Below, piece by piece: positions 1-64,000 of a DNA stretch of 64,000 nucleotides (position 1 is the stretch's first letter; the number at the start of each line of letters is the position of its first letter). A program made the translations under genes and the position numbers. This DNA comes from Isurus oxyrinchus (lineage: Eukaryota). The notes under the pieces were generated by a model. It was not told the DNA's origin, did not search any database, and saw only the letters and a list, made by a program, of their open reading frames with translations. The DNA lies in assembly GCA_026770705.1 (NCBI GenBank), contig JANJGN010000010.1, positions 41,168,001 through 41,232,000 on the forward strand, read 5' to 3'.

Positions 1-672
1 ATAGAAATCTGACTTTGTGGACTTCATGGATTCTGTCATGGATTTTCTTGTGTTTGGGGGACACCAGCATGAAAATTTAAATTCATGCACAGCTGGATCT
101 CGGCGTTTTTATGTGAGCAAGGGGTGTGGGAGAAGAAAAGGAAAATAAACTTTAAGAAAATAATAACATTTTGAATTTGATCACTTTGATAATGCTTTCC
201 TAAATCAACAGCATTTATTGTTGAGGTTAAGAAGGAATGCTTTCATATTGATCATCTCCCAAATTGTCTATTTCATTGCTAAGGTAGCCCACCAAATCAA
301 AAGCTACTCAAAAGGCAAGGCAGGGCCAATATAAAGTAAATGAGCAGTACTTCCTCGGAAGATATTAAAATCATCAAATGCTGGAGTTTGTAATGCCTAT
401 TGCCATTTATCTCATTGCAGGGAAGCCAACTGTACAGACAGCATTGTTCAGTTCATCAATGTGGGTTTCCACATGCTAATCCATAAGAAGCTTTTACAAA
501 CAAGATCCTCGATGGGAAACGAGCTTGTATATAAGATTGTCACAAATGTGCGATTTTATAAGATTATGTTTTGGGACCGTGCTTTAATTTAGGGGAAGAT
601 AGGGGAATGAATTGGGTCATTTGACCTCTGAATTCTGGTGGTTTAAGAGGGTCCCAGGTTGTTTGATTTGTC

Positions 673-805
673 AGTCCTGAAGAAGTCATATTCAACTCAA
701 AACATTAACTCTTGTTCCTCCCTCCACAGATGCTGTCAGACCTGCTAAGTATTTCCAGCACTTCCTGTTTTTATGTCAGATTTCCAGCATCCACAGTATT
801 TTCTA
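673..805 (+). mobile_element. Penelope-like element terminal repeat fragment with a decayed hammerhead motif
   Basis: ctgaagaagtc...aaacattaact...cacagatgctgtcagacctgct...tttccagcatccacagtatttt is homologous to the tail of the element at 38720-38853. Confidence 0.75.
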
Positions 806-924
806 TTTATTCATGTCCATAATGTAATTGTGGACATTCCGCGAGTTTGGTTGACAGCTGCTAGAAAGCATTAATAGAAGGCTGAGAATGAAAATGTGCT
901 TTTCTATCCAGGGTTCAGTGCCGA

Positions 925-1370
925 GACAATAGAACACAAAAAAAAAATTAGGAGCAGGAGTACACCATGTGGTCCGTTGAGCCTGTTGCACCATTCAGTA
1001 TGATCATGGCTGAGCTTGGATTTCAATTCCACTTTCCTGTTGGCCCACCATTCCCTGATGGACCAAAAATCTGTCCTTCCCAGCCTTAGGTATATTCAAC
1101 ACAGGAGCATCGACAACCCTCTGGAGTAGACAATTCAAAAGATTCAAGACCCTTTGAGTGAAGTAATTTCTCCTCATCTCAGTCCCTTATCTTGAGACTA
1201 TGCCCCCCCTGTTTTAGACTCCCCGACCAGCAGAAACAATCTCTCAGCATCTACCCTCTCAAGCCCCTTCAGAATCTTGTATGTTTCAATGCCCCTCATT
1301 CTTCACCCCAGAGAATACAGGCCCAATTTACTCAGCCTCTCATAGGACAACCCCTTATCCCAAGGACCTT
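925..1370 (-). mobile_element. CR1-type LINE 3' end
   Basis: Reverse complement resembles the + strand CR1 3' ends at 42440-42965 and 53340-53710 (tcagccatgatc...ctcctgctcct tail). Confidence 0.75.
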
Positions 1371-1400
1371 AGTACTGCCTCCATTGGAAGTATATCCTTT

Positions 1401-2626
1401 TGTTATGATCCCAGCTAATGTTACCCCTGGACAAGCCTGATTGCAGAGTGAAACCCAGCTTGATAGATCTGAACTTTTATTTGTTTGTTTAGATATGTGG
1501 AGAGTACTTAACAGAGTCACAGGAGTCAGCTGATGAACTTTTAACAAAAGAATAAAACATTTATTAAACAAGAAAAGATTAACTCTATTACAATCCTCCT
1601 TCACCCACAACTATATCCTTAAAGACATACAGATTTGTAAGAATAACATAAGTTACAAAAGCTATCTTATACTCTAATGTCCACAGTAAGTGCATAGTCC
1701 ATGTAACAATAGGTGACCCGTGGTCAGACACACCACACTCTGAAACCAAGTGACAGATGCCACCTTAACCGTAGGCTATGGATCTCTCATCAACTACCCT
1801 CAGACGCTTGTCGTACTGTGAGACAACCAGTCTCACTAAACTCCGCCTTTCACAGGAGGGTTTCAATTGCCATGCTTTAAGAACTCACTTTAGAACCTTC
1901 TCCCAAACTGACGCTTTCCCTCAGATGCCTTCTGGGTAAGGGTTCACCTCCAAGGTTTTGAACTTTCATTCCGATGTTCCTCTCCCTTGGGTCACCACAT
2001 GCACTCAAGCTGTCTTCCATGCATTCTTCCTCACTGACTCAGCCGTCAACAGTACCACTGCTTCACATGCCATAGCAGTGTTACAGACCTTCAGTTGTCT
2101 CTTTGGACCTTCTTGCCTCTTGCAAGTTGTTGAGATTTAAAGAGACTAAAGTTGCAGAAATCAGATTTAAAGCAAGAAGCTTGGAGCCTTTCTCTTTGCC
2201 TCTCACTCTTAACTTCATTAACAGGACCTTTTCCCAGGTTCTTGTCCTTCCTTTGACTGGAAGGTCTTCTTGAGACTTTCCCCTGTTCCACTACCCTGTA
2301 TTTTTGGAGTTTTTCTTTAGCTTTTCTTTAGCTATCTGTCTCCTTTGTTCCAATCTCCCCTGGCAGCTACTTTCAAAACCAACTGAACTCAAAACAGCTT
2401 CCAAAATCAAACTGCTGTTTCTAGCTTTTCTGTGGGAGTCACCCTTGTTGCTAGCAACAGCCCAATTCTTCTATTCTTGTTTGTTTACCTTTGTTGCAAC
2501 AGTGGTATAAACCTGATTAGAAATGCAGTCATCTTTTAAAGTGAAACTAAAACTCAATTTGACCTTTCTCAACACGATACAGAAATACAAAGCAAACTTA
2601 AGCAAAACTAAAACTGTTTCCTAACA
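1401..2626. mobile_element. Probable solo LTR (~1.2 kb)
   Basis: Starts TGTTA and ends TAACA; AATAAA/TTTATT near 1551-1565. No clean TSD (cttt vs ctca). Confidence 0.45.
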
Positions 2627-4144
2627 CTCATAAAAATACTAACATAACTTACCTGAATCATAAAGCAGTGCTAAAACATTAAGCAGTAATGAAAATTATT
2701 TTACCCATCCATGTGCCTTTCATGTTTCTGCACCCAAATTACTGTTCAAAAATGATGCCACTAATGCTTCTGTATGCTCAAAGTTTCCAGACAACTGGTC
2801 TTTCTGAACAATAGATTTCCATACTGGAGAGGTTACAATGTACTGTTTGTCCCTTGGCACCTATAAAGAGTTGGAACTGGTTAATGTTTTAGGTGCCGAT
2901 CCTTCATTGGAACTTAAAACGTGAATACTAGGAAAAGGGAAGGGGAGAACAAGTGTAAGTCATGAGTCAGGTACGCTAACTGCCATTGCAAGTTCGGCCA
3001 GCTCGAGGCCAGCCAAGGTGGAAAGGTAGGTTCAGGGTGGGAAGTAACTGTGCACACTAATGTGGTAGCCCCTGGCACTACATTAAAGTGAATTTTCAAA
3101 TAAAAGCTTAACTGCTTTCAGACTGCTTTCACAGTTACCAATGATTAGAGTGAGAAAAGGGAATTGAAAAATTTGTCAATAAAAGTTGTGAATATGTTTC
3201 AGCAACTTCAGGAAAGGCTCCAGAGATGGATGCAGGAGCCTCATTTCAGTGTTGAAATGAAGTCGACAACCATTTCAAGCAGCTGCAATAGCTACCTAAA
3301 ATTAGGCCCTCCCGAATTCCTCACTGGTTCAGGTGTGCATTCATGGAGGGCTCTGTCCTGCCCACTGTAAAGTTTGTTGACATTACAATGATGCTGAATT
3401 TAGACCCAAGTTTCTGAAAATATTTATCGACTTGGCGCAAAGCCAAGTGGTCAGCTTGTGTAGTTACAGTGTGAAAATGTTACATGGGCAAACGTGGGTA
3501 TAATTTATAATGGGTAAAATCTTGACAGAATTGTGACAATTGGAAGTGATAAGTGACACCATTTTTACAAAGATCATATTCAATATAAAAGATTCAAGTG
3601 AATTGATGCATCTGGGCCTGTTTGTGTCCTATTGATCACAGATGGCATAAAATGTTTGTATGATGTCAGCTAGCTAAGTTTTGCAGACATTGAAGTTTTG
3701 CTGCTGATTTAGTGTTTGCATCAGTATTCTGGCTGCTTTATGGATTATTGGGTTACATTGACAGGAGGGGTAATGTGCAGTCAATGGTAAAATACAGATT
3801 AACTTTATATAAACAGTCTGTTTCATGCCATCAGTGATCCGAAAGTGTAGCAATGTTTTTCCATTTCCAATATTCTCTCCTACTGAAGTTGAGACTTGCA
3901 GAGCTAAATTTCACTTGTGCTGAGAAACCTAGTTGACAGAACTTCACAACTGATCCAGGTCCTGCTCTTGCCTGTTTATCCATAGCAGCAGTTACTGGAT
4001 AGTGGTCAGGTGCAGAAAAGGGGACATTGTTTTTTGCTTTGTTTTTGGGTCTCTTTTAGCCAACTATTAGTATCCATGATGAGATCAGCAAACTTAGCAC
4101 AAAATTGAAATTGAACATTTGATCTTTTTCTTTATTAATTTTTA

Positions 4145-4440
4145 AAAATTCTTTCACAGGATGTGGGCTTCACTGGGTAGGCCAGCATTTTTATTGCTCT
4201 TGAGGAGATGGTGGTGAGCCACCTTCTTCAAATGCTGCGGTTGATATGGTCTAGGTGCACCCACAGTGTTGTTAGGGTGGGAGTTCTCAGGATTTTGACC
4301 CAACTATAGTGAACTAACAGTGATGTAGTTCCAAGTCAAGACGGTGTGTGGCTTGTAGGGGAACTTGCAGGTGGTGGTGTTCCCACGCATCTGCTACCCT
4401 TGTCCTTGAAGGCGATGGAGGTCATGGATTTAGAAGTTGA
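4145..4440 (-). mobile_element. 3' end of a CR1/Zenon-like LINE that shares its tail with the tRNA-SINE
   Basis: ggatgtggg...ggccagcattt tail; homologous to 43400-43680 and 61985-62260. Confidence 0.65.
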
Positions 4441-5085
4441 AGACTACATTAGGTTGTGAATTTACCCACTGAGTCAGTGATAAAGTAATTAAAACTGTTT
4501 GCCAATATCTGCAAAGCAGTCTGCAGTAACATTATCCTTTTTGGTGATGTAAGTTCTTCACATCTTTAATCTTGGGACAGATGGTAGATAAATGGAGGAA
4601 TTATAATTCTGTCAAAAATCCTAGGAGAATAGGGATAGGAACAGAAACAGCCATTCAGCACAATCATATCTCAGTGTTTAGCTGCCTCTCCCATAGCTTG
4701 TTAAATCAATAGCATAACCACTTTCTTTTTGAATGCTGTTTATAGACTGGTCATTTGCAAATGTATTCGTGTGCATTATGGCAGAAGTTAGATACTGGAT
4801 CAAACCTGTTAAGATAATTGCAGCATTTTAACTTTGATGCCTTGAAGGACATTTCCAGCTTTTTTTCCACCTACCTCCTGGATGTTTTCATTTTTCACCA
4901 TTATTGATTTTCATTAGAATGTGCTGCTTCCCAGCCTGGAGCCTGTCACCATTTTCAAATGTTTGGACTATGTTTTCTAAACTGTATAGCAAAAGGGAAA
5001 TGGTTGCACTTCATAAATGTAGCATTTTTGGTCAGTTATTGGTAATTTAATACAATAACATTCAAAGCATGAATTTATTTGCAGT

Positions 5086-6100
5086 TGTGATGGCTTTTGG
5101 GGAAAAAAACTGTTTTATGTTGGGGTGATGGTCCTTTTAAGAGCTAGGTTTCTTTGAAAGATTTCTTATACAACACCTGGCAGCAAGTAACTGATCATAT
5201 GACAAAGAAGCCTGGAAAATAATAATTAGAAAAAAGGTCATCAATAAGCTAATTAAAGGGGTGAGTAAATTGTGGATGTGGTTCTGGCCTCAAGCAGGGT
5301 TTTTAGTTTAGAACAAGCTTGTTGCAGGAAATCATTTCTTTCAGGCAGAGTTCAGTTGAAATTCTGTATGCTGGCTAAATGAGTTAAATCTCTTGCTTAC
5401 TGAAGGCCTCCTAACAGTGGGTTTGATTTTTGGGGATAGCCAAGCTGAGAAAAAAGAGAGGAGAGCTTTAGATACAAGTCCCCGGTGTTAAAAAAAAAAA
5501 TACTTGAGCCAGGAGAGTTCTGACCCGAGATAGCAATGCTTGAGACATTAGTGATGCCTGTGTTGGACTGGTTGTCTACAACCAGTTGGAGGAAATTTGA
5601 AGGGAAAACCTTTCCAGAAGTAAGTGGAAGGCTCACAAAAACTAAGCCCTTGTATGAAACATTGAAATGCTATTCAGCCCAAGTATTTAATCTTTCAATT
5701 TCTTTTAAGTATGTGACTTGAGTTTTGGGGTGTAAGCCAAATGAGTTTTGGGGTGTAAGCCAAATGGGTTTCAAAGGAAAGCTGAGTTAAGAAACTCTAT
5801 TTTCACTACAAACAACTCTGTTCAATGTACTGTTAACATCTTTAACATAACTGTGTTTAAGATAGTGAAGTTATTTGAATTCTTTTTTATTTAGTAACAT
5901 TCTTTTGATGTAAACCTTGCGGCTTTGTTCTTTTAGTAAATATCTGCGTTTTTGGAATTAAAAAATAAACATTACTGTTTCCTAAAGAGATCCCAGCACA
6001 GACCATTATCACTTCAGCATCTGTGACCTGAAGAAATATTCCAATAAAGTAAATGTAATGTTTGGTAATTAATGGTGTATTTTTTTTCCTTGTTGACAAC
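5086..6100. mobile_element. Possible LTR-like insertion
   Basis: Starts near TGTGATGG, has AATAAA near 6043 and an internal tandem duplication. Termini and TSD are not resolved. Confidence 0.25.
5719..5766. repeat. Perfect 23-bp tandem duplication TGAGTTTTGGGGTGTAAGCCAAA x2
   Basis: Read directly from the sequence. Confidence 0.95.
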
Positions 6101-8534
6101 TTGTTCTCTCCCTGTCATTAAGTATTGTTCATTCATAATATGAAAACAGCAGCTATCATAGTTATCTATATTTCTTAGTCCTTAAAACTCCTTTGCACAG
6201 TTTACAGTGCAGCGCATTTTCTGAAAGAAAATTGGAATAGTGAGATGATGTTATGAAAATGGCATTTGCTTTGAAATTGTGCTGCTCAATATTAACTGAA
6301 AGTGCAAACTATAATTAAGGTGCTAACTAGATAAAAGAACATTTTGTTGCACTCAAAAATGGGCTGGTAGTGGAACCAAAAATCAAATGGTAGTTAGTTA
6401 CGCATATTTAATGCTGCTGTTCTGACTTTAGGACAGAGCTGTATCCCCCTAGCTGGATCTCCCATGAGAAAGACGCAGCACCGCATATCTAAATTTGGAT
6501 AGGGACCATTAACATTGTTAGGCTCCCAATGCTAGTTTTGTCTTTGCCTACTTGATTATCACCAGTTCTTGTTCCTGCCCACCAACCGGAGATAATGAAA
6601 GTCGGGAGGTAGCCATTTGAAACGATAGTTAAAGAGACCCTTAGCTCGTGTCAGGTAACACTGGATGAGCCTTTTGGAGACATTTTTCTGGCAGTTGCTT
6701 GTGGGTTTTGCACCTGCTCTGTGGTATGTGCTATAGATTTTGCCGTCATGTTACCTGCACCTTTTGTGGTGTTGCTCCTATTCCTGATGCTAAATACACC
6801 TACCTTTTTAAGCTGCTGCACCTGCAGGTATTTAGCAAGCAACCAAACTGTCCGATTTCCTGTCTCTAAATCAGTAAACTGACTTTTGGGGTGCATGTTT
6901 CAAGCTGGTAGCTCACTGGCTGCATTATGTTGAGGGCTAATCATGAAAGTCAATTGGCCCCTCTGGGTGATGGGGAAGTCGTAGGGTGGGCACTGGGCAT
7001 GCTTTATTCACCAAACACCTGTTACACATGAAAATTACCCTGCAGTAATGTCTTTGCTGAAATAGCAGATGGAGGAATTTCAGATGAATGTGTTCACATG
7101 ATCATTAGTAACATTTCACAATGGCTTCAAGGCAATTTTGTCCATTGACTCTTGCAAAGTATATAGATGCAGCAGAAATACATCTAGAAGAGAGAGAATG
7201 AAAGATCTTTCGTGCCTTACACATCTATGAATCATATGTTCCACCTTCCTTATATAAAAAGCTCTGCACTGACCATTGATGCACAGCAATTTTAGGATTA
7301 AAATGTATGTGATTCTCCTATATATGAACTATAAATAATGAGCACTGCCATCAAGGGGAGAAATTTCACCATGCACCATCTATAACACGGTCACTGATAT
7401 TTTTTTCTGACACATTGAAATAAAGACAGATATAACGCCCATCATTTCATGCTTACTTTTCTGACCTCTATTAACCTAGTCTCTCCCAAGAATAGTAGTC
7501 AGTGATTTACAAGAAATTGCCAATTTATAGAAGTTTTTTCAATAATTATACTACAATTGACTTAGATTTGCCTATTTAGATTATGTACTCAAATGGAATA
7601 CCTGAGCAGTGCAAAGTGGCAGATGAATGTTTAATACAGCTTTATCTGAACAATAAAACATCTCAACTGTGTTAAAAACCTTAGACTACACATTCACAGC
7701 ACCATGGGACCTCCACAGATAGTTTAAAAAGCTAAGGCTGAATTTGGCTAGTGCCTGTAACGGGCATTATCACAATACCAATTTTTAACATGTTTTTCTA
7801 CATTTATGAACACAAGTTTAAAAATAGATTTTCTTTTTTCAAACATGAATTGAAAATGTATTAACAGAATATAAGCAATTTAATTTCACTTTATTAAGTT
7901 TCTTTATAATTTGTGGAAATGCAACATGTATGTTGTGCACCTCTTCCCAGACATTGATCCACACTGGTGTATAGTTCCCTAGCTGATGAGTGTTCTCTGT
8001 CAACTGCTTCCAATTTCTACCATCCTTTCCTGACTCTGCTGCCTCCTGCTTGACTGAGCTCATTCTCGTCATCATTCAGTGATCATAGATGCACACTTGC
8101 AGCAGGGACCACTGGACAGTTGGAAACCTGATTGATCTTCCTCTCCTGGTTCAAGACTACTGAAGTAAACAGTAACACTCCACAACCAGCCAGACTGAGA
8201 TCAGTTATCTTGTGGGGTACTAGGAGCCAAGCTTGGCATTTTCCTGATCTGTGCACTCAATATCACATCACAAGAGTCAGTTGTTAGCTGTTAGGGAGGG
8301 GAGTAGTGACCAGTTTGATTTTGTATTTGACAGATGAAGGGTAAAGAGGGAGTATGAGGCAAAAATAGCAGGTGGCATAAAATAGAATCCCCAAATCTTT
8401 TAGGAACATGAAAAGTGAAAGACTAGTTAAAACTAAACAATGATGGGCTGAGTAGGGACAAAAAACAAAATCATTTTGAGAGGCAGAGGTACTGAATGAG
8501 TACTTTGCAGCTGTATTTACAAAAAAAAGTAGTT

Positions 8535-8621
8535 AGTAGTGGAGTGGGGGTGGGGCAGGGTATGGGTGGGTGGTGAGTAGTGGAGTGGGGGTGGGGCAGG
8601 GTATGGGTGGGTGGTGAGTAG
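8535..8621 (+). repeat. 41-bp G-rich tandem duplication
   Basis: AGTAGTGGAGTGGGGGTGGGGCAGGGTATGGGTGGGTGGTG x2 (8535-8575, 8576-8616). Confidence 0.95.
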
Positions 8622-9119
8622 AGATTTTGGATAGGATAAAAATAGATAAAGGAGGTGCTAAATAGATTATTATCATTCAAAGTTAATAAGTTACTTAGTC
8701 CAGATAGATAGTCCAGGAATATATTTTAAGCAAGGAGCCTGAGAAATAAGACAAGGCACAGATAGGCAGGTGGGAGTATGATATTATAGCTATAGCCGAG
8801 ACTTGGCTAAAAGAAGGGCGGGATTGGCAGCTCAACATTCTTGGTTATAGGGTATTCAAATGAGGTAGAGAGGAGGATAATAGAGGTGGTGGTGGGGGGG
8901 GGAGGGGGCGGGTTGCAAAATTAATCAAGGAATCAATTACAGCAGTGAGGAGGGATGATATCTTGGAAGGATCATCAAATGAGGCCATATGGGTAGAAGT
9001 AAAAAAACTCAAAAGGGGCAAACACACTGGGTGTATACTGTAGGCCCTCACAGAGTCTGAATTGGATGCACCTTAGGTTACTGATCACAGGAATCCAGCG
9101 TGGAGATAGCTGAAGCTCT

Positions 9120-9550
9120 CATAGACTCTTAGACGTTTACAGCACAGAGGAAGACTATTCGGCCCATCATGTCCACACTGTCAACAAAGATCTGACAACA
9201 CTAATCCCATTTTCCAGCACTTGGCCCATAGCCCTGGAGGCTACGGCAACGCAAGTGAATATCTAAATACTTCTTAAATGTTACGAGAGTTTTTGACTCA
9301 ACCACCCTTTCAGGCAGTGCGTTCCAGACTCCCACCACCCTCTGGGTGAAAAAATTTCTCCTCAACTCCCCTCTTAGCCTTTCACCTCTTACCTTAAATC
9401 TATGCCCCCTGGTTATTGATCCATCTACTAATGTAAAAAGTGCCTTCTTATCCGCCCTATCTACAACCCTCATAATCTTATACATCTCTATCAGGTTCTC
9501 CCTCAACCTTCGCTACTCCAAGGAAAACAACCCCAGCCTATCCAATCTTT
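9120..9550 (-). mobile_element. Younger CR1 LINE 3' end inserted antisense in the older CR1
   Basis: ORF 9201-9506 (LIEMYKIMR...TRGHRFKV...RRNFFTQRVVGVWNALPERVVE) is a typical CR1 ORF2 C-terminus. Confidence 0.9.
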
Positions 9551-10310
9551 GACCACAATCTTTCAATCCTCCTTGGATATTGGAGTGGTGTTAGAGGTTT
9601 GGGGAATTGCATTTGTTAACATGCCTCTTGTAAACAAGAAGAGAGAAGAGAGAAAAACCTGATAATTATGCACTATAAGTGTCTAATATCAGTTATGGGA
9701 AAACTACTGGAATCACTGCTGAGGACAAAATTAATTCCCACTTGGAAGAAGCATCAGTTGATGAGGGGCATCCAGATATGTTGAAGACAAATCATACCTG
9801 ACTAACCTGATTTAGTTTTTTAAAAACAGGGTTGATGAAGGTAGTGCATGATATATTGTGTCTATGGACTTTCAGAAGGCATTTGATAAAGTACCTTAAC
9901 AAATTTCTTCAGAAGATAGATGCACATAGTATTAAAGGGCATTTATATATAAATTACCTAGATTTGGGGATAGGGAGTGCAATTTTGAAGTTCATGGATG
10001 AAACAAAACTTGACAACAGAGTAAATAATGAGCATAAAAGCAGCAGATTTCAGGAGGATGTGGACAGACTGGTGGAATGGGCTAATTCATGGTCAGCAAT
10101 TTCATGCAGATAAGTGTGAAGCAATACACTTGGAGAAGCAACATGGAGAGGCAGTTTAATCTAAGTAGTACTAGAGATGCGCAAGAACAAACATACCTAG
10201 GGGCCACCTTTTCACAAATCTTTGAATGTGGCAGGGTAATTTGTTAAGGCAGTTAATAAAGCATTTGGAATGCTTGACCTTCCAAATAGGGGCATTGAAT
10301 AAAAAAAAAG

Positions 10311-10620
10311 CTTGTATTTATGTAATGCCTTTCATGACTACCAGACTTCTCAAAGTGCTTTGCAGCCAGTGAAGAACTCCTTGAAGTGTGGTCACTTTGA
10401 TAATGTAGACAACGTGACAGTTAATTTGCATCCAACAAAATCTCTCAAACAGCACTGTGATAATGACTGGATTGTCTCTTTTTGTGATGTTGAGTGAGAG
10501 ATAAAAATTGGCCAAGACACCAGGGATAAATCCCCGCTCCTCTTCAAAATAGTGCCACAGGACCTTTCACATCCAAAGGAGGAGGCAGATGGGGTCTCAG
10601 TTTAATATCTGTTCCGAAAT
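10311..10620 (-). mobile_element. Deu-domain SINE (SacSINE1/AmnSINE1-like) fragment inside the CR1
   Basis: aaatagtgcca...gcagatggggtctcagtttaa resembles the recalled Deu central domain; L2-like tail ttgtatttatgtaatgccttt. Confidence 0.65.
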
Positions 10621-11548
10621 ACTGAAACAAGGAGGCCATACTAATTCTTTAAAATTCACTGGCTAGGCCTCAACTGGAACATTGTGTACAATTCTGGGCA
10701 CCACACTAAAAGAAATCAAGGTCCTGGAGGCAGTACAGATGAGGTTTACCAGGATACTACCAGGGATAGGGACTTCAGTTCTGATGAGAAATTGAAGAAG
10801 CTAGGATTGTTCTCCTTAGAGCAGAGAAGGTTAAGGGGAGATCTGGTACAGGTATTCACACCTTTGAGGGGCTTTGACAGAACAGGAAGGGAGAAACTTT
10901 TGTTTTTGGAAAATGGGTGGGTAACTGGCAAAAGAATTAGAGAGGAAATGAAGATAAATGTTTTCATTCAGAGCATTATAAAGATATAATATGAACTACC
11001 TGAGAGGGTGGTGGAATCAGATTCCAGAGCAACTTCCAAAAGGCAATTAGCCATGTACTTGGAGGACTGACCTGCAGGATTAAGGGGAAAAAAGCCAGGG
11101 TTTGCTTTAAACTGGATTGCTCAAAGAACAAGCGCAGGCATGATGGGCTAAATGGCCACCCTCTGCAATATTCTGTGATTCATGATCAAAATACTTTTCA
11201 TGCTTTTGATGCAGATGGTGTGGCTTTTACTATAGGACCATATTGTAGTAATCTATCTATATCGTGGCTGCAAAATCTCTGCTCAGAAAAAGAAGGATGT
11301 ATTTAAACTTAATTTGCCAAGAACAAAGTCATGAAAAATATTAGGAAAGCAAGTTAATTCAAGGCATGAACTTTCAGAGAGGATGGGAACAGAGGTCAAG
11401 AGTGCAAGAGGGAACAGTAGGCAGTAAGAGGATGAACAGTAATTGAGAAATGGATATAACCCTGGAGATAGAAGGTAAGGCGAAGAAAAGAAGATGGATG
11501 AAAGTTAAAGGGGTGGGTTAAAAATAAATGATGGAAGGGATAGACATA

Positions 11549-12134
11549 GGCTTGAATTTTTCCTGCATCGGGTGGGCTTGGCTGGAGTGGACGAGGGCGG
11601 ACTATTGGTTCGGCACCGCGATTTCACGCAGACGGGCCATTAAGACCTGCCCAGCCTGGATCGCGAGTGGAAGCACTGAGCGCTACCTGTGCGGGGGGTG
11701 GGAGAAGGAGGGACAGTCGGGTCCAGCGCTCTTTCGCGCATGCATGTGAAAGAGCAGTTCAATCTCCCGGAGGCACGGACTGTGTCACATGAGATGGGAC
11801 AGTTTTTAATTTTCAAAAATTTTTATTCAATTTGTAGAAGCTTTAGGAAACCTCATCCTGCTCGTGGATGAGGCTTCTTAAAAATTGTAAAGGCCACTTG
11901 GCCTTTTCGCCTGTCTGCCAAAAATTAGGTTGGACGGGCAGCGTAAATTTGGAGTTAAGTAGTACGTTAAGTGGCCTTAATTGGCCTTTCAATTATTGGT
12001 GACGTGCAGCCAACTCAGGCACGCACCTGCCAAACAAGATGTCGCGAGACAGCGCATGCCCAACAACATCGTGCGTCATTTTATGTTCCGCCATGTCGGG
12101 CCTGTCCCCACACACTGAATGTAAAATCCTGGCC
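11549..12134. mobile_element. Non-autonomous DNA transposon (PIF/Harbinger-like MITE), copy 1
   Basis: Imperfect TIRs GGCTTGAATTTT / AAAATCCTGGCC; co-linear homology with 29702-30334. Confidence 0.7.
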
Positions 12135-13566
12135 ACAATGCTATCCTTTTATCCAGAGCAATGCCATGGATGATCAATTTGCGTTCTTGTAAAATCCATT
12201 TTAAAACTAAACAAATCTAGCATGTCCATGTGGATTCATGGATCTCAGCCAGTATCTCATGTGCTAAGATTCTATATACAGCATATGCTCTTTCTCATAA
12301 ATCCCCCATATGGCTTTCAAAAATCCAACCATTATTTAAAAAGAGACCAATGCAGTAAGTTGACTCTGGAGGTGCAATTGTCTTGAATGCTGATGAATTA
12401 TGCACAGCTTTAAGGTTGTTTGGTTTGTATGAATTGTTTATTAGTTCCTTAACACTGATTTTGAAACTGTCTCAAGGTTTAGCTCTGGCAAGAGTATCTC
12501 ATTTTATTCTTGGTGTTCAATCAGCACGGTCACCTTTCATATAAGAGGTAGAATGGGTTTTTATTATTCCTGTTGCACCAGGCTAGAAAGAAATTGAAAC
12601 TGGAAGCAGTTCAAAGTATAGAAAATGTTCTAAGACAATTAATGAAGTGAAATAAGTTGCACAGCATAAATTTCTTGCTTATTTTGAAACTGGATGGTTT
12701 AGTGGCTTGGCATGCCAATTTAAATTCAGCCTAGAATGAAGGAATGAAACTTCTGTCTGTTAATGTTATAGCGTTGAAATTTGACTTCAAATATCAGGGT
12801 ATGAGCTCTTAATACATTGGTATCCCATTGCTATCAAACTTAATTATTGTAAATGACATCTTGCCTCCATTAAAAAAAAATCCTGTTCTATTTTAACAGT
12901 GTTAAACATGCTTGATCGCTAATGTTTTAAAAAAAACACCGCTTCAAAGAATGAGAGTCCTATGTAAAATGAGTCGGAATGGTTTTGATAAGTTATTAGT
13001 TGCTTTGGACACATGGAATGACTTTAGCACAAGGCTGACAGTCCCTTTTACAGAAGGACCACAAAGTGGCTGGTGTGAGAAAGGGGAGATTTCAATGTGC
13101 AAGGAGTGCTTTTCCAAGGTTGGGGAGTGGTTAATATTGTTGCGGCACAGTAGACAGATCTTCGCTCAGTTTTTAAGCATGTTGGAAAGTCCTTGATGCT
13201 GAAACACAACATCCAAAATGAGAAGGCTTTCCAGGAGGTCTTCTCTACAACCACCACTTCCTGAGAATTCATTTATTTTCAAGAGAAAAAATGTTGAAGT
13301 TTGATTACACATGCTATTTTTTTTCATGATATTGTTCATATTCCTGCAGATGTTACATTAGTTAGCTGGAAAATAACTGAAGTTCGTGTTGTATCACACC
13401 TCATGGTGGGTTAATCACTGAGCCATAATTTGTGGATAAACTAATTTAAAGCTACTATGCTTTTTTTTTTAAAAAAAGCAACATTTTAATTAGTGTCATC
13501 TAATTAGTCACATGTTTCTGCAGAATATTACCCATTTGTCATTACCACAGACCTCAACCTTTTAGT

Positions 13567-13763
13567 AAAAACTCAGCAGGTCCGGCAGCATCAGCGGAGA
13601 AGAAAAGAGTTGACGTTTCTAGTCCTCATGACCCTTCGACAGAACTAGTACTCGAAACATCAACTCTTTTCTTCTCCGCTGATGCTGCCAGACCTGCTGA
13701 GTTTTTCCAGGTAATTCTGTTTTTGTTTTGGATTTCCAGCATCTGCAGTTTTTTTGTTTTTAT
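13567..13763. mobile_element. 197-bp fold-back Penelope terminal-repeat insertion
   Basis: 14-bp TSD CTCAACCTTTTAGT (13553-13566, 13764-13777); 57-bp inverted arms 13567-13623 and 13650-13706 with 3 mismatches. Confidence 0.9.
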
Positions 13764-13858
13764 CTCAACCTTTTAGTGTTGGGAATATAATGCAAACTTT
13801 TTAACTTACTAACCAAGAGATTTTTTAAGTTAATGCAAATATATTTATTTCTAATCAG

Positions 13859-13963
13859 ATTTCAAAACCAAGCAGCAAAGTCCTTAGCTTTGGAAAGAGG
13901 GAGCAGTCAAGCAAGAGGAACCCGAATGCACCGGTTGTGGTTAGAGGATGGCTTTACAAACAG
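13859..13963 (+). CDS. PLEKHA7: PLEKHA7 coding exon, start of PH domain (ISKPSSKVLSFGKREQSSKRNPNAPVVVRGWLYKQ)
   Basis: ctaatcAG acceptor and CAG|GTacag donor; 105 nt, phase 0/0. Translation matches the recalled PLEKHA7 segment SSKVHSFGKRDQAIRRNPNVPVVVRGWLHKQ. Confidence 0.93.
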
Positions 13964-14339
13964 GTACAGCACTGTGCATGCTTATTGTGATAACTACCAG
14001 TAATTATTTGACAACAAATGCCACAGAGTGCACAGTGACAGACTTAAATAGTGATCAAGTTAGCGAGAAAAGCTAGATCCAATGCGTTGCAATTTCTTCT
14101 TCTCTTCATCTCACTTTGCCACCCTCCCACCCCCCTCAACCAAACAACCCATCTCAAAGAAACTCATGTTTGATTAACTGTGCAATGCCTAGGCACAGAC
14201 ATGTCCACTGTGGCCGGATATTTGAAATTAAAATTCAAAATAATAGGTCTCAATGGGAAAGGAAGTAAAGACCAAATTATCTCTTTTAAGAACATGATTT
14301 AGAGCATGCAGGTATTTGAGGAATACCTAGGCGAACATT

Positions 14340-15512
14340 AAATCCTGGAAATAGTAAAACATCCCATGGCAGTTCACATGAGCATTATAAAGCAAAATTT
14401 GACACCAAATAGTGATATAAGGAGACATTGGGGCAGATGACCAAAGGCTTGGTCAAAGAGTTAGGTTTTAAGGAGTGATTTAAAGGAGGCAAAAGAGGGG
14501 AATTCCACAGCTTGTAGTTTAGGCAGCTGGAGACAGAGCCACCAATGGTGGAGCGGTTAAAATTGGGGCTGCTGAAGGACCCAGAATTAGAGGAGCGCAC
14601 GTCTCTCAGCGGCTGGTGACATTGGAGAAGATTTAGGGATAGCGTCTGCAAAGCAATGGCAGGATTTTCAAATAAAGATGAGAATGTAAAAATCGAGGCA
14701 TTGCTTAATCCAGAGCCAATATAAATCTCAATTTCAGGGTGATGGATGAACAGGATTGGTGTGAATTAGGAGATAACAGCTTTGGATGTCCTCAAGTTTA
14801 TGGGGGGTAGAACATGGGAGATGTTCTGGACTGTGTTGAAATATTCAAGACTCTGGGTGAGAAAGGCATGGATGAGGACTTTAGCAGCAGATGGGTTGAA
14901 GCAGAGGCAGAGTTGGCTGAGGTTATGGAGGTGGAAACAATGGTTTTTGTTGTCAGAAGCTCATCCTGGGGTCCAATACAACACCAAGATTGTGAACAGT
15001 TTGATTCAGCCTCCGTTACCAGGGAGCAGGATGGAGTTTGTGGCTGGGGAATGGAATTTGTAGCAGGGGCCGAATACAAAGTCTTTTGGTATTTAATATT
15101 TAAGTGTATGAAATTTCTGCTCATCCAGTACCGGAAGTCAGATAAGCAATTTGATAATTTAATGGCAATGGAGGAGAGGCAATAGGTAGAGCTGGATGTT
15201 GTCAGCAGACTAATGCAGTGTTTTTGGATTGATGATGATGTCGGGGGTTGGCATGCAGTTGAGAAATAAGATTTGGCCAAGGATAAACTCTTGGGGGTAA
15301 AGGTGTGGGAGAAAACAGAGAAGCCATTTTAAGTGATTTTCTGGCTGATTAAAGAGATAAGAATGGAACCAGGTGCGTGCAGTCCCACCCAGCTGGCCAA
15401 CCATGGAGAGGCATTGGAGAAGGATGGTCTTGTTAACCGTGTCAGAAACGACAGACAGGTCGAGCAAGGCGAGGACTGATAGTTTACCTTTGTTACAGTC
15501 GCATAGGATGCC
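14340..15512 (-). mobile_element. L2 LINE 3' portion, decayed
   Basis: Minus-strand peptides LALLDLSVVSDTVN, WFHSYL, LSNCLSDFRYWMSRN and IGGS..SCL..KLWNS are L2 RT and C-terminal motifs. Confidence 0.85.
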
Positions 15513-15518
15513 GTTGGC

Positions 15519-18500
15519 ACCTCTCGTGCGCGCAGCTGCATGCTCCCCCTCTCTCTCGAACCCACGTGCTCCCTCTCTCACGCGCACGTCCACTCGCCCG
15601 CTCTCCCTCTCTCGCATGCGTGTCCCCTTGCCCACTCCCCCTCTCTCGCATGCGCTCTGTCCCCCCTCTTGCTCACACCTGCTCTCCCCCCTCTCATGTG
15701 CGCACTCTCTCCACCTCTCTCTCTCTCTCTCTCGTGCATGCTCTCTGCCCCTCTCTTGTGCATGCACGTGCTCTCCACTCCTCTCTCGCGCATGCACGCG
15801 CTCTCCACTCCTCTCTCGCGCACGCATGCGCTCTCCACTCCTCTCTCGCGCACGCATGCGCTCTCCACTCCTCTCTCACGCACGCGCGCGCTCTCTCCAC
15901 TCCTCTCTCTCATGCACGCGCGCTCACTTCACCTCTCTCTCGCGCACGCTCACTCCACCTCTCGCGCGCGCTCACTCCACCTCTCTCATGCACGCTCACT
16001 CCACCACACTCTCTCGCGCATGCGCTCACTTGTCTCTCTTGCGCACGCTCACTCCACCTCTCATGTGCGCTCTCTCCACCTCTCTCATGTGCGCTCTCTC
16101 CACCTCTCTCATGTGCGCTCTCTCCACCCCTCTCTCTCGCGCACGCGCTCTCCACCTCTCTCACGCGCGCTCTCTCCACCCCTCTCTCTTGCGCGCGCTC
16201 TCTCCACCTCCCTCTCTCTCGCGTGCGCTCTCTCCACCTCCCTCTCTCTCGCGTGCGCGATCACTCCACGTCTCTCGCGTGCGCTCTCTCCACCCCTCTC
16301 ATGCATGCGCGCGCACGCTCAATTCACCTCTCTCTGTCTCATGCGTGCTCATTCCACTTCTCTCGCGCGCACTCACTCTACCTCTCACTCTCTTGCGCAC
16401 GCTCTCACCACATCTCTCTCTCTCGCACGCTCTCCACCTCTCTCGTGCGCTCTCTCCAGCCCTGTCTTGCGAACGCGTGTGCTCTCTCCACCCCTCTCTT
16501 GCGCATGCACTCACTTCACCTCTCTCTCGCGTGCGTGCACTCACTCCACCTCTCATGCGCGCGCGCTCTCCACCTCTCTCTCGCGCGCACTCTCTCCACC
16601 TGTCTCTCGCACACGCGTGCGTTCTCTCCACCCCTCTCTCGCGCAGGCGCACGCTCTCTCCACCCCTCTCATGCACGCGCGCGCATGCTCAATTCACCAC
16701 TATTTGTCTCTCGCGCGCTCCTTCCACCTCTCTTGCGTGTGCTCACTCCACCTCTCACACTCTTGCATGCACTCTCTCCACGTCTCTCTCGCGCGCGCTC
16801 TCTCCAGCCCTCTCTTGCGTATGCATGCGCTCTCTCCACCCCTCTCTCGCGCATGCGCTCACTTCACCTCTCTCACATGTGTGCACTCACTCCACTTCTC
16901 ATGCGCGCGCGCGCGCGCTCTCCACCTCTCTCCACTCTCTCCACCTGTCTCTCACACACGCGCGCGTTCTCTCCACCCCTCTCTCTCGTGCACACGCGCT
17001 CAAGCCACCTCTCGCGCCGCGCGCTTTCTCCACCACTCTCTCGTGTGCCCTCTATCTTCACCCCTCTCTCGCGTGCGCGCTCACTTCACCTCTCACGCGC
17101 GCTCACTCCACCTCTCATGCGTGCGCTCTTCCCACCCCTCTCTCACACGCGTGCTCTCCCCACCTCTCTCTCCCACGCACGCTCTCCCCGCCCCTCTCTC
17201 TCTCGCGCGCAGCGCGCACGCTCACCCTGCCGTTCTCTCTCCCGCGCGCGCGCTCTCTCCGCCTCTCTCTCTCGCGTGCACTCTCCCCACCCCTCTCTCT
17301 CCCACGCGCTCTCCATGCCCCCCTCTCTCTCGCGCGCGTGCTCTCTCCGCCTCTCTCTCGCGCGCGTGCTCTCTCCGCCTCTCTCGCGCGCAGCGCTCTC
17401 TCCGCTCCTCTCTCGCGCGCGCTCTCTCCGCTCCTCTCTCTCGCGCCATGCTCTCTCCGCCCCTCCCTCTCTCATGCACTCGTTCTCTCCGCCCCTCCCT
17501 CGCGCCCCCGCTCTCTCCGACCCTCTCTTGCGCCCACGCTCTCTCTGCCCCTCTCTCACGCCCGCGCTCTCTGTCCCTCTCTCGCGCCCGCGCGCTCTGT
17601 CCCTCTCTCGCGCGCGCGCTCTCTGCACCCCTCTTGCGCGCGCGCTCTCTGCACCCTCTTGCGCGCGCGCTCTCTGCACCCTCTTGCGCGCGCGCTCTCT
17701 GCACCCCTCTTGCGCGCGCGCTCTCTGCACCCCTCTTGCGCGCGCGCTCTCTGCACCCCTCTTGCGCGCGCGCTCTCTGCACCCCTCTTGCGCGCGCGCT
17801 CTCTGCACCCCTCTTGCGCGCGCGCTCTCTGCACCCCTCTTGCGCGCGCGCTCTCTGCACCCCTCTTGCGCGCGCGCTCTCTGCACCCCTCTTGCGCGCG
17901 CGCGCTCTCTCCACCCCTCTTGCGCGCGCGCGCTCTCTCCACCCCTCTTGCGCGCGCGCGCGCTCTCTCCACCCCTCTTGCGCGCGCGCTCTCTCTCCAC
18001 CCCTCTTGCGCGCGCGCTCTCTCTCCACCCCTCTTGCGCGCGCGCGCTCTCTCCACCCCTCTTGCGCGCGCGCGCTCTCTCCACCCCTCTTGCGCGCGCG
18101 CGCTCTCTCCACCCCTCTTGCGCGCGCGCGCTCTCTCCACCCCTCTTGCGCGCGCGCGCTCTCTCCACCCCTCTTGCGCGCGCGCGCTCTCTCCACCCCT
18201 CTTGCGCGCGCGCGCTCTCTCCACCCCTCTTGCGCGCGCGCGCTCTCTCCACCCCTCTTGCGCGCGCGCGCTCTCTCCACCCCTCTTGCGCGCGCGCGCT
18301 CTCTCCACCCCTCTTGCGCGCGCGCGCTCTCTCCACCCCTCTTGCGCGCGCGCGCTCTCTCCACCCCTCTTGCGCGCGCGCGCTCTCTCCACCCCTCTTG
18401 CGCGCGCGCGCTCTCTCCACCCCTCTTGCGCGCGCGCGCTCTCTCCACCCCTCTTGCGCGCGCGCGCTCTCTCCACCCCTCTTGCGCGCGCGCGCGCTCT

Positions 18501-21120
18501 CTCCACCCCTCTTGCGCGCGCGCGCTCTCTCCACCCCTCTTGCGCGCGCGCGCTCTCTCCACCCCTCTTGCGCGCGCGCGCTCTCTCCACCCCTCTTGCG
18601 CGCGCGCGCTCTCTCCACCCCTCTTGCGCGCGCGCGCTCTCTCCACCCCTCTTGCGCGCGCGCGCTCTCTCCACCCCTCTTGCGCGCGCGCGCTCTCTCC
18701 ACCCCTCTTGCGCGCGCGCGCTCTCTCCACCCCTCTTGCGCGCGCGCGCTCTCTCCACCCCTCTTGCGCGCGCGCGCTCTCTCCACCCCTCTTGCGCGCG
18801 CGCGCTCTCTCCACCCCTCTTGCGCGCGCGCGCTCTCTCCACCCCTCTTGCGCGCGCGCTCTCTCTCCACCCCTCTTGCGCGCGCGCGCTCTCTCCACCC
18901 CTCTTGCGCGCGCGCGCTCTCTCCACCCCTCTTGCGCGCGCGCGCTCTCTCCACCCCTCTTGCGCGCGCGCGCTCTCTCCACCCCTCTTGCGCGCGCGCG
19001 CTCTCTCCACCCCTCTTGCGCGCGCGCGCTCTCTCTCTCCACCCCTCTTGCGCGCGCGCTCTCTCTCTCTCCACCCCTCTTGCGCGCGCGCTCTCTCTCC
19101 ACCCCTCTTGCGCGCGCGCGCTCTCTCTCCACCCCTCTTGCGCGCGCGCGCGCGCTCTCCACCCCTCTTGCGCGCGCGCGCGCGCGCGCTCTCCACCCCT
19201 CTTGCGCGCGCGCGCGCGCGCTCTCCACCCCTCTTGCGCGCGCGCGCGCGCGCTCTCCACCCCTCTTGCGCGCGCGCGCGCGCTCTCCACCCCTCTTGCG
19301 CGCGCGCGCGCGCTCTCCACCCCTCTTGCGCGCGCGCGCGCGCGCTCTCCACCCCTCGCGCGCGCGCGCGCTCTCCACCCCTCTTGCGCGCGCGCGCGCT
19401 CTCCACCCCTCTTGCGCGCGCGCGCGCGCTCTCCACCCCTCTTGCGCGCGCGCGCGCGCTCTCCACCCCTCTTGCGCGCGCGCGCGCGCTCTCCACCCCT
19501 CTTGCGCGCGCGCGCTCTCTCCACCCCTCCCCCTCGCGCGTTCTCTCCACCCCTCCCCCTCGCACACGCGCGCTCTCTTCACCTCTCTCCCTCGCACACG
19601 CGCGCTCTCTTCACCTCTCTCACGCATGCGCTCACTCCAACTCTCTTTCGCGCGCGAACTCACTTAATCTCTCGCGCGCGCTCACTCCGCCTCTCTCTCG
19701 CACACGTTCTCTCCGCCCCTATCTCGCACGCACGCTGTCTCCTCCCCTCTCTCACTTGTGTGCTTGCGAGAGAGGCGGAGTGCGCGCGCGCTCGGGAGAG
19801 AGGCGGAGTGCGCGCGCGCTCGGGAGAGAGGCGGAGTGCGCGCGCGCTCGGGAGAGAGGCGGAGTGCGCGCGCGCTCGGGAGAGAGGCGGAGTGCGCGCG
19901 CGCTCGGGAGAGAGGCGGAGTGCGCGCGCGCTCGGGAGAGAGGCGGAGTGCGCGCGCGCTCGGGAGAGAGGCGGAGTGCGCGCGCGCTCGGGAGAGAGGC
20001 GGAGTGCGCGCGCGCTCGGGAGAGAGGCGGAGTGCGCGCGCGCTCGGGAGAGAGGCGGAGTGCGCGCGCGCTCGGGAGAGAGGCGGAGTGCGCGCGCGCT
20101 CGGGAGAGAGGCGGAGTGCGCGCGCGCTCACTTTTCCTCACTCACTCGTGCACGCGCGCTCACTTTTCCTCACTCACTCGTGCACGCGCGCTCACTCCGC
20201 CCCTCTCTTGCGCGCACTCTCTCCGCCTCACAGCTCCCGTGGCGCTCTCTCCCCGCCCCCCCCGCGCCCGCTCTCTCCCCGGCCCCCCCCGCGCCCGCTC
20301 TCTCCCCGGCCCCCCCCGCGCCCGCGCCCGCTCTCTCCCCAGCCCCCCCCGTGCCCGCTCTCTCCCCGCCCCCCCCGCGCCCGCTCTCTCCCCAGCCCCC
20401 CCCCCGCGCCCGCTCTCTCCCCGCCCCCCCCGCGCCCGCTCTCTCCCCGGCCCCCCCACGCATGCTCTCTCCGCTCCCTCTCTCTCGCCCGCTCGCTCTC
20501 TCCGCCCCTCTCCCCGCATGCGCGCTCTCTCCACCTCCTCTCTCCTGCCCGCGTGCACTCTCTGCCCGCCCCCCGTGCCCGCTCTCTGCCCGCCCCCATG
20601 TGCCCGCTCTCTGCCCACGCCCGCTCTCTCTATCTCCGCCTCCCCCCGCGCCCGCTCTCTCTATCTCCGCCTCCCGCCCGCGCCCGCACGTGCTGTCTCC
20701 GCCTCCCACCTACACCCGCGCACTCTCCACCCCTCTCTCGCACACACACACGCGCTTTCTCCACCCCTCTCTCTCTCTCTTGTGTGCGAGCTCTCTCCAC
20801 CTCTCTCTCACGCGAGCGCTCTCTCCACCTCTCTCACAAACGCTCTCTCCACCTCTCTCTCTCTCGCACGCGCTCTCTCCACCTCTCTCTCACGCGTGCT
20901 CTTTCCACCTCTCTCTCTTGCGCGCGCGCTCTCTCCACCTATCACGTGCGCGCTCTCTCCACCCCACTCTCGCGCGCGCTCTCCCTACCCCACTCTCGCG
21001 CGTGCTTTCTCCACCCCACTCTCCCTCGCGCGCTCTCTCCACCCCTCTCCCGCGCGCGAGCTCTCTCCACCTCCCGCGTGTGGCACTCTCTTCAGCTCCT
21101 GCGCGTGCACTCTCTACCCC
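15519..21120. repeat. 5.6-kb CpG-rich compound satellite built from (CT)n, (CG)n and CCACC
   Basis: Degenerate flanks around a homogeneous core (~17614-19526) of 26-28-bp units, e.g. CTCTCCACCCCTCTTGCGCGCGCGCGCT. Confidence 0.97.
19768..20129 (-). repeat. Perfect 28-bp tandem array (~13 copies) in opposite polarity to the surrounding satellite
   Basis: GAGAGAGGCGGAGTGCGCGCGCGCTCGG repeated identically 12 times plus a partial copy. Confidence 0.95.
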
Positions 21121-21437
21121 GCATGGAGCATGCTTGCGGGCCTGATTCTGGCCTGTGGGCCTCCTCTTGGACAGCTTCAATTATATCTACTCCTTTGTTG
21201 TTTCCTCACCGCCCTGCAACATATTCCCTTTCAGGTCTGTGTGGTCATATGTATAAGTTTTATGTATATAATTTCATCCTGAACTGTATTGTTGAATTTG
21301 TTCATACTATCTATCCTTCCGTGTAGTGCATTCTAGATCATAAACAACGTACCACATAAAAACGATTCTTGCCATTTCTCTCTATGGTTCTTAATTATGT
21401 TAAAAATGTGCTCCTCTGATGGAAATAATTTCTGTCC

Positions 21438-21580
21438 TGAAAGACAGGACTTTCAACATTCTCTCTGTGTACTACACTGAAGTGTCAGCCTAAATTCTGT
21501 TCTCAAACCTCTGAAGTGGGGCTTGAACCCACAGCCTCCTGACTCAATTAAGAGTGCTTCCACTGAGCAAAGTCTGAGTG
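21438..21580 (-). mobile_element. Deu-type SINE 5' (tRNA-derived head) fragment
   Basis: ggggcttgaacccac is the reverse complement of a B-box-like GTGGGTTCAAGCCCC; actacactgaagtgtcagcctaa resembles SacSINE1/AmnSINE sequence. Confidence 0.55.
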
Positions 21581-23986
21581 ATCATAATTCACATTCCTGC
21601 CTGTCAAGATATGCAGTATCTTGATCGTGCTGTCCAGCGCTTGTAAGAGAACATAATTTGGCGTCTAATCATTCTTTGCCTGCTATTGCAAATAAAGCAT
21701 GTTATCGTTGTGTGAATTAGCACAATGCAGCATATATTAAAGTAACAACAAAGGGAAAGTCAGCATGTTAGATCATTTGGATAATTTTGTCATTTTGGGT
21801 TAACCTTCATTTAAATGTGTGCTACAAAAGGACTTTTTATAAATTCAAATAAACCTTTCTATAGTCATTTTGCACATTGGAAGGTGGGTGGCCATTGGCA
21901 TATAAGCCAAAAGAAAACTCAGATAAATTTTCCTAATGATTGATCATAGTTATCGGGATGATATTTGTTTGCAGAATGGGGCAAAATCTCAAGAACAGGT
22001 AGGGGATTGGTGTGATGGCAATGGTCTTGTGATACTGATGTGTCTGAATCACTGGAATTCAATCAGAAGGGAGAAAAGCCTCATTTCAGCATAACATCCT
22101 TTGGGGAAAGGATTGCTGCTGAGACTCCAACTCACCTAAAATCATTGAAAAAGTATCCATGTCCACATGCCTTAATCAGTCAGTTAGACGGTGCAGTAGA
22201 GCTAAACCTATCATTTCACAGGAGTGCTGTGGTCTCCATTATGCTTAGAGATTGGAAACAAATTGTATTAGCTTACAATAACCTGAGATTTAACAGAATG
22301 GTGGAAAATTATTGGAAATCTTTACCTGAGATTAGTATTTCTTCAACGGATTGTTGCTACTACTCAAACATAGCTGAGTGGGGGTTGGGAGTTGCGAGTG
22401 GCGATGGAGTTGGTTAAGTACTGAACCAATGAATTCCAACAAAATCTGCTTAACTGGAAGGTGCAATATAACTAGCAATATTTAGTTTGGGTGCTTCATT
22501 CTTCACTGTCGGAAGTAATTGTGTTACTAAGAAGCCAAGCAAGTAAAAGCTCAAATCAATTGAAGTTCCCATTAACATTGATGTGTTCTAGTTTCAGGTT
22601 GCATTTCTCTTTGTCTCTTCATTGTGCTTTTTAGGAACCTAATTTGAGGTCTGGATTTTGCAGATTTTTATTCTATGAATATTAAATCTGTATTGATGTT
22701 TGCAAGATTCCATTGAGACTGCTGTTTAAAGTAAGAGTCATTTTAAGGAAGAATTTGATTGAAGGAATAGGCAAGTCTGTTGTGTTAATGATTGCATGTT
22801 CACCTCCGATACTCCTAGGGCTGTTCTATTGCACTGTTTGATTTGCACTAACTATAGTACAACTGCACCTAGAAATCAGTGCAGTGAAGGTTTTCTCTAT
22901 GGGTCTTCAGTGAAACTAGTTTGGGCAGAATCCATATGAGATGGTCTAGTCAATATAGATTCATATCACAGAGCTTATTTTAAATAGGCACCAGTTGGTT
23001 CTAAATTGAGTGTTCCTTCAGGAAATTATGAGCGTAAATATTTTACAACATTGAAAATGTCACAGTGAGATTGGATTGAGACATGATAAAGAAAACTCAT
23101 CCTTTTTTCTGCTTCAGGCGTTACAAAGCCAAGAAGGGCTCATGCTCAATATTATAATTGGCTAATGAAAAGTTCCATTTGTGTGAATGAAGAGCAGGTA
23201 CAGGAATTTGATGCTCATAATATTTCATATAGGTCAATGGAATAAGTGGTACACATATTGGATTAAATCTTCCTGAAAAAAGTAAGTATTTTATTGAAGC
23301 ACACCCCTTTAATGGAAAATCAGCAAGCAATTTCAGGGGATTAAGAGATACCAAATGAGTTTTAGATGTCCGGAACTTGCTGGTCAGTTTCTGCTGTTAA
23401 CTCCGCACATACAGCATCCCACTCTTAGCCTCCCCATTATTTTTTAAGAACCTGCTGGATTTGCACAATAATTGTCCATTAAAGCCACTACAGCATGTTA
23501 GGCTGCATAATCATGTAAACACCCTTTTAATGATGTGATAACGATTAATGCACTATCTATCAATCTCTCCAGCCCAGAGAGGAAAACCTTTAAACTGTTC
23601 AGTCTCATTGCTGCACGTAGTAAATTATTATTAGAGATGTAAAATGTCCATTTTTTTTTTAAGTTTCTTTTCCTCTGTTTCTTTTTCCTCACTTCTCTTC
23701 CTCTAATCTTTCTTCCCTTCCTTTTTTTTGTACCTCATTTGACTAATTCACCCCCTTCCGTCATTCCTGTCTTTTTTCTCAATCTTTGTATCTTTTTAAC
23801 CAATGAGATTTACTGTTAGTCCTACTATTCACTAAAGTCCCAGATGCACCATTGCCCTCACCACTTCCAGGAAGTTACTACATAAAAAAAGTTCAAACTG
23901 TAGGGTGCAGCAAAAAGTTTTGTAACACCCTACAGCAAAAGCTTCCTCGCTCCAGTAAGATTCAGCCCGATATGTAGTGACACCTT

Positions 23987-24708
23987 AGACCAGAATTTAC
24001 TAATGGCAGTGGACAAATGGCATTTGCCATTCACTAAACTTGTCATTGCCCATTTAATTTCGATGAGCTTTTGGACGGCAAGTTTCTGTAAGTCAGGGAT
24101 AAATGGTGCAGCATATGGAATGTAAGTCAACAGGGTAAGCAACTGTGTATCATCCTTAATGATCAGATTGAGACATTATCAATGCACAACTCAGAGTCTG
24201 AACCAGAAAATGCAAGTTAAAATGATGAACGTCAGATCAGGTACAGGAAACAAAATAGGGGAAAAGAAAGATTGGGTTAAGAGAGGGAGAAAAAAAGACA
24301 AAGATAAGGTTAAAAAAAATACTGTTTAAAAAATATCCTCTGCAGCCATTAAAGGAATGGAGTGAGAGTTCAGAGTTGTAAACGGTAATTTTCAGTCTTG
24401 TTATTTAGCAATAATTAAGACTTATTACACAGTTAAAATGAGTACTTAAATTGAAACGGACAAGGCTGGGACTTTGATTCTAGTTTAGTTTTTCTCTACC
24501 ATGCAAATACTTGCATCTGAATTGAACCAGGCAGCAAGATTCCGTCTTTGGGAAGTTATCAGCACAGCAGCGCATTTCCAACCACAAATTCTGGATTTTT
24601 CCGTTTAATCACACATCTCTGCTCATCTGAAGTTGATGTATGACTTGTGAAGTAATGATGGCAAGTGTCATTTAGCCTCACCGTTATTTTAACGGTAAGT
24701 TCTGGCCC
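23987..24708. mobile_element. Old non-autonomous DNA transposon (Harbinger-like TIRs)
   Basis: Left AGACCAGAATTTAC versus right GGTAAGTTCTGGCCC (reverse complement GGGCCAGAACTTACC). Confidence 0.5.
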
Positions 24709-25834
24709 AATTGAAAATATCTGTAACTGCTCCATTTAGTCTCATGCACCTTCTAAGTGGAAGTCTTTGGCTGCCTGAAATGTGTGGCTTTTAAAACTGT
24801 TGAAGGTATGCAGAACCTGCAAGTTTCTGTTTGATTTGGTGTTCTTTACTTAGGCCAAGCTCTATGCAGTGTAGATGTAGCTCACAGCCCTTGTTATTCT
24901 TTTAGTGCTTGAAACAAACAAATGCTGTATTGAGCAAGATTGAGATTCCTGCCAACTACAGCTTTGAAACATTGGTGGTCACTTAGGGAGAATGGACAAT
25001 AGCTTGGATAAAAAAAGATTGATGTTATAAATTAGTGTACAATTTATCTGTTAGGATGTTGTTTACTTTTTAACACTTGTGCAAAATGTATAGCACAATA
25101 GTACACTAACCACTGCATGATTGCACTATTGTTTAGTGCTAGCAAAATTACATCAGTCACGCTGCAACAAAATATTTATTTCCTCTGATCAGACGATGGG
25201 GTGTCATGAATTTGCTTGTTTGTAAAACTTGTAATTTATATTCACTGCATTGCAATATCTGAAACTGTTCAGGGGGTGATAAATCAGCATAAATTATGCA
25301 TCTATCACACAAAATCACATTAATACTGCAAATTGCAGATAGGATGGCATTCTAAATTTTTGGGATGAAGTCATAAAATAGTGGAAAACATGGCAAGTCT
25401 ATCAGCCTCTTAAAAAGGATTTTGATCCTGTTCTTCTGTTTTTTTTATTTTGGTGCTATATTTTAACATACTTATTAACATATTTGAAATTTTTACCTAT
25501 TGTCCCCTCTCTTTTTCAGTCCTATAATGTCATCTGCCTTCCTTTTACAGATTTGGCGAAGACTGCACTTGAAACATTAACTTGTCTATCCTTTAATCGA
25601 TCTGTTATCTATTTCCTGCATTTTCTTTCTTATTTCAGATTTTCATCCTTGTTACCTTGTTTAAATCACTCGCCATTATTTTGTTATGTTAGCACAATCT
25701 GGACTCTCAACTACATTTTACTTAACTTCCAGCTGCTGTTATAATCTCTGTTATGTTGCAGGGATATCAACACCCTTGTGGTGTTCATTAAAGCCACTCT
25801 GACTTGATGGATGATTGTTTGTTTGTACTTATAG

Positions 25835-25907
25835 GACAGTTCTGGAATGAGGCTGTGGAAACGTCGGTGGTTTGCACTCTCTGAATATTGCCTGTTCTAT
25901 TACAAAG
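25835..25907 (+). CDS. PLEKHA7: PLEKHA7 coding exon, PH domain (DSSGMRLWKRRWFALSEYCLFYYK)
   Basis: ttatAG acceptor and AAG|GTGAGT donor; 73 nt, phase 0/1. Canonical PH motif WKRRWF. Confidence 0.95.
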
Positions 25908-28246
25908 GTGAGTACCGAAATGGCACTTACTCCTTAAAAAGACAAGTTGGATAAACAGGAGCCATAGACTGATTGTCACTTTTGAAATGAAGGGCTGGCT
26001 TTTCGTTACTGAGGCAAGTAACTTATGTTGGGAAGTTTCTGGACTTGGTGGGACTTGCCTCGCCATAAAGGGCCCCGTTACACACTGTCTTCATTCCAGG
26101 GAGGCAGGGGCATAAATGAGTCAGGTCTGCTGCCTCCAGAGGCAATTCATAGGTGGCCACAGAGGTGGGTGAGTGCCAAGGTGGGCTGGTTACATAAGGC
26201 CCACCTCAGTTCTCTGAGACTTCGGCCCAATTTTACAAAAGGCTGTTAAGCCCTCTAAACCCCATGCCCCCTGCCTCCCTATGTCCCCTTCACAGCCACT
26301 CAGTCGGTATCAATTTTGGTCAGACCTCAGCAACCATATAGAAATGGAAAAAACATTAAACTTCTAACAGTCTAATTGAGCTCTCACTCATACATGTTCA
26401 ATACAGAAAAGAACTCTCATTCATGAAACCCGTTCAAAGATTTTAAATCCCCCCAATCTGCTCAGCAGCTACATCAAAGACAGCTAATCCTTTAATCGTT
26501 TCTTAAAACTGCCAATCAAAATGTGAACACAGACCCCCCCAAGAAGTGTTTTTTTTTACTTTTTGAAACTCAGCCAAACATTCATAACAGGCTCAGTTGT
26601 AATAACAGCCCTTGGGAATGCTAACCATAAAGTCTATTGAAACTACAGGAATAGATTCTTTTGGTTGTTTTCTGAACTACACCAGATGGCCTGTCAATCA
26701 ATTCATTCCAACAGCATGTTTTTTCTTCTATGCTAATGGACATCTGCAGTCTAGTTTTCTTTTATTTTTAAAGGGCTAGGGATTTAAATAACTTCAGATC
26801 ATGACACTTAAACAGATTTTATCCACATTTGCATCTCCTCCATAAATTCATGACTCCCATACTGCCATTTAAGGCCCTTGGAACAGTAAAAATGATTAAA
26901 CTCGTGGCTAATTTCAAATTGGCCAGCAGATTCATGTTTCCCACCTGTCTGATTCATGCCAACCCTGTTTCCCCTTGCAAAATCTGCAAATATCTGGCCC
27001 TAGTTGTTACTTGATGTAATGTCTGTCAACTCCATCCCTGTCAACGGTGATATTCAAATACAATGGTGATTTAGAATCTTTTATTTTCCATCCATTCTAG
27101 TGGTTTATAAGTATGAAACCTCATCAATATTATAATAATTGACAAATTAATTTGTTTGTGTGCACTCTCCTAGTGGCTCAGAGGGAAGTGTGTCACCTTG
27201 TGCTCTGTAGGTTGGAAGGAAAAAGTAAGCCAGGGCAACTACTTTTGATCACTATTCAGTAGCCATCTCCCTCAGAAGTGGTGGTCAGATAGATAACAAG
27301 AGTCTGCAACCTATGTTTACACATGAACACTGGGCTGAAATCCTGGGGGTTTGCTGGAGCATGGGGAGCCGTATGCTGGAGTAGTTTCAAGGGAAGAGAA
27401 GATAGAAAATTGGAGAGGGGAGAGAACAGCAAAAACTACAAATTAATTCAGCAGTTCATTTTACGTAAACAGATGATATTGATTGCTGACCTGTCTCTGT
27501 TAAATAGACATTGCTAAACTAATGGCATGAGTAGGTCTGCTGCTACCATTACTATGCTAGTGTTTAATTCATGTGAATGATTTGTAGAATACATAATACA
27601 TTGATAGTATATAACAGTAACATTTAATTAGAAAGGGAAGGTGAGTTCTAATCTGCTATTACTGTTAAGTGTTTAATAGAATGTGTTTTTACATTTTTCT
27701 AATTTATATTTGATTTTATCAATGAAAATCTATTTTAACTCTAGCCTGGTTGCTATTTGAATATGCATCTCAAAACTTTTAAATACTTTCGTTGAACTGG
27801 AAAAATAATCTTTTTGTTTGGGAGACGCAGAGGAAATCAGCCAGAGTTTCACCTTCTGATTGATATCAAATAGCAACTTTTGCAAAGTACTTATGGTATT
27901 TATGGTTGCGAGTGATAGAATATGTTTTGATGGTCTCCATGTTTAAATAGTCTACCTACATTCACTGTCTAGTCATGTGTAGCTGAGGTATGGGATGGCT
28001 GCTGGGCCCATAGAATCATACCCTGGGATGATTCACTAACCTCAGTATATGAGGAGCTAATTAGGGGGAAATATAGAAGAGTCAACTTTTATGCCTTGAT
28101 GAAAATTTGTCTTGGTAAAACTAAGTGTGCTGCCGTGTTTTGGTAAAGTTGTTGAAAGATTTTCACCCTGTGAATGTAATAAAGTCTGTAAACGTGAAGT
28201 AAATGAAAAGAAATGATGACTTTGTAATTTGTTTTGAACTACACAG

Positions 28247-28347
28247 ACAGCAGAGAGGAAACAGTGTTGGGCAGCATTCCTTTGCCTAGTTATGTAATCG
28301 CACCAGTTGAACCTGAAGATCATATAAGTCGCAAATATGCTTTCAAG
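28247..28347 (+). CDS. PLEKHA7: PLEKHA7 coding exon, PH domain (DSREETVLGSIPLPSYVIAPVEPEDHISRKYAFK)
   Basis: acacAG acceptor and AAG|GTac donor; 101 nt, phase 1/0, in frame with both neighbours. Lies within ORF 28234-28476. Confidence 0.95.
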
Positions 28348-29701
28348 GTACGACTCTGCAATAAATTTAGCATGTACAGAGATTTAAAAGCTCTAATTGG
28401 TCAAGAATTTAGTAAAGCTATTAGTTACAGTGTTACATATAAACATAAAAGTAGATTTGAAAGAGCTCACAGTTAATTTTCCCATTGTGGTACTGAACCA
28501 TACAGATGAATAACTACTATTGATGCCCAAAATGTGCTCCTACTGGTGCAGGCATTGACTGTGAATATTTAATCAGGTGAACTCTTCTTGACCTCAAATA
28601 CTCTTGAGGGGTCAAGAAGTGGAGATCATCTGACATTTGGGCCAGAAAGTCAGGCCCATGGATTTTAAGCCCTGGATCTCGCTGATAGAACAATCAAATG
28701 AATGAAGCAAAATCAGAATCAGCTATTTGTCACTACCTTGCATCACTTGAGAAGTTTGCTAGTCATCTGTGTGAATGCTGAAAACAGGAGACTACCATCA
28801 TGAGTATGACTTAAATCTTGTATTGCTCTTGATGTTGACATTTACATTATAATCATTAGAAATTAGCATTAAATTGTTGTCTCCAGATTGTAAGATATTT
28901 CTAAATAGTAACTGGAAATACTGAGAGCATTTAAACTTTGCGAGAATGAAATTGAGTGATTCTAATCATTATTGTTGGTTAGTTATTGATTAATTGTTTG
29001 GTACAATTTGCCAATAGCTATTAGTTTTCCAGTGCTCTGACTGAGGCACAAGCTAAAATAAAGCATGAGTCACTACATTCCCTATTTCTGATTGGCTAGC
29101 TCACTATAATATTATTGGTCTGTTTTGAGCTTATAAACACTGACCTATTTAAAACTGTACAATTCTAACTAGTCACAATCTCTTAGTGTCGAGTTATCTT
29201 GACTTAGTTTTCTGTTTGGCTCATTATATTCATTGCATAAAAGGAGCTACAGCTCTGAACTTTCAAAAGTGTTGAACAGATGTTTCAAATGAAATATTTA
29301 ATAGCATTAATGTTCTTGTTAATAATTAATCTGGTGGCTTGAAGACATACTGTTATCATATAACATCTGGATCTAGATTTCATATAATTGATGGGGTTAT
29401 TCAATGACAGATGATCTTGTCCATCCAGCCCAATTGTCTTACCTGTGCATCAAATATAAAGTCTCCCCAACCCATTCAAAATCATGTGATCTCCTAGGAA
29501 AGGTGAACAAACATGTTTGAAACCCGAACAAACCTGAGAACTTACTCTCTTCCTGCCGCCATCCCCCCCATCCAATCACAACTGTAGTCTGGAAGACCGC
29601 CTGGCCCTGAATTCATTGCATTAGTTACCTTTTGTACGAACTGATCTCTGCCCAACCACAAACAGGTCCAGCTCTCACTTGAGAACTGGAATCTGCACCA
29701 T

Positions 29702-30334
29702 GGCCTGAATTTTTCAGGCGGTGGGCGGGCTCGGCAGGAACAGGCAGGGGAAGTCGCGGAGCCAATCACCGCCTTTGATCAACTTCGCGCTGCCATTTTA
29801 TGTGGGCAGACCAATTAAGGCCCACCCAGCATAAGACACAGCCAGTAGCGCTCAGTGCTACCTGTGCAGGTGGGGAGAGGAGGGAGAGTCGGGGCCGTGA
29901 CTCATGGAGCTGCCTCAGAGAGATTGAAGGGCTTCTTAATTATGAAGTGAAAGGTTTATAAATTTATTTAAATATCCCCTCATGTAACTGTCACATGAGA
30001 TGGGACATATTTTTATATGTATGAAATTTTAAAAATTTATTTAATAAAAGCTTTAGGAAACCTCGTCCCGTTCGTGGATGAGGTTTCCTAAAAAATGCGA
30101 AGGCCGCTTGGCCTTTGCACCTGCCCGCCAACCTTAAGGTTGGATGGACAGCGTTTACAATAATCTTAATTAGTTCCTTAATGGCCTTAACAGGCTGTTC
30201 ATATATCAGCGGGCACGCAGCCAACTCCAGCAGGTGCCCACCAAATGAAACATCGCAACTCGGCGCAATGACATGTCATTTTATGCGTCAGTGTGTCGGG
30301 CCAGTCCCCGCTTGCTGACTGAAAAATTCTGCCC
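29702..30334. mobile_element. Non-autonomous DNA transposon (PIF/Harbinger-like MITE), copy 2
   Basis: TIRs GGCCTGAATTTTTCAG / CTGAAAAATTCTGCCC; homologous to 11549-12134, including the internal hairpin. Confidence 0.75.
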
Positions 30335-30379
30335 CAAGAGACAACAATTTTTCTAGAGGTCTGCTATTCTTTGGTAAAA

Positions 30380-31130
30380 GAACCATCTCCTGATATTTAG
30401 CCTAGTTGTGGCCTTATACAACTTAAAATTGTAATCCCTGGTCCTCCCTAACTCAGTTAATTGCGACAGTTAACTTGAATGCAATCTATTCTCTTAATCA
30501 TCTTGTAAACCTTAATCAGTTTTCCCCTAAATCTATAATTCTCAAAATGAGCCCCAGCTCATTTAGCCTATCTTAATAACTAAGTCACTTTAAACAGAGA
30601 ATTAGCCTAGTTATCCTCCTTTGGACCTTTTACAAAGCCTCAATATCACCCGCCATGTGAGGAGAAAGAAACTGGACCGTTTTCTTCCTGACCAAATAAG
30701 ATTTTGTACAAAAATAAAGCAATACGTTTTGTCTTGTAGTCAACTGTTCCATAAATACATCCAGCACCATATTCACTCTAGCTATTGCTTCATTGCATTG
30801 TATATTAGATTTATGCATGAAAGTAACTACATTTCCTCCTTTCTCCACTACTTTAATGCTTTTCCCTGAAGAGCATATGTATGTTCAGCATACACCTTGC
30901 CCACCTTCCAAGTTAAGCATCATTTGTCAGCCGTGAACCTAATTCCTCAACACATCAAAATCCATATGAAGCAGTTGAACATTTGCTGTCCTGCACTTGC
31001 ACAAATCTTAGTATCTTCTGAAAATTTTGCAAATCATGCCCCCAAACACCAATGTCTAGATCATTGACAAAGATGTTAGAGAAACACAGCAATATTTTTG
31101 CTGCCCAACATAGGCAGTATTCCAAAACAA
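30380..31130 (-). mobile_element. Decayed CR1-type LINE fragment
   Basis: Minus-strand remnants IFVNDLDIG and 3'-end-like sequence. Confidence 0.5.
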
Positions 31131-34100
31131 TTAACAATCACATCTATACTTATGTTATTAAGTGTAAACTTGCCATTAGGCTCCACACCATTATTACTTG
31201 CTGAGTAATGCAGCCCACAATTCCCAACAATGTGCCATGGAGTTATGGGCTTTAGCCCTGCACCTGCAGTTCTCTACATACTGAGCTCCTGCTTCATTGC
31301 TCTATGGAGGTCAGGGACATCCCACAGGGGAAGGAAAAGGAAGCCATTCGTTTTACTTGAACTTTTGGCCCTTTGAAATTGCCTTGTTTTCTCTAATTAG
31401 GCAACAAGACAAGGAGAGGGAGCAGAATTGAGTCGCTGCTCTGGCAGTCACCCCAAATTTGAACAGGGTTGTGAAGCAGAAGACTGCCAAGGACTACCAC
31501 TAAAGGATCATAAGTGACATTTAGGTGATTGCATGAGCACCATTGTCCTACATAATGCAATGTCACCAACAATGTATAAAGATAAAACGAAGTGACCCCA
31601 TAATAGCTTTTCCTAAGAATCAAAGTCTGTTGAGTAACAAGTGTGTACATTAGCTGAAATTATATTCAAGTAATTATAGTAGTAGTTAGAGAATCTACAA
31701 CTAAATCCTTTACCATGAATAACAAACTTAACGACCATAACCTGTTGGAGCAGATAGTATCCTATAACAATGCTGATGAGTATCCTGAGTGCAGGGTTTA
31801 TAAATTCCATACGTGCGTTATTCTCTGTAGAGACAGCATGCTTCTGGCTAACAAAAAGTCCAACATTGGAAGTGTTACTTCTTGAAGTGATTGCTTTAAG
31901 TTGTAATTATATAATCATGTATTTATCTTTTGCAGTAATTGAACAGCAACAACAACTGACATTGTTATAGCATCTTTAACCTAGTAAAATGTCCCAAGTT
32001 ACTTCACGAAGCATTATCCAACAAAATTTGACTGCCCCATATAGAGATATTAGGGCAGATGATAAAAAGGCTTGTACGATTTCCATGGAGCCCAATAACT
32101 TTTAAAGGGAATTTCAAACTTTCAGTTAACAGCTGAAAGAATAATGCATCAAGATTTCATGTTTTAAAACACTTACTGCACCAAATAACTAAAACATTAT
32201 TAACTAAACACTCTTCATTTGTAGGCAGCTCCTACTTTAAACAGTACAAATAATTGGTTTCTTTTTACTTACCTTGCATGGCACTCTCCATGGATTACAG
32301 TTCTTATTGTAAACTGTTCACAGGTACTCCCAGCTTCCAATGGGTTGCTTCTTTTTAACTTTGCTAGCTGGGTTACCTAATCCCAAAACCATCTCTTACC
32401 TTGAGGGTTACACAGTAAAATTCTTCCTGTAGCTTCAAGCTAGGCAAGTCTTCCAGCCTATTTTCATTCTTCACAAACTTCATCTTCAATCTGTGAACTC
32501 CCACCCATGTTCTGAGTGATGAGCAATTGAATCAGCATTTTCTGTGCTTAAGGTGCAGGCCTGGCTGATTCTATCACTTGCTCTCTACCTTTCATTTGAC
32601 TGCAGATCACACAAGATCAAAATTTGATGTGCCTATGTTTACAGGGAAGTCAGTAACCTCATCTCAACATGGCTTCCTCATCCTCTCCCCTATGGCAATG
32701 GGAAAAAAATTAGCTGTGTATCTAAGTGGAAATGTTAATTAGTTATTTTCAATCCCAACTCCCTTTCATCTTAGAGGTAAAGGGATAGTTTACAGCACAA
32801 TTGTTTACCACTTAATACCTACAGTTGCTACAGAACTTAAATATTGTTGAAAAGCGAGGCATGTTGCCAAAGCTTTTCGTCTTGTACTCAGGACAAATGC
32901 AAAAATACCAACCTTCAAATATCCATAACAATATACAGTACAGGAGAAAAAGATGCAGACTGGTTGACAAGTCAGCTCTGGTCGAGCTGTTGCCATGGAG
33001 AAAGCAATGGGAAACTATAGGCTCCCCCAAGCTTCTGGGTAATTCAAAAAAGGTGCAAAGGTTTGAACATAAAAATGTTCAAATATATATAAACAAGGTA
33101 GCTGGCAGAAGCTTGAAATTGGGGCTAAAAGACATTTAGCAATACAGAATACAGAAAGCTATATCCTTTATTTAACTGCTGTCCTTGACTTAATGTGTTT
33201 GATGCTGATACTGCTGTCTGAAATTAGGAACGTATTTCCTTCCCTTGTGAGCACAAAATTTATAAAACAGATAATATTGAAAACCCCAAAGAGCAGCAGG
33301 AACATGGAGATGAATAAGTGGAACTCTAACATATTAAGAATAATTAAGAAATGGCCAGACACATTGGGAGGAAACGTCCAAGACCGAAACATACCTGAAA
33401 TCTTTAATGCTTTGATAAACAGTTTTGATCATAAACTTAGCTGTTAGAGTTGGGTTTGGTCCAAATGAACAGAAGGAGCTTCAGCTTCTAGGGCAGCCAA
33501 ATCTCTTGGAAAAGTGTTTCCTGGTAAACCAAAAGAAGTCTGCTATGCAGCTCAGTCTATTTGTTCCTAATAATTTATAATCCACAACGCCTTATTTGGT
33601 TAGCCTTGCAATAGACATATGTTCAGGATGACTACTATAAATCAAAATTTATTACCCCAGTTTTTCTACTGAGTTAAGTTGGTATCAAAGATTTTGTGTT
33701 TGCAGGTAGTTACAAACTGGGTGAATGTGGTTTAGATGTTAGCACCAGTCCATTACATCTCTCCAGCAGTTTGTTCCCACACGGTGTGTGCGTTGGGCTG
33801 ATGACTTAGTGCTGCAGGGTGCATTACCTAGACTGGGCAGAGGGCAATGTGAATCTTACAAAATGTCATAAAGTTTGAATCATTCTGATTACAATCAGCT
33901 GTATTAGTTTAATGTATGCAGGGTCAAAGGTGGGACAATTAAAATTGTACTTTTGGATTTCTTTTTAAACTAAAGCTGAAAATCTATGATGGGTTGTGTT
34001 TATTTTGAAGGACTTACATAGGAACAAAAGCAAGCCATTGAGCCCCTCATCTTGGGTGCTGGCAATCAAGTATCCTGAATTAGTAATTTCTAACTGAGGT

Positions 34101-36648
34101 GGAGATGACCCTTTTGAACTCATGCTGGCATTCCATTAGAATACTTATTCAGCAATTTTACTCAGTTTGTTAAGTGAATGTTTGGATCCTGCACATCAGA
34201 TTAAGCAGATTTCATTGTTGATAACTGGCCATTATGTCTGGAATGACAAAGGCAATAAATAAGTAGTTTCTCATCAGCATTTCTTCTTTTTAAAGGGAAG
34301 AAGGGAGGGAAATAGTTTAATTTAGGAAACATATACGGTGGCTAAAACAAGAGGTCATGGCAATATAATTTAGCCTTAAAGATTGAAACAGGACAGTGAA
34401 TCTATTTACAGTTTGGAGCTTGTGTATTTTTCATACTGCACCACATTGAGTAGATTTTAGAAATCTAATCTGTAATTTGAGTGATTAAAATTGCTTTGAT
34501 CTGTGCAAATGTAGTTAAAAAAAATAATCATGCTCAGTCCAAAGAAATATTTAAAATATTAAATTTATAACAACATTAGCAGGGACAGCTCGAACACAAT
34601 TGACTGCTGACCTGGGTTGTAATTTTCTGAATGGTTGTCAGTTCACGTTAACAATTTCCACTGTGGAGCTTAGTTTTAACGCTGTGTGATTACGCGACAA
34701 GCTCCAATTGTTGGACAGGGGAACGGAACATTGCTGCAGTCCAAGCTGTAACAATGGGGTGAGGTGGCTGCCAGTGGTACGTGTTCAATAAGTACACATT
34801 ACAGACCAACTTACTAAATGATGTGCAGGAAGAAATTTCAAAGCCAAAGACAACAGTGTAAAAGCAACCTATTAGGAAATGAAAAGACCATTACCATTGT
34901 CGGTGGGGATACAAATGTCTTGTGCAGTATTTATTACATCATTGTTGTAGTTTGGCTCAGCTTGTAATGTCGCGGTGAAGGCTCATCAAATATTGAACAC
35001 AAACAGTGAATGTTATTATCACAAGTAGTGGATGTCAGCAGAAGGCATGGAGCAGGTAAGCAAAGAAACGGCTAGAAATTTCCTTGGTGGTTTGAACTTA
35101 TTCCTGAGGGCAAAGTGATGTTTATGCACTGCACATTGTGTTGCTTTCAGTAGGTTTTTATTGATTTAAAATATCAATGATTTTTTTCCTTATTGCTACT
35201 AACAGGCCTTCAGTGAAACAAATGGTTTCCCCCTCTTTAAAGCTAATTCCTGCCAGGGTACAGTTCCAAGGGTGCCAGCAAAGCTCCAGTATGTCCAGTA
35301 TGAGTGCCCGTTCGCTATATGTTGGATGGCTACTTGATCATGGAGGACAACAGCCAAGCCTCCTCTTGCCCTCACCAGCATCCACACATATGTTGCTAGG
35401 ATTTATCAGATTGCAATTAGAGGCCCTGGCAATTTTTTTTTCCAATCTTCAGTATTTTGAAATGAGCTGCAGTTTTGTTCAATATTTATTTTTTGACTTC
35501 AAATTGAATTTACATTGATCTACAAAGTTCAGATCAAATAAACATTAATAAATTAGTTGCCCTTCCTTTCCTCCGCCCCAGCTTAGAGCTGTCTTCATAT
35601 CAGATGAAAAGAAGTGTGAAAATTAGATGCATGATTTCAATTTGACAGAATTTATTTGTAGCAATGAATGTAAGTGTATTGGAAATTCACAACAAATGTC
35701 TATAATTTTATTCTGATATAGTTGTAGGTTATGGAAAAGCTTTCACAAAATGAATGCCTTCTATGGTTGATTTAGTTAGTTTTGTAAGTAACCATTGTGT
35801 CAATTATTTGTATTTTTAGAAATAAAACGAAGATACACAAGGGAGTAGCTGAGGGATGTTCAGGTTCTCTGCCTGTTACCGTGCAATTAATTTATCTCAT
35901 TTCTTCTGGAGCCCATATTTATGGAGCCTTTAGTAGTAGGTTGTTTACAAATCAGATGAAAAGATAACATCTGTGGCTGCAGGGATCTTGGACTTGGAAG
36001 AGCAGTAAGTAGAATTAGTATGGGTGGAGGGAAAAAAGAACCAGGTCAGAATATGCTGGTGGGAGTATTTTTTTTGCTTCCAACTCCCTAACAGTGCATA
36101 TAAGTGTTGGGCATAGTATTAATGAAGAAATAAAAGGAATTTGTAATAAAGACAATGTTATAATCATGGGAGATTTTATTTTATAGAATGAACAAATCAG
36201 ATTGCCAAAAGTTGTTTTGATGATGAGTTTATGGAATACATTCGAGACAGTTTCCTAGAACAAGATATTATGGAACCAACCAGGGAGGAGGCGCTTTTTT
36301 TTAAATCTTGATTTGTGTAATGCAACAGAGTTAATTAGTAAACTCATAGTAAAGAATCCTTTGGGAAAGAATGATCATAATTTGATAGAATTTCACATCG
36401 GGTTGAGAATGATGTACCTAACTCCAAAATTTGAGTACTGAACTTAAATAAATGCAATTACGTAGGTCTTTGGGACATATTAGTTAAAGTGGATTGAGAA
36501 ATTAGATTGAAAGTTACAACAAGATGAGCAATGGTGAACAAGTGTAGGTGTTTTTCATAATTCTCAACAAGTCTGTTTTCCATTGAAAAATAAAAGCTCC
36601 ACAGGAAAAGCGATCCATCCTTGGTGAAGTAAATAGCTTAAGTATAGT

Positions 36649-38853
36649 TTAAGTAAATAGCCTTAAGTATAAGTATATAGCCATTGTTTCCAGGACTGTT
36701 ACTGATCTCATCTCCTCTGGAGATCTTCCTTCCTCAGCTTCCAACCTGATAGTCTCCCAAGCTCAGATGGCCTGCTTCTACCTCCTACCCAAAATCCACA
36801 AACAGGACTGTCCCGGCAGACCGATTGTGTCAACCTGTTCCTGCCCCACGGAACTCATTTCTTGCTATCTTGATTCCATTCTCTCTCCCCTTGTCCAGTC
36901 CCTTCCCACCTACATCAGTGATTCCTCTGACACCTACATCATATCAACAATTTCCAGTTCCCTGGCCCCAACCGCCTCCTCTTCACCATGGACGTCCAAT
37001 CCGTCTAGAGCTCCATCCCCCACCGGGATGGTCTGATGGCTCTCTGCTTCTTCCTTGAACAGATGCCCAAACAATCCCCATCCACCATTACTCTCCGTCT
37101 GGCTGAACTTGTTCTCACACTGAACAATTTCTCCTTAAACTCCTCTCACTTCCTCCAAATAAAAGGTGTGGTTATGGGTACCCACATGGGCCCCAGTTAT
37201 GCCTGTCTCTTTATGGGGTATGTGGAACATTCCTTGTTCCAGTCCGACTCCTGCCCCCTCCCAGAACTCTTTCTCCGGTACATCGATGATTGCTTCGGTG
37301 CTGCTTCATGCTCTCGTCTGGACCTGGAAAAATTTATTAATTTTGCTTCCAATTTCCACCCCTCCATCATTTTCACATGTTCCATCTCTGACACTTCCCT
37401 TCCCTTCCTTGACCTCTCTGTCTCAATTTCTGGTGATAGACTGTCCACCAATATCCATTACAAGCCTACAGACTCCCACAGCTACCTCGACTACAGCTCC
37501 TCACACCTAACTTCCTGTAAGGACTCCATCCCATTCTCTTAGTTCCTTTGCCTCCATCGCATCTGTTCTGATGATGCCACTTTCAAAAACAGCTCCTCTG
37601 ACATGTCTTCCTTCTTCCTTAACCGAGATTTTCCACCCATGGTGGTTGACAGGGCCCTCAACAGTGTCCAGCACACCTCCCGTGCATCCACCCTCACAGC
37701 TTCCTCTTCCTCCCAGAAACATGATAGGATCCCCCTTGTCCTCACATCACCCCACCAGCCTTCGCATTCAAAGGATCATCCTCCACCATTTCTACCAACA
37801 CCATGATGCCAGCACCAAACACATCTTCCCTTCACCCCCTGGCGGCATTCCGCAAGGATCATTCCCTCCGGGACATCCTGCTCCACTCCTCCATCACCCC
37901 CTATACCTCAACCCCGTCCCACGGCACCTTCCCATGCAACCACAGAAGATGCAAAACCTGCCCCTTTACTTACCCTCTCCTCACCGTCCAAGGGCCCAAA
38001 CACACCTTTCAAGTGAAGCAGCATCTCACTTGCACTTCCCTCAATTTAGTCTACTGCATTTGTTGCTCCCAATGCGGTTTCCTCTACATTGGAGAGACCA
38101 AATGCAGACTGGGTGACCGCTTTGCAGAACACCTGCGGTCTGTCCGCAAGCATTACCCAGACCTCCCTGTCGCTTACCATTTCAACACTCCACTCTGCTC
38201 TCATGCCCACATGTCCATCCTTGACCTGCTGCATTGTTCCAGTGAAGCTCAACGCAAACTGGAGGAACAGCACCTCATTTTCCGACTAAGCACTTTACAG
38301 CCTTCTGGACTGAATATTGAGTTCAACAATTTTAGATCATGAATTCTCTCCTCCATCCCACCCCCTTTCTGATCACCCCTTTTTTTCCAGTAATTTATAT
38401 AGATTTTTCTTTTCCCACCTATTTCCATTATTTTTAAATGTTTTCCTTCCATTGTTTTATCCCTACCTTTTAGCCTATTTCGATTCCTTCACCCCACCCC
38501 ATCCCCACTAGGGTTATCTGTACCTTGCTTGTCCTGCTTTCTACCCTTAATTAGCTCATTCCTTAGATAATATCACCACCGTCAACTCTTCTTTGTCCTT
38601 TTATCTAAGACATCGTTTGGCTATCTCCACCTATCACTGGCCCTCTATCCAGCTCTACCTCTCCCACCCACCCACCCCCCTTAAACCAGCTTATATTTCA
38701 CCTCTCTTCTATTTTTACTTAGTTCTGTTGAAGAGTCATACGGACTCGAAACGTTAACTGTGTTCCTCTCCACAGATGTTGCCATAGCTGCTGAGTTTTT
38801 CCAGGTATTTTTATTTTTGTTTTGGATTTCCAGCATCCGCAGTTTTTTGCTTT
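36649..38853 (+). mobile_element. 5'-truncated Penelope-like retroelement (RT + GIY-YIG endonuclease, frameshifted) with terminal repeat
   Basis: FYLLPKIHK..PGRPIVS, QIKGVVMGTHMGPSYACLFMG, RYIDD, YKPTDSHSYLDY and VYCICCSQCGFLYIGETKCRLGDRFAEH. 15-bp TSD TAGCTTAAGTATAGT (36634-36648, 38854-38868). Confidence 0.95.
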
Positions 38854-39689
38854 TAGCTTAAGTATAGTGTCAGGTTAAAAGAAGAGACTTCTAATATTGC
38901 CAAGAAGAGTATTAAATCTGAGGATTGGGAGCATTTGCATATCAGCGTAGGTATTGATAAAGGCAGAGAAAATAGAATCTGAGAGTAAACTAGCCAATGA
39001 GGTCTTCTACAAATATGTAAAAAGGAAGAGTAGTGAAAGTGAATGCGGGCCATATGGGCTGAGACATGAGAAATTATAATCAGGAATTAGAAAATGACAG
39101 ATTTACCATGGGTGTAAGTTCACCTAAGCTGGTGGGTGAAAAGTGGTTCCTGAGCCCACATTTGTCAGCAATGGGACTGTTTTGGCAATTTTACCAGAGG
39201 CAGCCTTCTAATGGACTGCCAGCAGGCCAGCCGCCCAAGTGAGAATGGCAGACAGGAACCTGATGCTGCTGGCCCAATTAGAGGGATAGATGGTCACTGC
39301 TAAGACATTGGGGTGCCTCAAATGAAGATGCTCACAGGCAGCTAATTACAAATGAAAATTTAAGGGGACAGAGGGAAACCCCCTTGCTGGGGCGGGGGTT
39401 GGGGGGGTGGGTGGGGGGAGGGTGGTGTGGGGTGGCAGGGCAGTGTGGAGGGACAAGATTGTTGGGGCTGCAGGGTCTGCCTATGGCTCTATTGGCCCCC
39501 AGGCTGCCTCCATGAAACTGGCGACCTCCCCATGTGATAATGGGCCACCCCATCATCGCCAAAATGTCAGTACTTTTCCAGTCCACTGCTGAAGATAGGC
39601 AGTACTGTACATGGAAGCACAAAATTACAAAGAACTATTGATAGATTAAGCGATCGGGCAAAATTGTAGTAAATGGACTTCTATTCATC

Positions 39690-40572
39690 AGGGAAAACTT
39701 AAGATCTTATCAAATCACTGCAAGATGATCTTCTGGAATTGCAAAAACAACAGGACCAATGGGAGATGGCACTCAATGCCAAAAAATGCTATATCATGTG
39801 CGTCACCAACAAAAAGGATCCACCAGCAGGTAGCTTTAAGTTCGGTAATCAAATTCTCCAACAGATAAATACACAAACATACCCGGGTGTTTAGCTTAAA
39901 AACATTAATATTCAATGGGGATTCCACATTCTGCAGATAGCATCCAAAGCAAACAGAGTTTTTGGATTTCTGAGGAGGAATCTTTGGTATTACGACAAAA
40001 ATATCAAGAGTTGTAGCTTACCAAACATTTGTTTGTCCAGTCCTGGAACATGCAAGCTGCGTTTTGGGATCCTTATATGGTGAGAGAAATAAATAAGGCT
40101 GAAGCGATGCAAGACGTGCTGCATGATTCTGCACGAATCAGTATGGGAAAAACACCAGTGTCCCATCCTTGGTCAAAGATTTGGAATGGGAATCATTACA
40201 GCAAAAGAGGGAAAAAAATAGACTGACCGCGTTCCATAAAACATGGAATGGACTGGTGGGTATTGACAGGAAACAAGTACCTGGTGACCTCTGGCAATGA
40301 CATAGGTAGCCATCCACACTAACTACAAAGACCATTTGTTTCTAAGACAGTGTATCCACAATCTTTCGAAGGACAACCCCACAATGGAACAAGTTGTCAA
40401 AGGAAATAGTCACAGACTGATCACTTGAAGTCTTCAAGACTTATCTTTAGATTATTTCTATTTTTATGTTTTCATTATGATATCAGCAGGTTTAGCCACC
40501 ACTACCCATATAAATATTGCCAGAGTACGGACATTAGTCTGTGATGCCAACGCAACTAAAGTAGAAGAAGAA
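39690..40572 (+). mobile_element. 3' fragment of a divergent LINE (invertebrate-like CR1/Daphne/Crack group) nested in a CR1
   Basis: Decayed W.M..N.KKC, SKANR..GFLRRNL, P.LE.A and WDPY motifs; ends in a (GAA)n tail. The flanks rejoin as a CR1. Confidence 0.6.
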
Positions 40573-41275
40573 AGATAGGGCAGAGTACTTTCTAAATAGT
40601 GAAAAGCTAGAAACAGTAGAGATCCAATGAGACATGGGGATCTAGATGCATAGATCAATAAAATGTCGTGAACAGGCAAAGAAAATGAAAGGTTAGTGAA
40701 ATGCTAGTTTTCTAGTCCACTAGACACGAATACAAGGGGGTAGATATTATGCTACAGCTTTACAAAGCCCTGATTAGACCCCGGTGGAGAGCTGAGAGCC
40801 ATTCTGGACATCACAGCAGAGTTTTACCACAATGATACCTGGACTCCAAGGGATAAATTATGAGGAGAGATTGCACAAACATGTGTTTTATTCCCTGGAA
40901 TTTAGAAGGTTCAGTAATTATTTGATCAAAGTTTTCAAGATATTAAGGTAGAACAGATTGTCTAGAAAGAAACTATTTCTATTGGGACTATTGGGCATTT
41001 TCTAAGAATGAGAGACAGATGTTTCGAGAGTGAAATTTGGAAATACTTTTACAAATAAAGACAGGTAAAAGTTTGTAAACGCCTTCCGCAAATTACAGTT
41101 GATGCTAGATTAATTATAAATTTTAAACTGCAGGCTAATGGGTTTCTGTTAGCAAAAGTTAGTAGGGCACATGGGGCTCAGATGGGTCAATTGTGTTAGA
41201 ACGCAAATCAGTCATGATCTCATTTGAGTGATAGAACAAGTTTGAGGGGCTAGGTGGTGCACTCCTGTTCCTATG
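40573..41275 (+). mobile_element. Second CR1 3' end (continues from ~39610-39690)
   Basis: YFLN.EKL and LQLYKALIRP remnants plus a tcagtcatgatctc...ctcctgttcctatg tail. Confidence 0.7.
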
Positions 41276-42644
41276 ATCGTAAAGTAATTAACATTCATGA
41301 AGAAAATGTACTGGAGAAACTAATAACTGAAAGCCAACAAATTCCCTGTTTCTGATGGTGACAATCTTGGGTTTTAAAGGAGGTTGCTACAGAGATGCCG
41401 GATGTACGGGTTGTGGTCTTTCAAAATTCCCAGATTCTGGTAATTTTGATTAGAAAGTAGCAAATATAAAACTGCTATTCAAGAAAGGAGGGAGAGAGAA
41501 AACTGGGAACAGCAGGCCACTTAGCTTGACATCAGTCATTGGGAAAATGCTGGAATCCATTATTAAGGAAGTGGTAACAGGGCATTTTGAAAATTATAAT
41601 ATGATTAGGCAGAGTCAATGTCGTTTCATGAAAGGGAAGACTTGCTTGAGAAATCTGAGAAATCTTTTAAAGATATAACTAGCAGGGAAGATGAAGGCAA
41701 ACCAGTAGAAGTAGTATATTTGATTTTCTAAAGGCATTTGACAGGGAGTCACAAAGATCTTGTTATACAAGATAAGTGCCCATGGGTTTGCGAGAATATA
41801 TTAGATCGAGATCAGAAAATAGAGTAGGGATAACTGGGTCATTTTTGGGCTGGCCAGCTGTTACTAGTGGGGTGCCAGAAGGATCACTGCTGGGTCTTCA
41901 GCTATTTACCATCTATATTAATTACATAGACAAAGGGACTGAATGTGATTTGATGCACGTTTGCTGATGATAAAAAGCTAGGTGGGAAAGTAAGCTGTGA
42001 GGAGGAAACAAGACGGCAAAGATTATAAACCAGTTAGGTGAGTTGACATGAAGGTGCCAAAGGAATATATTGTGGAGAAATGTGGAGCATTCCCTTTGGT
42101 TGGAAGAAAAAGTAAACTGAATATTTTTAAATGGTGAGAAATTATTCAGTGGTGGTGTTCAAGAGGAATTTTGGCATCCTTGTACAAGATATGAATATTA
42201 ACATGTAATTACAACAAGCAATTAGGAAGGTAAGTGTATGCTGGCCTTTATTACAAGAGGCTGGAGTACAAAAATAAAGAAGTATTGCTGCAATTGTACA
42301 GGGCTTTGGTGTGATTACACCTGAAGTATTGTGTAACATTTTGGTCTCCGTACCAAAGGAAAAATATGTTTGACTTAAAGGCGGTGCACCAAAGGTCCAC
42401 TTGATTCCTGGGAATAGTGGGTTGTCCTATAAGGAAAGGAAAGATTGAGTAGTATGAGCCTATACTTTCTGGAGTTTAGAAGAATGAGAGTTGATTGTAT
42501 TGAAACATGTAAGTTCCACAGAGGGCTTGTTAAGTTGGACGCTGGAGAGGCTCTTTCATCTGATCGCAGAGTTGAAAATGGGGGCCACAATCTCAGGATA
42601 AAGAGTTGGTCACTTAAGAACGAAGTGAGGAATTTCTTGACTGA

Positions 42645-42744
42645 AATTAAAAACATTGTGCTGGAAAACCTTAGCAGCCTTGGAGTATCTGTGGAGAGAG
42701 GAACAGAGTGAACATTTCAAGTCCAAAATGATTTCTTCAGAGCT
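42645..42744 (-). mobile_element. Penelope terminal-repeat fragment inserted in the CR1
   Basis: Reverse complement contains CTGAAGA...GAAATGTTCACT...ctctccacaga. Confidence 0.65.
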
Positions 42745-43399
42745 GAGATGGTTGTGAATCTTTGGAATTCTCTACCCTGAAGGGCTGTCAATGCTCAGTC
42801 TTTTGGTATATTCAAGACTAAGGTCAATAGATTTTTGGATTCTTAAGGAAAGTAAAAGGTATGAGACTAGGCAGGAAAGTGGAGTTGGGGGTTGAGGATC
42901 AGCCATGATCTTATTAAGCATTGGAGCTGGCTTGAGGTGCCATATGATCTACTGCTCCTATTTCCTATATTCTTCAGTGCTCCCTACAAATGCAGATTCC
43001 ATGAACTGAGTTTCTATTTTGTGTGTAGTGGATCAGGCATGTCCTTCAGGGCTAACGCATTGACCTTTTTTAATGCTTGGTTATAGCGGATTGGTCAACG
43101 TATCTTCATGACCTGTCCAGGCCCACTGTATTTGGAGAAGAGAAACTTCTCTGTCCAGAATGTACTACTCTCTGGCTCAAGTGTTGGTTAAGCTGAATAG
43201 CAAGGTGCATTTAAGGGAAGCTCGATAAACACAAGGGGCCTAGGAGTAAAAGATAATGCAGAGGGCTGGACAGAGGCTCAGGTGGAACATAAACACTAGC
43301 TTGACCAGATGGGCTGAATGGCCTGGTTCTGTGCTGTAAATTCTATATAATTCTATGTATTTTTCTCATCCGTCTAATGGAAAAGCAACATGCTCTTTT

Positions 43400-44345
43400 T
43401 ATGCATTCATGGAATGTAGGAGCAAGACCAGCATTTATTGCCCATTGCTGATTGTCCTTGAGAAGGTGATAGTGAGCCCCTTCCTTGAAAGGCTACAGCC
43501 TGTGTCATACATGTTCTCCCACAGTTCCAGGTTTTAGACCCAGTAACAATGAAGCAAGGTAATATGATTCCAAATCAGAATGATGTGTGACTTGGAGGGA
43601 AACTTGCAGGTGATGGCGTCCCCATGGGCCTGCCATCCTTCATCATCTAGGTGATAAAGATCACAGTTTTAGAAGGTGTTGTTGATGATAGCTCGGCAAG
43701 TTGCTGCAGAGCATCTTGGAGATGGTACACACTGCAGCCACAGTGTACTGGTTGTGGAGGGAATGAATGTTTAAAGTGGTGAATGAGGTGCTGATCAAGT
43801 GGGCTGCTTTGTCCTGGATGGTGTCAAGCTTCTTGAGTGTTGTTGGAGCTGGACTCCAGGCAATTGGAGAGTATTCCTTCACACTCCTGATTTGTGCCTT
43901 GTGGATGATGGATAGGTTTTTGGAGTGAGGAGATGAGTCACTTGCTGCAAAATTCCCAGCCTCTAACCTGCTCTAGTAATGACAATTTAGTGCAGTTAAG
44001 TTACTGGTCAGTGGTGAAGTGGTTAGACCATCTCTTGTTCAAAATGCTCATTGCAATTGTGGGATTACATAGCTCTATTCCATGCTGCCTTTGTTCAGCA
44101 TGCATGCAATCTGTGTTATAGCTTCCCCTGGTGGGCATCTTGTGTAAACCTGGTGCTGCTCTCGACATGCTTCTCTGCACTTCTCATTGAATCAGGAATG
44201 ATGATGATAATGGTACAGTGAGGGATATGTTGGGTCAGGAGGGTTCAGGTTTTGATGGAATACAAATCTTTTGCGATCCCATGGATGCCAATTTTGAGCT
44301 GCTTGATCAGTTCTGAATCGATCCCACTTAACACAGTAAAACCAT
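43400..44345 (-). mobile_element. CR1/Zenon-like LINE 3' portion
   Basis: ORF 43661-43882 reads EYSPIAW..APTTLKKLDTIQDKAAHLI; same tail as 4145-4440. Confidence 0.75.
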
Positions 44346-44377
44346 GCCCATGTAAGTCAGACAACCACTAATCAATG

Positions 44378-44602
44378 CTGGAAAAACTCAGGTTTAACAG
44401 CATCTGTGGAGAGAAAGACAGAGTTAACTTTTCAAGTCCGTATGACTCTTCAGAAAAGAAGAGGAGTTCTGAAGAAGAGTCATACGGACTCAAGACTGGT
44501 TAACTCTGCCTTTCTCTCCACAGATGCTGTCAGACCTGCTGAGCTTTTCCAGCATTTTTTGTTTTTGTTTCAGATTTCCAGCATCCACAGTATTTTGCCT
44601 TT
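44378..44602. mobile_element. 225-bp fold-back Penelope terminal-repeat insertion
   Basis: 15-bp TSD AACCACTAATCAATG (44363-44377, 44603-44617); two head-to-head terminal-repeat copies. Confidence 0.9.
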
Positions 44603-45334
44603 AACCACTAATCAATGTTTATTTAATTTTCACAAAGTGACCTCCCAAAATAATTTACAGAAAGTGCTAAAAAAAAGGTGCAGTACTTACACATCCAGAG
44701 GCATTTTACAGCATTTCTAATAAAAGGCTATTAGTTATGTTCCATGCTATGGGGCTTCGAGGAAAAGCATAGGAATGCATAAGAAAATGGCTGAACATAT
44801 AAAACAATTATCACCTGCTAAAGGTGTTGTGTTCAGGTGCAGAGAAGAACTTGTTACTACAGTGATCAGTCTTAATACAACCAGCATTTCTAATTTGTTA
44901 ATGGATTCAGAAATTCAATATAACCTTGTTATATTTGCATATATTAACAAAATAGGAAGGGCAGTGAAATTGGAGTAACCAAACAGATAATACAAAATGG
45001 CTTGGACAAAATATATGCGCATATAAGAATGGCAGATAAAATTTATTACATAGAGAAAGGTTAAATGACAAATCTTGAAATGGCTATGGATAAAGCTGAA
45101 GGAGACTCTTGGAATACTCGATGCTAAACATGTCCAATTAATGCAGAACAAATGACGAAGCCAATTTAGTATCGAACTCTGTAGCCAAAACAGTAAAGTA
45201 CAAGTTAGTGGAAGTTGCTATCAAACTGTACATTTCTAATCACCAAGAAACAAGGGAGACATCCAAGTATTGCAGACAAAGTAGAAAAGAGCCATGAGGC
45301 TGGCCCTTAAGTCAGAGCTTTGACATTTTCAGGA

Positions 45335-45520
45335 TATAGATCAGAAAATACTGGAAATAATCAGCAGGTCTCACAGCATCTGAACAGAGAGTATCAGTTA
45401 TTATTTCAGCTCTGTGATCTTTCATCAGGAGTTCTTGTGAAAGATCGTTGGCCTGAAAAGCTAACTCTCTCTGCCTCTCTCTTTCTCTCTCCACAGATGT
45501 CAGACCTGCTATTGCTGACA
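45335..45520. mobile_element. Older fold-back Penelope terminal-repeat insertion inside a decayed CR1 (~44770-45650)
   Basis: A minus-strand copy with a CTGATGA core followed by a plus-strand copy ending tccacagatgtcagacctgct. Confidence 0.6.
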
Positions 45521-45659
45521 AATTTTGGACTGATATCAGGAGGTTCGAGGAATAATCTTCCAGATAGCATTGTAGAAGTAAAAGCCCTAGAATCATTTAA
45601 GAACAAATTGGATGCATCAGTTTAGGACATCAGGGCATCTCTGGATGGAGTAACAACAA

Positions 45660-46100
45660 CAGCAACAAAAATCTGCTTTTACATTTATTAGCATTGTTAA
45701 CTTAGAAAAATGTTTTCAGATGTTTCTGAGAAGTATAGTAAAATTGTGAATCAAAGATTTAGCAGTGGCTTAAAGATTGGTCAAAGAGGTGGGCTTTGAC
45801 AGGGGAGATGGTGGGGCCAAGACATGTAGGGAGGAAATTCTAGAGCATAAGAGTCTGGATGGCAAAAGCAATGTAGGGCACAGGAATACACAGGAGGCCT
45901 GAGTCTGAGGAGTTCAGAGTTTTGGGGGTTTATAGGGCTGCAGTAGGTTACAGAGATAGACAGAAGCAAGGCCATGAAGGTATTTAAATATGAGAATGAG
46001 AATTTTAAATTGCTGCTGGCCCATCAGTGTTTCCAATGTTTGTTAGCAAGGATAGTAGTGATGGCTGAGCTAAATATGATATAGGCAGGCAAGTTTTGGA
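45660..46100 (-). mobile_element. L2 LINE 3' fragment
   Basis: Homologous to 14340-14790. Confidence 0.6.
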
Positions 46101-46134
46101 TGGGATGATGCTTACAAAGGATGGAGGATGGAAG

Positions 46135-46940
46135 GTTGGACAGGGGAGCATTGGAGTGTTAAAATGGCAAGCGACAGGAAGGTCTGGGTCAAACCTCTAC
46201 ATCGGAGAGACCAACACAGACTGGGTGACCGCTTTGCAGAACACCTTCGGTCTGTTTGCAAGCATGACCCAGACCTCCCTGTCGCTTGCCATTTTAACAC
46301 TCCACCCTGCTCTCTTGCCCACATGTCTGTCCTTGGCTTGCTGCATTGTCCCAGTGAAGCTCAACACAAACTGGAGGCACAGCACCTCATCTTCCGACTA
46401 GGCACTTTACAGCCTTCTGGACTGAATATTGAGTTCAACAACTTTAGATCTTGAACTCCCTCCTCCATCCCCACCCCCTTTCTGTTTCTTCCCCCTCCCT
46501 TTTGTTTTTCCAATAATTTATATAGATTTTTCTTTTTCTTTTCCCACCTATTTCCATAATTTTTAAATGTATCCACCCATGGTTTATTTCACCCCACCCC
46601 CACTAGAGCTACCTTGCTTGTCCTGCTCTCCAATCTTAATTAGCACATTCTTTTAGATAATATCACCTCCTTCAACACCTCTTTGTTCTTTTGTCTGTGA
46701 CAACTTTTGGTTATCTCTTCCTATCATTGCTTGTTTGTCCCAACAACCTCCCTACCCGCCCCCCCCAAACCAGCTTATATTTCACCCCTTTCCTATTTCT
46801 ACTTAGTTCTGTTGAAGGGTAATGAGGACTTGAAACGTCATCTTTGCTCTTCTCCGCCGATGCTGCCAGACCTGCTGAGTTTTTCCAGGTATTTCTGTTT
46901 TTGTTTTGGATTTCCAGCAGCCGCCGTGTTTTGTTTTTAG
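46135..46940 (+). mobile_element. Short Penelope-like element (GIY-YIG end + 3' UTR + terminal repeat) with a 5' inversion
   Basis: LYIGET / RLGDRFAEHLRSV...GLNIEFNNFRS is near-identical to 38085-38342. 46152-46191 is the reverse complement of 46265-46304. Confidence 0.92.
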
Positions 46941-47069
46941 ATCCCTTTATTGACTTTCTATGCACATTCTTTCTATATTACCTGACTGAAAATAAATTGG
47001 TCCATTTGAATCCTTTGGTGTATGTATGTGTCTGTCAATATTTCACACTTTTCAATAGTAACCTGATAG

Positions 47070-47900
47070 TGTCAGGAAGAGATAGTGTTATTGGAATTTA
47101 TTGTAAAGCAGTGGTGTGTGTGTTTGTGTCTTAATTGGATTGAAGGCAGCTGGTCTGAAAGCTTTGATGTATTAGAAGAGGAGCTAGGTTTGAAATGTTA
47201 AATAGGTAAACATGCAGGATGTTTAGAATGTAAGGTGTAAAGGGAATATTTGCATTTTTAAATAAACCAGACTAGATTATTTTCAAAGGAGGGGTGCAAT
47301 GTGTCACCTAGCCAGGAGAAGTTAAGAAACAGTGTTTATTTTTTCCGAAAGATTAATGGTAAAATTGGTACTATGATAATTTTTTATGATCACGGAGGTA
47401 AAGACCAAAGACATAGTCAAAGGGGAAAATGTGTATAAAGGAGAGAAGGCTGTGTGTAAGGGCAGGCATCTTAAGATCTTGTGTGAAAAACCTTCCACAT
47501 CTATGCCTCAAGCTACTGTCTACAATGAACTGAAGTTAAGAAAATGCCTTTTGAATTGGATTGTTCAGAATATCATGTTTCTTTGCCTGGGTCTTTTAAA
47601 ATCTGTGCATTTTACTATTGCCTTAATGGAGGTGTAACCGGGAGTCAGATTAATTAGGAGATTTATAAGTTATTATAGTAGTAATTTGTAGACACATGTA
47701 TGTGCTTAAAATCATTTTGCTTATTAATAAATGTTTAATCTAGTTTTGTAAAATCCTGTAAGACTTGGTGGTCTTATTACTACTGAATTCAAAGCCCACA
47801 TCTCGAAACATATAAATTGCAAAAGCAGTTATGGCACTTGTCTCAAGTTTTCCACTGAGATTAGAATAACTCAGCATTTACTATCGCTTGTGCCATAACA
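47070..47900 (+). mobile_element. Solo LTR, 831 bp
   Basis: TG...CA termini (TGTCA...TAACA); 5-bp TSD GATAG (47065-47069, 47901-47905); TATAAA near 47434 and AATAAA at 47726-47731. Confidence 0.85.
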
Positions 47901-47994
47901 GATAGTTCCTGTCTATGTTTTTTGGTTTCCTCAGTTAAAAATATAACTGGTAGATCAAAAGCCTCTTAACAGGACATGAGGAGACAAGAATACA

Positions 47995-49200
47995 ATAGCA
48001 AAATGCTGTGAATGTTTGAAATCTGAAATAAAAATAGAAATGCTGGAAATACTCACCAGGCCAGGCCAGATCTGTGGAGTGAGAAACACAATTAACAATT
48101 CAGGTTGATGATCTTTCATCAGAACTAGAAGAGGTTAGAGCCATAAGAGATTTTCAAGTACAGAGACAGGCAAAAGCAGGGGGATGGGGGCTTGCATGGG
48201 GGACAACCTGTGAAGTAGCTGTGGGGAAGAACAAAAGGGAAAATCTCTGATAGGGTGAAAACCAGAGGAGATTAAATAATAAAAGGAATTGTGATGTAAG
48301 GCAAAATGAGAAGGAGTTGGAACAAGTAAGGAAACAAACGATGAGTATGAAGGAGTTGTAAATGGGAATTGTAGAATCTACTGGAGTCTAGTGCCATCCA
48401 GAACCAAATGACCTCTACTCTCATTTTTGTTCTTTTTTTAAAGATCTGAAATTCTTGCACTCCACATTCAGTGTGGAAGTCTGTTAAGTGTCTAATCAAG
48501 ACATGAGCTGCTGTTCCTCCAGTTTATGTTGAGCATCATTGGAATAGGATTGGAGGCTGTTAATGGAGAGGTCAGAGTGAAAGTGGGGCAGAAAATTAAA
48601 ATGACAGGTGAATAGAATCCCAGGTTCATGCTTTCAGACAAAACAGTGGTGATCACCTAAGTAGGCACCCATTCCATTTCCTTTCATTTAGGGAATGTGG
48701 GTGTCGCTGGCAAGACCAGCATTTAGTGATCATCTGTAATTACCTTAGAGTAGTTTGTTGGGTGTCACTTTTGCGAGTACAACTGAATAGCTTGCTAGGC
48801 CATTTCAGAGGGCAGTTAAGGGGTAACCATACTGGTGTGTGTCTTGAGTTGCATATGGGCCACATAGGATAAGGACAGCAGATTTCCTTCCATAAAGGAC
48901 ATTATTGAACCAGGGTTTCTATGACAAATCAGGTGGTTTCAAAGTCACCATTACTGATACCAGCTTTTAATTCCAGATTCATTTAACTAACTGAATTTAA
49001 ATTCGTCGGCTGCCATGAAGGGATTTGAATTTGTGTCTCCAAATCACTCAGCTACCATAACCCCATTGTAGAGGAGACTGCATTGTGAGCAGCAGTTATT
49101 GTATCCTAAATTGAAAAAACTATATGTAAATCGCTTTTTCACCTGGTAGAAGTGCTTCGGGTTCGGATGATGAGAAGGGAGGAAGTAAAAAAGTGATAAG
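47995..49200 (-). mobile_element. Older Penelope-like element, interrupted by a SINE
   Basis: Minus-strand terminal repeat 48000-48126 with a CTGATGA core; ctgttcctccagttt is the reverse of the KLEEQ codons; GIY-YIG remnants continue at 49040-49200. Confidence 0.7.
48680..49040 (-). mobile_element. tRNA-derived SINE (related to 59011-59363)
   Basis: atgtgggtgtcgctggcaagaccagcattt tail and ttttaattccagatt...gggatttgaa head in reverse. Confidence 0.7.
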
Positions 49201-49479
49201 AATAGTTCTTTTGTCTAATTGTAACCGTGGTAATGACAAATAAATTGGCAGGTGATAAATTTCAACTGCCAACAATGATCATTCCAGCTTACTGCCAAGC
49301 TGTAGGTGAGCTCAGTAAATGAGCCTTTTTTTTGGGTGATATTTTACACCAGCTGTCTGGCTATTTCTAGATTGTCACCTTTCCATTATCTTTCCATTAC
49401 TACACTCGCTTTTTATAGCTCTTTGTTAATAAGTGTTTAAAAAAAAAGACATTCTACCAAAAAAAGCATAATAAGACTA

Positions 49480-50580
49480 AATGTGTAAAGGTCACTAGAC
49501 TCAGTTACTATGTATCCCAAAATATTGAAGGATCTTAGGGAAGGAAATTGGAGCTAATAACCATAACTTTCTGAACAAAAATCTTTAAGAATGGGAATTG
49601 TAAACAAGGGTGATACATAAAAGATCTTTAGTGCATATAATAGAGGATGGAATTAGAAACAGCCTTGCGATGTGGTTTGAAACTTGCCTCCTACCTCCCA
49701 GTCAAGGTCGGGATCAAGTGAATGCATTCTGAGGTGGAACGTGATATGTGGTCCCCAGGGATTTATATTGGTGCCTCAGCTTTTCATCATACCAATGACT
49801 TGGTTAAAGTAATAAAGAGTTGTACATCCAAGTTTACAGGTGATACTAAGTTAAGAAGAACAATAAGTTGCATTGATTGAAGCTGGAAGTTGCAAAGGAA
49901 CAAAGATAAATTAAGTGATAGGACAAAACTGTGGCTGATGGAGGTCAATGTGGGAAAGTGTGGGATAATCCACTTTGGATTCAAGAAAGCCAAATCAGAA
50001 TATTCTCTGAATTGCAAGAGACTAGGAACAATGGAGGAGCAAAGGGATTTGGGTGTCTAGGTACACAAATCACAAAAGTTAATGGAAAAGGCTATTATCT
50101 CAGTAGAGTTGGAATACAAAAGGGAGGAAGTTGTGCATCAATTATACAGAATCATGACTAGACCTCACCTGGAATATTACATTCAGTTCTGGGCAACACA
50201 CCTCTGGTAGAATATATTGGCCTTAGTACTTGCAGATTTGCCAAAATGATACCGGACATAAAGGTTTGAATTATGTGTACACATCAAACAAACTTGAGTT
50301 TAGAAGGTTGAGAGATGTTCTATTTTGAGGTCTTTATAAAATATTGCAGCAGAATAAATGCAACCAAGCTTCCCCCCCTATTTAGGGAATGCAGAAGGGG
50401 GGATTCTAAAATTAGAATTAGGGCACTCGAGGGTAATGAAAATTTGGAATTCACTCCCCAAAGGTTTATGCATGCTGAATCAATTGAAATTTTCAAGACT
50501 CAGATTAACATTTTCATTTGGGTATGTGTATGAAAAATATGGGTCAAAGACAAGTAAATGAAGCTGAGGCACAGATCCTC
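49480..50580 (+). mobile_element. Decayed CR1 LINE fragments
   Basis: SKF.GDTKL, W.ME.NVGKC.IIHFG and IWNSLP remnants. Confidence 0.7.
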
Positions 50581-51828
50581 CTGGTGGATGGGTTCAAAGA
50601 ATTGATACAATATTGAATATGTCTGCTCTCATTGGTTCTGTCTCATTTACAAAAAGATCCAACCCCTGGTCAGCAAAGGCAAAATACTAGAAATCTGAAA
50701 TTAAAAACAAAAAGAGAGGGCGTTTGTGAAAGGTCAACAGTTTCTCAGTCTGAAGCTGTTGCCTGATCCGAGTTTTTTTTTTCAGCCCCCTAGAGCATAT
50801 CAACAATGTCATAATCAGTTGCGGCAGTTTCCAGTTGGCAATTCATAGGGATCAAATACCTCATTTCTGCTGTTTAGGCACTAAACTGTAAATACTGCAA
50901 CTGTAAAATTATTCTATCTTGACATTTTTGCTTCTTCTGGCTGGGGTTAGTTGAAAGCATTTGACACTGAAAATCGATCTAAAATGATTTAACTTTCACA
51001 TTGTGAAATTGTTCTCAGTATCTGAGCAAATACTCAGTTTACACACAGAACACTATTGATCGGTGGATACAATGGATTTTTTTCTTTCGGCCGTTTGACT
51101 GCCAGTTCTGTGTTAATTAATGCTGGAAAAAATTAAACATTTTCCCTGTCTGCAGTGGAACTTCAGACATATTTAAGAGCATTCTTGCAAATATATAATA
51201 CAGGCCTCAATAAACAATTATTTGTTTTATTCATAGATTTTCAGGTACTGATAAGTTTGTAACTCGGGTTACATAATTGTAGGTTTCAAGAACATTTAAC
51301 AGCCTATGTTATACCTAAAGAGAAACACATCATTTTCTCACAGGAATTAAATTATACTTGCATAAACAAGTTTGTGATTGAAGTGTCAAACTGAAAAGAA
51401 CAATAAACATTTGTCTCATCTCTTAAAGTAGAAATATTGCTGAAGCACTTGCACAAGTACTTTCAACCTCTGGTAAAAGACGTGCATTCATGTTATCAGT
51501 GATGTGTTAAATATTCTTTTGCCTATTTATGACAAGATTTGATTTTTTTTGTTTTTATTGTTGTATTTCCTTTAGTGTGTCCCACTTAGAATGCTGCTTC
51601 TATTAAAATTTGTTTGGAAATCTAAAGTTTTCTGCACTGGGCGGTATATTTCAATCCGATGTTTATTAAATGTAGGGTAATTTGGGAGTGAAATATTAGT
51701 ATAAATGCAGCATGCTATAGGTGTTACGTAGACACATGAAAAATACATTCTATTGTGGTAGGTTCTTCAGACTGTTCCTACCTCATGTAGCTGGATTTCA
51801 ATCCAGTCAAAATGGGTGAAGATTATGC

Positions 51829-51867
51829 TGGTCTGAAGAAGAGTCACATGGACTCGAAACGTTAACT
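51829..51867 (+). ncRNA. Minimal type I hammerhead ribozyme motif (best-conserved core in the window)
   Basis: CTGAAGA (51833-39), A, stem II GAGTC/GACTC, GAAA (51856-59), C-GTT triplet, then GGT/ACT-type stem I remnant. Fits the minimal hammerheads described in Penelope-like elements; activity untested. Confidence 0.7.
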
Positions 51868-51966
51868 CTGTTTCTCTCTCCACAGATGCTGTCAGATCTG
51901 CTGAGTTTTTCCAGCATTTTCTGTATTTATTTCAGACTTCTAGCATCTGCTGTATTTTGTTTTTAT
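51829..51966 (+). mobile_element. 138-bp solo Penelope terminal repeat headed by a hammerhead motif
   Basis: 12-bp TSD TGAAGATTATGC / TGAAGGTTATGC (51817-51828, 51967-51978, 1 mismatch). Confidence 0.8.
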
Positions 51967-52230
51967 TGAAGGTTATGCCCCTTTGGCTGCTGAGACTCCA
52001 AGTGAAGTGATTTTCACCAATGCTAACCTGAGGGGTGCAAAAACATTCCAATTGCCAGCATTGATATATCTCTTATTCTCTTTTTCTCCCTCCCTCTCTC
52101 CCCTTTTCAAATTAGCAGAAAAATGCACACACAAGGAAATAAAATCCTGTGTCACAGCTCCTCTGTTGCTGAAAAGTAGTTTAGTGTTTTGAAACATGTC
52201 TAAGTCATTTTTTTTTCTCTTTCCTTCCAG

Positions 52231-52406
52231 GCTACCCATACAGGCATGCGGACATACATTTATAGTAAGAATTCTATTCTTGGCTCGCAGGGAGATCACA
52301 CTGGCATGAGAACTTATTATTTCAGTGCAGATACGCAAGAGGATATGAATGGCTGGATCAGGGCTATGAACCAAGCTGCACTTATGCAAGCATACACTTT
52401 AAAGAG
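52231..52406 (+). CDS. PLEKHA7: PLEKHA7 coding exon, end of PH domain (ATHTGMRTYIYSKNSILGSQGDHTGMRTYYFSADTQEDMNGWIRAMNQAALMQAYTLKR)
   Basis: Long polypyrimidine tract plus ccAG; AG|GTcatt donor; 176 nt, phase 0/2. Has the TYYFSADTQEDMNxW motif and the 20-aa insert that distinguishes PLEKHA7 from PLEKHA5/6. Confidence 0.95.
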
Positions 52407-52459
52407 GTCATTCTGAATTTTTATTAAACTTATTAATTTGTATGTATTAAGAATATAAA

Positions 52460-53715
52460 GTTACATTTTTGAAGAGGTAACAGAGGGTAAACAAGGGTAA
52501 TGTGGTAGATGTAATTTATCTAGATTTTTAAAAAAGCTTTCAATAAGCTACAATGTAATAGACGAATAAATATGGTTAGAGAATATGGGGTTGAGGACAA
52601 GTAGCAAAATGGATAGCTAGCTGGCTCCAAGATAGAAAACTGAGAATAGGGTTAAGGATAGTTATTAAGTGTGGCAGAAATTGGGAAGTGATGGTCCACA
52701 AAGATCAATGCTAGAACCAACTTTGTTTACCCTCATTGTCTCCTCTCCTGGTGGGGCTGCTGAGGCTCCAGACCTGCCAGCCCCCTGATTCAGCCGGCAG
52801 CATTAAGAGGCAGCCTTCAGGAAGATTGCTACGCTGGTGTCTCTTCTGACAGGTGAGGGCACGGGACCCCCATTTGATCATGACGGCGGGACCCCATGAT
52901 AAAGCCCAAAGACTCTGCAAAGGAATATAGGTAGGGTAAGTGAGTGGGCGAGAAGGTGACAGATGGCATACAATGTAGGGAATTTTGAGTTTATTCACTT
53001 TGGTGGGAAGAGCAGAAAAATAGTATTTTTTTACATAGTAGGAAAATATTAAATGTTGGTATTCAGAGGGATTTGGGTGGCCTTGTACAAGAACACAAAG
53101 GTTATCATATAAGTACAAGTAATAAGGAAGTCAAGTATATGTTGGCCTTTATTCCAAGGAGATTGGAATGCAAAAGTAAGCAAGTTTTGCTGCAATTGTA
53201 CAGAGTTTTGGTGAGGCCACACCTGAAGTACTTGATAGTTTTGAGCTCTGTAGCTAAGGGAAGATATGCTTGATTTAGAGGGAGTGCAGCAAACGTTCAC
53301 TAGATGGATTTCTGAGTTGAGAATATTATTCTATGAGGAAAGGTAGAGTAGAATAGGCCTCTACTCTCTGGAGTGTAGAAGAATGAGAAGTGCTCTCATT
53401 GAAACATAAAAGCTTTTGAAGAGACTCGCCAGGGTGGTTGCTGGGAGGACGGTCGGCCATTTAGGACTGAGATGAGGAAACATTCCTTCACTCAGATGCT
53501 TGTAAAGTTTTGGCATTCTCTACCCCAGAAGGATGTGGAATCTGTCATTGATCATATGCAAGGCTGAGGTCGATAGATTTTTGGACTTGGGAGTTGAGGG
53601 ATGTGGGGATAACACCAGAAAGTGGAGGTCAAGTCAAGCATCAGCCATGATCTTATTAAAAGACATGTAAGGCTCAAAGAGCTATATTGCCAACTTCTGC
53701 TCCTCTTCATATTCC
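52460..53715 (+). mobile_element. CR1 LINE RT/3' fragment with a ~200-bp GC-rich insertion (~52730-52925)
   Basis: VDVIYLDF.KAFNK remnant, VLLQLYRVLVRPHL (ORF 53073-53273) and a CR1 tail. Confidence 0.8.
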
Positions 53716-55039
53716 CCCATAATTTTGCAATTTGATCAGAAATTTTGGCAAATGCCACAAGGTGAGAAAATTAATGCAAAACAATGGGAAAGCTCTTCTT
53801 TGACCCTCAAGATATTTTAATATCAACCAATGAAATATACTTTGTTCCGTATTTAACCCATTCTATCCCATATCTGACAGTATTTAAATACTGGGTAGCC
53901 AAACTGAAGACAAGTTGCTCCCAATTAATCTCTCTCATTTAAATGAACACAACATACACCCTGAAAGTTAGTACTGGAGCACCACTGTAAGTGATGTGGT
54001 GGAATAATATATGCTTGCTTCTATGGCATCCTAATTAAAGGAAATAATTTGCAGAATTTTAGGGGAGAGTGTAATGGGCTTTCCCTGCAATAAGAGGTGG
54101 GTAGCATATCCCTAGACAAAAATAAGTTCAAAGGCGTGTCAGTATTGAGTCTACAGCTTCAAGGTATATCAATGCACAGTCTACGAATATAATTCATTCT
54201 AAATATCAGGTGCTCACTTAGCAACATATGGTAAAAACTTTATATTGGGAATCAAATTTTGAGGAAAGTTCATGCCTAACTTATGTGCCAAATCCCAAGG
54301 CTTGTAATGAATTTGCACTGAGAACCATATGCAGAAAAAGAATTAATCATATTCTTTTTGGCATCCCTCAGATGTATCTCCTCAGACTGTGCTTAAGATG
54401 CAAGGGTAGGGTTAGTTATATTTTTTAATCAGTTTGGTGCTGAAAATATGCATTAATTTTAAAAAGCTATAAAATTGAGAATGGAAGCAAAATGAACTTA
54501 AGAAATCAGTTTTGTCACAATGATTTATATGAATGATGTGAATGTCACTTTGTGAAATTGTTAGGTGAAGTGTACTGGCCATAGTACTTGCATGATAAAT
54601 TGATGCTTGTTTTTAGGGCACACCATATAATGACTGCTGAAAATTCAATTTAAAAATGTGGTACTGTCCTCCGTTATGAATTATTCTGCTGTGCAGAGAT
54701 GTCTGACTTGTTTTAAATGCAGATGGAGTTTTAAGCAACACTTGTTCTCGTGTTATTTTCAGAAGATTGATGTGCTTTCAACATAATTTTTTTTTGGAAA
54801 TTTATATTCACGTCAAGTGTGCAACTTCACTTAATTTTGTTTTCCCTTTAATTGTATGTTGTTCAAGGCTATCTCTTCCACATTTTAAGTACATCAGTAA
54901 AACAAGGAAAAGTTAGATACTTGATGCCTTTTATTAAGAGCACATGTAATGAAGAATTATAAGTCTTTTAATGAAAGTGAGCTGGTGAGATGTGTGATTG
55001 GATGTATACAAAGCCTAAAAATGAAGTTGCCTGATAGCT

Positions 55040-55300
55040 GAGTAATTAGCTGAACCACGTAAAGCAAGAAGGACCCAGGTTTTATCCCTGGTCTAAGCAG
55101 GGGTAATTCCAGGAGTGGCACAGTTGGTCTAAATGCTCCTGGGAGGATCATAATCATTACCCAGTACTAGTGGCTTAAAGTTCATGGGTATTAGCTGAGG
55201 ACTGGATTAGAATTGGCTGTGATGCTTCTGCATATGAATAGCCTACTTGCTGTCAGGGCTAATACTTGTAGAATTGTCACTTAGGGGGAATGTAGAATTG
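55040..55300 (+). mobile_element. Old tRNA-derived SINE remnant (related remnants at ~3880-4125, 8020-8290, 27170-27300)
   Basis: B-box-like ccaggttttatccctggtct and shared ggattag..ttggctgtgatgc sequence; highly decayed. Confidence 0.35.
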
Positions 55301-56829
55301 GACAATCTTATAAATATATTTACCAAAAAAAAATCATGTCAATCCTGTTGTGGGTTCAAATGTCACTTCAGGACTTTGTCTTATCTGGCATCAACGCATG
55401 CATACTTAGAATAGAGAGGCTGGACAGTGATCCGAAGGAGTTACTTCCATGTTTCACTCTATCCTCTCTCTGCCCACCACCCCTCCACCCCGCCCCGGCT
55501 TAAAAAGTCTGTGTTACTTAGACAATTTTGTGGTTCTATCATTATTGTTTCAGCATGGACCAGGATGCCATACAGCTCCTGTTTCTCATCATTCCACAGT
55601 GCACCATGTCATATAACTACTCACTGAGCTGCACTCAGGCTGGTAACAAATGTGATACCTAATGTGTAATTATTTCTAAGCTTATCATCTATTTGAGATA
55701 ATATCTCTAGGATTTATAGTTCTATAGTAACGTGTGCAATTAGGATAGAATAAATAAGTTCCATTTCGTTTCCATGCGCAATATAAAATTCTTATCTAAT
55801 TAGGGCATTAATCCCAAAAATCAGCAGGAGAATTTTTTTATTTTTCATGTTTAGAGCAAAATTTGTAGGCATACATATAAGAACCATGCTGACAACTTAG
55901 CAGTGAATGGCAAACAATAGCAATGTTGCATTTTCCCCTCACTTTCACACCCGCTTAAAGATTTAGGAGAGAAATGTGTACACTGGTTTCTATTATCTTG
56001 ATATTGGAACATTATGGTGTGTTAATCTCATTAATCATTTGTTGAGGAAAGGATGAATCTGAAGCCGGTCTTTTGGAAATAAACCTGGATTGACAAACAC
56101 TACAGAGTAAAAGCACAGGTTCCTCTTGTTCCCCCAAACACTCAATGAGAATTGTTTTTTATACTCTTGCAATGATTGGGGGTAGCTGCCCTTAAATTAC
56201 TCACTTAAAGCATGTACTCTTTTGCACATACTCTGTTGCAGCACAATTCCAACGTTAACATGGTGTACAGAAAATAACAGAGACAGCTATGGCAACCTTT
56301 TCTAGCTGTCAATGGCACCAACTCCTACAAGTCGTTGCATTACGAATTAAACATAACTTTATTGCTGGGCCATTTTTCTAGAAGCAAAATACTGCAATAA
56401 AACAGCTCTTGCTTATTTTTTTCCAATTAAATATAGGTACTGAAATAATGATAGAACAGCAATATAACCGAAGAGACATATTTTTGGGAGATGGAATGAG
56501 GAGAAATAAATGAAACTACTTCTGATCTCTACCCAGTAGTCTAAACGTGTTCTTGGTGAATCCAAGTCAGACTCGGCTCTTAATTCCCCTTATAACCATT
56601 ACCAGATAAAGACAGCCAAGAGAGGAGGAAGAGAGAAAAATAAATTACTGAGATTTCATAAATATCGGAAACTTTTAAACATTATTACGCTGCCAATGAC
56701 AGTTTTTAAAAAGGCTAAATTGTCACTAAACGCTTAACCTGTACCCTTTCCCATTTTTCAATCCCCACCTTATCCACTCTAAGCACCTCTGACACCCAAA
56801 AAGATGTGGGTTGGGTGGCAATTAGAATA

Positions 56830-57290
56830 TGATGCCTAGTTTTGGCTGTTTTAGTTGTGGGAAGATGTGAAGACCATAGGGAGGGAATGGAAGAAATTCA
56901 TTCAGGTGATATGTAGGGTGCGACACTTTAGTTATGATAATAGACTTAAGAAACAGGGGCTATTTTCACTAAAACAAATGAGATTCTTTTTTCCAATAAG
57001 GTTGTTCAAAATTTTGAGGGATTTTAATAACTGGAAGAAAATTCATTTCTGTTGATCAGTGATTGGCATAAATTTAAATTCATCAATAAAAGAACAAAAT
57101 GTGAAACGAGAAGATTTTTTAAAAAATGTCACATGATATTAGGATGTGGGAATTTTTACCAGAAATTGTGGAACAGAATCCATAATAGCTTTGAAAAAGG
57201 AGTTGGTAAATATCTGGGAAAGGAAAAATTGAGAGGGTATTGAGAAAGGGCAGGGAATGGAGCATCCTTTCAGGAAGGAAAGGGTCATTT
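56830..57290 (+). mobile_element. Decayed CR1 3' fragment
   Basis: FSYDNRLKKQGLFSLKQMR (ORF 56855-57055). Confidence 0.65.
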
Positions 57291-57396
57291 GACTTCCTTC
57301 TAATTTGAGGAGCAATATAGAAGTACTTTCTGGGAAATTTTGTTAGTTTTCAAGCTATGTGTACTTCTATTGAAAACTTTTTTTTACTATTAGCAG

Positions 57397-57873
57397 AGAA
57401 CCAGAAAAAGCAGGAAGGCCTCGCCTTACTCAGAACAACCATATCAACTCATACAAGGGCTTTACTAAGGCAGAAGTGCTTCAGAGCAGAGAGAATGCTG
57501 GGAAGCTTGATGAAAAGTTTGGGTTTGAAAAACATGAAGAAATGAAGAAAGAATGGAATGAGGAAGAGAGATATGGCTTCCAAAAGGATCCTGTAGAGAT
57601 ATTGGCCAGAAAAGGGAATAAGAACAACATGCAAGCAAGTTCCGTGGAGAGCGACGTGTTTACAGGATATCGCCCTTTGTCTCAACCACATCCGACACAG
57701 CGCAATGGCACAATTCAGCCTCCCACAAATTCCACTTTGGTAGACCAGAATGGTGCCAATGTTTATCGGAGGGGGTTTGTGCCCCGAACTGGAACAGAGA
57801 AAAATGTCCAGCGGAAAAGTTCCATGGTGCAAGTGGAGCACTGGATGAAATCTCACAAAGGAGACGGCAAAAG
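57397..57873 (+). CDS. PLEKHA7: PLEKHA7 coding exon after the PH domain (EPEKAGRPRLTQNNHINS...YRRGFVPRTGTEKNVQRKSSMVQVEHWMKSHKGDGK)
   Basis: TAGCAG tandem acceptor and AG|GTcaga donor; 477 nt, phase 2/2, open frame. The C-terminal part matches recalled PLEKHA7 YQRAFPPRTNPEKHSQRKSNLAQVEHW. Confidence 0.92.
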
Positions 57874-59010
57874 GTCAGAATGCATTTTTATTAATTAGTA
57901 GCCTGCATTCATTAGTTGCACACCAAACCATAACAGAAATGAAAATAGTTCCAATCTGATAAATTGTGCTAATTGCTTCTTTCATAGGTACTTCTATTTA
58001 ATGACCATTTTCTGCTCTTATGCTTTAAAGGTATTACTGTCATAAAAACTAAGATCCTCATTGGGAATGTTTACAGCTCAGCACACTGTAGTTTTCTGCA
58101 ATGTATTCAGAAATGATGGAAATTCTGCAGATGATTGCATTATTTGGAATAGCTGTACCTTTACTGCTTTAGGATTGAGAGGACTGATTGGTGTTTTCAC
58201 AAAAAAATGTATTGAATCACAGAAAATAATCCCAAAACCCTAATAAAATTCCCATATGACTGAATAAGTCAAATTTAACTGGGATCTGCTAATAAATAGC
58301 AGCCCTGTTGTATATTATGGCAAATCCATTGGTTTCCTGTTTTCAACACAAACAGATTTTCAAAATATGACTTCCTAAAACACAGGCCAAAATCCCAAGT
58401 AATAAAAGTGGAATTGGATTTGCTTGATTAGAGTCATGATGCAAAAAAAAGACATTCACTGGATATCTCAAGGGGGTTGCTGTACAGGAGAGGCCAGGAG
58501 TGCCACTTAATTAATGATATTACCTTTGACTCATTGGGGCTTGGTTTGTAGTCCCAGTGATCTAATTAAATGGATCCAAATGCCTTGTACTGCAGGGAGC
58601 CCTGATAGAATCTATTGATTTAACTGGCTGCAGACACACAGACAAGAATGCTACTAGTGGAAAGTTCTGTCAGTAAATTTGCCTTGATTATATTTGGTTT
58701 GTCTGGGTTGCATACCCTCATGTTTTGTTGAAGTGATGTCTATGCACTTAACAGAATCATAGAATCTTACAGCTTGAAAGGAGGCTATTCAACCCCTTGT
58801 GCCTGTGCTAGCTGTTTGAAAGAGCTATTAGTTCCACTCCCCTGCTTTGTCCCCATGGCCTACTTGATTGCTGTTGCTTGTAAGTGCAACCACTTGGATG
58901 TGGGTACATAAGGTGGGTGGTCAACAATAGATCTGAGGTTTTGAAAATTTAGATTTTGTTGAGTTAAGTGGTGCAATGATAACCAGAGGAAGTAAATTTG
59001 TAATTTTGCA

Positions 59011-59363
59011 GGGAGGTGGTAGCATAGTGGTATTGTCACTGGACTAGTATTCAAGAGAGCCTGGGTTCTAGCAACTTGGGTTTGAATCCCACCATGGCAG
59101 ATGGTGAAATTTGAATCCAATAAAAATCTGGAATTAAAAGTCTGATAATGACCACAAAACTATTGATGACATTGTTAAAAACCTATCTTGTTCACTAATG
59201 CCCTTTAGCGAAGGAAATTTGCCATCCTTACCTGGTCTGGCCTATATGTAACTCCAGAACCACAGCAAAATGGTTGACTCTTAAATGCCCTCTGAACAAG
59301 GGCAATTAGGGATGGGCAGTAAATGCTGGCCTAGCCAGCAACGCCCACATCCCATGAATGAAT
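59011..59363 (+). mobile_element. Near full-length tRNA-derived SINE
   Basis: A box TAGCATAGTGG (59020-59030), B box GGTTTGAATCC (59079-59089) and tail TAAATGCTGGCCTAGCCAGCAACGCCCACATCCCATGAATGAAT. Confidence 0.85.
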
Positions 59364-60069
59364 ATTTCTTTTAAAAGAGGGAGAGGCTAGGATTACTTTA
59401 TTCAAAACAGCATATTTTTAGGACATGGAATGTCTCACCAGAAGAAGTGCTGGAAGCAAAATGCAAAAGTCTTTAAATGAGAACTAGATAACTTGAACAG
59501 GAAAAAAAAAATGATCAGGAATTTCCACCCACAACGGGGATTTAACTGTTCTTATGCTTCCACAACGCCTTACCCCCATCTGCTTCCAAAACTCCTCTCA
59601 CTTCACGTTGGCATTCTCCTCCCCAGTCCTCCCTTCCTATCTAAACAATACTGCTAAATTCAGTTATGTCAGATGAAGCACCGAGAGTCACAGAGCAGTG
59701 TTGAGTGAGATAGAGAGCAGAACCTGGGACCAGTACCAGAGTGCGAAGGATGAAATTTGGCGATGTGGGGGTGCTGAGTGAGGAAGGACCAGAGAGAGAA
59801 TCCCAGCCTGAACTAGGATGATGATGAGGCGAGGACTGTGGGGGTCATGAATTTGGGATGGATGAAGGAAAATCCCTTCATAAAGTGGAGGAAGGAGGAG
59901 AGTGCCAGCATGAAATTCAAGAAAAATTTTGAGCATGAACTTGAGAGGCAGATGTGAGAAAAATGTTGGCATTAACTGGGGGTGGGAGAGATGAGTGCAT
60001 CCTGAATAAGGTTGGTGGTGGTAGACTCCTTGTTATTTGAGAGTGTCCAAGCTGTAAGTGACTTCATCC

Positions 60070-60420
60070 TCTTCTCTGGGTCCTCTCATGACTGAAGAGT
60101 TTGATGTGAGATCAGCATGGACGTCCACTGGCAGTTTATGTTGCCTTTGTTGCTACTTCGGGTAACTACTTGCACCACCTCTGGCCTTCCTCTGGGCACA
60201 TTGGATGTTGCAAGTTTGGTGTAGATGGTTCTCAAAACATGCTGAACCAAATTGTAATGCTTGCCTCTGCAAGGACTGGTCGACTGCAGTATTTGCTGGG
60301 CTCTTTTTAGGGTATCCTTGAATTGTTTGCACAAACCACCTTGATTGTGAACTTAATGCAGGCCACACATGTGCCAGAATGTATTGTGGGGAGGGAGGTT
60401 GGGAAAGTACATCCATGTGA
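60070..60420 (-). mobile_element. RTE-clade LINE 3' fragment
   Basis: Minus-strand NQGGLCKQFKDTLKRA and HIKLFSHERT resemble the RTE C-terminal motifs GGQ.KRFKDTLK and IGL.SH.RTH. Confidence 0.55.
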
Positions 60421-61984
60421 ATATAGCAAAGTTAAATCTGTAGAACTTGCTGCAACAAACAGTGGGCTTACTTCACCTCAATGCCTTTCAAATAGGCTCT
60501 TCTGTCTCCAACTTTGGGCTATTCTTTGATCAGAGAGACCGTTTACAGGAATATTAGTTAGAATCAGTATGATATGAAGTTGACAAATGGCTTTGTGAAA
60601 TAATGATTGAATGGGTGTTATTCTATAAGCAATAAGTGACAATAAGATGGATTCGCCGTCATTTATTATGTCTAATGTAGTTAACTCTGATATATAGTAT
60701 CCTCACGTACTATCAGACATTCCTACAAAATAATTTCAAGTAACTGCTGTACATTCCCTGAGTGCAGCTATTGTCTCAGTCGGATAATAATTTAATAATT
60801 CTCTTGCCATGTGTATCATTTTATTTCCATTTGACAATATTCAGAAAAGTCTACACATAAAATTTTGCTTTGCCATGACAGTTTTGAGGTATTTCTTCCT
60901 TTATTTAATTGTAATAGCTAGTTATGTTCCTAACAATGTTAACGCTTTCAATGCCCTTAGAGCATCGATGTACTTAAGTATTCCAAAACAATAAGTTCAT
61001 TAAACAATTTTATCTCCATAACTATTTAGTTTTTAATATAAATTGTGCAGCATTTTAGTCTCCAGTTGCTTGAAGCACTCAGCAATTCTACTGCTCCTGA
61101 GCTTAATTTCTTGAAACAAAACAATCTGTCCTTGAGCTTTGCATGAATTAAACTCATCTCCTGTACTGGGACCATTTGCATTTGTGTTGAGGAGAGAATT
61201 ATTTTGCAGGCCAAGATAAATCTCTTGATTTTTTTTCCCCCTCTAGTTCTTTAAGGGAAGTATTTAGCCTCTATTCAGTATATTTCCTGAGGGTTCAACT
61301 AAGAATAAGCCTTCAAACCATTGGTTTCAGCCCCAAAGTGCATTTAATTGTCTTCTGCACATTTCAGGTGTCTGATTCTGCTATCATCTTAGCACCTGAG
61401 AAATAATGAAGCTTCTTTTGGTACGCTGACCTCCTCTGACAGTGCTGATGGCTGGTGCAGATTTGAAATTCTTACCTTTTACTGTGTGCCTAACTACAAT
61501 TGTTTTCACTAGTGATGCTGGAGCAGTACAGAAATGGGGATACAGCAATAAGCAAATGGTCAAGCTGGGTCCCTCCCATTCTGTGCTGTGTACAAACCTC
61601 TGGTCAGATTTTAAGATGAACCAAAGGTGCTCTACCTGAAAAGAGGAAAGAGTTTTATTTAATGTTGAAATGTATTTTCTCATGATTTTCAGCAGTAGAA
61701 AATATGATGGGACAGTATCTTGTGGGCTGAGAGGAAGTCAATATCCAAAGAGTTTTGAGCCTAAGTTACTGGAAGTGGAATTTGGTTTCGCATTATTTTC
61801 CATGCTACTTGTTCGGCTTTTTAAAGCTTAGGCCAAGGATTTCAGCTGCCAGGTTTTTCACTTTTTTCTATTTTGCTATTATTTGGAGTGAAGATGATGA
61901 TATGGGGGTTTCATTAATGACAACCATGTAGCTGCACAGCCTCCAGCACACAACTGGATAGCCTTAATGACGCTTTTTAAAATT

Positions 61985-62870
61985 TATTCGTTTGCATGAT
62001 GCAGGAATTGCTGGCAAGGCCAGCATTTTTTGCTCATCCCTAATCACCACTGAAAAAGTGATGGTGAACGTTCTTGAACCATCTGTGCGGTGAAGGTGCT
62101 AGTGCAGTGCTATTAGGCAGGGAGTTTTAGGATTTTGACCCAGTGAAGATGAAAGAGAGGCAAATTATTTCCAATTTAGGATGGTGTTAGACTTGGAGGG
62201 AAATAGTGGGGTTTCTATATATTTCCTGCTCATGTTAGAGGTCATGGGTTTGGGAGGTGCTGTTGAAGAAGCTAGGGTGAGTTGCTGCAGTACATTTTGT
62301 GGATGGCACACACTGCAGTGAAGGTGTCCTGATGGTGGAGGGAGTGAAGGAAAGGGAAAAGAGTAATTTAGCACTTTGAAAGTTATTATTTCAGGCAAAG
62401 ATTTGAAAATAAATTAAAGGTTTAGGAACACTTTAAAAAAAAATTCAGCCAAATGAAAAGTGATCGAATTCTTCTTTGTGTGTTAGATTTAGAGAGCTCT
62501 GATGATTCTTTCACAAGTTCACTGTAGAACTTTACAAACCATAGTGTGAAGCACTTAACAGGGTACCGATCAAGTGGACTGCTTTGTCTGTCTTGTGTTG
62601 AGCTGCATGAGTGTTGTTGGAGTTGCATTCATCCAGGAAAGTGGAGAGTATTCCATCGTGCTCCTGAGCTACAGGAGGGTTTCAGAGATTCAAGAGGTGA
62701 GTCACTTGTTCCAGAAAACCCAGCCTTAGACTTGTCGTTCTGCCCACAGTATTTACGTAGCTGGTCCAGTTAAGTTTCTGACCCGGAGGATGTTGAAGGC
62801 AGGGGATTCGACAGAAGTGATGCCACTGAATGTCAAGGGAGGTTTTAGACTATCTATTATTGGAAAATTC
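61985..62870 (-). mobile_element. CR1/Zenon-like LINE 3' fragments
   Basis: Homologous to 43400-44040. Confidence 0.7.
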
Positions 62871-63432
62871 CACTCCCTCTTCACTCACTCTATCCCTGTC
62901 TCTGGCATCTATCTAGGATGAACCACATTGTTCAGTATCTATTTCCAGGGTTTTAACGTCTCCCGATTCCATGCCTGTTGGTCTGCTAAAACTGTACCTT
63001 TGTTACCTCCAGACTTCACTATTCTAAAGCTCTCCTGGCATAGCTTCCACATTCTACCCTCCCTAATTGTGAGGTCATCCAAAACTCTGCTGCCCATGTT
63101 CTAACTTGCACCAAGTTCTATTTACCCACCACCTCTGCAGTATCTCAATTTTAACACTTGTTTTCAAGTTCCCTCGCTATCTCTGTTATCTCCTCCAGCT
63201 GCGTAAACCTTCAAGATATCTGCAGTCCTCTAATTCCAGCCCCTTGAGTACCCCTGATCTTAATCTCTCCACCATTGGTAGCCGTGCTTTTAGCTGCCTA
63301 GGCCCTAAGCTCTGGAATGTACATCCCTCAACTTTTCAACTCCCTACCTCGCTTTCTTCCTTTAAGGAACTTCAGCTTAAAACCTACCTCTTTGACCAAA
63401 CTTTTAATCATCTGCCCAAGTATCATCTTATG
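62870..63432 (+). mobile_element. L2 LINE 3' portion
   Basis: ORF 63106-63558 reads IGSRAFSCLGPKLWN...LSSFK..LKTYLFDQ. Confidence 0.8.
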
Positions 63433-63434
63433 TC

Positions 63435-64000
63435 AACAACAGAATTACCTGGAAAAACTCAGCAGGTCTGGCAGCATCGGCGGAGAAGAAAAGAGTTGAC
63501 GTTTCGAGTCCTCATGACCCTTCGACAGAACTTGATTTCGAGTCCAAGAAAGAGTTGAAATATAAGCTGGTTTAAGGTGTGTGTGTGGGGGGTGGAGAGA
63601 TAGAGAGAGAGAGAGGTGGTTGTGTAGACAAACAAGCAGTGATAGAAGCAGATCATCAAAAGATGTCAGCGACAATGGTACAAAAGAACACATAGGTGTT
63701 AAAGTTAAAGTTGGTGATATTATCTAAACGAATGTGCTAATTAAGAATGGATGGTAGGGCACTCAAGGTACAGCTCTAGTAGGGGTGGGGGGAGCATAAA
63801 AGATTTTAAAATATTTAAAAATAATGGAAATAGGTGGGAAAAGAAAAATCTATATAATTTATAGGGAAACAAAAAGGAAAAAGGGGGAAACAGAAAGGGG
63901 GTGGGGATGGGGGAGGGAGCTCACGACCTAAAGTTGTTGAACTCAATATTCAGACCGGAAGGCTGTAAGGTGCCTAGTCGGAAGATGAGGTGTTGTTCCT
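63435..64000 (-). mobile_element. Young Penelope-like element 3' end (runs off the window)
   Basis: Reverse complement of the GIY-YIG end (EQHLIFRLGTLQPSGLNIEFNNFRS), the 3' UTR and the terminal repeat. Confidence 0.9.

Follow-up and report, generated by a model that had tools for sequence, protein, structure and literature searches.

Hammerhead motifs of a Penelope-like element in Isurus oxyrinchus: a U at core position 6 in a mobile family

Introduction

The minimal hammerhead ribozymes of Penelope-like elements (PLEs) have a short stem I, a 5-bp stem II, an extra base between positions 9 and 10.1, a G10.1-C11.1 pair and a palindromic 15.2-16.2 stretch without loop 3, and they are located in both pLTRs of tandem elements, with many solo and inverted copies (Cervera and de la Pena 2014, PMC4209133). 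In EN+ PLEs of the Neptune/Nematis type, the RT is followed by a C-terminal GIY-YIG domain with two internal cysteines, the pLTRs are tandem or inverted, and the 3' ends fall into two clusters about 35 bases apart; a CX2-5CxxC linker is a Neptune/Nematis trait that is absent in Penelope/Poseidon (Craig et al. 2021, PMC8557442). The reason why PLEs carry hammerheads is still open (PMC8557442). In the Poseidon element PAc of the green anole, the pLTR hammerhead, which lies upstream of the element's 3' ends, depends on the protein and is not required for insertion in vitro, and uncut RNA apparently serves as the template (PMC11167929).

Hammerheads also occur in introns of amniote protein genes, RECK and C10orf118, where they are described as single, conserved and active (PMC3088659). 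A natural change at core position 6 is represented by the A6C hammerhead of phage Bcep176, a single phage copy that was measured to cleave slowly in Mg2+ and fairly well in Mn2+ (PMC3088659, PMC7151607); A6C slows natural hammerheads according to the same papers. A full mutational scan found low activity for single mutants around CUGA (PMC9901934).

Here we describe PLE hammerheads in a 64-kb stretch of Isurus oxyrinchus DNA (the window) that spans part of PLEKHA7. They share the intronic setting of the amniote hammerheads but are repeat copies, decayed or recent. As in Bcep176, position 6 has changed, in this case from A to U and in more than 100,000 minimal copies. The dominant shark subfamilies carry U6, whereas all 44 rows compared from the alignment of PMC4209133, none of them from a shark, have A6, and the descriptor of that study would largely miss U6 motifs.

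Results

The initial annotation had attributed the motifs to the terminal repeats of PLEs, and this identity was supported by an ORF with RT and GIY-YIG between tandem motifs and by a stem II that covaries between subfamilies. Open frames of 926 aa with RVT_1 and GIY-YIG lay between tandem motifs, with units 99.5% identical, and the hammerhead was present in both pLTRs flanking the RT-EN ORF (elements L179, L180 and L181). The ORF matched RVT_1 with E 7e-08 and GIY-YIG with E 9e-04, the latter slightly below the curated cut-off. The GIY-YIG motif at aa 831 was C-terminal to the RT and had two internal cysteines, and a CX4CX2C linker was found at aa 792-800 of the L179 ORF. A full element has the order pLTR-ORF(RT, GIY-YIG)-pLTR, in tandem. 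Short 3' pieces, often inverted and with 13-15 bp target duplications, were scattered genome-wide, and a first-look count gave 149,589 EN candidates in the genome. The shark element resembled the EN+ PLEs of the Neptune/Nematis type in domain order, cysteines, linker, tandem and inverted pLTRs and the two 3'-end clusters, differed from them in its very high copy number, and was assigned by ORF features. The pLTRs of such a PLE thus hold the window motifs, which are hammerheads of the minimal type I, an arrangement already described (PMC4209133). Non-LTR retrozymes, non-autonomous tandems of short head-to-tail hammerhead repeats that have no ORF, did not fit: the window copies were solo, inverted or joined to ORF remnants.

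All 11 motifs annotated earlier were present, intact or decayed, in place and on the reported strand. A profile search (E<1e-6) identified 13 hammerhead copies (Table 1), two weak rows out of 15 (E 0.14 and 0.22) being excluded; the two additional copies were the decayed 45430(+) and 13649(+), in which the 5' core half is missing. A strict descriptor had 4 matches in the window versus 2 summed over 30 dinucleotide shuffles. Seven copies were sense and six antisense relative to PLEKHA7, and none of the 13 combined a canonical core with intact stems. The GAAA box, A15.1-U16.1 or the NUH site was lost in several copies, and four carried U6 (13608, 38721, 46805 and 63494). The 35-base core of the 63494 copy was identical to that in the intact tandem element L179. 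A second hammerhead was observed in the sense arm of the head-to-head insertion that has its left arm at 63434-64000.

Table 1. Hammerhead copies, PLE insertions and PLEKHA7 exons in the window. Exon limits are approximate (tblastn).
Feature	Position	Strand	Remarks
Minimal hammerhead, decayed	673-710	+	Older A6 subfamily; without G12; breaks in stem II and palindrome
Fold-back pLTR insertion	13567-13763	.	197 bp; youngest subfamily; 14-bp target duplication at 13553-13566 and 13764-13777
Minimal hammerhead	13608-13646	-	U6 C7; GUC site; stem II first pair broken; antisense to PLEKHA7
Fold-back right arm	13649-13763	+	pLTR piece without 5' core half
PLEKHA7 exon	13853-13963	+	
PLEKHA7 exon	25823-25906	+	
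PLEKHA7 exon	28240-28350	+	
PLE, 5'-truncated, frameshifted	36649-38853	+	RT remnant, GIY-YIG EN (37728-38342), 3' UTR, pLTR; 15-bp target duplication
Minimal hammerhead	38721-38759	+	Stems I and II intact; U6 U7; GUU site; sense
Minimal hammerhead, decayed	42707-42744	-	A6; stems and palindrome damaged
Fold-back pLTR insertion	44378-44602	.	Older A6 subfamily; 15-bp target duplication
Hammerhead arm, truncated	44422-44457	-	Without 5' stem I strand; palindrome broken
Hammerhead	44465-44505	+	A6; stem II intact; without GAAA box; sense
Decayed hammerhead	45396-45432	-	Oldest (AGGTC/GACCT) family; fold-back left arm
Decayed hammerhead	45430-45466	+	Oldest (AGGTC/GACCT) family; fold-back right arm
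PLE 3' fragment	46125-46940	+	EN remnant (46212-46451), UTR, pLTR
Minimal hammerhead	46805-46843	+	Sense; U6 U7; GUC site; stems I and II with a single mismatch apiece
Decayed hammerhead	48090-48126	-	Oldest family; without GAAA; upstream EN remnant 48442-48672(-)
Minimal hammerhead	51829-51867	+	Sense; stem I pairs 2/4; sole window copy in which stem II is intact and the core (A6) fully canonical
PLEKHA7 exon	52222-52404	+	
PLEKHA7 exon	57392-57871	+	
Left arm of head-to-head insertion	63434-64000	-	Youngest subfamily; extends ~1.2 kb beyond window
Minimal hammerhead	63494-63532	-	Stems intact; U6 C7; GUC site; antisense

The covariance-model check suggested in the initial annotation yielded no hammerhead family among 8 Rfam matches at E<=1; these matches were rejected as chance miRNA-like hairpins on fold-backs. 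The pairing of stem II, which had been described as kept between copies, held for the subfamily forms but not for most window copies, in several of which the stem was broken. Stem II covaried between subfamilies; stem I was almost without covariation. In rows chosen beforehand for an intact core, 97% of stem II cells were paired; the first pair changed from G-C to A-U in one event (10 rows), and the second was G-C, G-U or A-U. Stem I was 89% paired, with one double change in one row, and was absent from the RNAalifold prediction; a C-A mismatch in this stem was frequent in the A6A7 subfamily. Every subfamily form had GAAAC-GUC or GAAAC-GUU and, as proposed earlier, the palindromic stem III (ACGU at 15.2-16.2, no loop 3). 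The extra base between 9 and 10.1 and the G10.1-C11.1 pair were present, the oldest family having A-U at 10.1-11.1. In these features, in stem lengths and in the occurrence of tandem, solo and inverted copies, the motifs agreed with those of PMC4209133. Loop 2 and position 1.7 seemed able to form a tertiary pair (A-U vs C-G), but this was rejected because in the U6U7/ATGAG subfamily position 1.7 was free to vary (G 15, T 9, A 5; n=29). Single-copy folds were strongly dependent on the flanks and were taken as a hint only.

PLEKHA7 was confirmed on the + strand and its exons were mapped, with one more exon lying some 900 bp to the left of the window. The intronic location described earlier was thereby upheld, except that it is presumed for the 63494-63532 copy, after which no next exon was found within 9 kb. 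The window held 13 motifs against a genome background of 6.2 per 64 kb (P=0.06; 53 motifs in 550 kb, from 55 control stretches hand-picked at round coordinates). An enrichment in PLEKHA7 was not borne out at about twice the mean density, and the density in its introns was within the ordinary genome level. Orthologous-site conservation was looked at for one of the 13 copies, the 13567 insertion, and contigs from two other public runs (two studies) had an empty site. At least this insertion is absent from a close relative or another individual.

The initial annotation had also suggested that sense copies could pair via the palindrome within the PLEKHA7 pre-mRNA. In three of the seven sense copies, the core and the palindrome could still be recognised; two of these copies had U6, and the third had 2 of 4 stem I pairs. 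In a secondary-structure model, the energies of which leave out tertiary contacts and proteins, cleavage-type dimers between different copies were predicted at -1.0 to -7.0 kcal/mol, compared with -10.1 to -15.4 kcal/mol for two monomers folded separately and -71 to -117 kcal/mol for sense-antisense duplexes in the same intron. The suggestion was not supported: the dimers are predicted to be weaker than separate monomers, and sense-antisense pairing is predicted to exceed dimer pairing.

The core had been written as CTGnnGA, in which nn masks a non-canonical U at position 6, and the change from A6 to U had been missed. The genome-wide pattern had 120,188 matches versus 2 for the reversed control; of these, 105,544 had U6 and 11,228 had A6, and 72,915 had U6C7 with C17. 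Intact tandem elements carried U6, and the canonical CUGANGA core (A6) was found only in older subfamilies. The subfamily succession was A6A7, A6U7, U6U7, U6C7, and divergence from the own consensus dropped (7.3, 4.8, 3.2, 3.1 and 1.3%). A tree of 62 EN-linked copies (midpoint-rooted, 600 bases) had a ladder shape, with three A6 leaves within its U6 part. In the youngest background, 65 A6 revertants were found versus 53 with G6 and 112 with A4, and therefore there was no revertant expansion. U6 is the derived state, and the family stayed mobile afterwards. After the A6U change, 0 of 31 constrained sites changed versus 4 of 7 free sites (P=0.0005); conservation of the constrained sites was not significant against four-fold sites of the ORF (9/95, P=0.07). 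A 30-base block downstream of the motif was equally invariant. In the 3' UTR, 75 of 339 sites had changed in this interval. Letter variation in four contig runs (four organisms) had no other letter at >=5% at position 6 and was discounted, position 7 being equally flat despite its variation in the genome. The 23 runs considered for RNA ends were all contigs, most of them presumably from RNA, in which ends are not visible. Among the papers listed in literature searches, none described U6 or PLE hammerheads from sharks; Lunse et al. 2017, as cited in PMC6765202, reportedly treats variant PLE hammerheads and may already contain such variants. Another shark is said to have A6C at this position, and position 6 may have been lost more than once.

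Insertion starts showed no cleavage footprint, with no excess at the predicted cut over a control site (301 vs 347), a result that bears on insertion templates and not on every transcript. Inspection of two sets of 20 starts showed 14 and 15 to be true truncations, and young insertions spanned the predicted cut. Among 89 young copies, 44 began within -11..+2 of C3. The element is like PAc in having a pLTR hammerhead upstream of its 3' ends and uncut RNA as the apparent template; unlike PAc, a Poseidon-clade element with a hammerhead that cleaves with protein (PMC11167929), the active shark element has U6 and carries a putative ribozyme.

Discussion

We consider it probable that the window motifs are hammerhead-shaped PLE insertion ends at ordinary density that do not cut the host, with U6 predicted to be weak and the fold kept for the element's own cycle. 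The U6 core is predicted to weaken cutting, which would make the dominant young subfamily a weak ribozyme. The element would be copied from uncut RNA, and cleavage, if any, would be slow and would require either a partner in tandem or the protein of the element. Copies in introns would decay neutrally and form long sense-antisense duplexes instead of ribozyme dimers. The fold unchanged after A6U and the shift to a GUC triplet fit continued catalysis equally well.

Such catalysis, in which U6 tunes or delays cleavage in the element's tandem transcript with the aid of a PLE protein or a metal such as Mn2+, is rather unlikely in our estimation, even though the palindrome, the two stems and the remainder of the core are constant across the U6 subfamilies, and U17 to C17 and U7 to C7 came after U6. 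The predicted gap between the hammerhead-ready and the best fold, 1.3 kcal/mol in the youngest versus 3.8 in a U6U7 copy (two copies only), points the same way, as do the good cleavage of A6C variants in Mn2+ (PMC7151607) and the anole PLE ribozyme that cuts only with protein (PMC11167929). However, cut-site insertion starts are not in excess, and pairwise mutagenesis gave no rescue in the CUGA region save for a C3-G8 swap (PMC9901934). It is less probable still that the motif is a dead relic, persisting through the short time elapsed or through bases shared with promoter, splice or protein-binding signals. The non-significant comparison with four-fold sites, the equally invariant downstream block and the starts clustered near C3, which would indicate another signal there, agree with a relic, and Naiad PLEs flourish without hammerheads (PMC8557442), but the changes fall precisely on the free positions of the hammerhead model, and the 3' UTR was altered at many sites in the same interval.

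Dimerisation of sense copies via the palindrome, with cleavage of the PLEKHA7 intron and an effect on the host gene, is very improbable. Three sense copies with intact palindromes (38721, 46805 and 51829) do lie in one 24-kb intron, and minimal-hammerhead dimers are weakly active in vitro (PMC4209133). However, no sense copy has a canonical core plus stems, prospective partners are separated by 5-13 kb, duplexes of 65-89 bp are available with the four antisense copies of that intron, and the motifs are at background density with balanced strands. Cutting of the PLEKHA7 pre-mRNA is unlikely because no copy has a canonical core with intact stems and because sense-antisense pairing is predicted to be stronger. 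For PLEKHA7 itself, the finding is without evident meaning.

Under the favoured reading of the motifs as insertion ends, what is new here is that the family went on multiplying once a hammerhead core letter that is normally fixed had changed. Descriptor scans that demand CUGA probably skip most such motifs in this genome. The graded natural series from A6A7 through A6U7 and U6U7 to U6C7, with intact elements, makes cleavage and jumping rates comparable along one line of descent. We suggest only tentatively that a vertebrate retrotransposon lineage fixed a mutation in a supposedly essential base and then dominated a 5-Gb genome while selection maintained the remaining hammerhead, U6 being either a new conditional ribozyme (protein or Mn2+) or a non-catalytic signal. 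If the non-catalytic variant is true, the fold would mark the start of the element RNA or of short insertions.

Hammerhead copies and element identity

All 11 hammerhead motifs claimed by the initial annotation were present in the window (11/11). Their Penelope-like element (PLE) origin was borne out by reverse transcriptase (RT)/GIY-YIG remnants, by target duplications of 14–15 bp at three insertions (and of 13 bp at a fourth, spotted by eye) and by tandem elements outside the window. In these elements (L179, G000:C1:460500-470400; L180), the motif lay on both sides of 926-aa open frames matching RVT_1 and GIY-YIG, and neighbouring units were 99.5% identical. The arrangement is the same as in the PLE hammerheads of Cervera and de la Pena (PMC4209133). 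The 926-aa ORF had a CX4CX2C linker, a type given as a mark of Neptune/Nematis and not Poseidon (PMC8557442), and the element was therefore assigned to Neptune/Nematis.

A profile search (E<1e-6, two weak rows left out) detected 13 pieces of the end repeat (pLTR), 7 sense and 6 antisense to PLEKHA7. A strict descriptor gave 4 matches in the window versus 2 in total over 30 shuffles, and the Rfam models proposed as a check returned no hammerhead match in the window. None of the window copies combined a canonical core with intact stems; in all except 38721(+), 51829(+) and 63494(-), GAAA, stem pairs or the palindrome were gone. In the A6A7 subfamily, also outside the window (L083, L093, L101 and L107), the 5' strand of stem I often read AGCT instead of AGTT, producing a C-A mismatch, so that the canonical-core subfamily is also imperfect.

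Features of the window
Position	Strand	Feature
13567-13763		Fold-back insertion, predicted hairpin of -103 kcal/mol
15520-21150		GC-rich tandem array, 5.6 kb, units of 24-30 bp
near 19680-20130		Oppositely oriented block within the array
36649-38853		RT/GIY-YIG remnant ending in hammerhead copy
38721	+	Hammerhead copy, stems perfect, core position 6 = U
38756-38810	+	Pyrimidine tract with CAG, then CAG-GT 29 bases on, offered by sense copy
38776-38804		Possible cryptic exon in PLEKHA7 intron
42744		A6A7 copy with C-A mismatch in stem I
44378-44602		Fold-back insertion, predicted hairpin of -118 kcal/mol
45340-45510		Fold-back insertion, predicted hairpin of -56 kcal/mol
46125-46940		RT/GIY-YIG remnant ending in hammerhead copy
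48090-48672		RT/GIY-YIG remnant ending in hammerhead copy
51829	+	Hammerhead copy, core canonical, but stem I pairs 2/4
63434 onward		RT/GIY-YIG remnant ending in hammerhead copy
63494	-	Hammerhead copy, stems perfect, core position 6 = U
63533-63547	-	Second copy of stem II 3' arm plus GAA (GGACTCGAA), directly 5' of stem I

Copies within PLEKHA7

The window contained five PLEKHA7 exons, all on the + strand, with one further exon about 900 bp to its left; the product of one exon was 96% identical to basking shark PLEKHA7, which points to a lamniform-like shark. Across 55 10-kb stretches picked by hand from the 4.98-Gb assembly, 53 hammerhead pLTR matches were found (6.2 per 64 kb), and 5.9% of background resamples reached the window count of 13 or more. 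Hammerhead density in PLEKHA7 is not special relative to the genome, and the copies are ordinary retrotransposon debris.

Hammerheads in PLEs have been described before, as has their supposed dimerisation (PMC4209133, PMC6765202 and PMC6155905). It had been suggested that sense copies pair through the palindromic stem III in the PLEKHA7 pre-mRNA, and three palindrome-bearing sense copies do lie in one 24-kb intron, 5–13 kb from each other. The modelling speaks against such pairing: predicted cleavage-type dimers between different copies (-1.0, -4.3 and -7.0 kcal/mol) were weaker than the monomers apart. Pairing with the intron's four antisense copies would give far stronger duplexes (-71 to -117 kcal/mol), a wide gap although the model values omit tertiary contacts. 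A-to-I editing of the pre-mRNA may possibly act on the three fold-back hairpins.

Succession of an altered core

The motif pattern matched 120,188 times genome-wide, versus 2 for a control pattern. Core position 6, canonically A, was U in 105,544 matches and A in 11,228, and U6C7 with C17 alone accounted for 72,915; shorter spacing added 2,666, the oldest A6 family among them. A tree of 62 copies (last 600 ORF bases, midpoint root, one fold-back copy scored twice) formed a ladder, A6A7 to A6U7 to U6U7 to U6C7, except for three A6 leaves within the U6 part. Divergence from the subfamily consensus dropped along it from 7.3% to 1.3% (46/62 copies, grouped by hand from the tree), and the intact tandem elements had U6C7 cores. 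The 13567-13763 insertion was absent from a single contig joining 13552 to 13764 in two runs from two studies, indicating that the U6 family was mobile recently. Sequences identical to the youngest form but for a reversion to A6 numbered 65, similar to G6 (53) and fewer than A4 (112); no revertant subfamily had expanded.

Probable constraint on the fold

In 38 copies from six groups, selected for an intact core, stem II was paired in 97% of cells versus 20–45% in slid controls. Its first pair changed from G-C to A-U in one event separating the oldest family from the rest, and its second occurred as G-C, G-U and A-U. Covariation was present between groups for stem II, the only stem recovered by RNAalifold, and was almost nil for stem I. 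Between the early U6 and youngest consensus, changes fell at 0/31 constrained and 4/7 free hammerhead positions (P=0.0005); over the same interval 75/339 3' UTR sites (P=0.0006) and 9/95 four-fold ORF sites (P=0.07, not significant) had changed. A 30-base block downstream was also unchanged, indicating that further constraints operate in the region. These comparisons suggest that the fold was likely, but not provably, under selection after the A6U change.

Cleavage and insertion starts

Natural A6C hammerheads are slower, with a preference moved toward Mn2+ (PMC3088659 and PMC7151607), and in full mutagenesis CUGA-region mutants are reported to have low activity, with a C3-G8 swap as sole rescue (PMC9901934). 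Our literature search found no published cleavage rate for A6U itself. The anole PLE hammerhead cleaves only with protein and is dispensable for insertion in vitro (PMC11167929), and of nine Xenopus dimers only one showed cleavage (bioRxiv 10.64898/2026.07.22.740005). Among 89 young copies, a set biased because most loci were selected by motif, not one started within 14 bases of the predicted cut. Genome-wide there was no excess of breaks at the cut (301 versus 347 at a control position lying 8 bases upstream), and 14/20 and 15/20 inspected breaks, respectively, were true truncations. Shark insertions were thus likely copied from uncut RNA.

The 5' starts of the young copies clustered at the hammerhead start (44/89 within -11 to +2 of C3), most commonly where stem I begins, at its first base (mode, 13 copies). 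A start site or a splice acceptor is our guess for this pile-up; an intron ends at the corresponding place in D. virilis (PMC4209133). The 3' ends formed two clusters past the predicted cut, at 60–76 (45/89) and 97–114 bases (32/89), matching the optional PLE tail. The extra arm GGACTCGAA, also seen at L179:5044-5058, occurred in 33/64 U6C7, 4/29 U6U7/ATGAG and 0/95 older copies, many copies being too short to reach that site; while the RNA is being made, this extra arm could act as a rival partner for the 5' arm of stem II.

In the literature listings searched, no published U6 core or shark PLE hammerhead came up, although Lunse et al. 2017 may contain one. The altered core of the dominant, mobile subfamily is a variant that we have not found described before, and it allows ideas on what PLE hammerheads are for to be put to the test.
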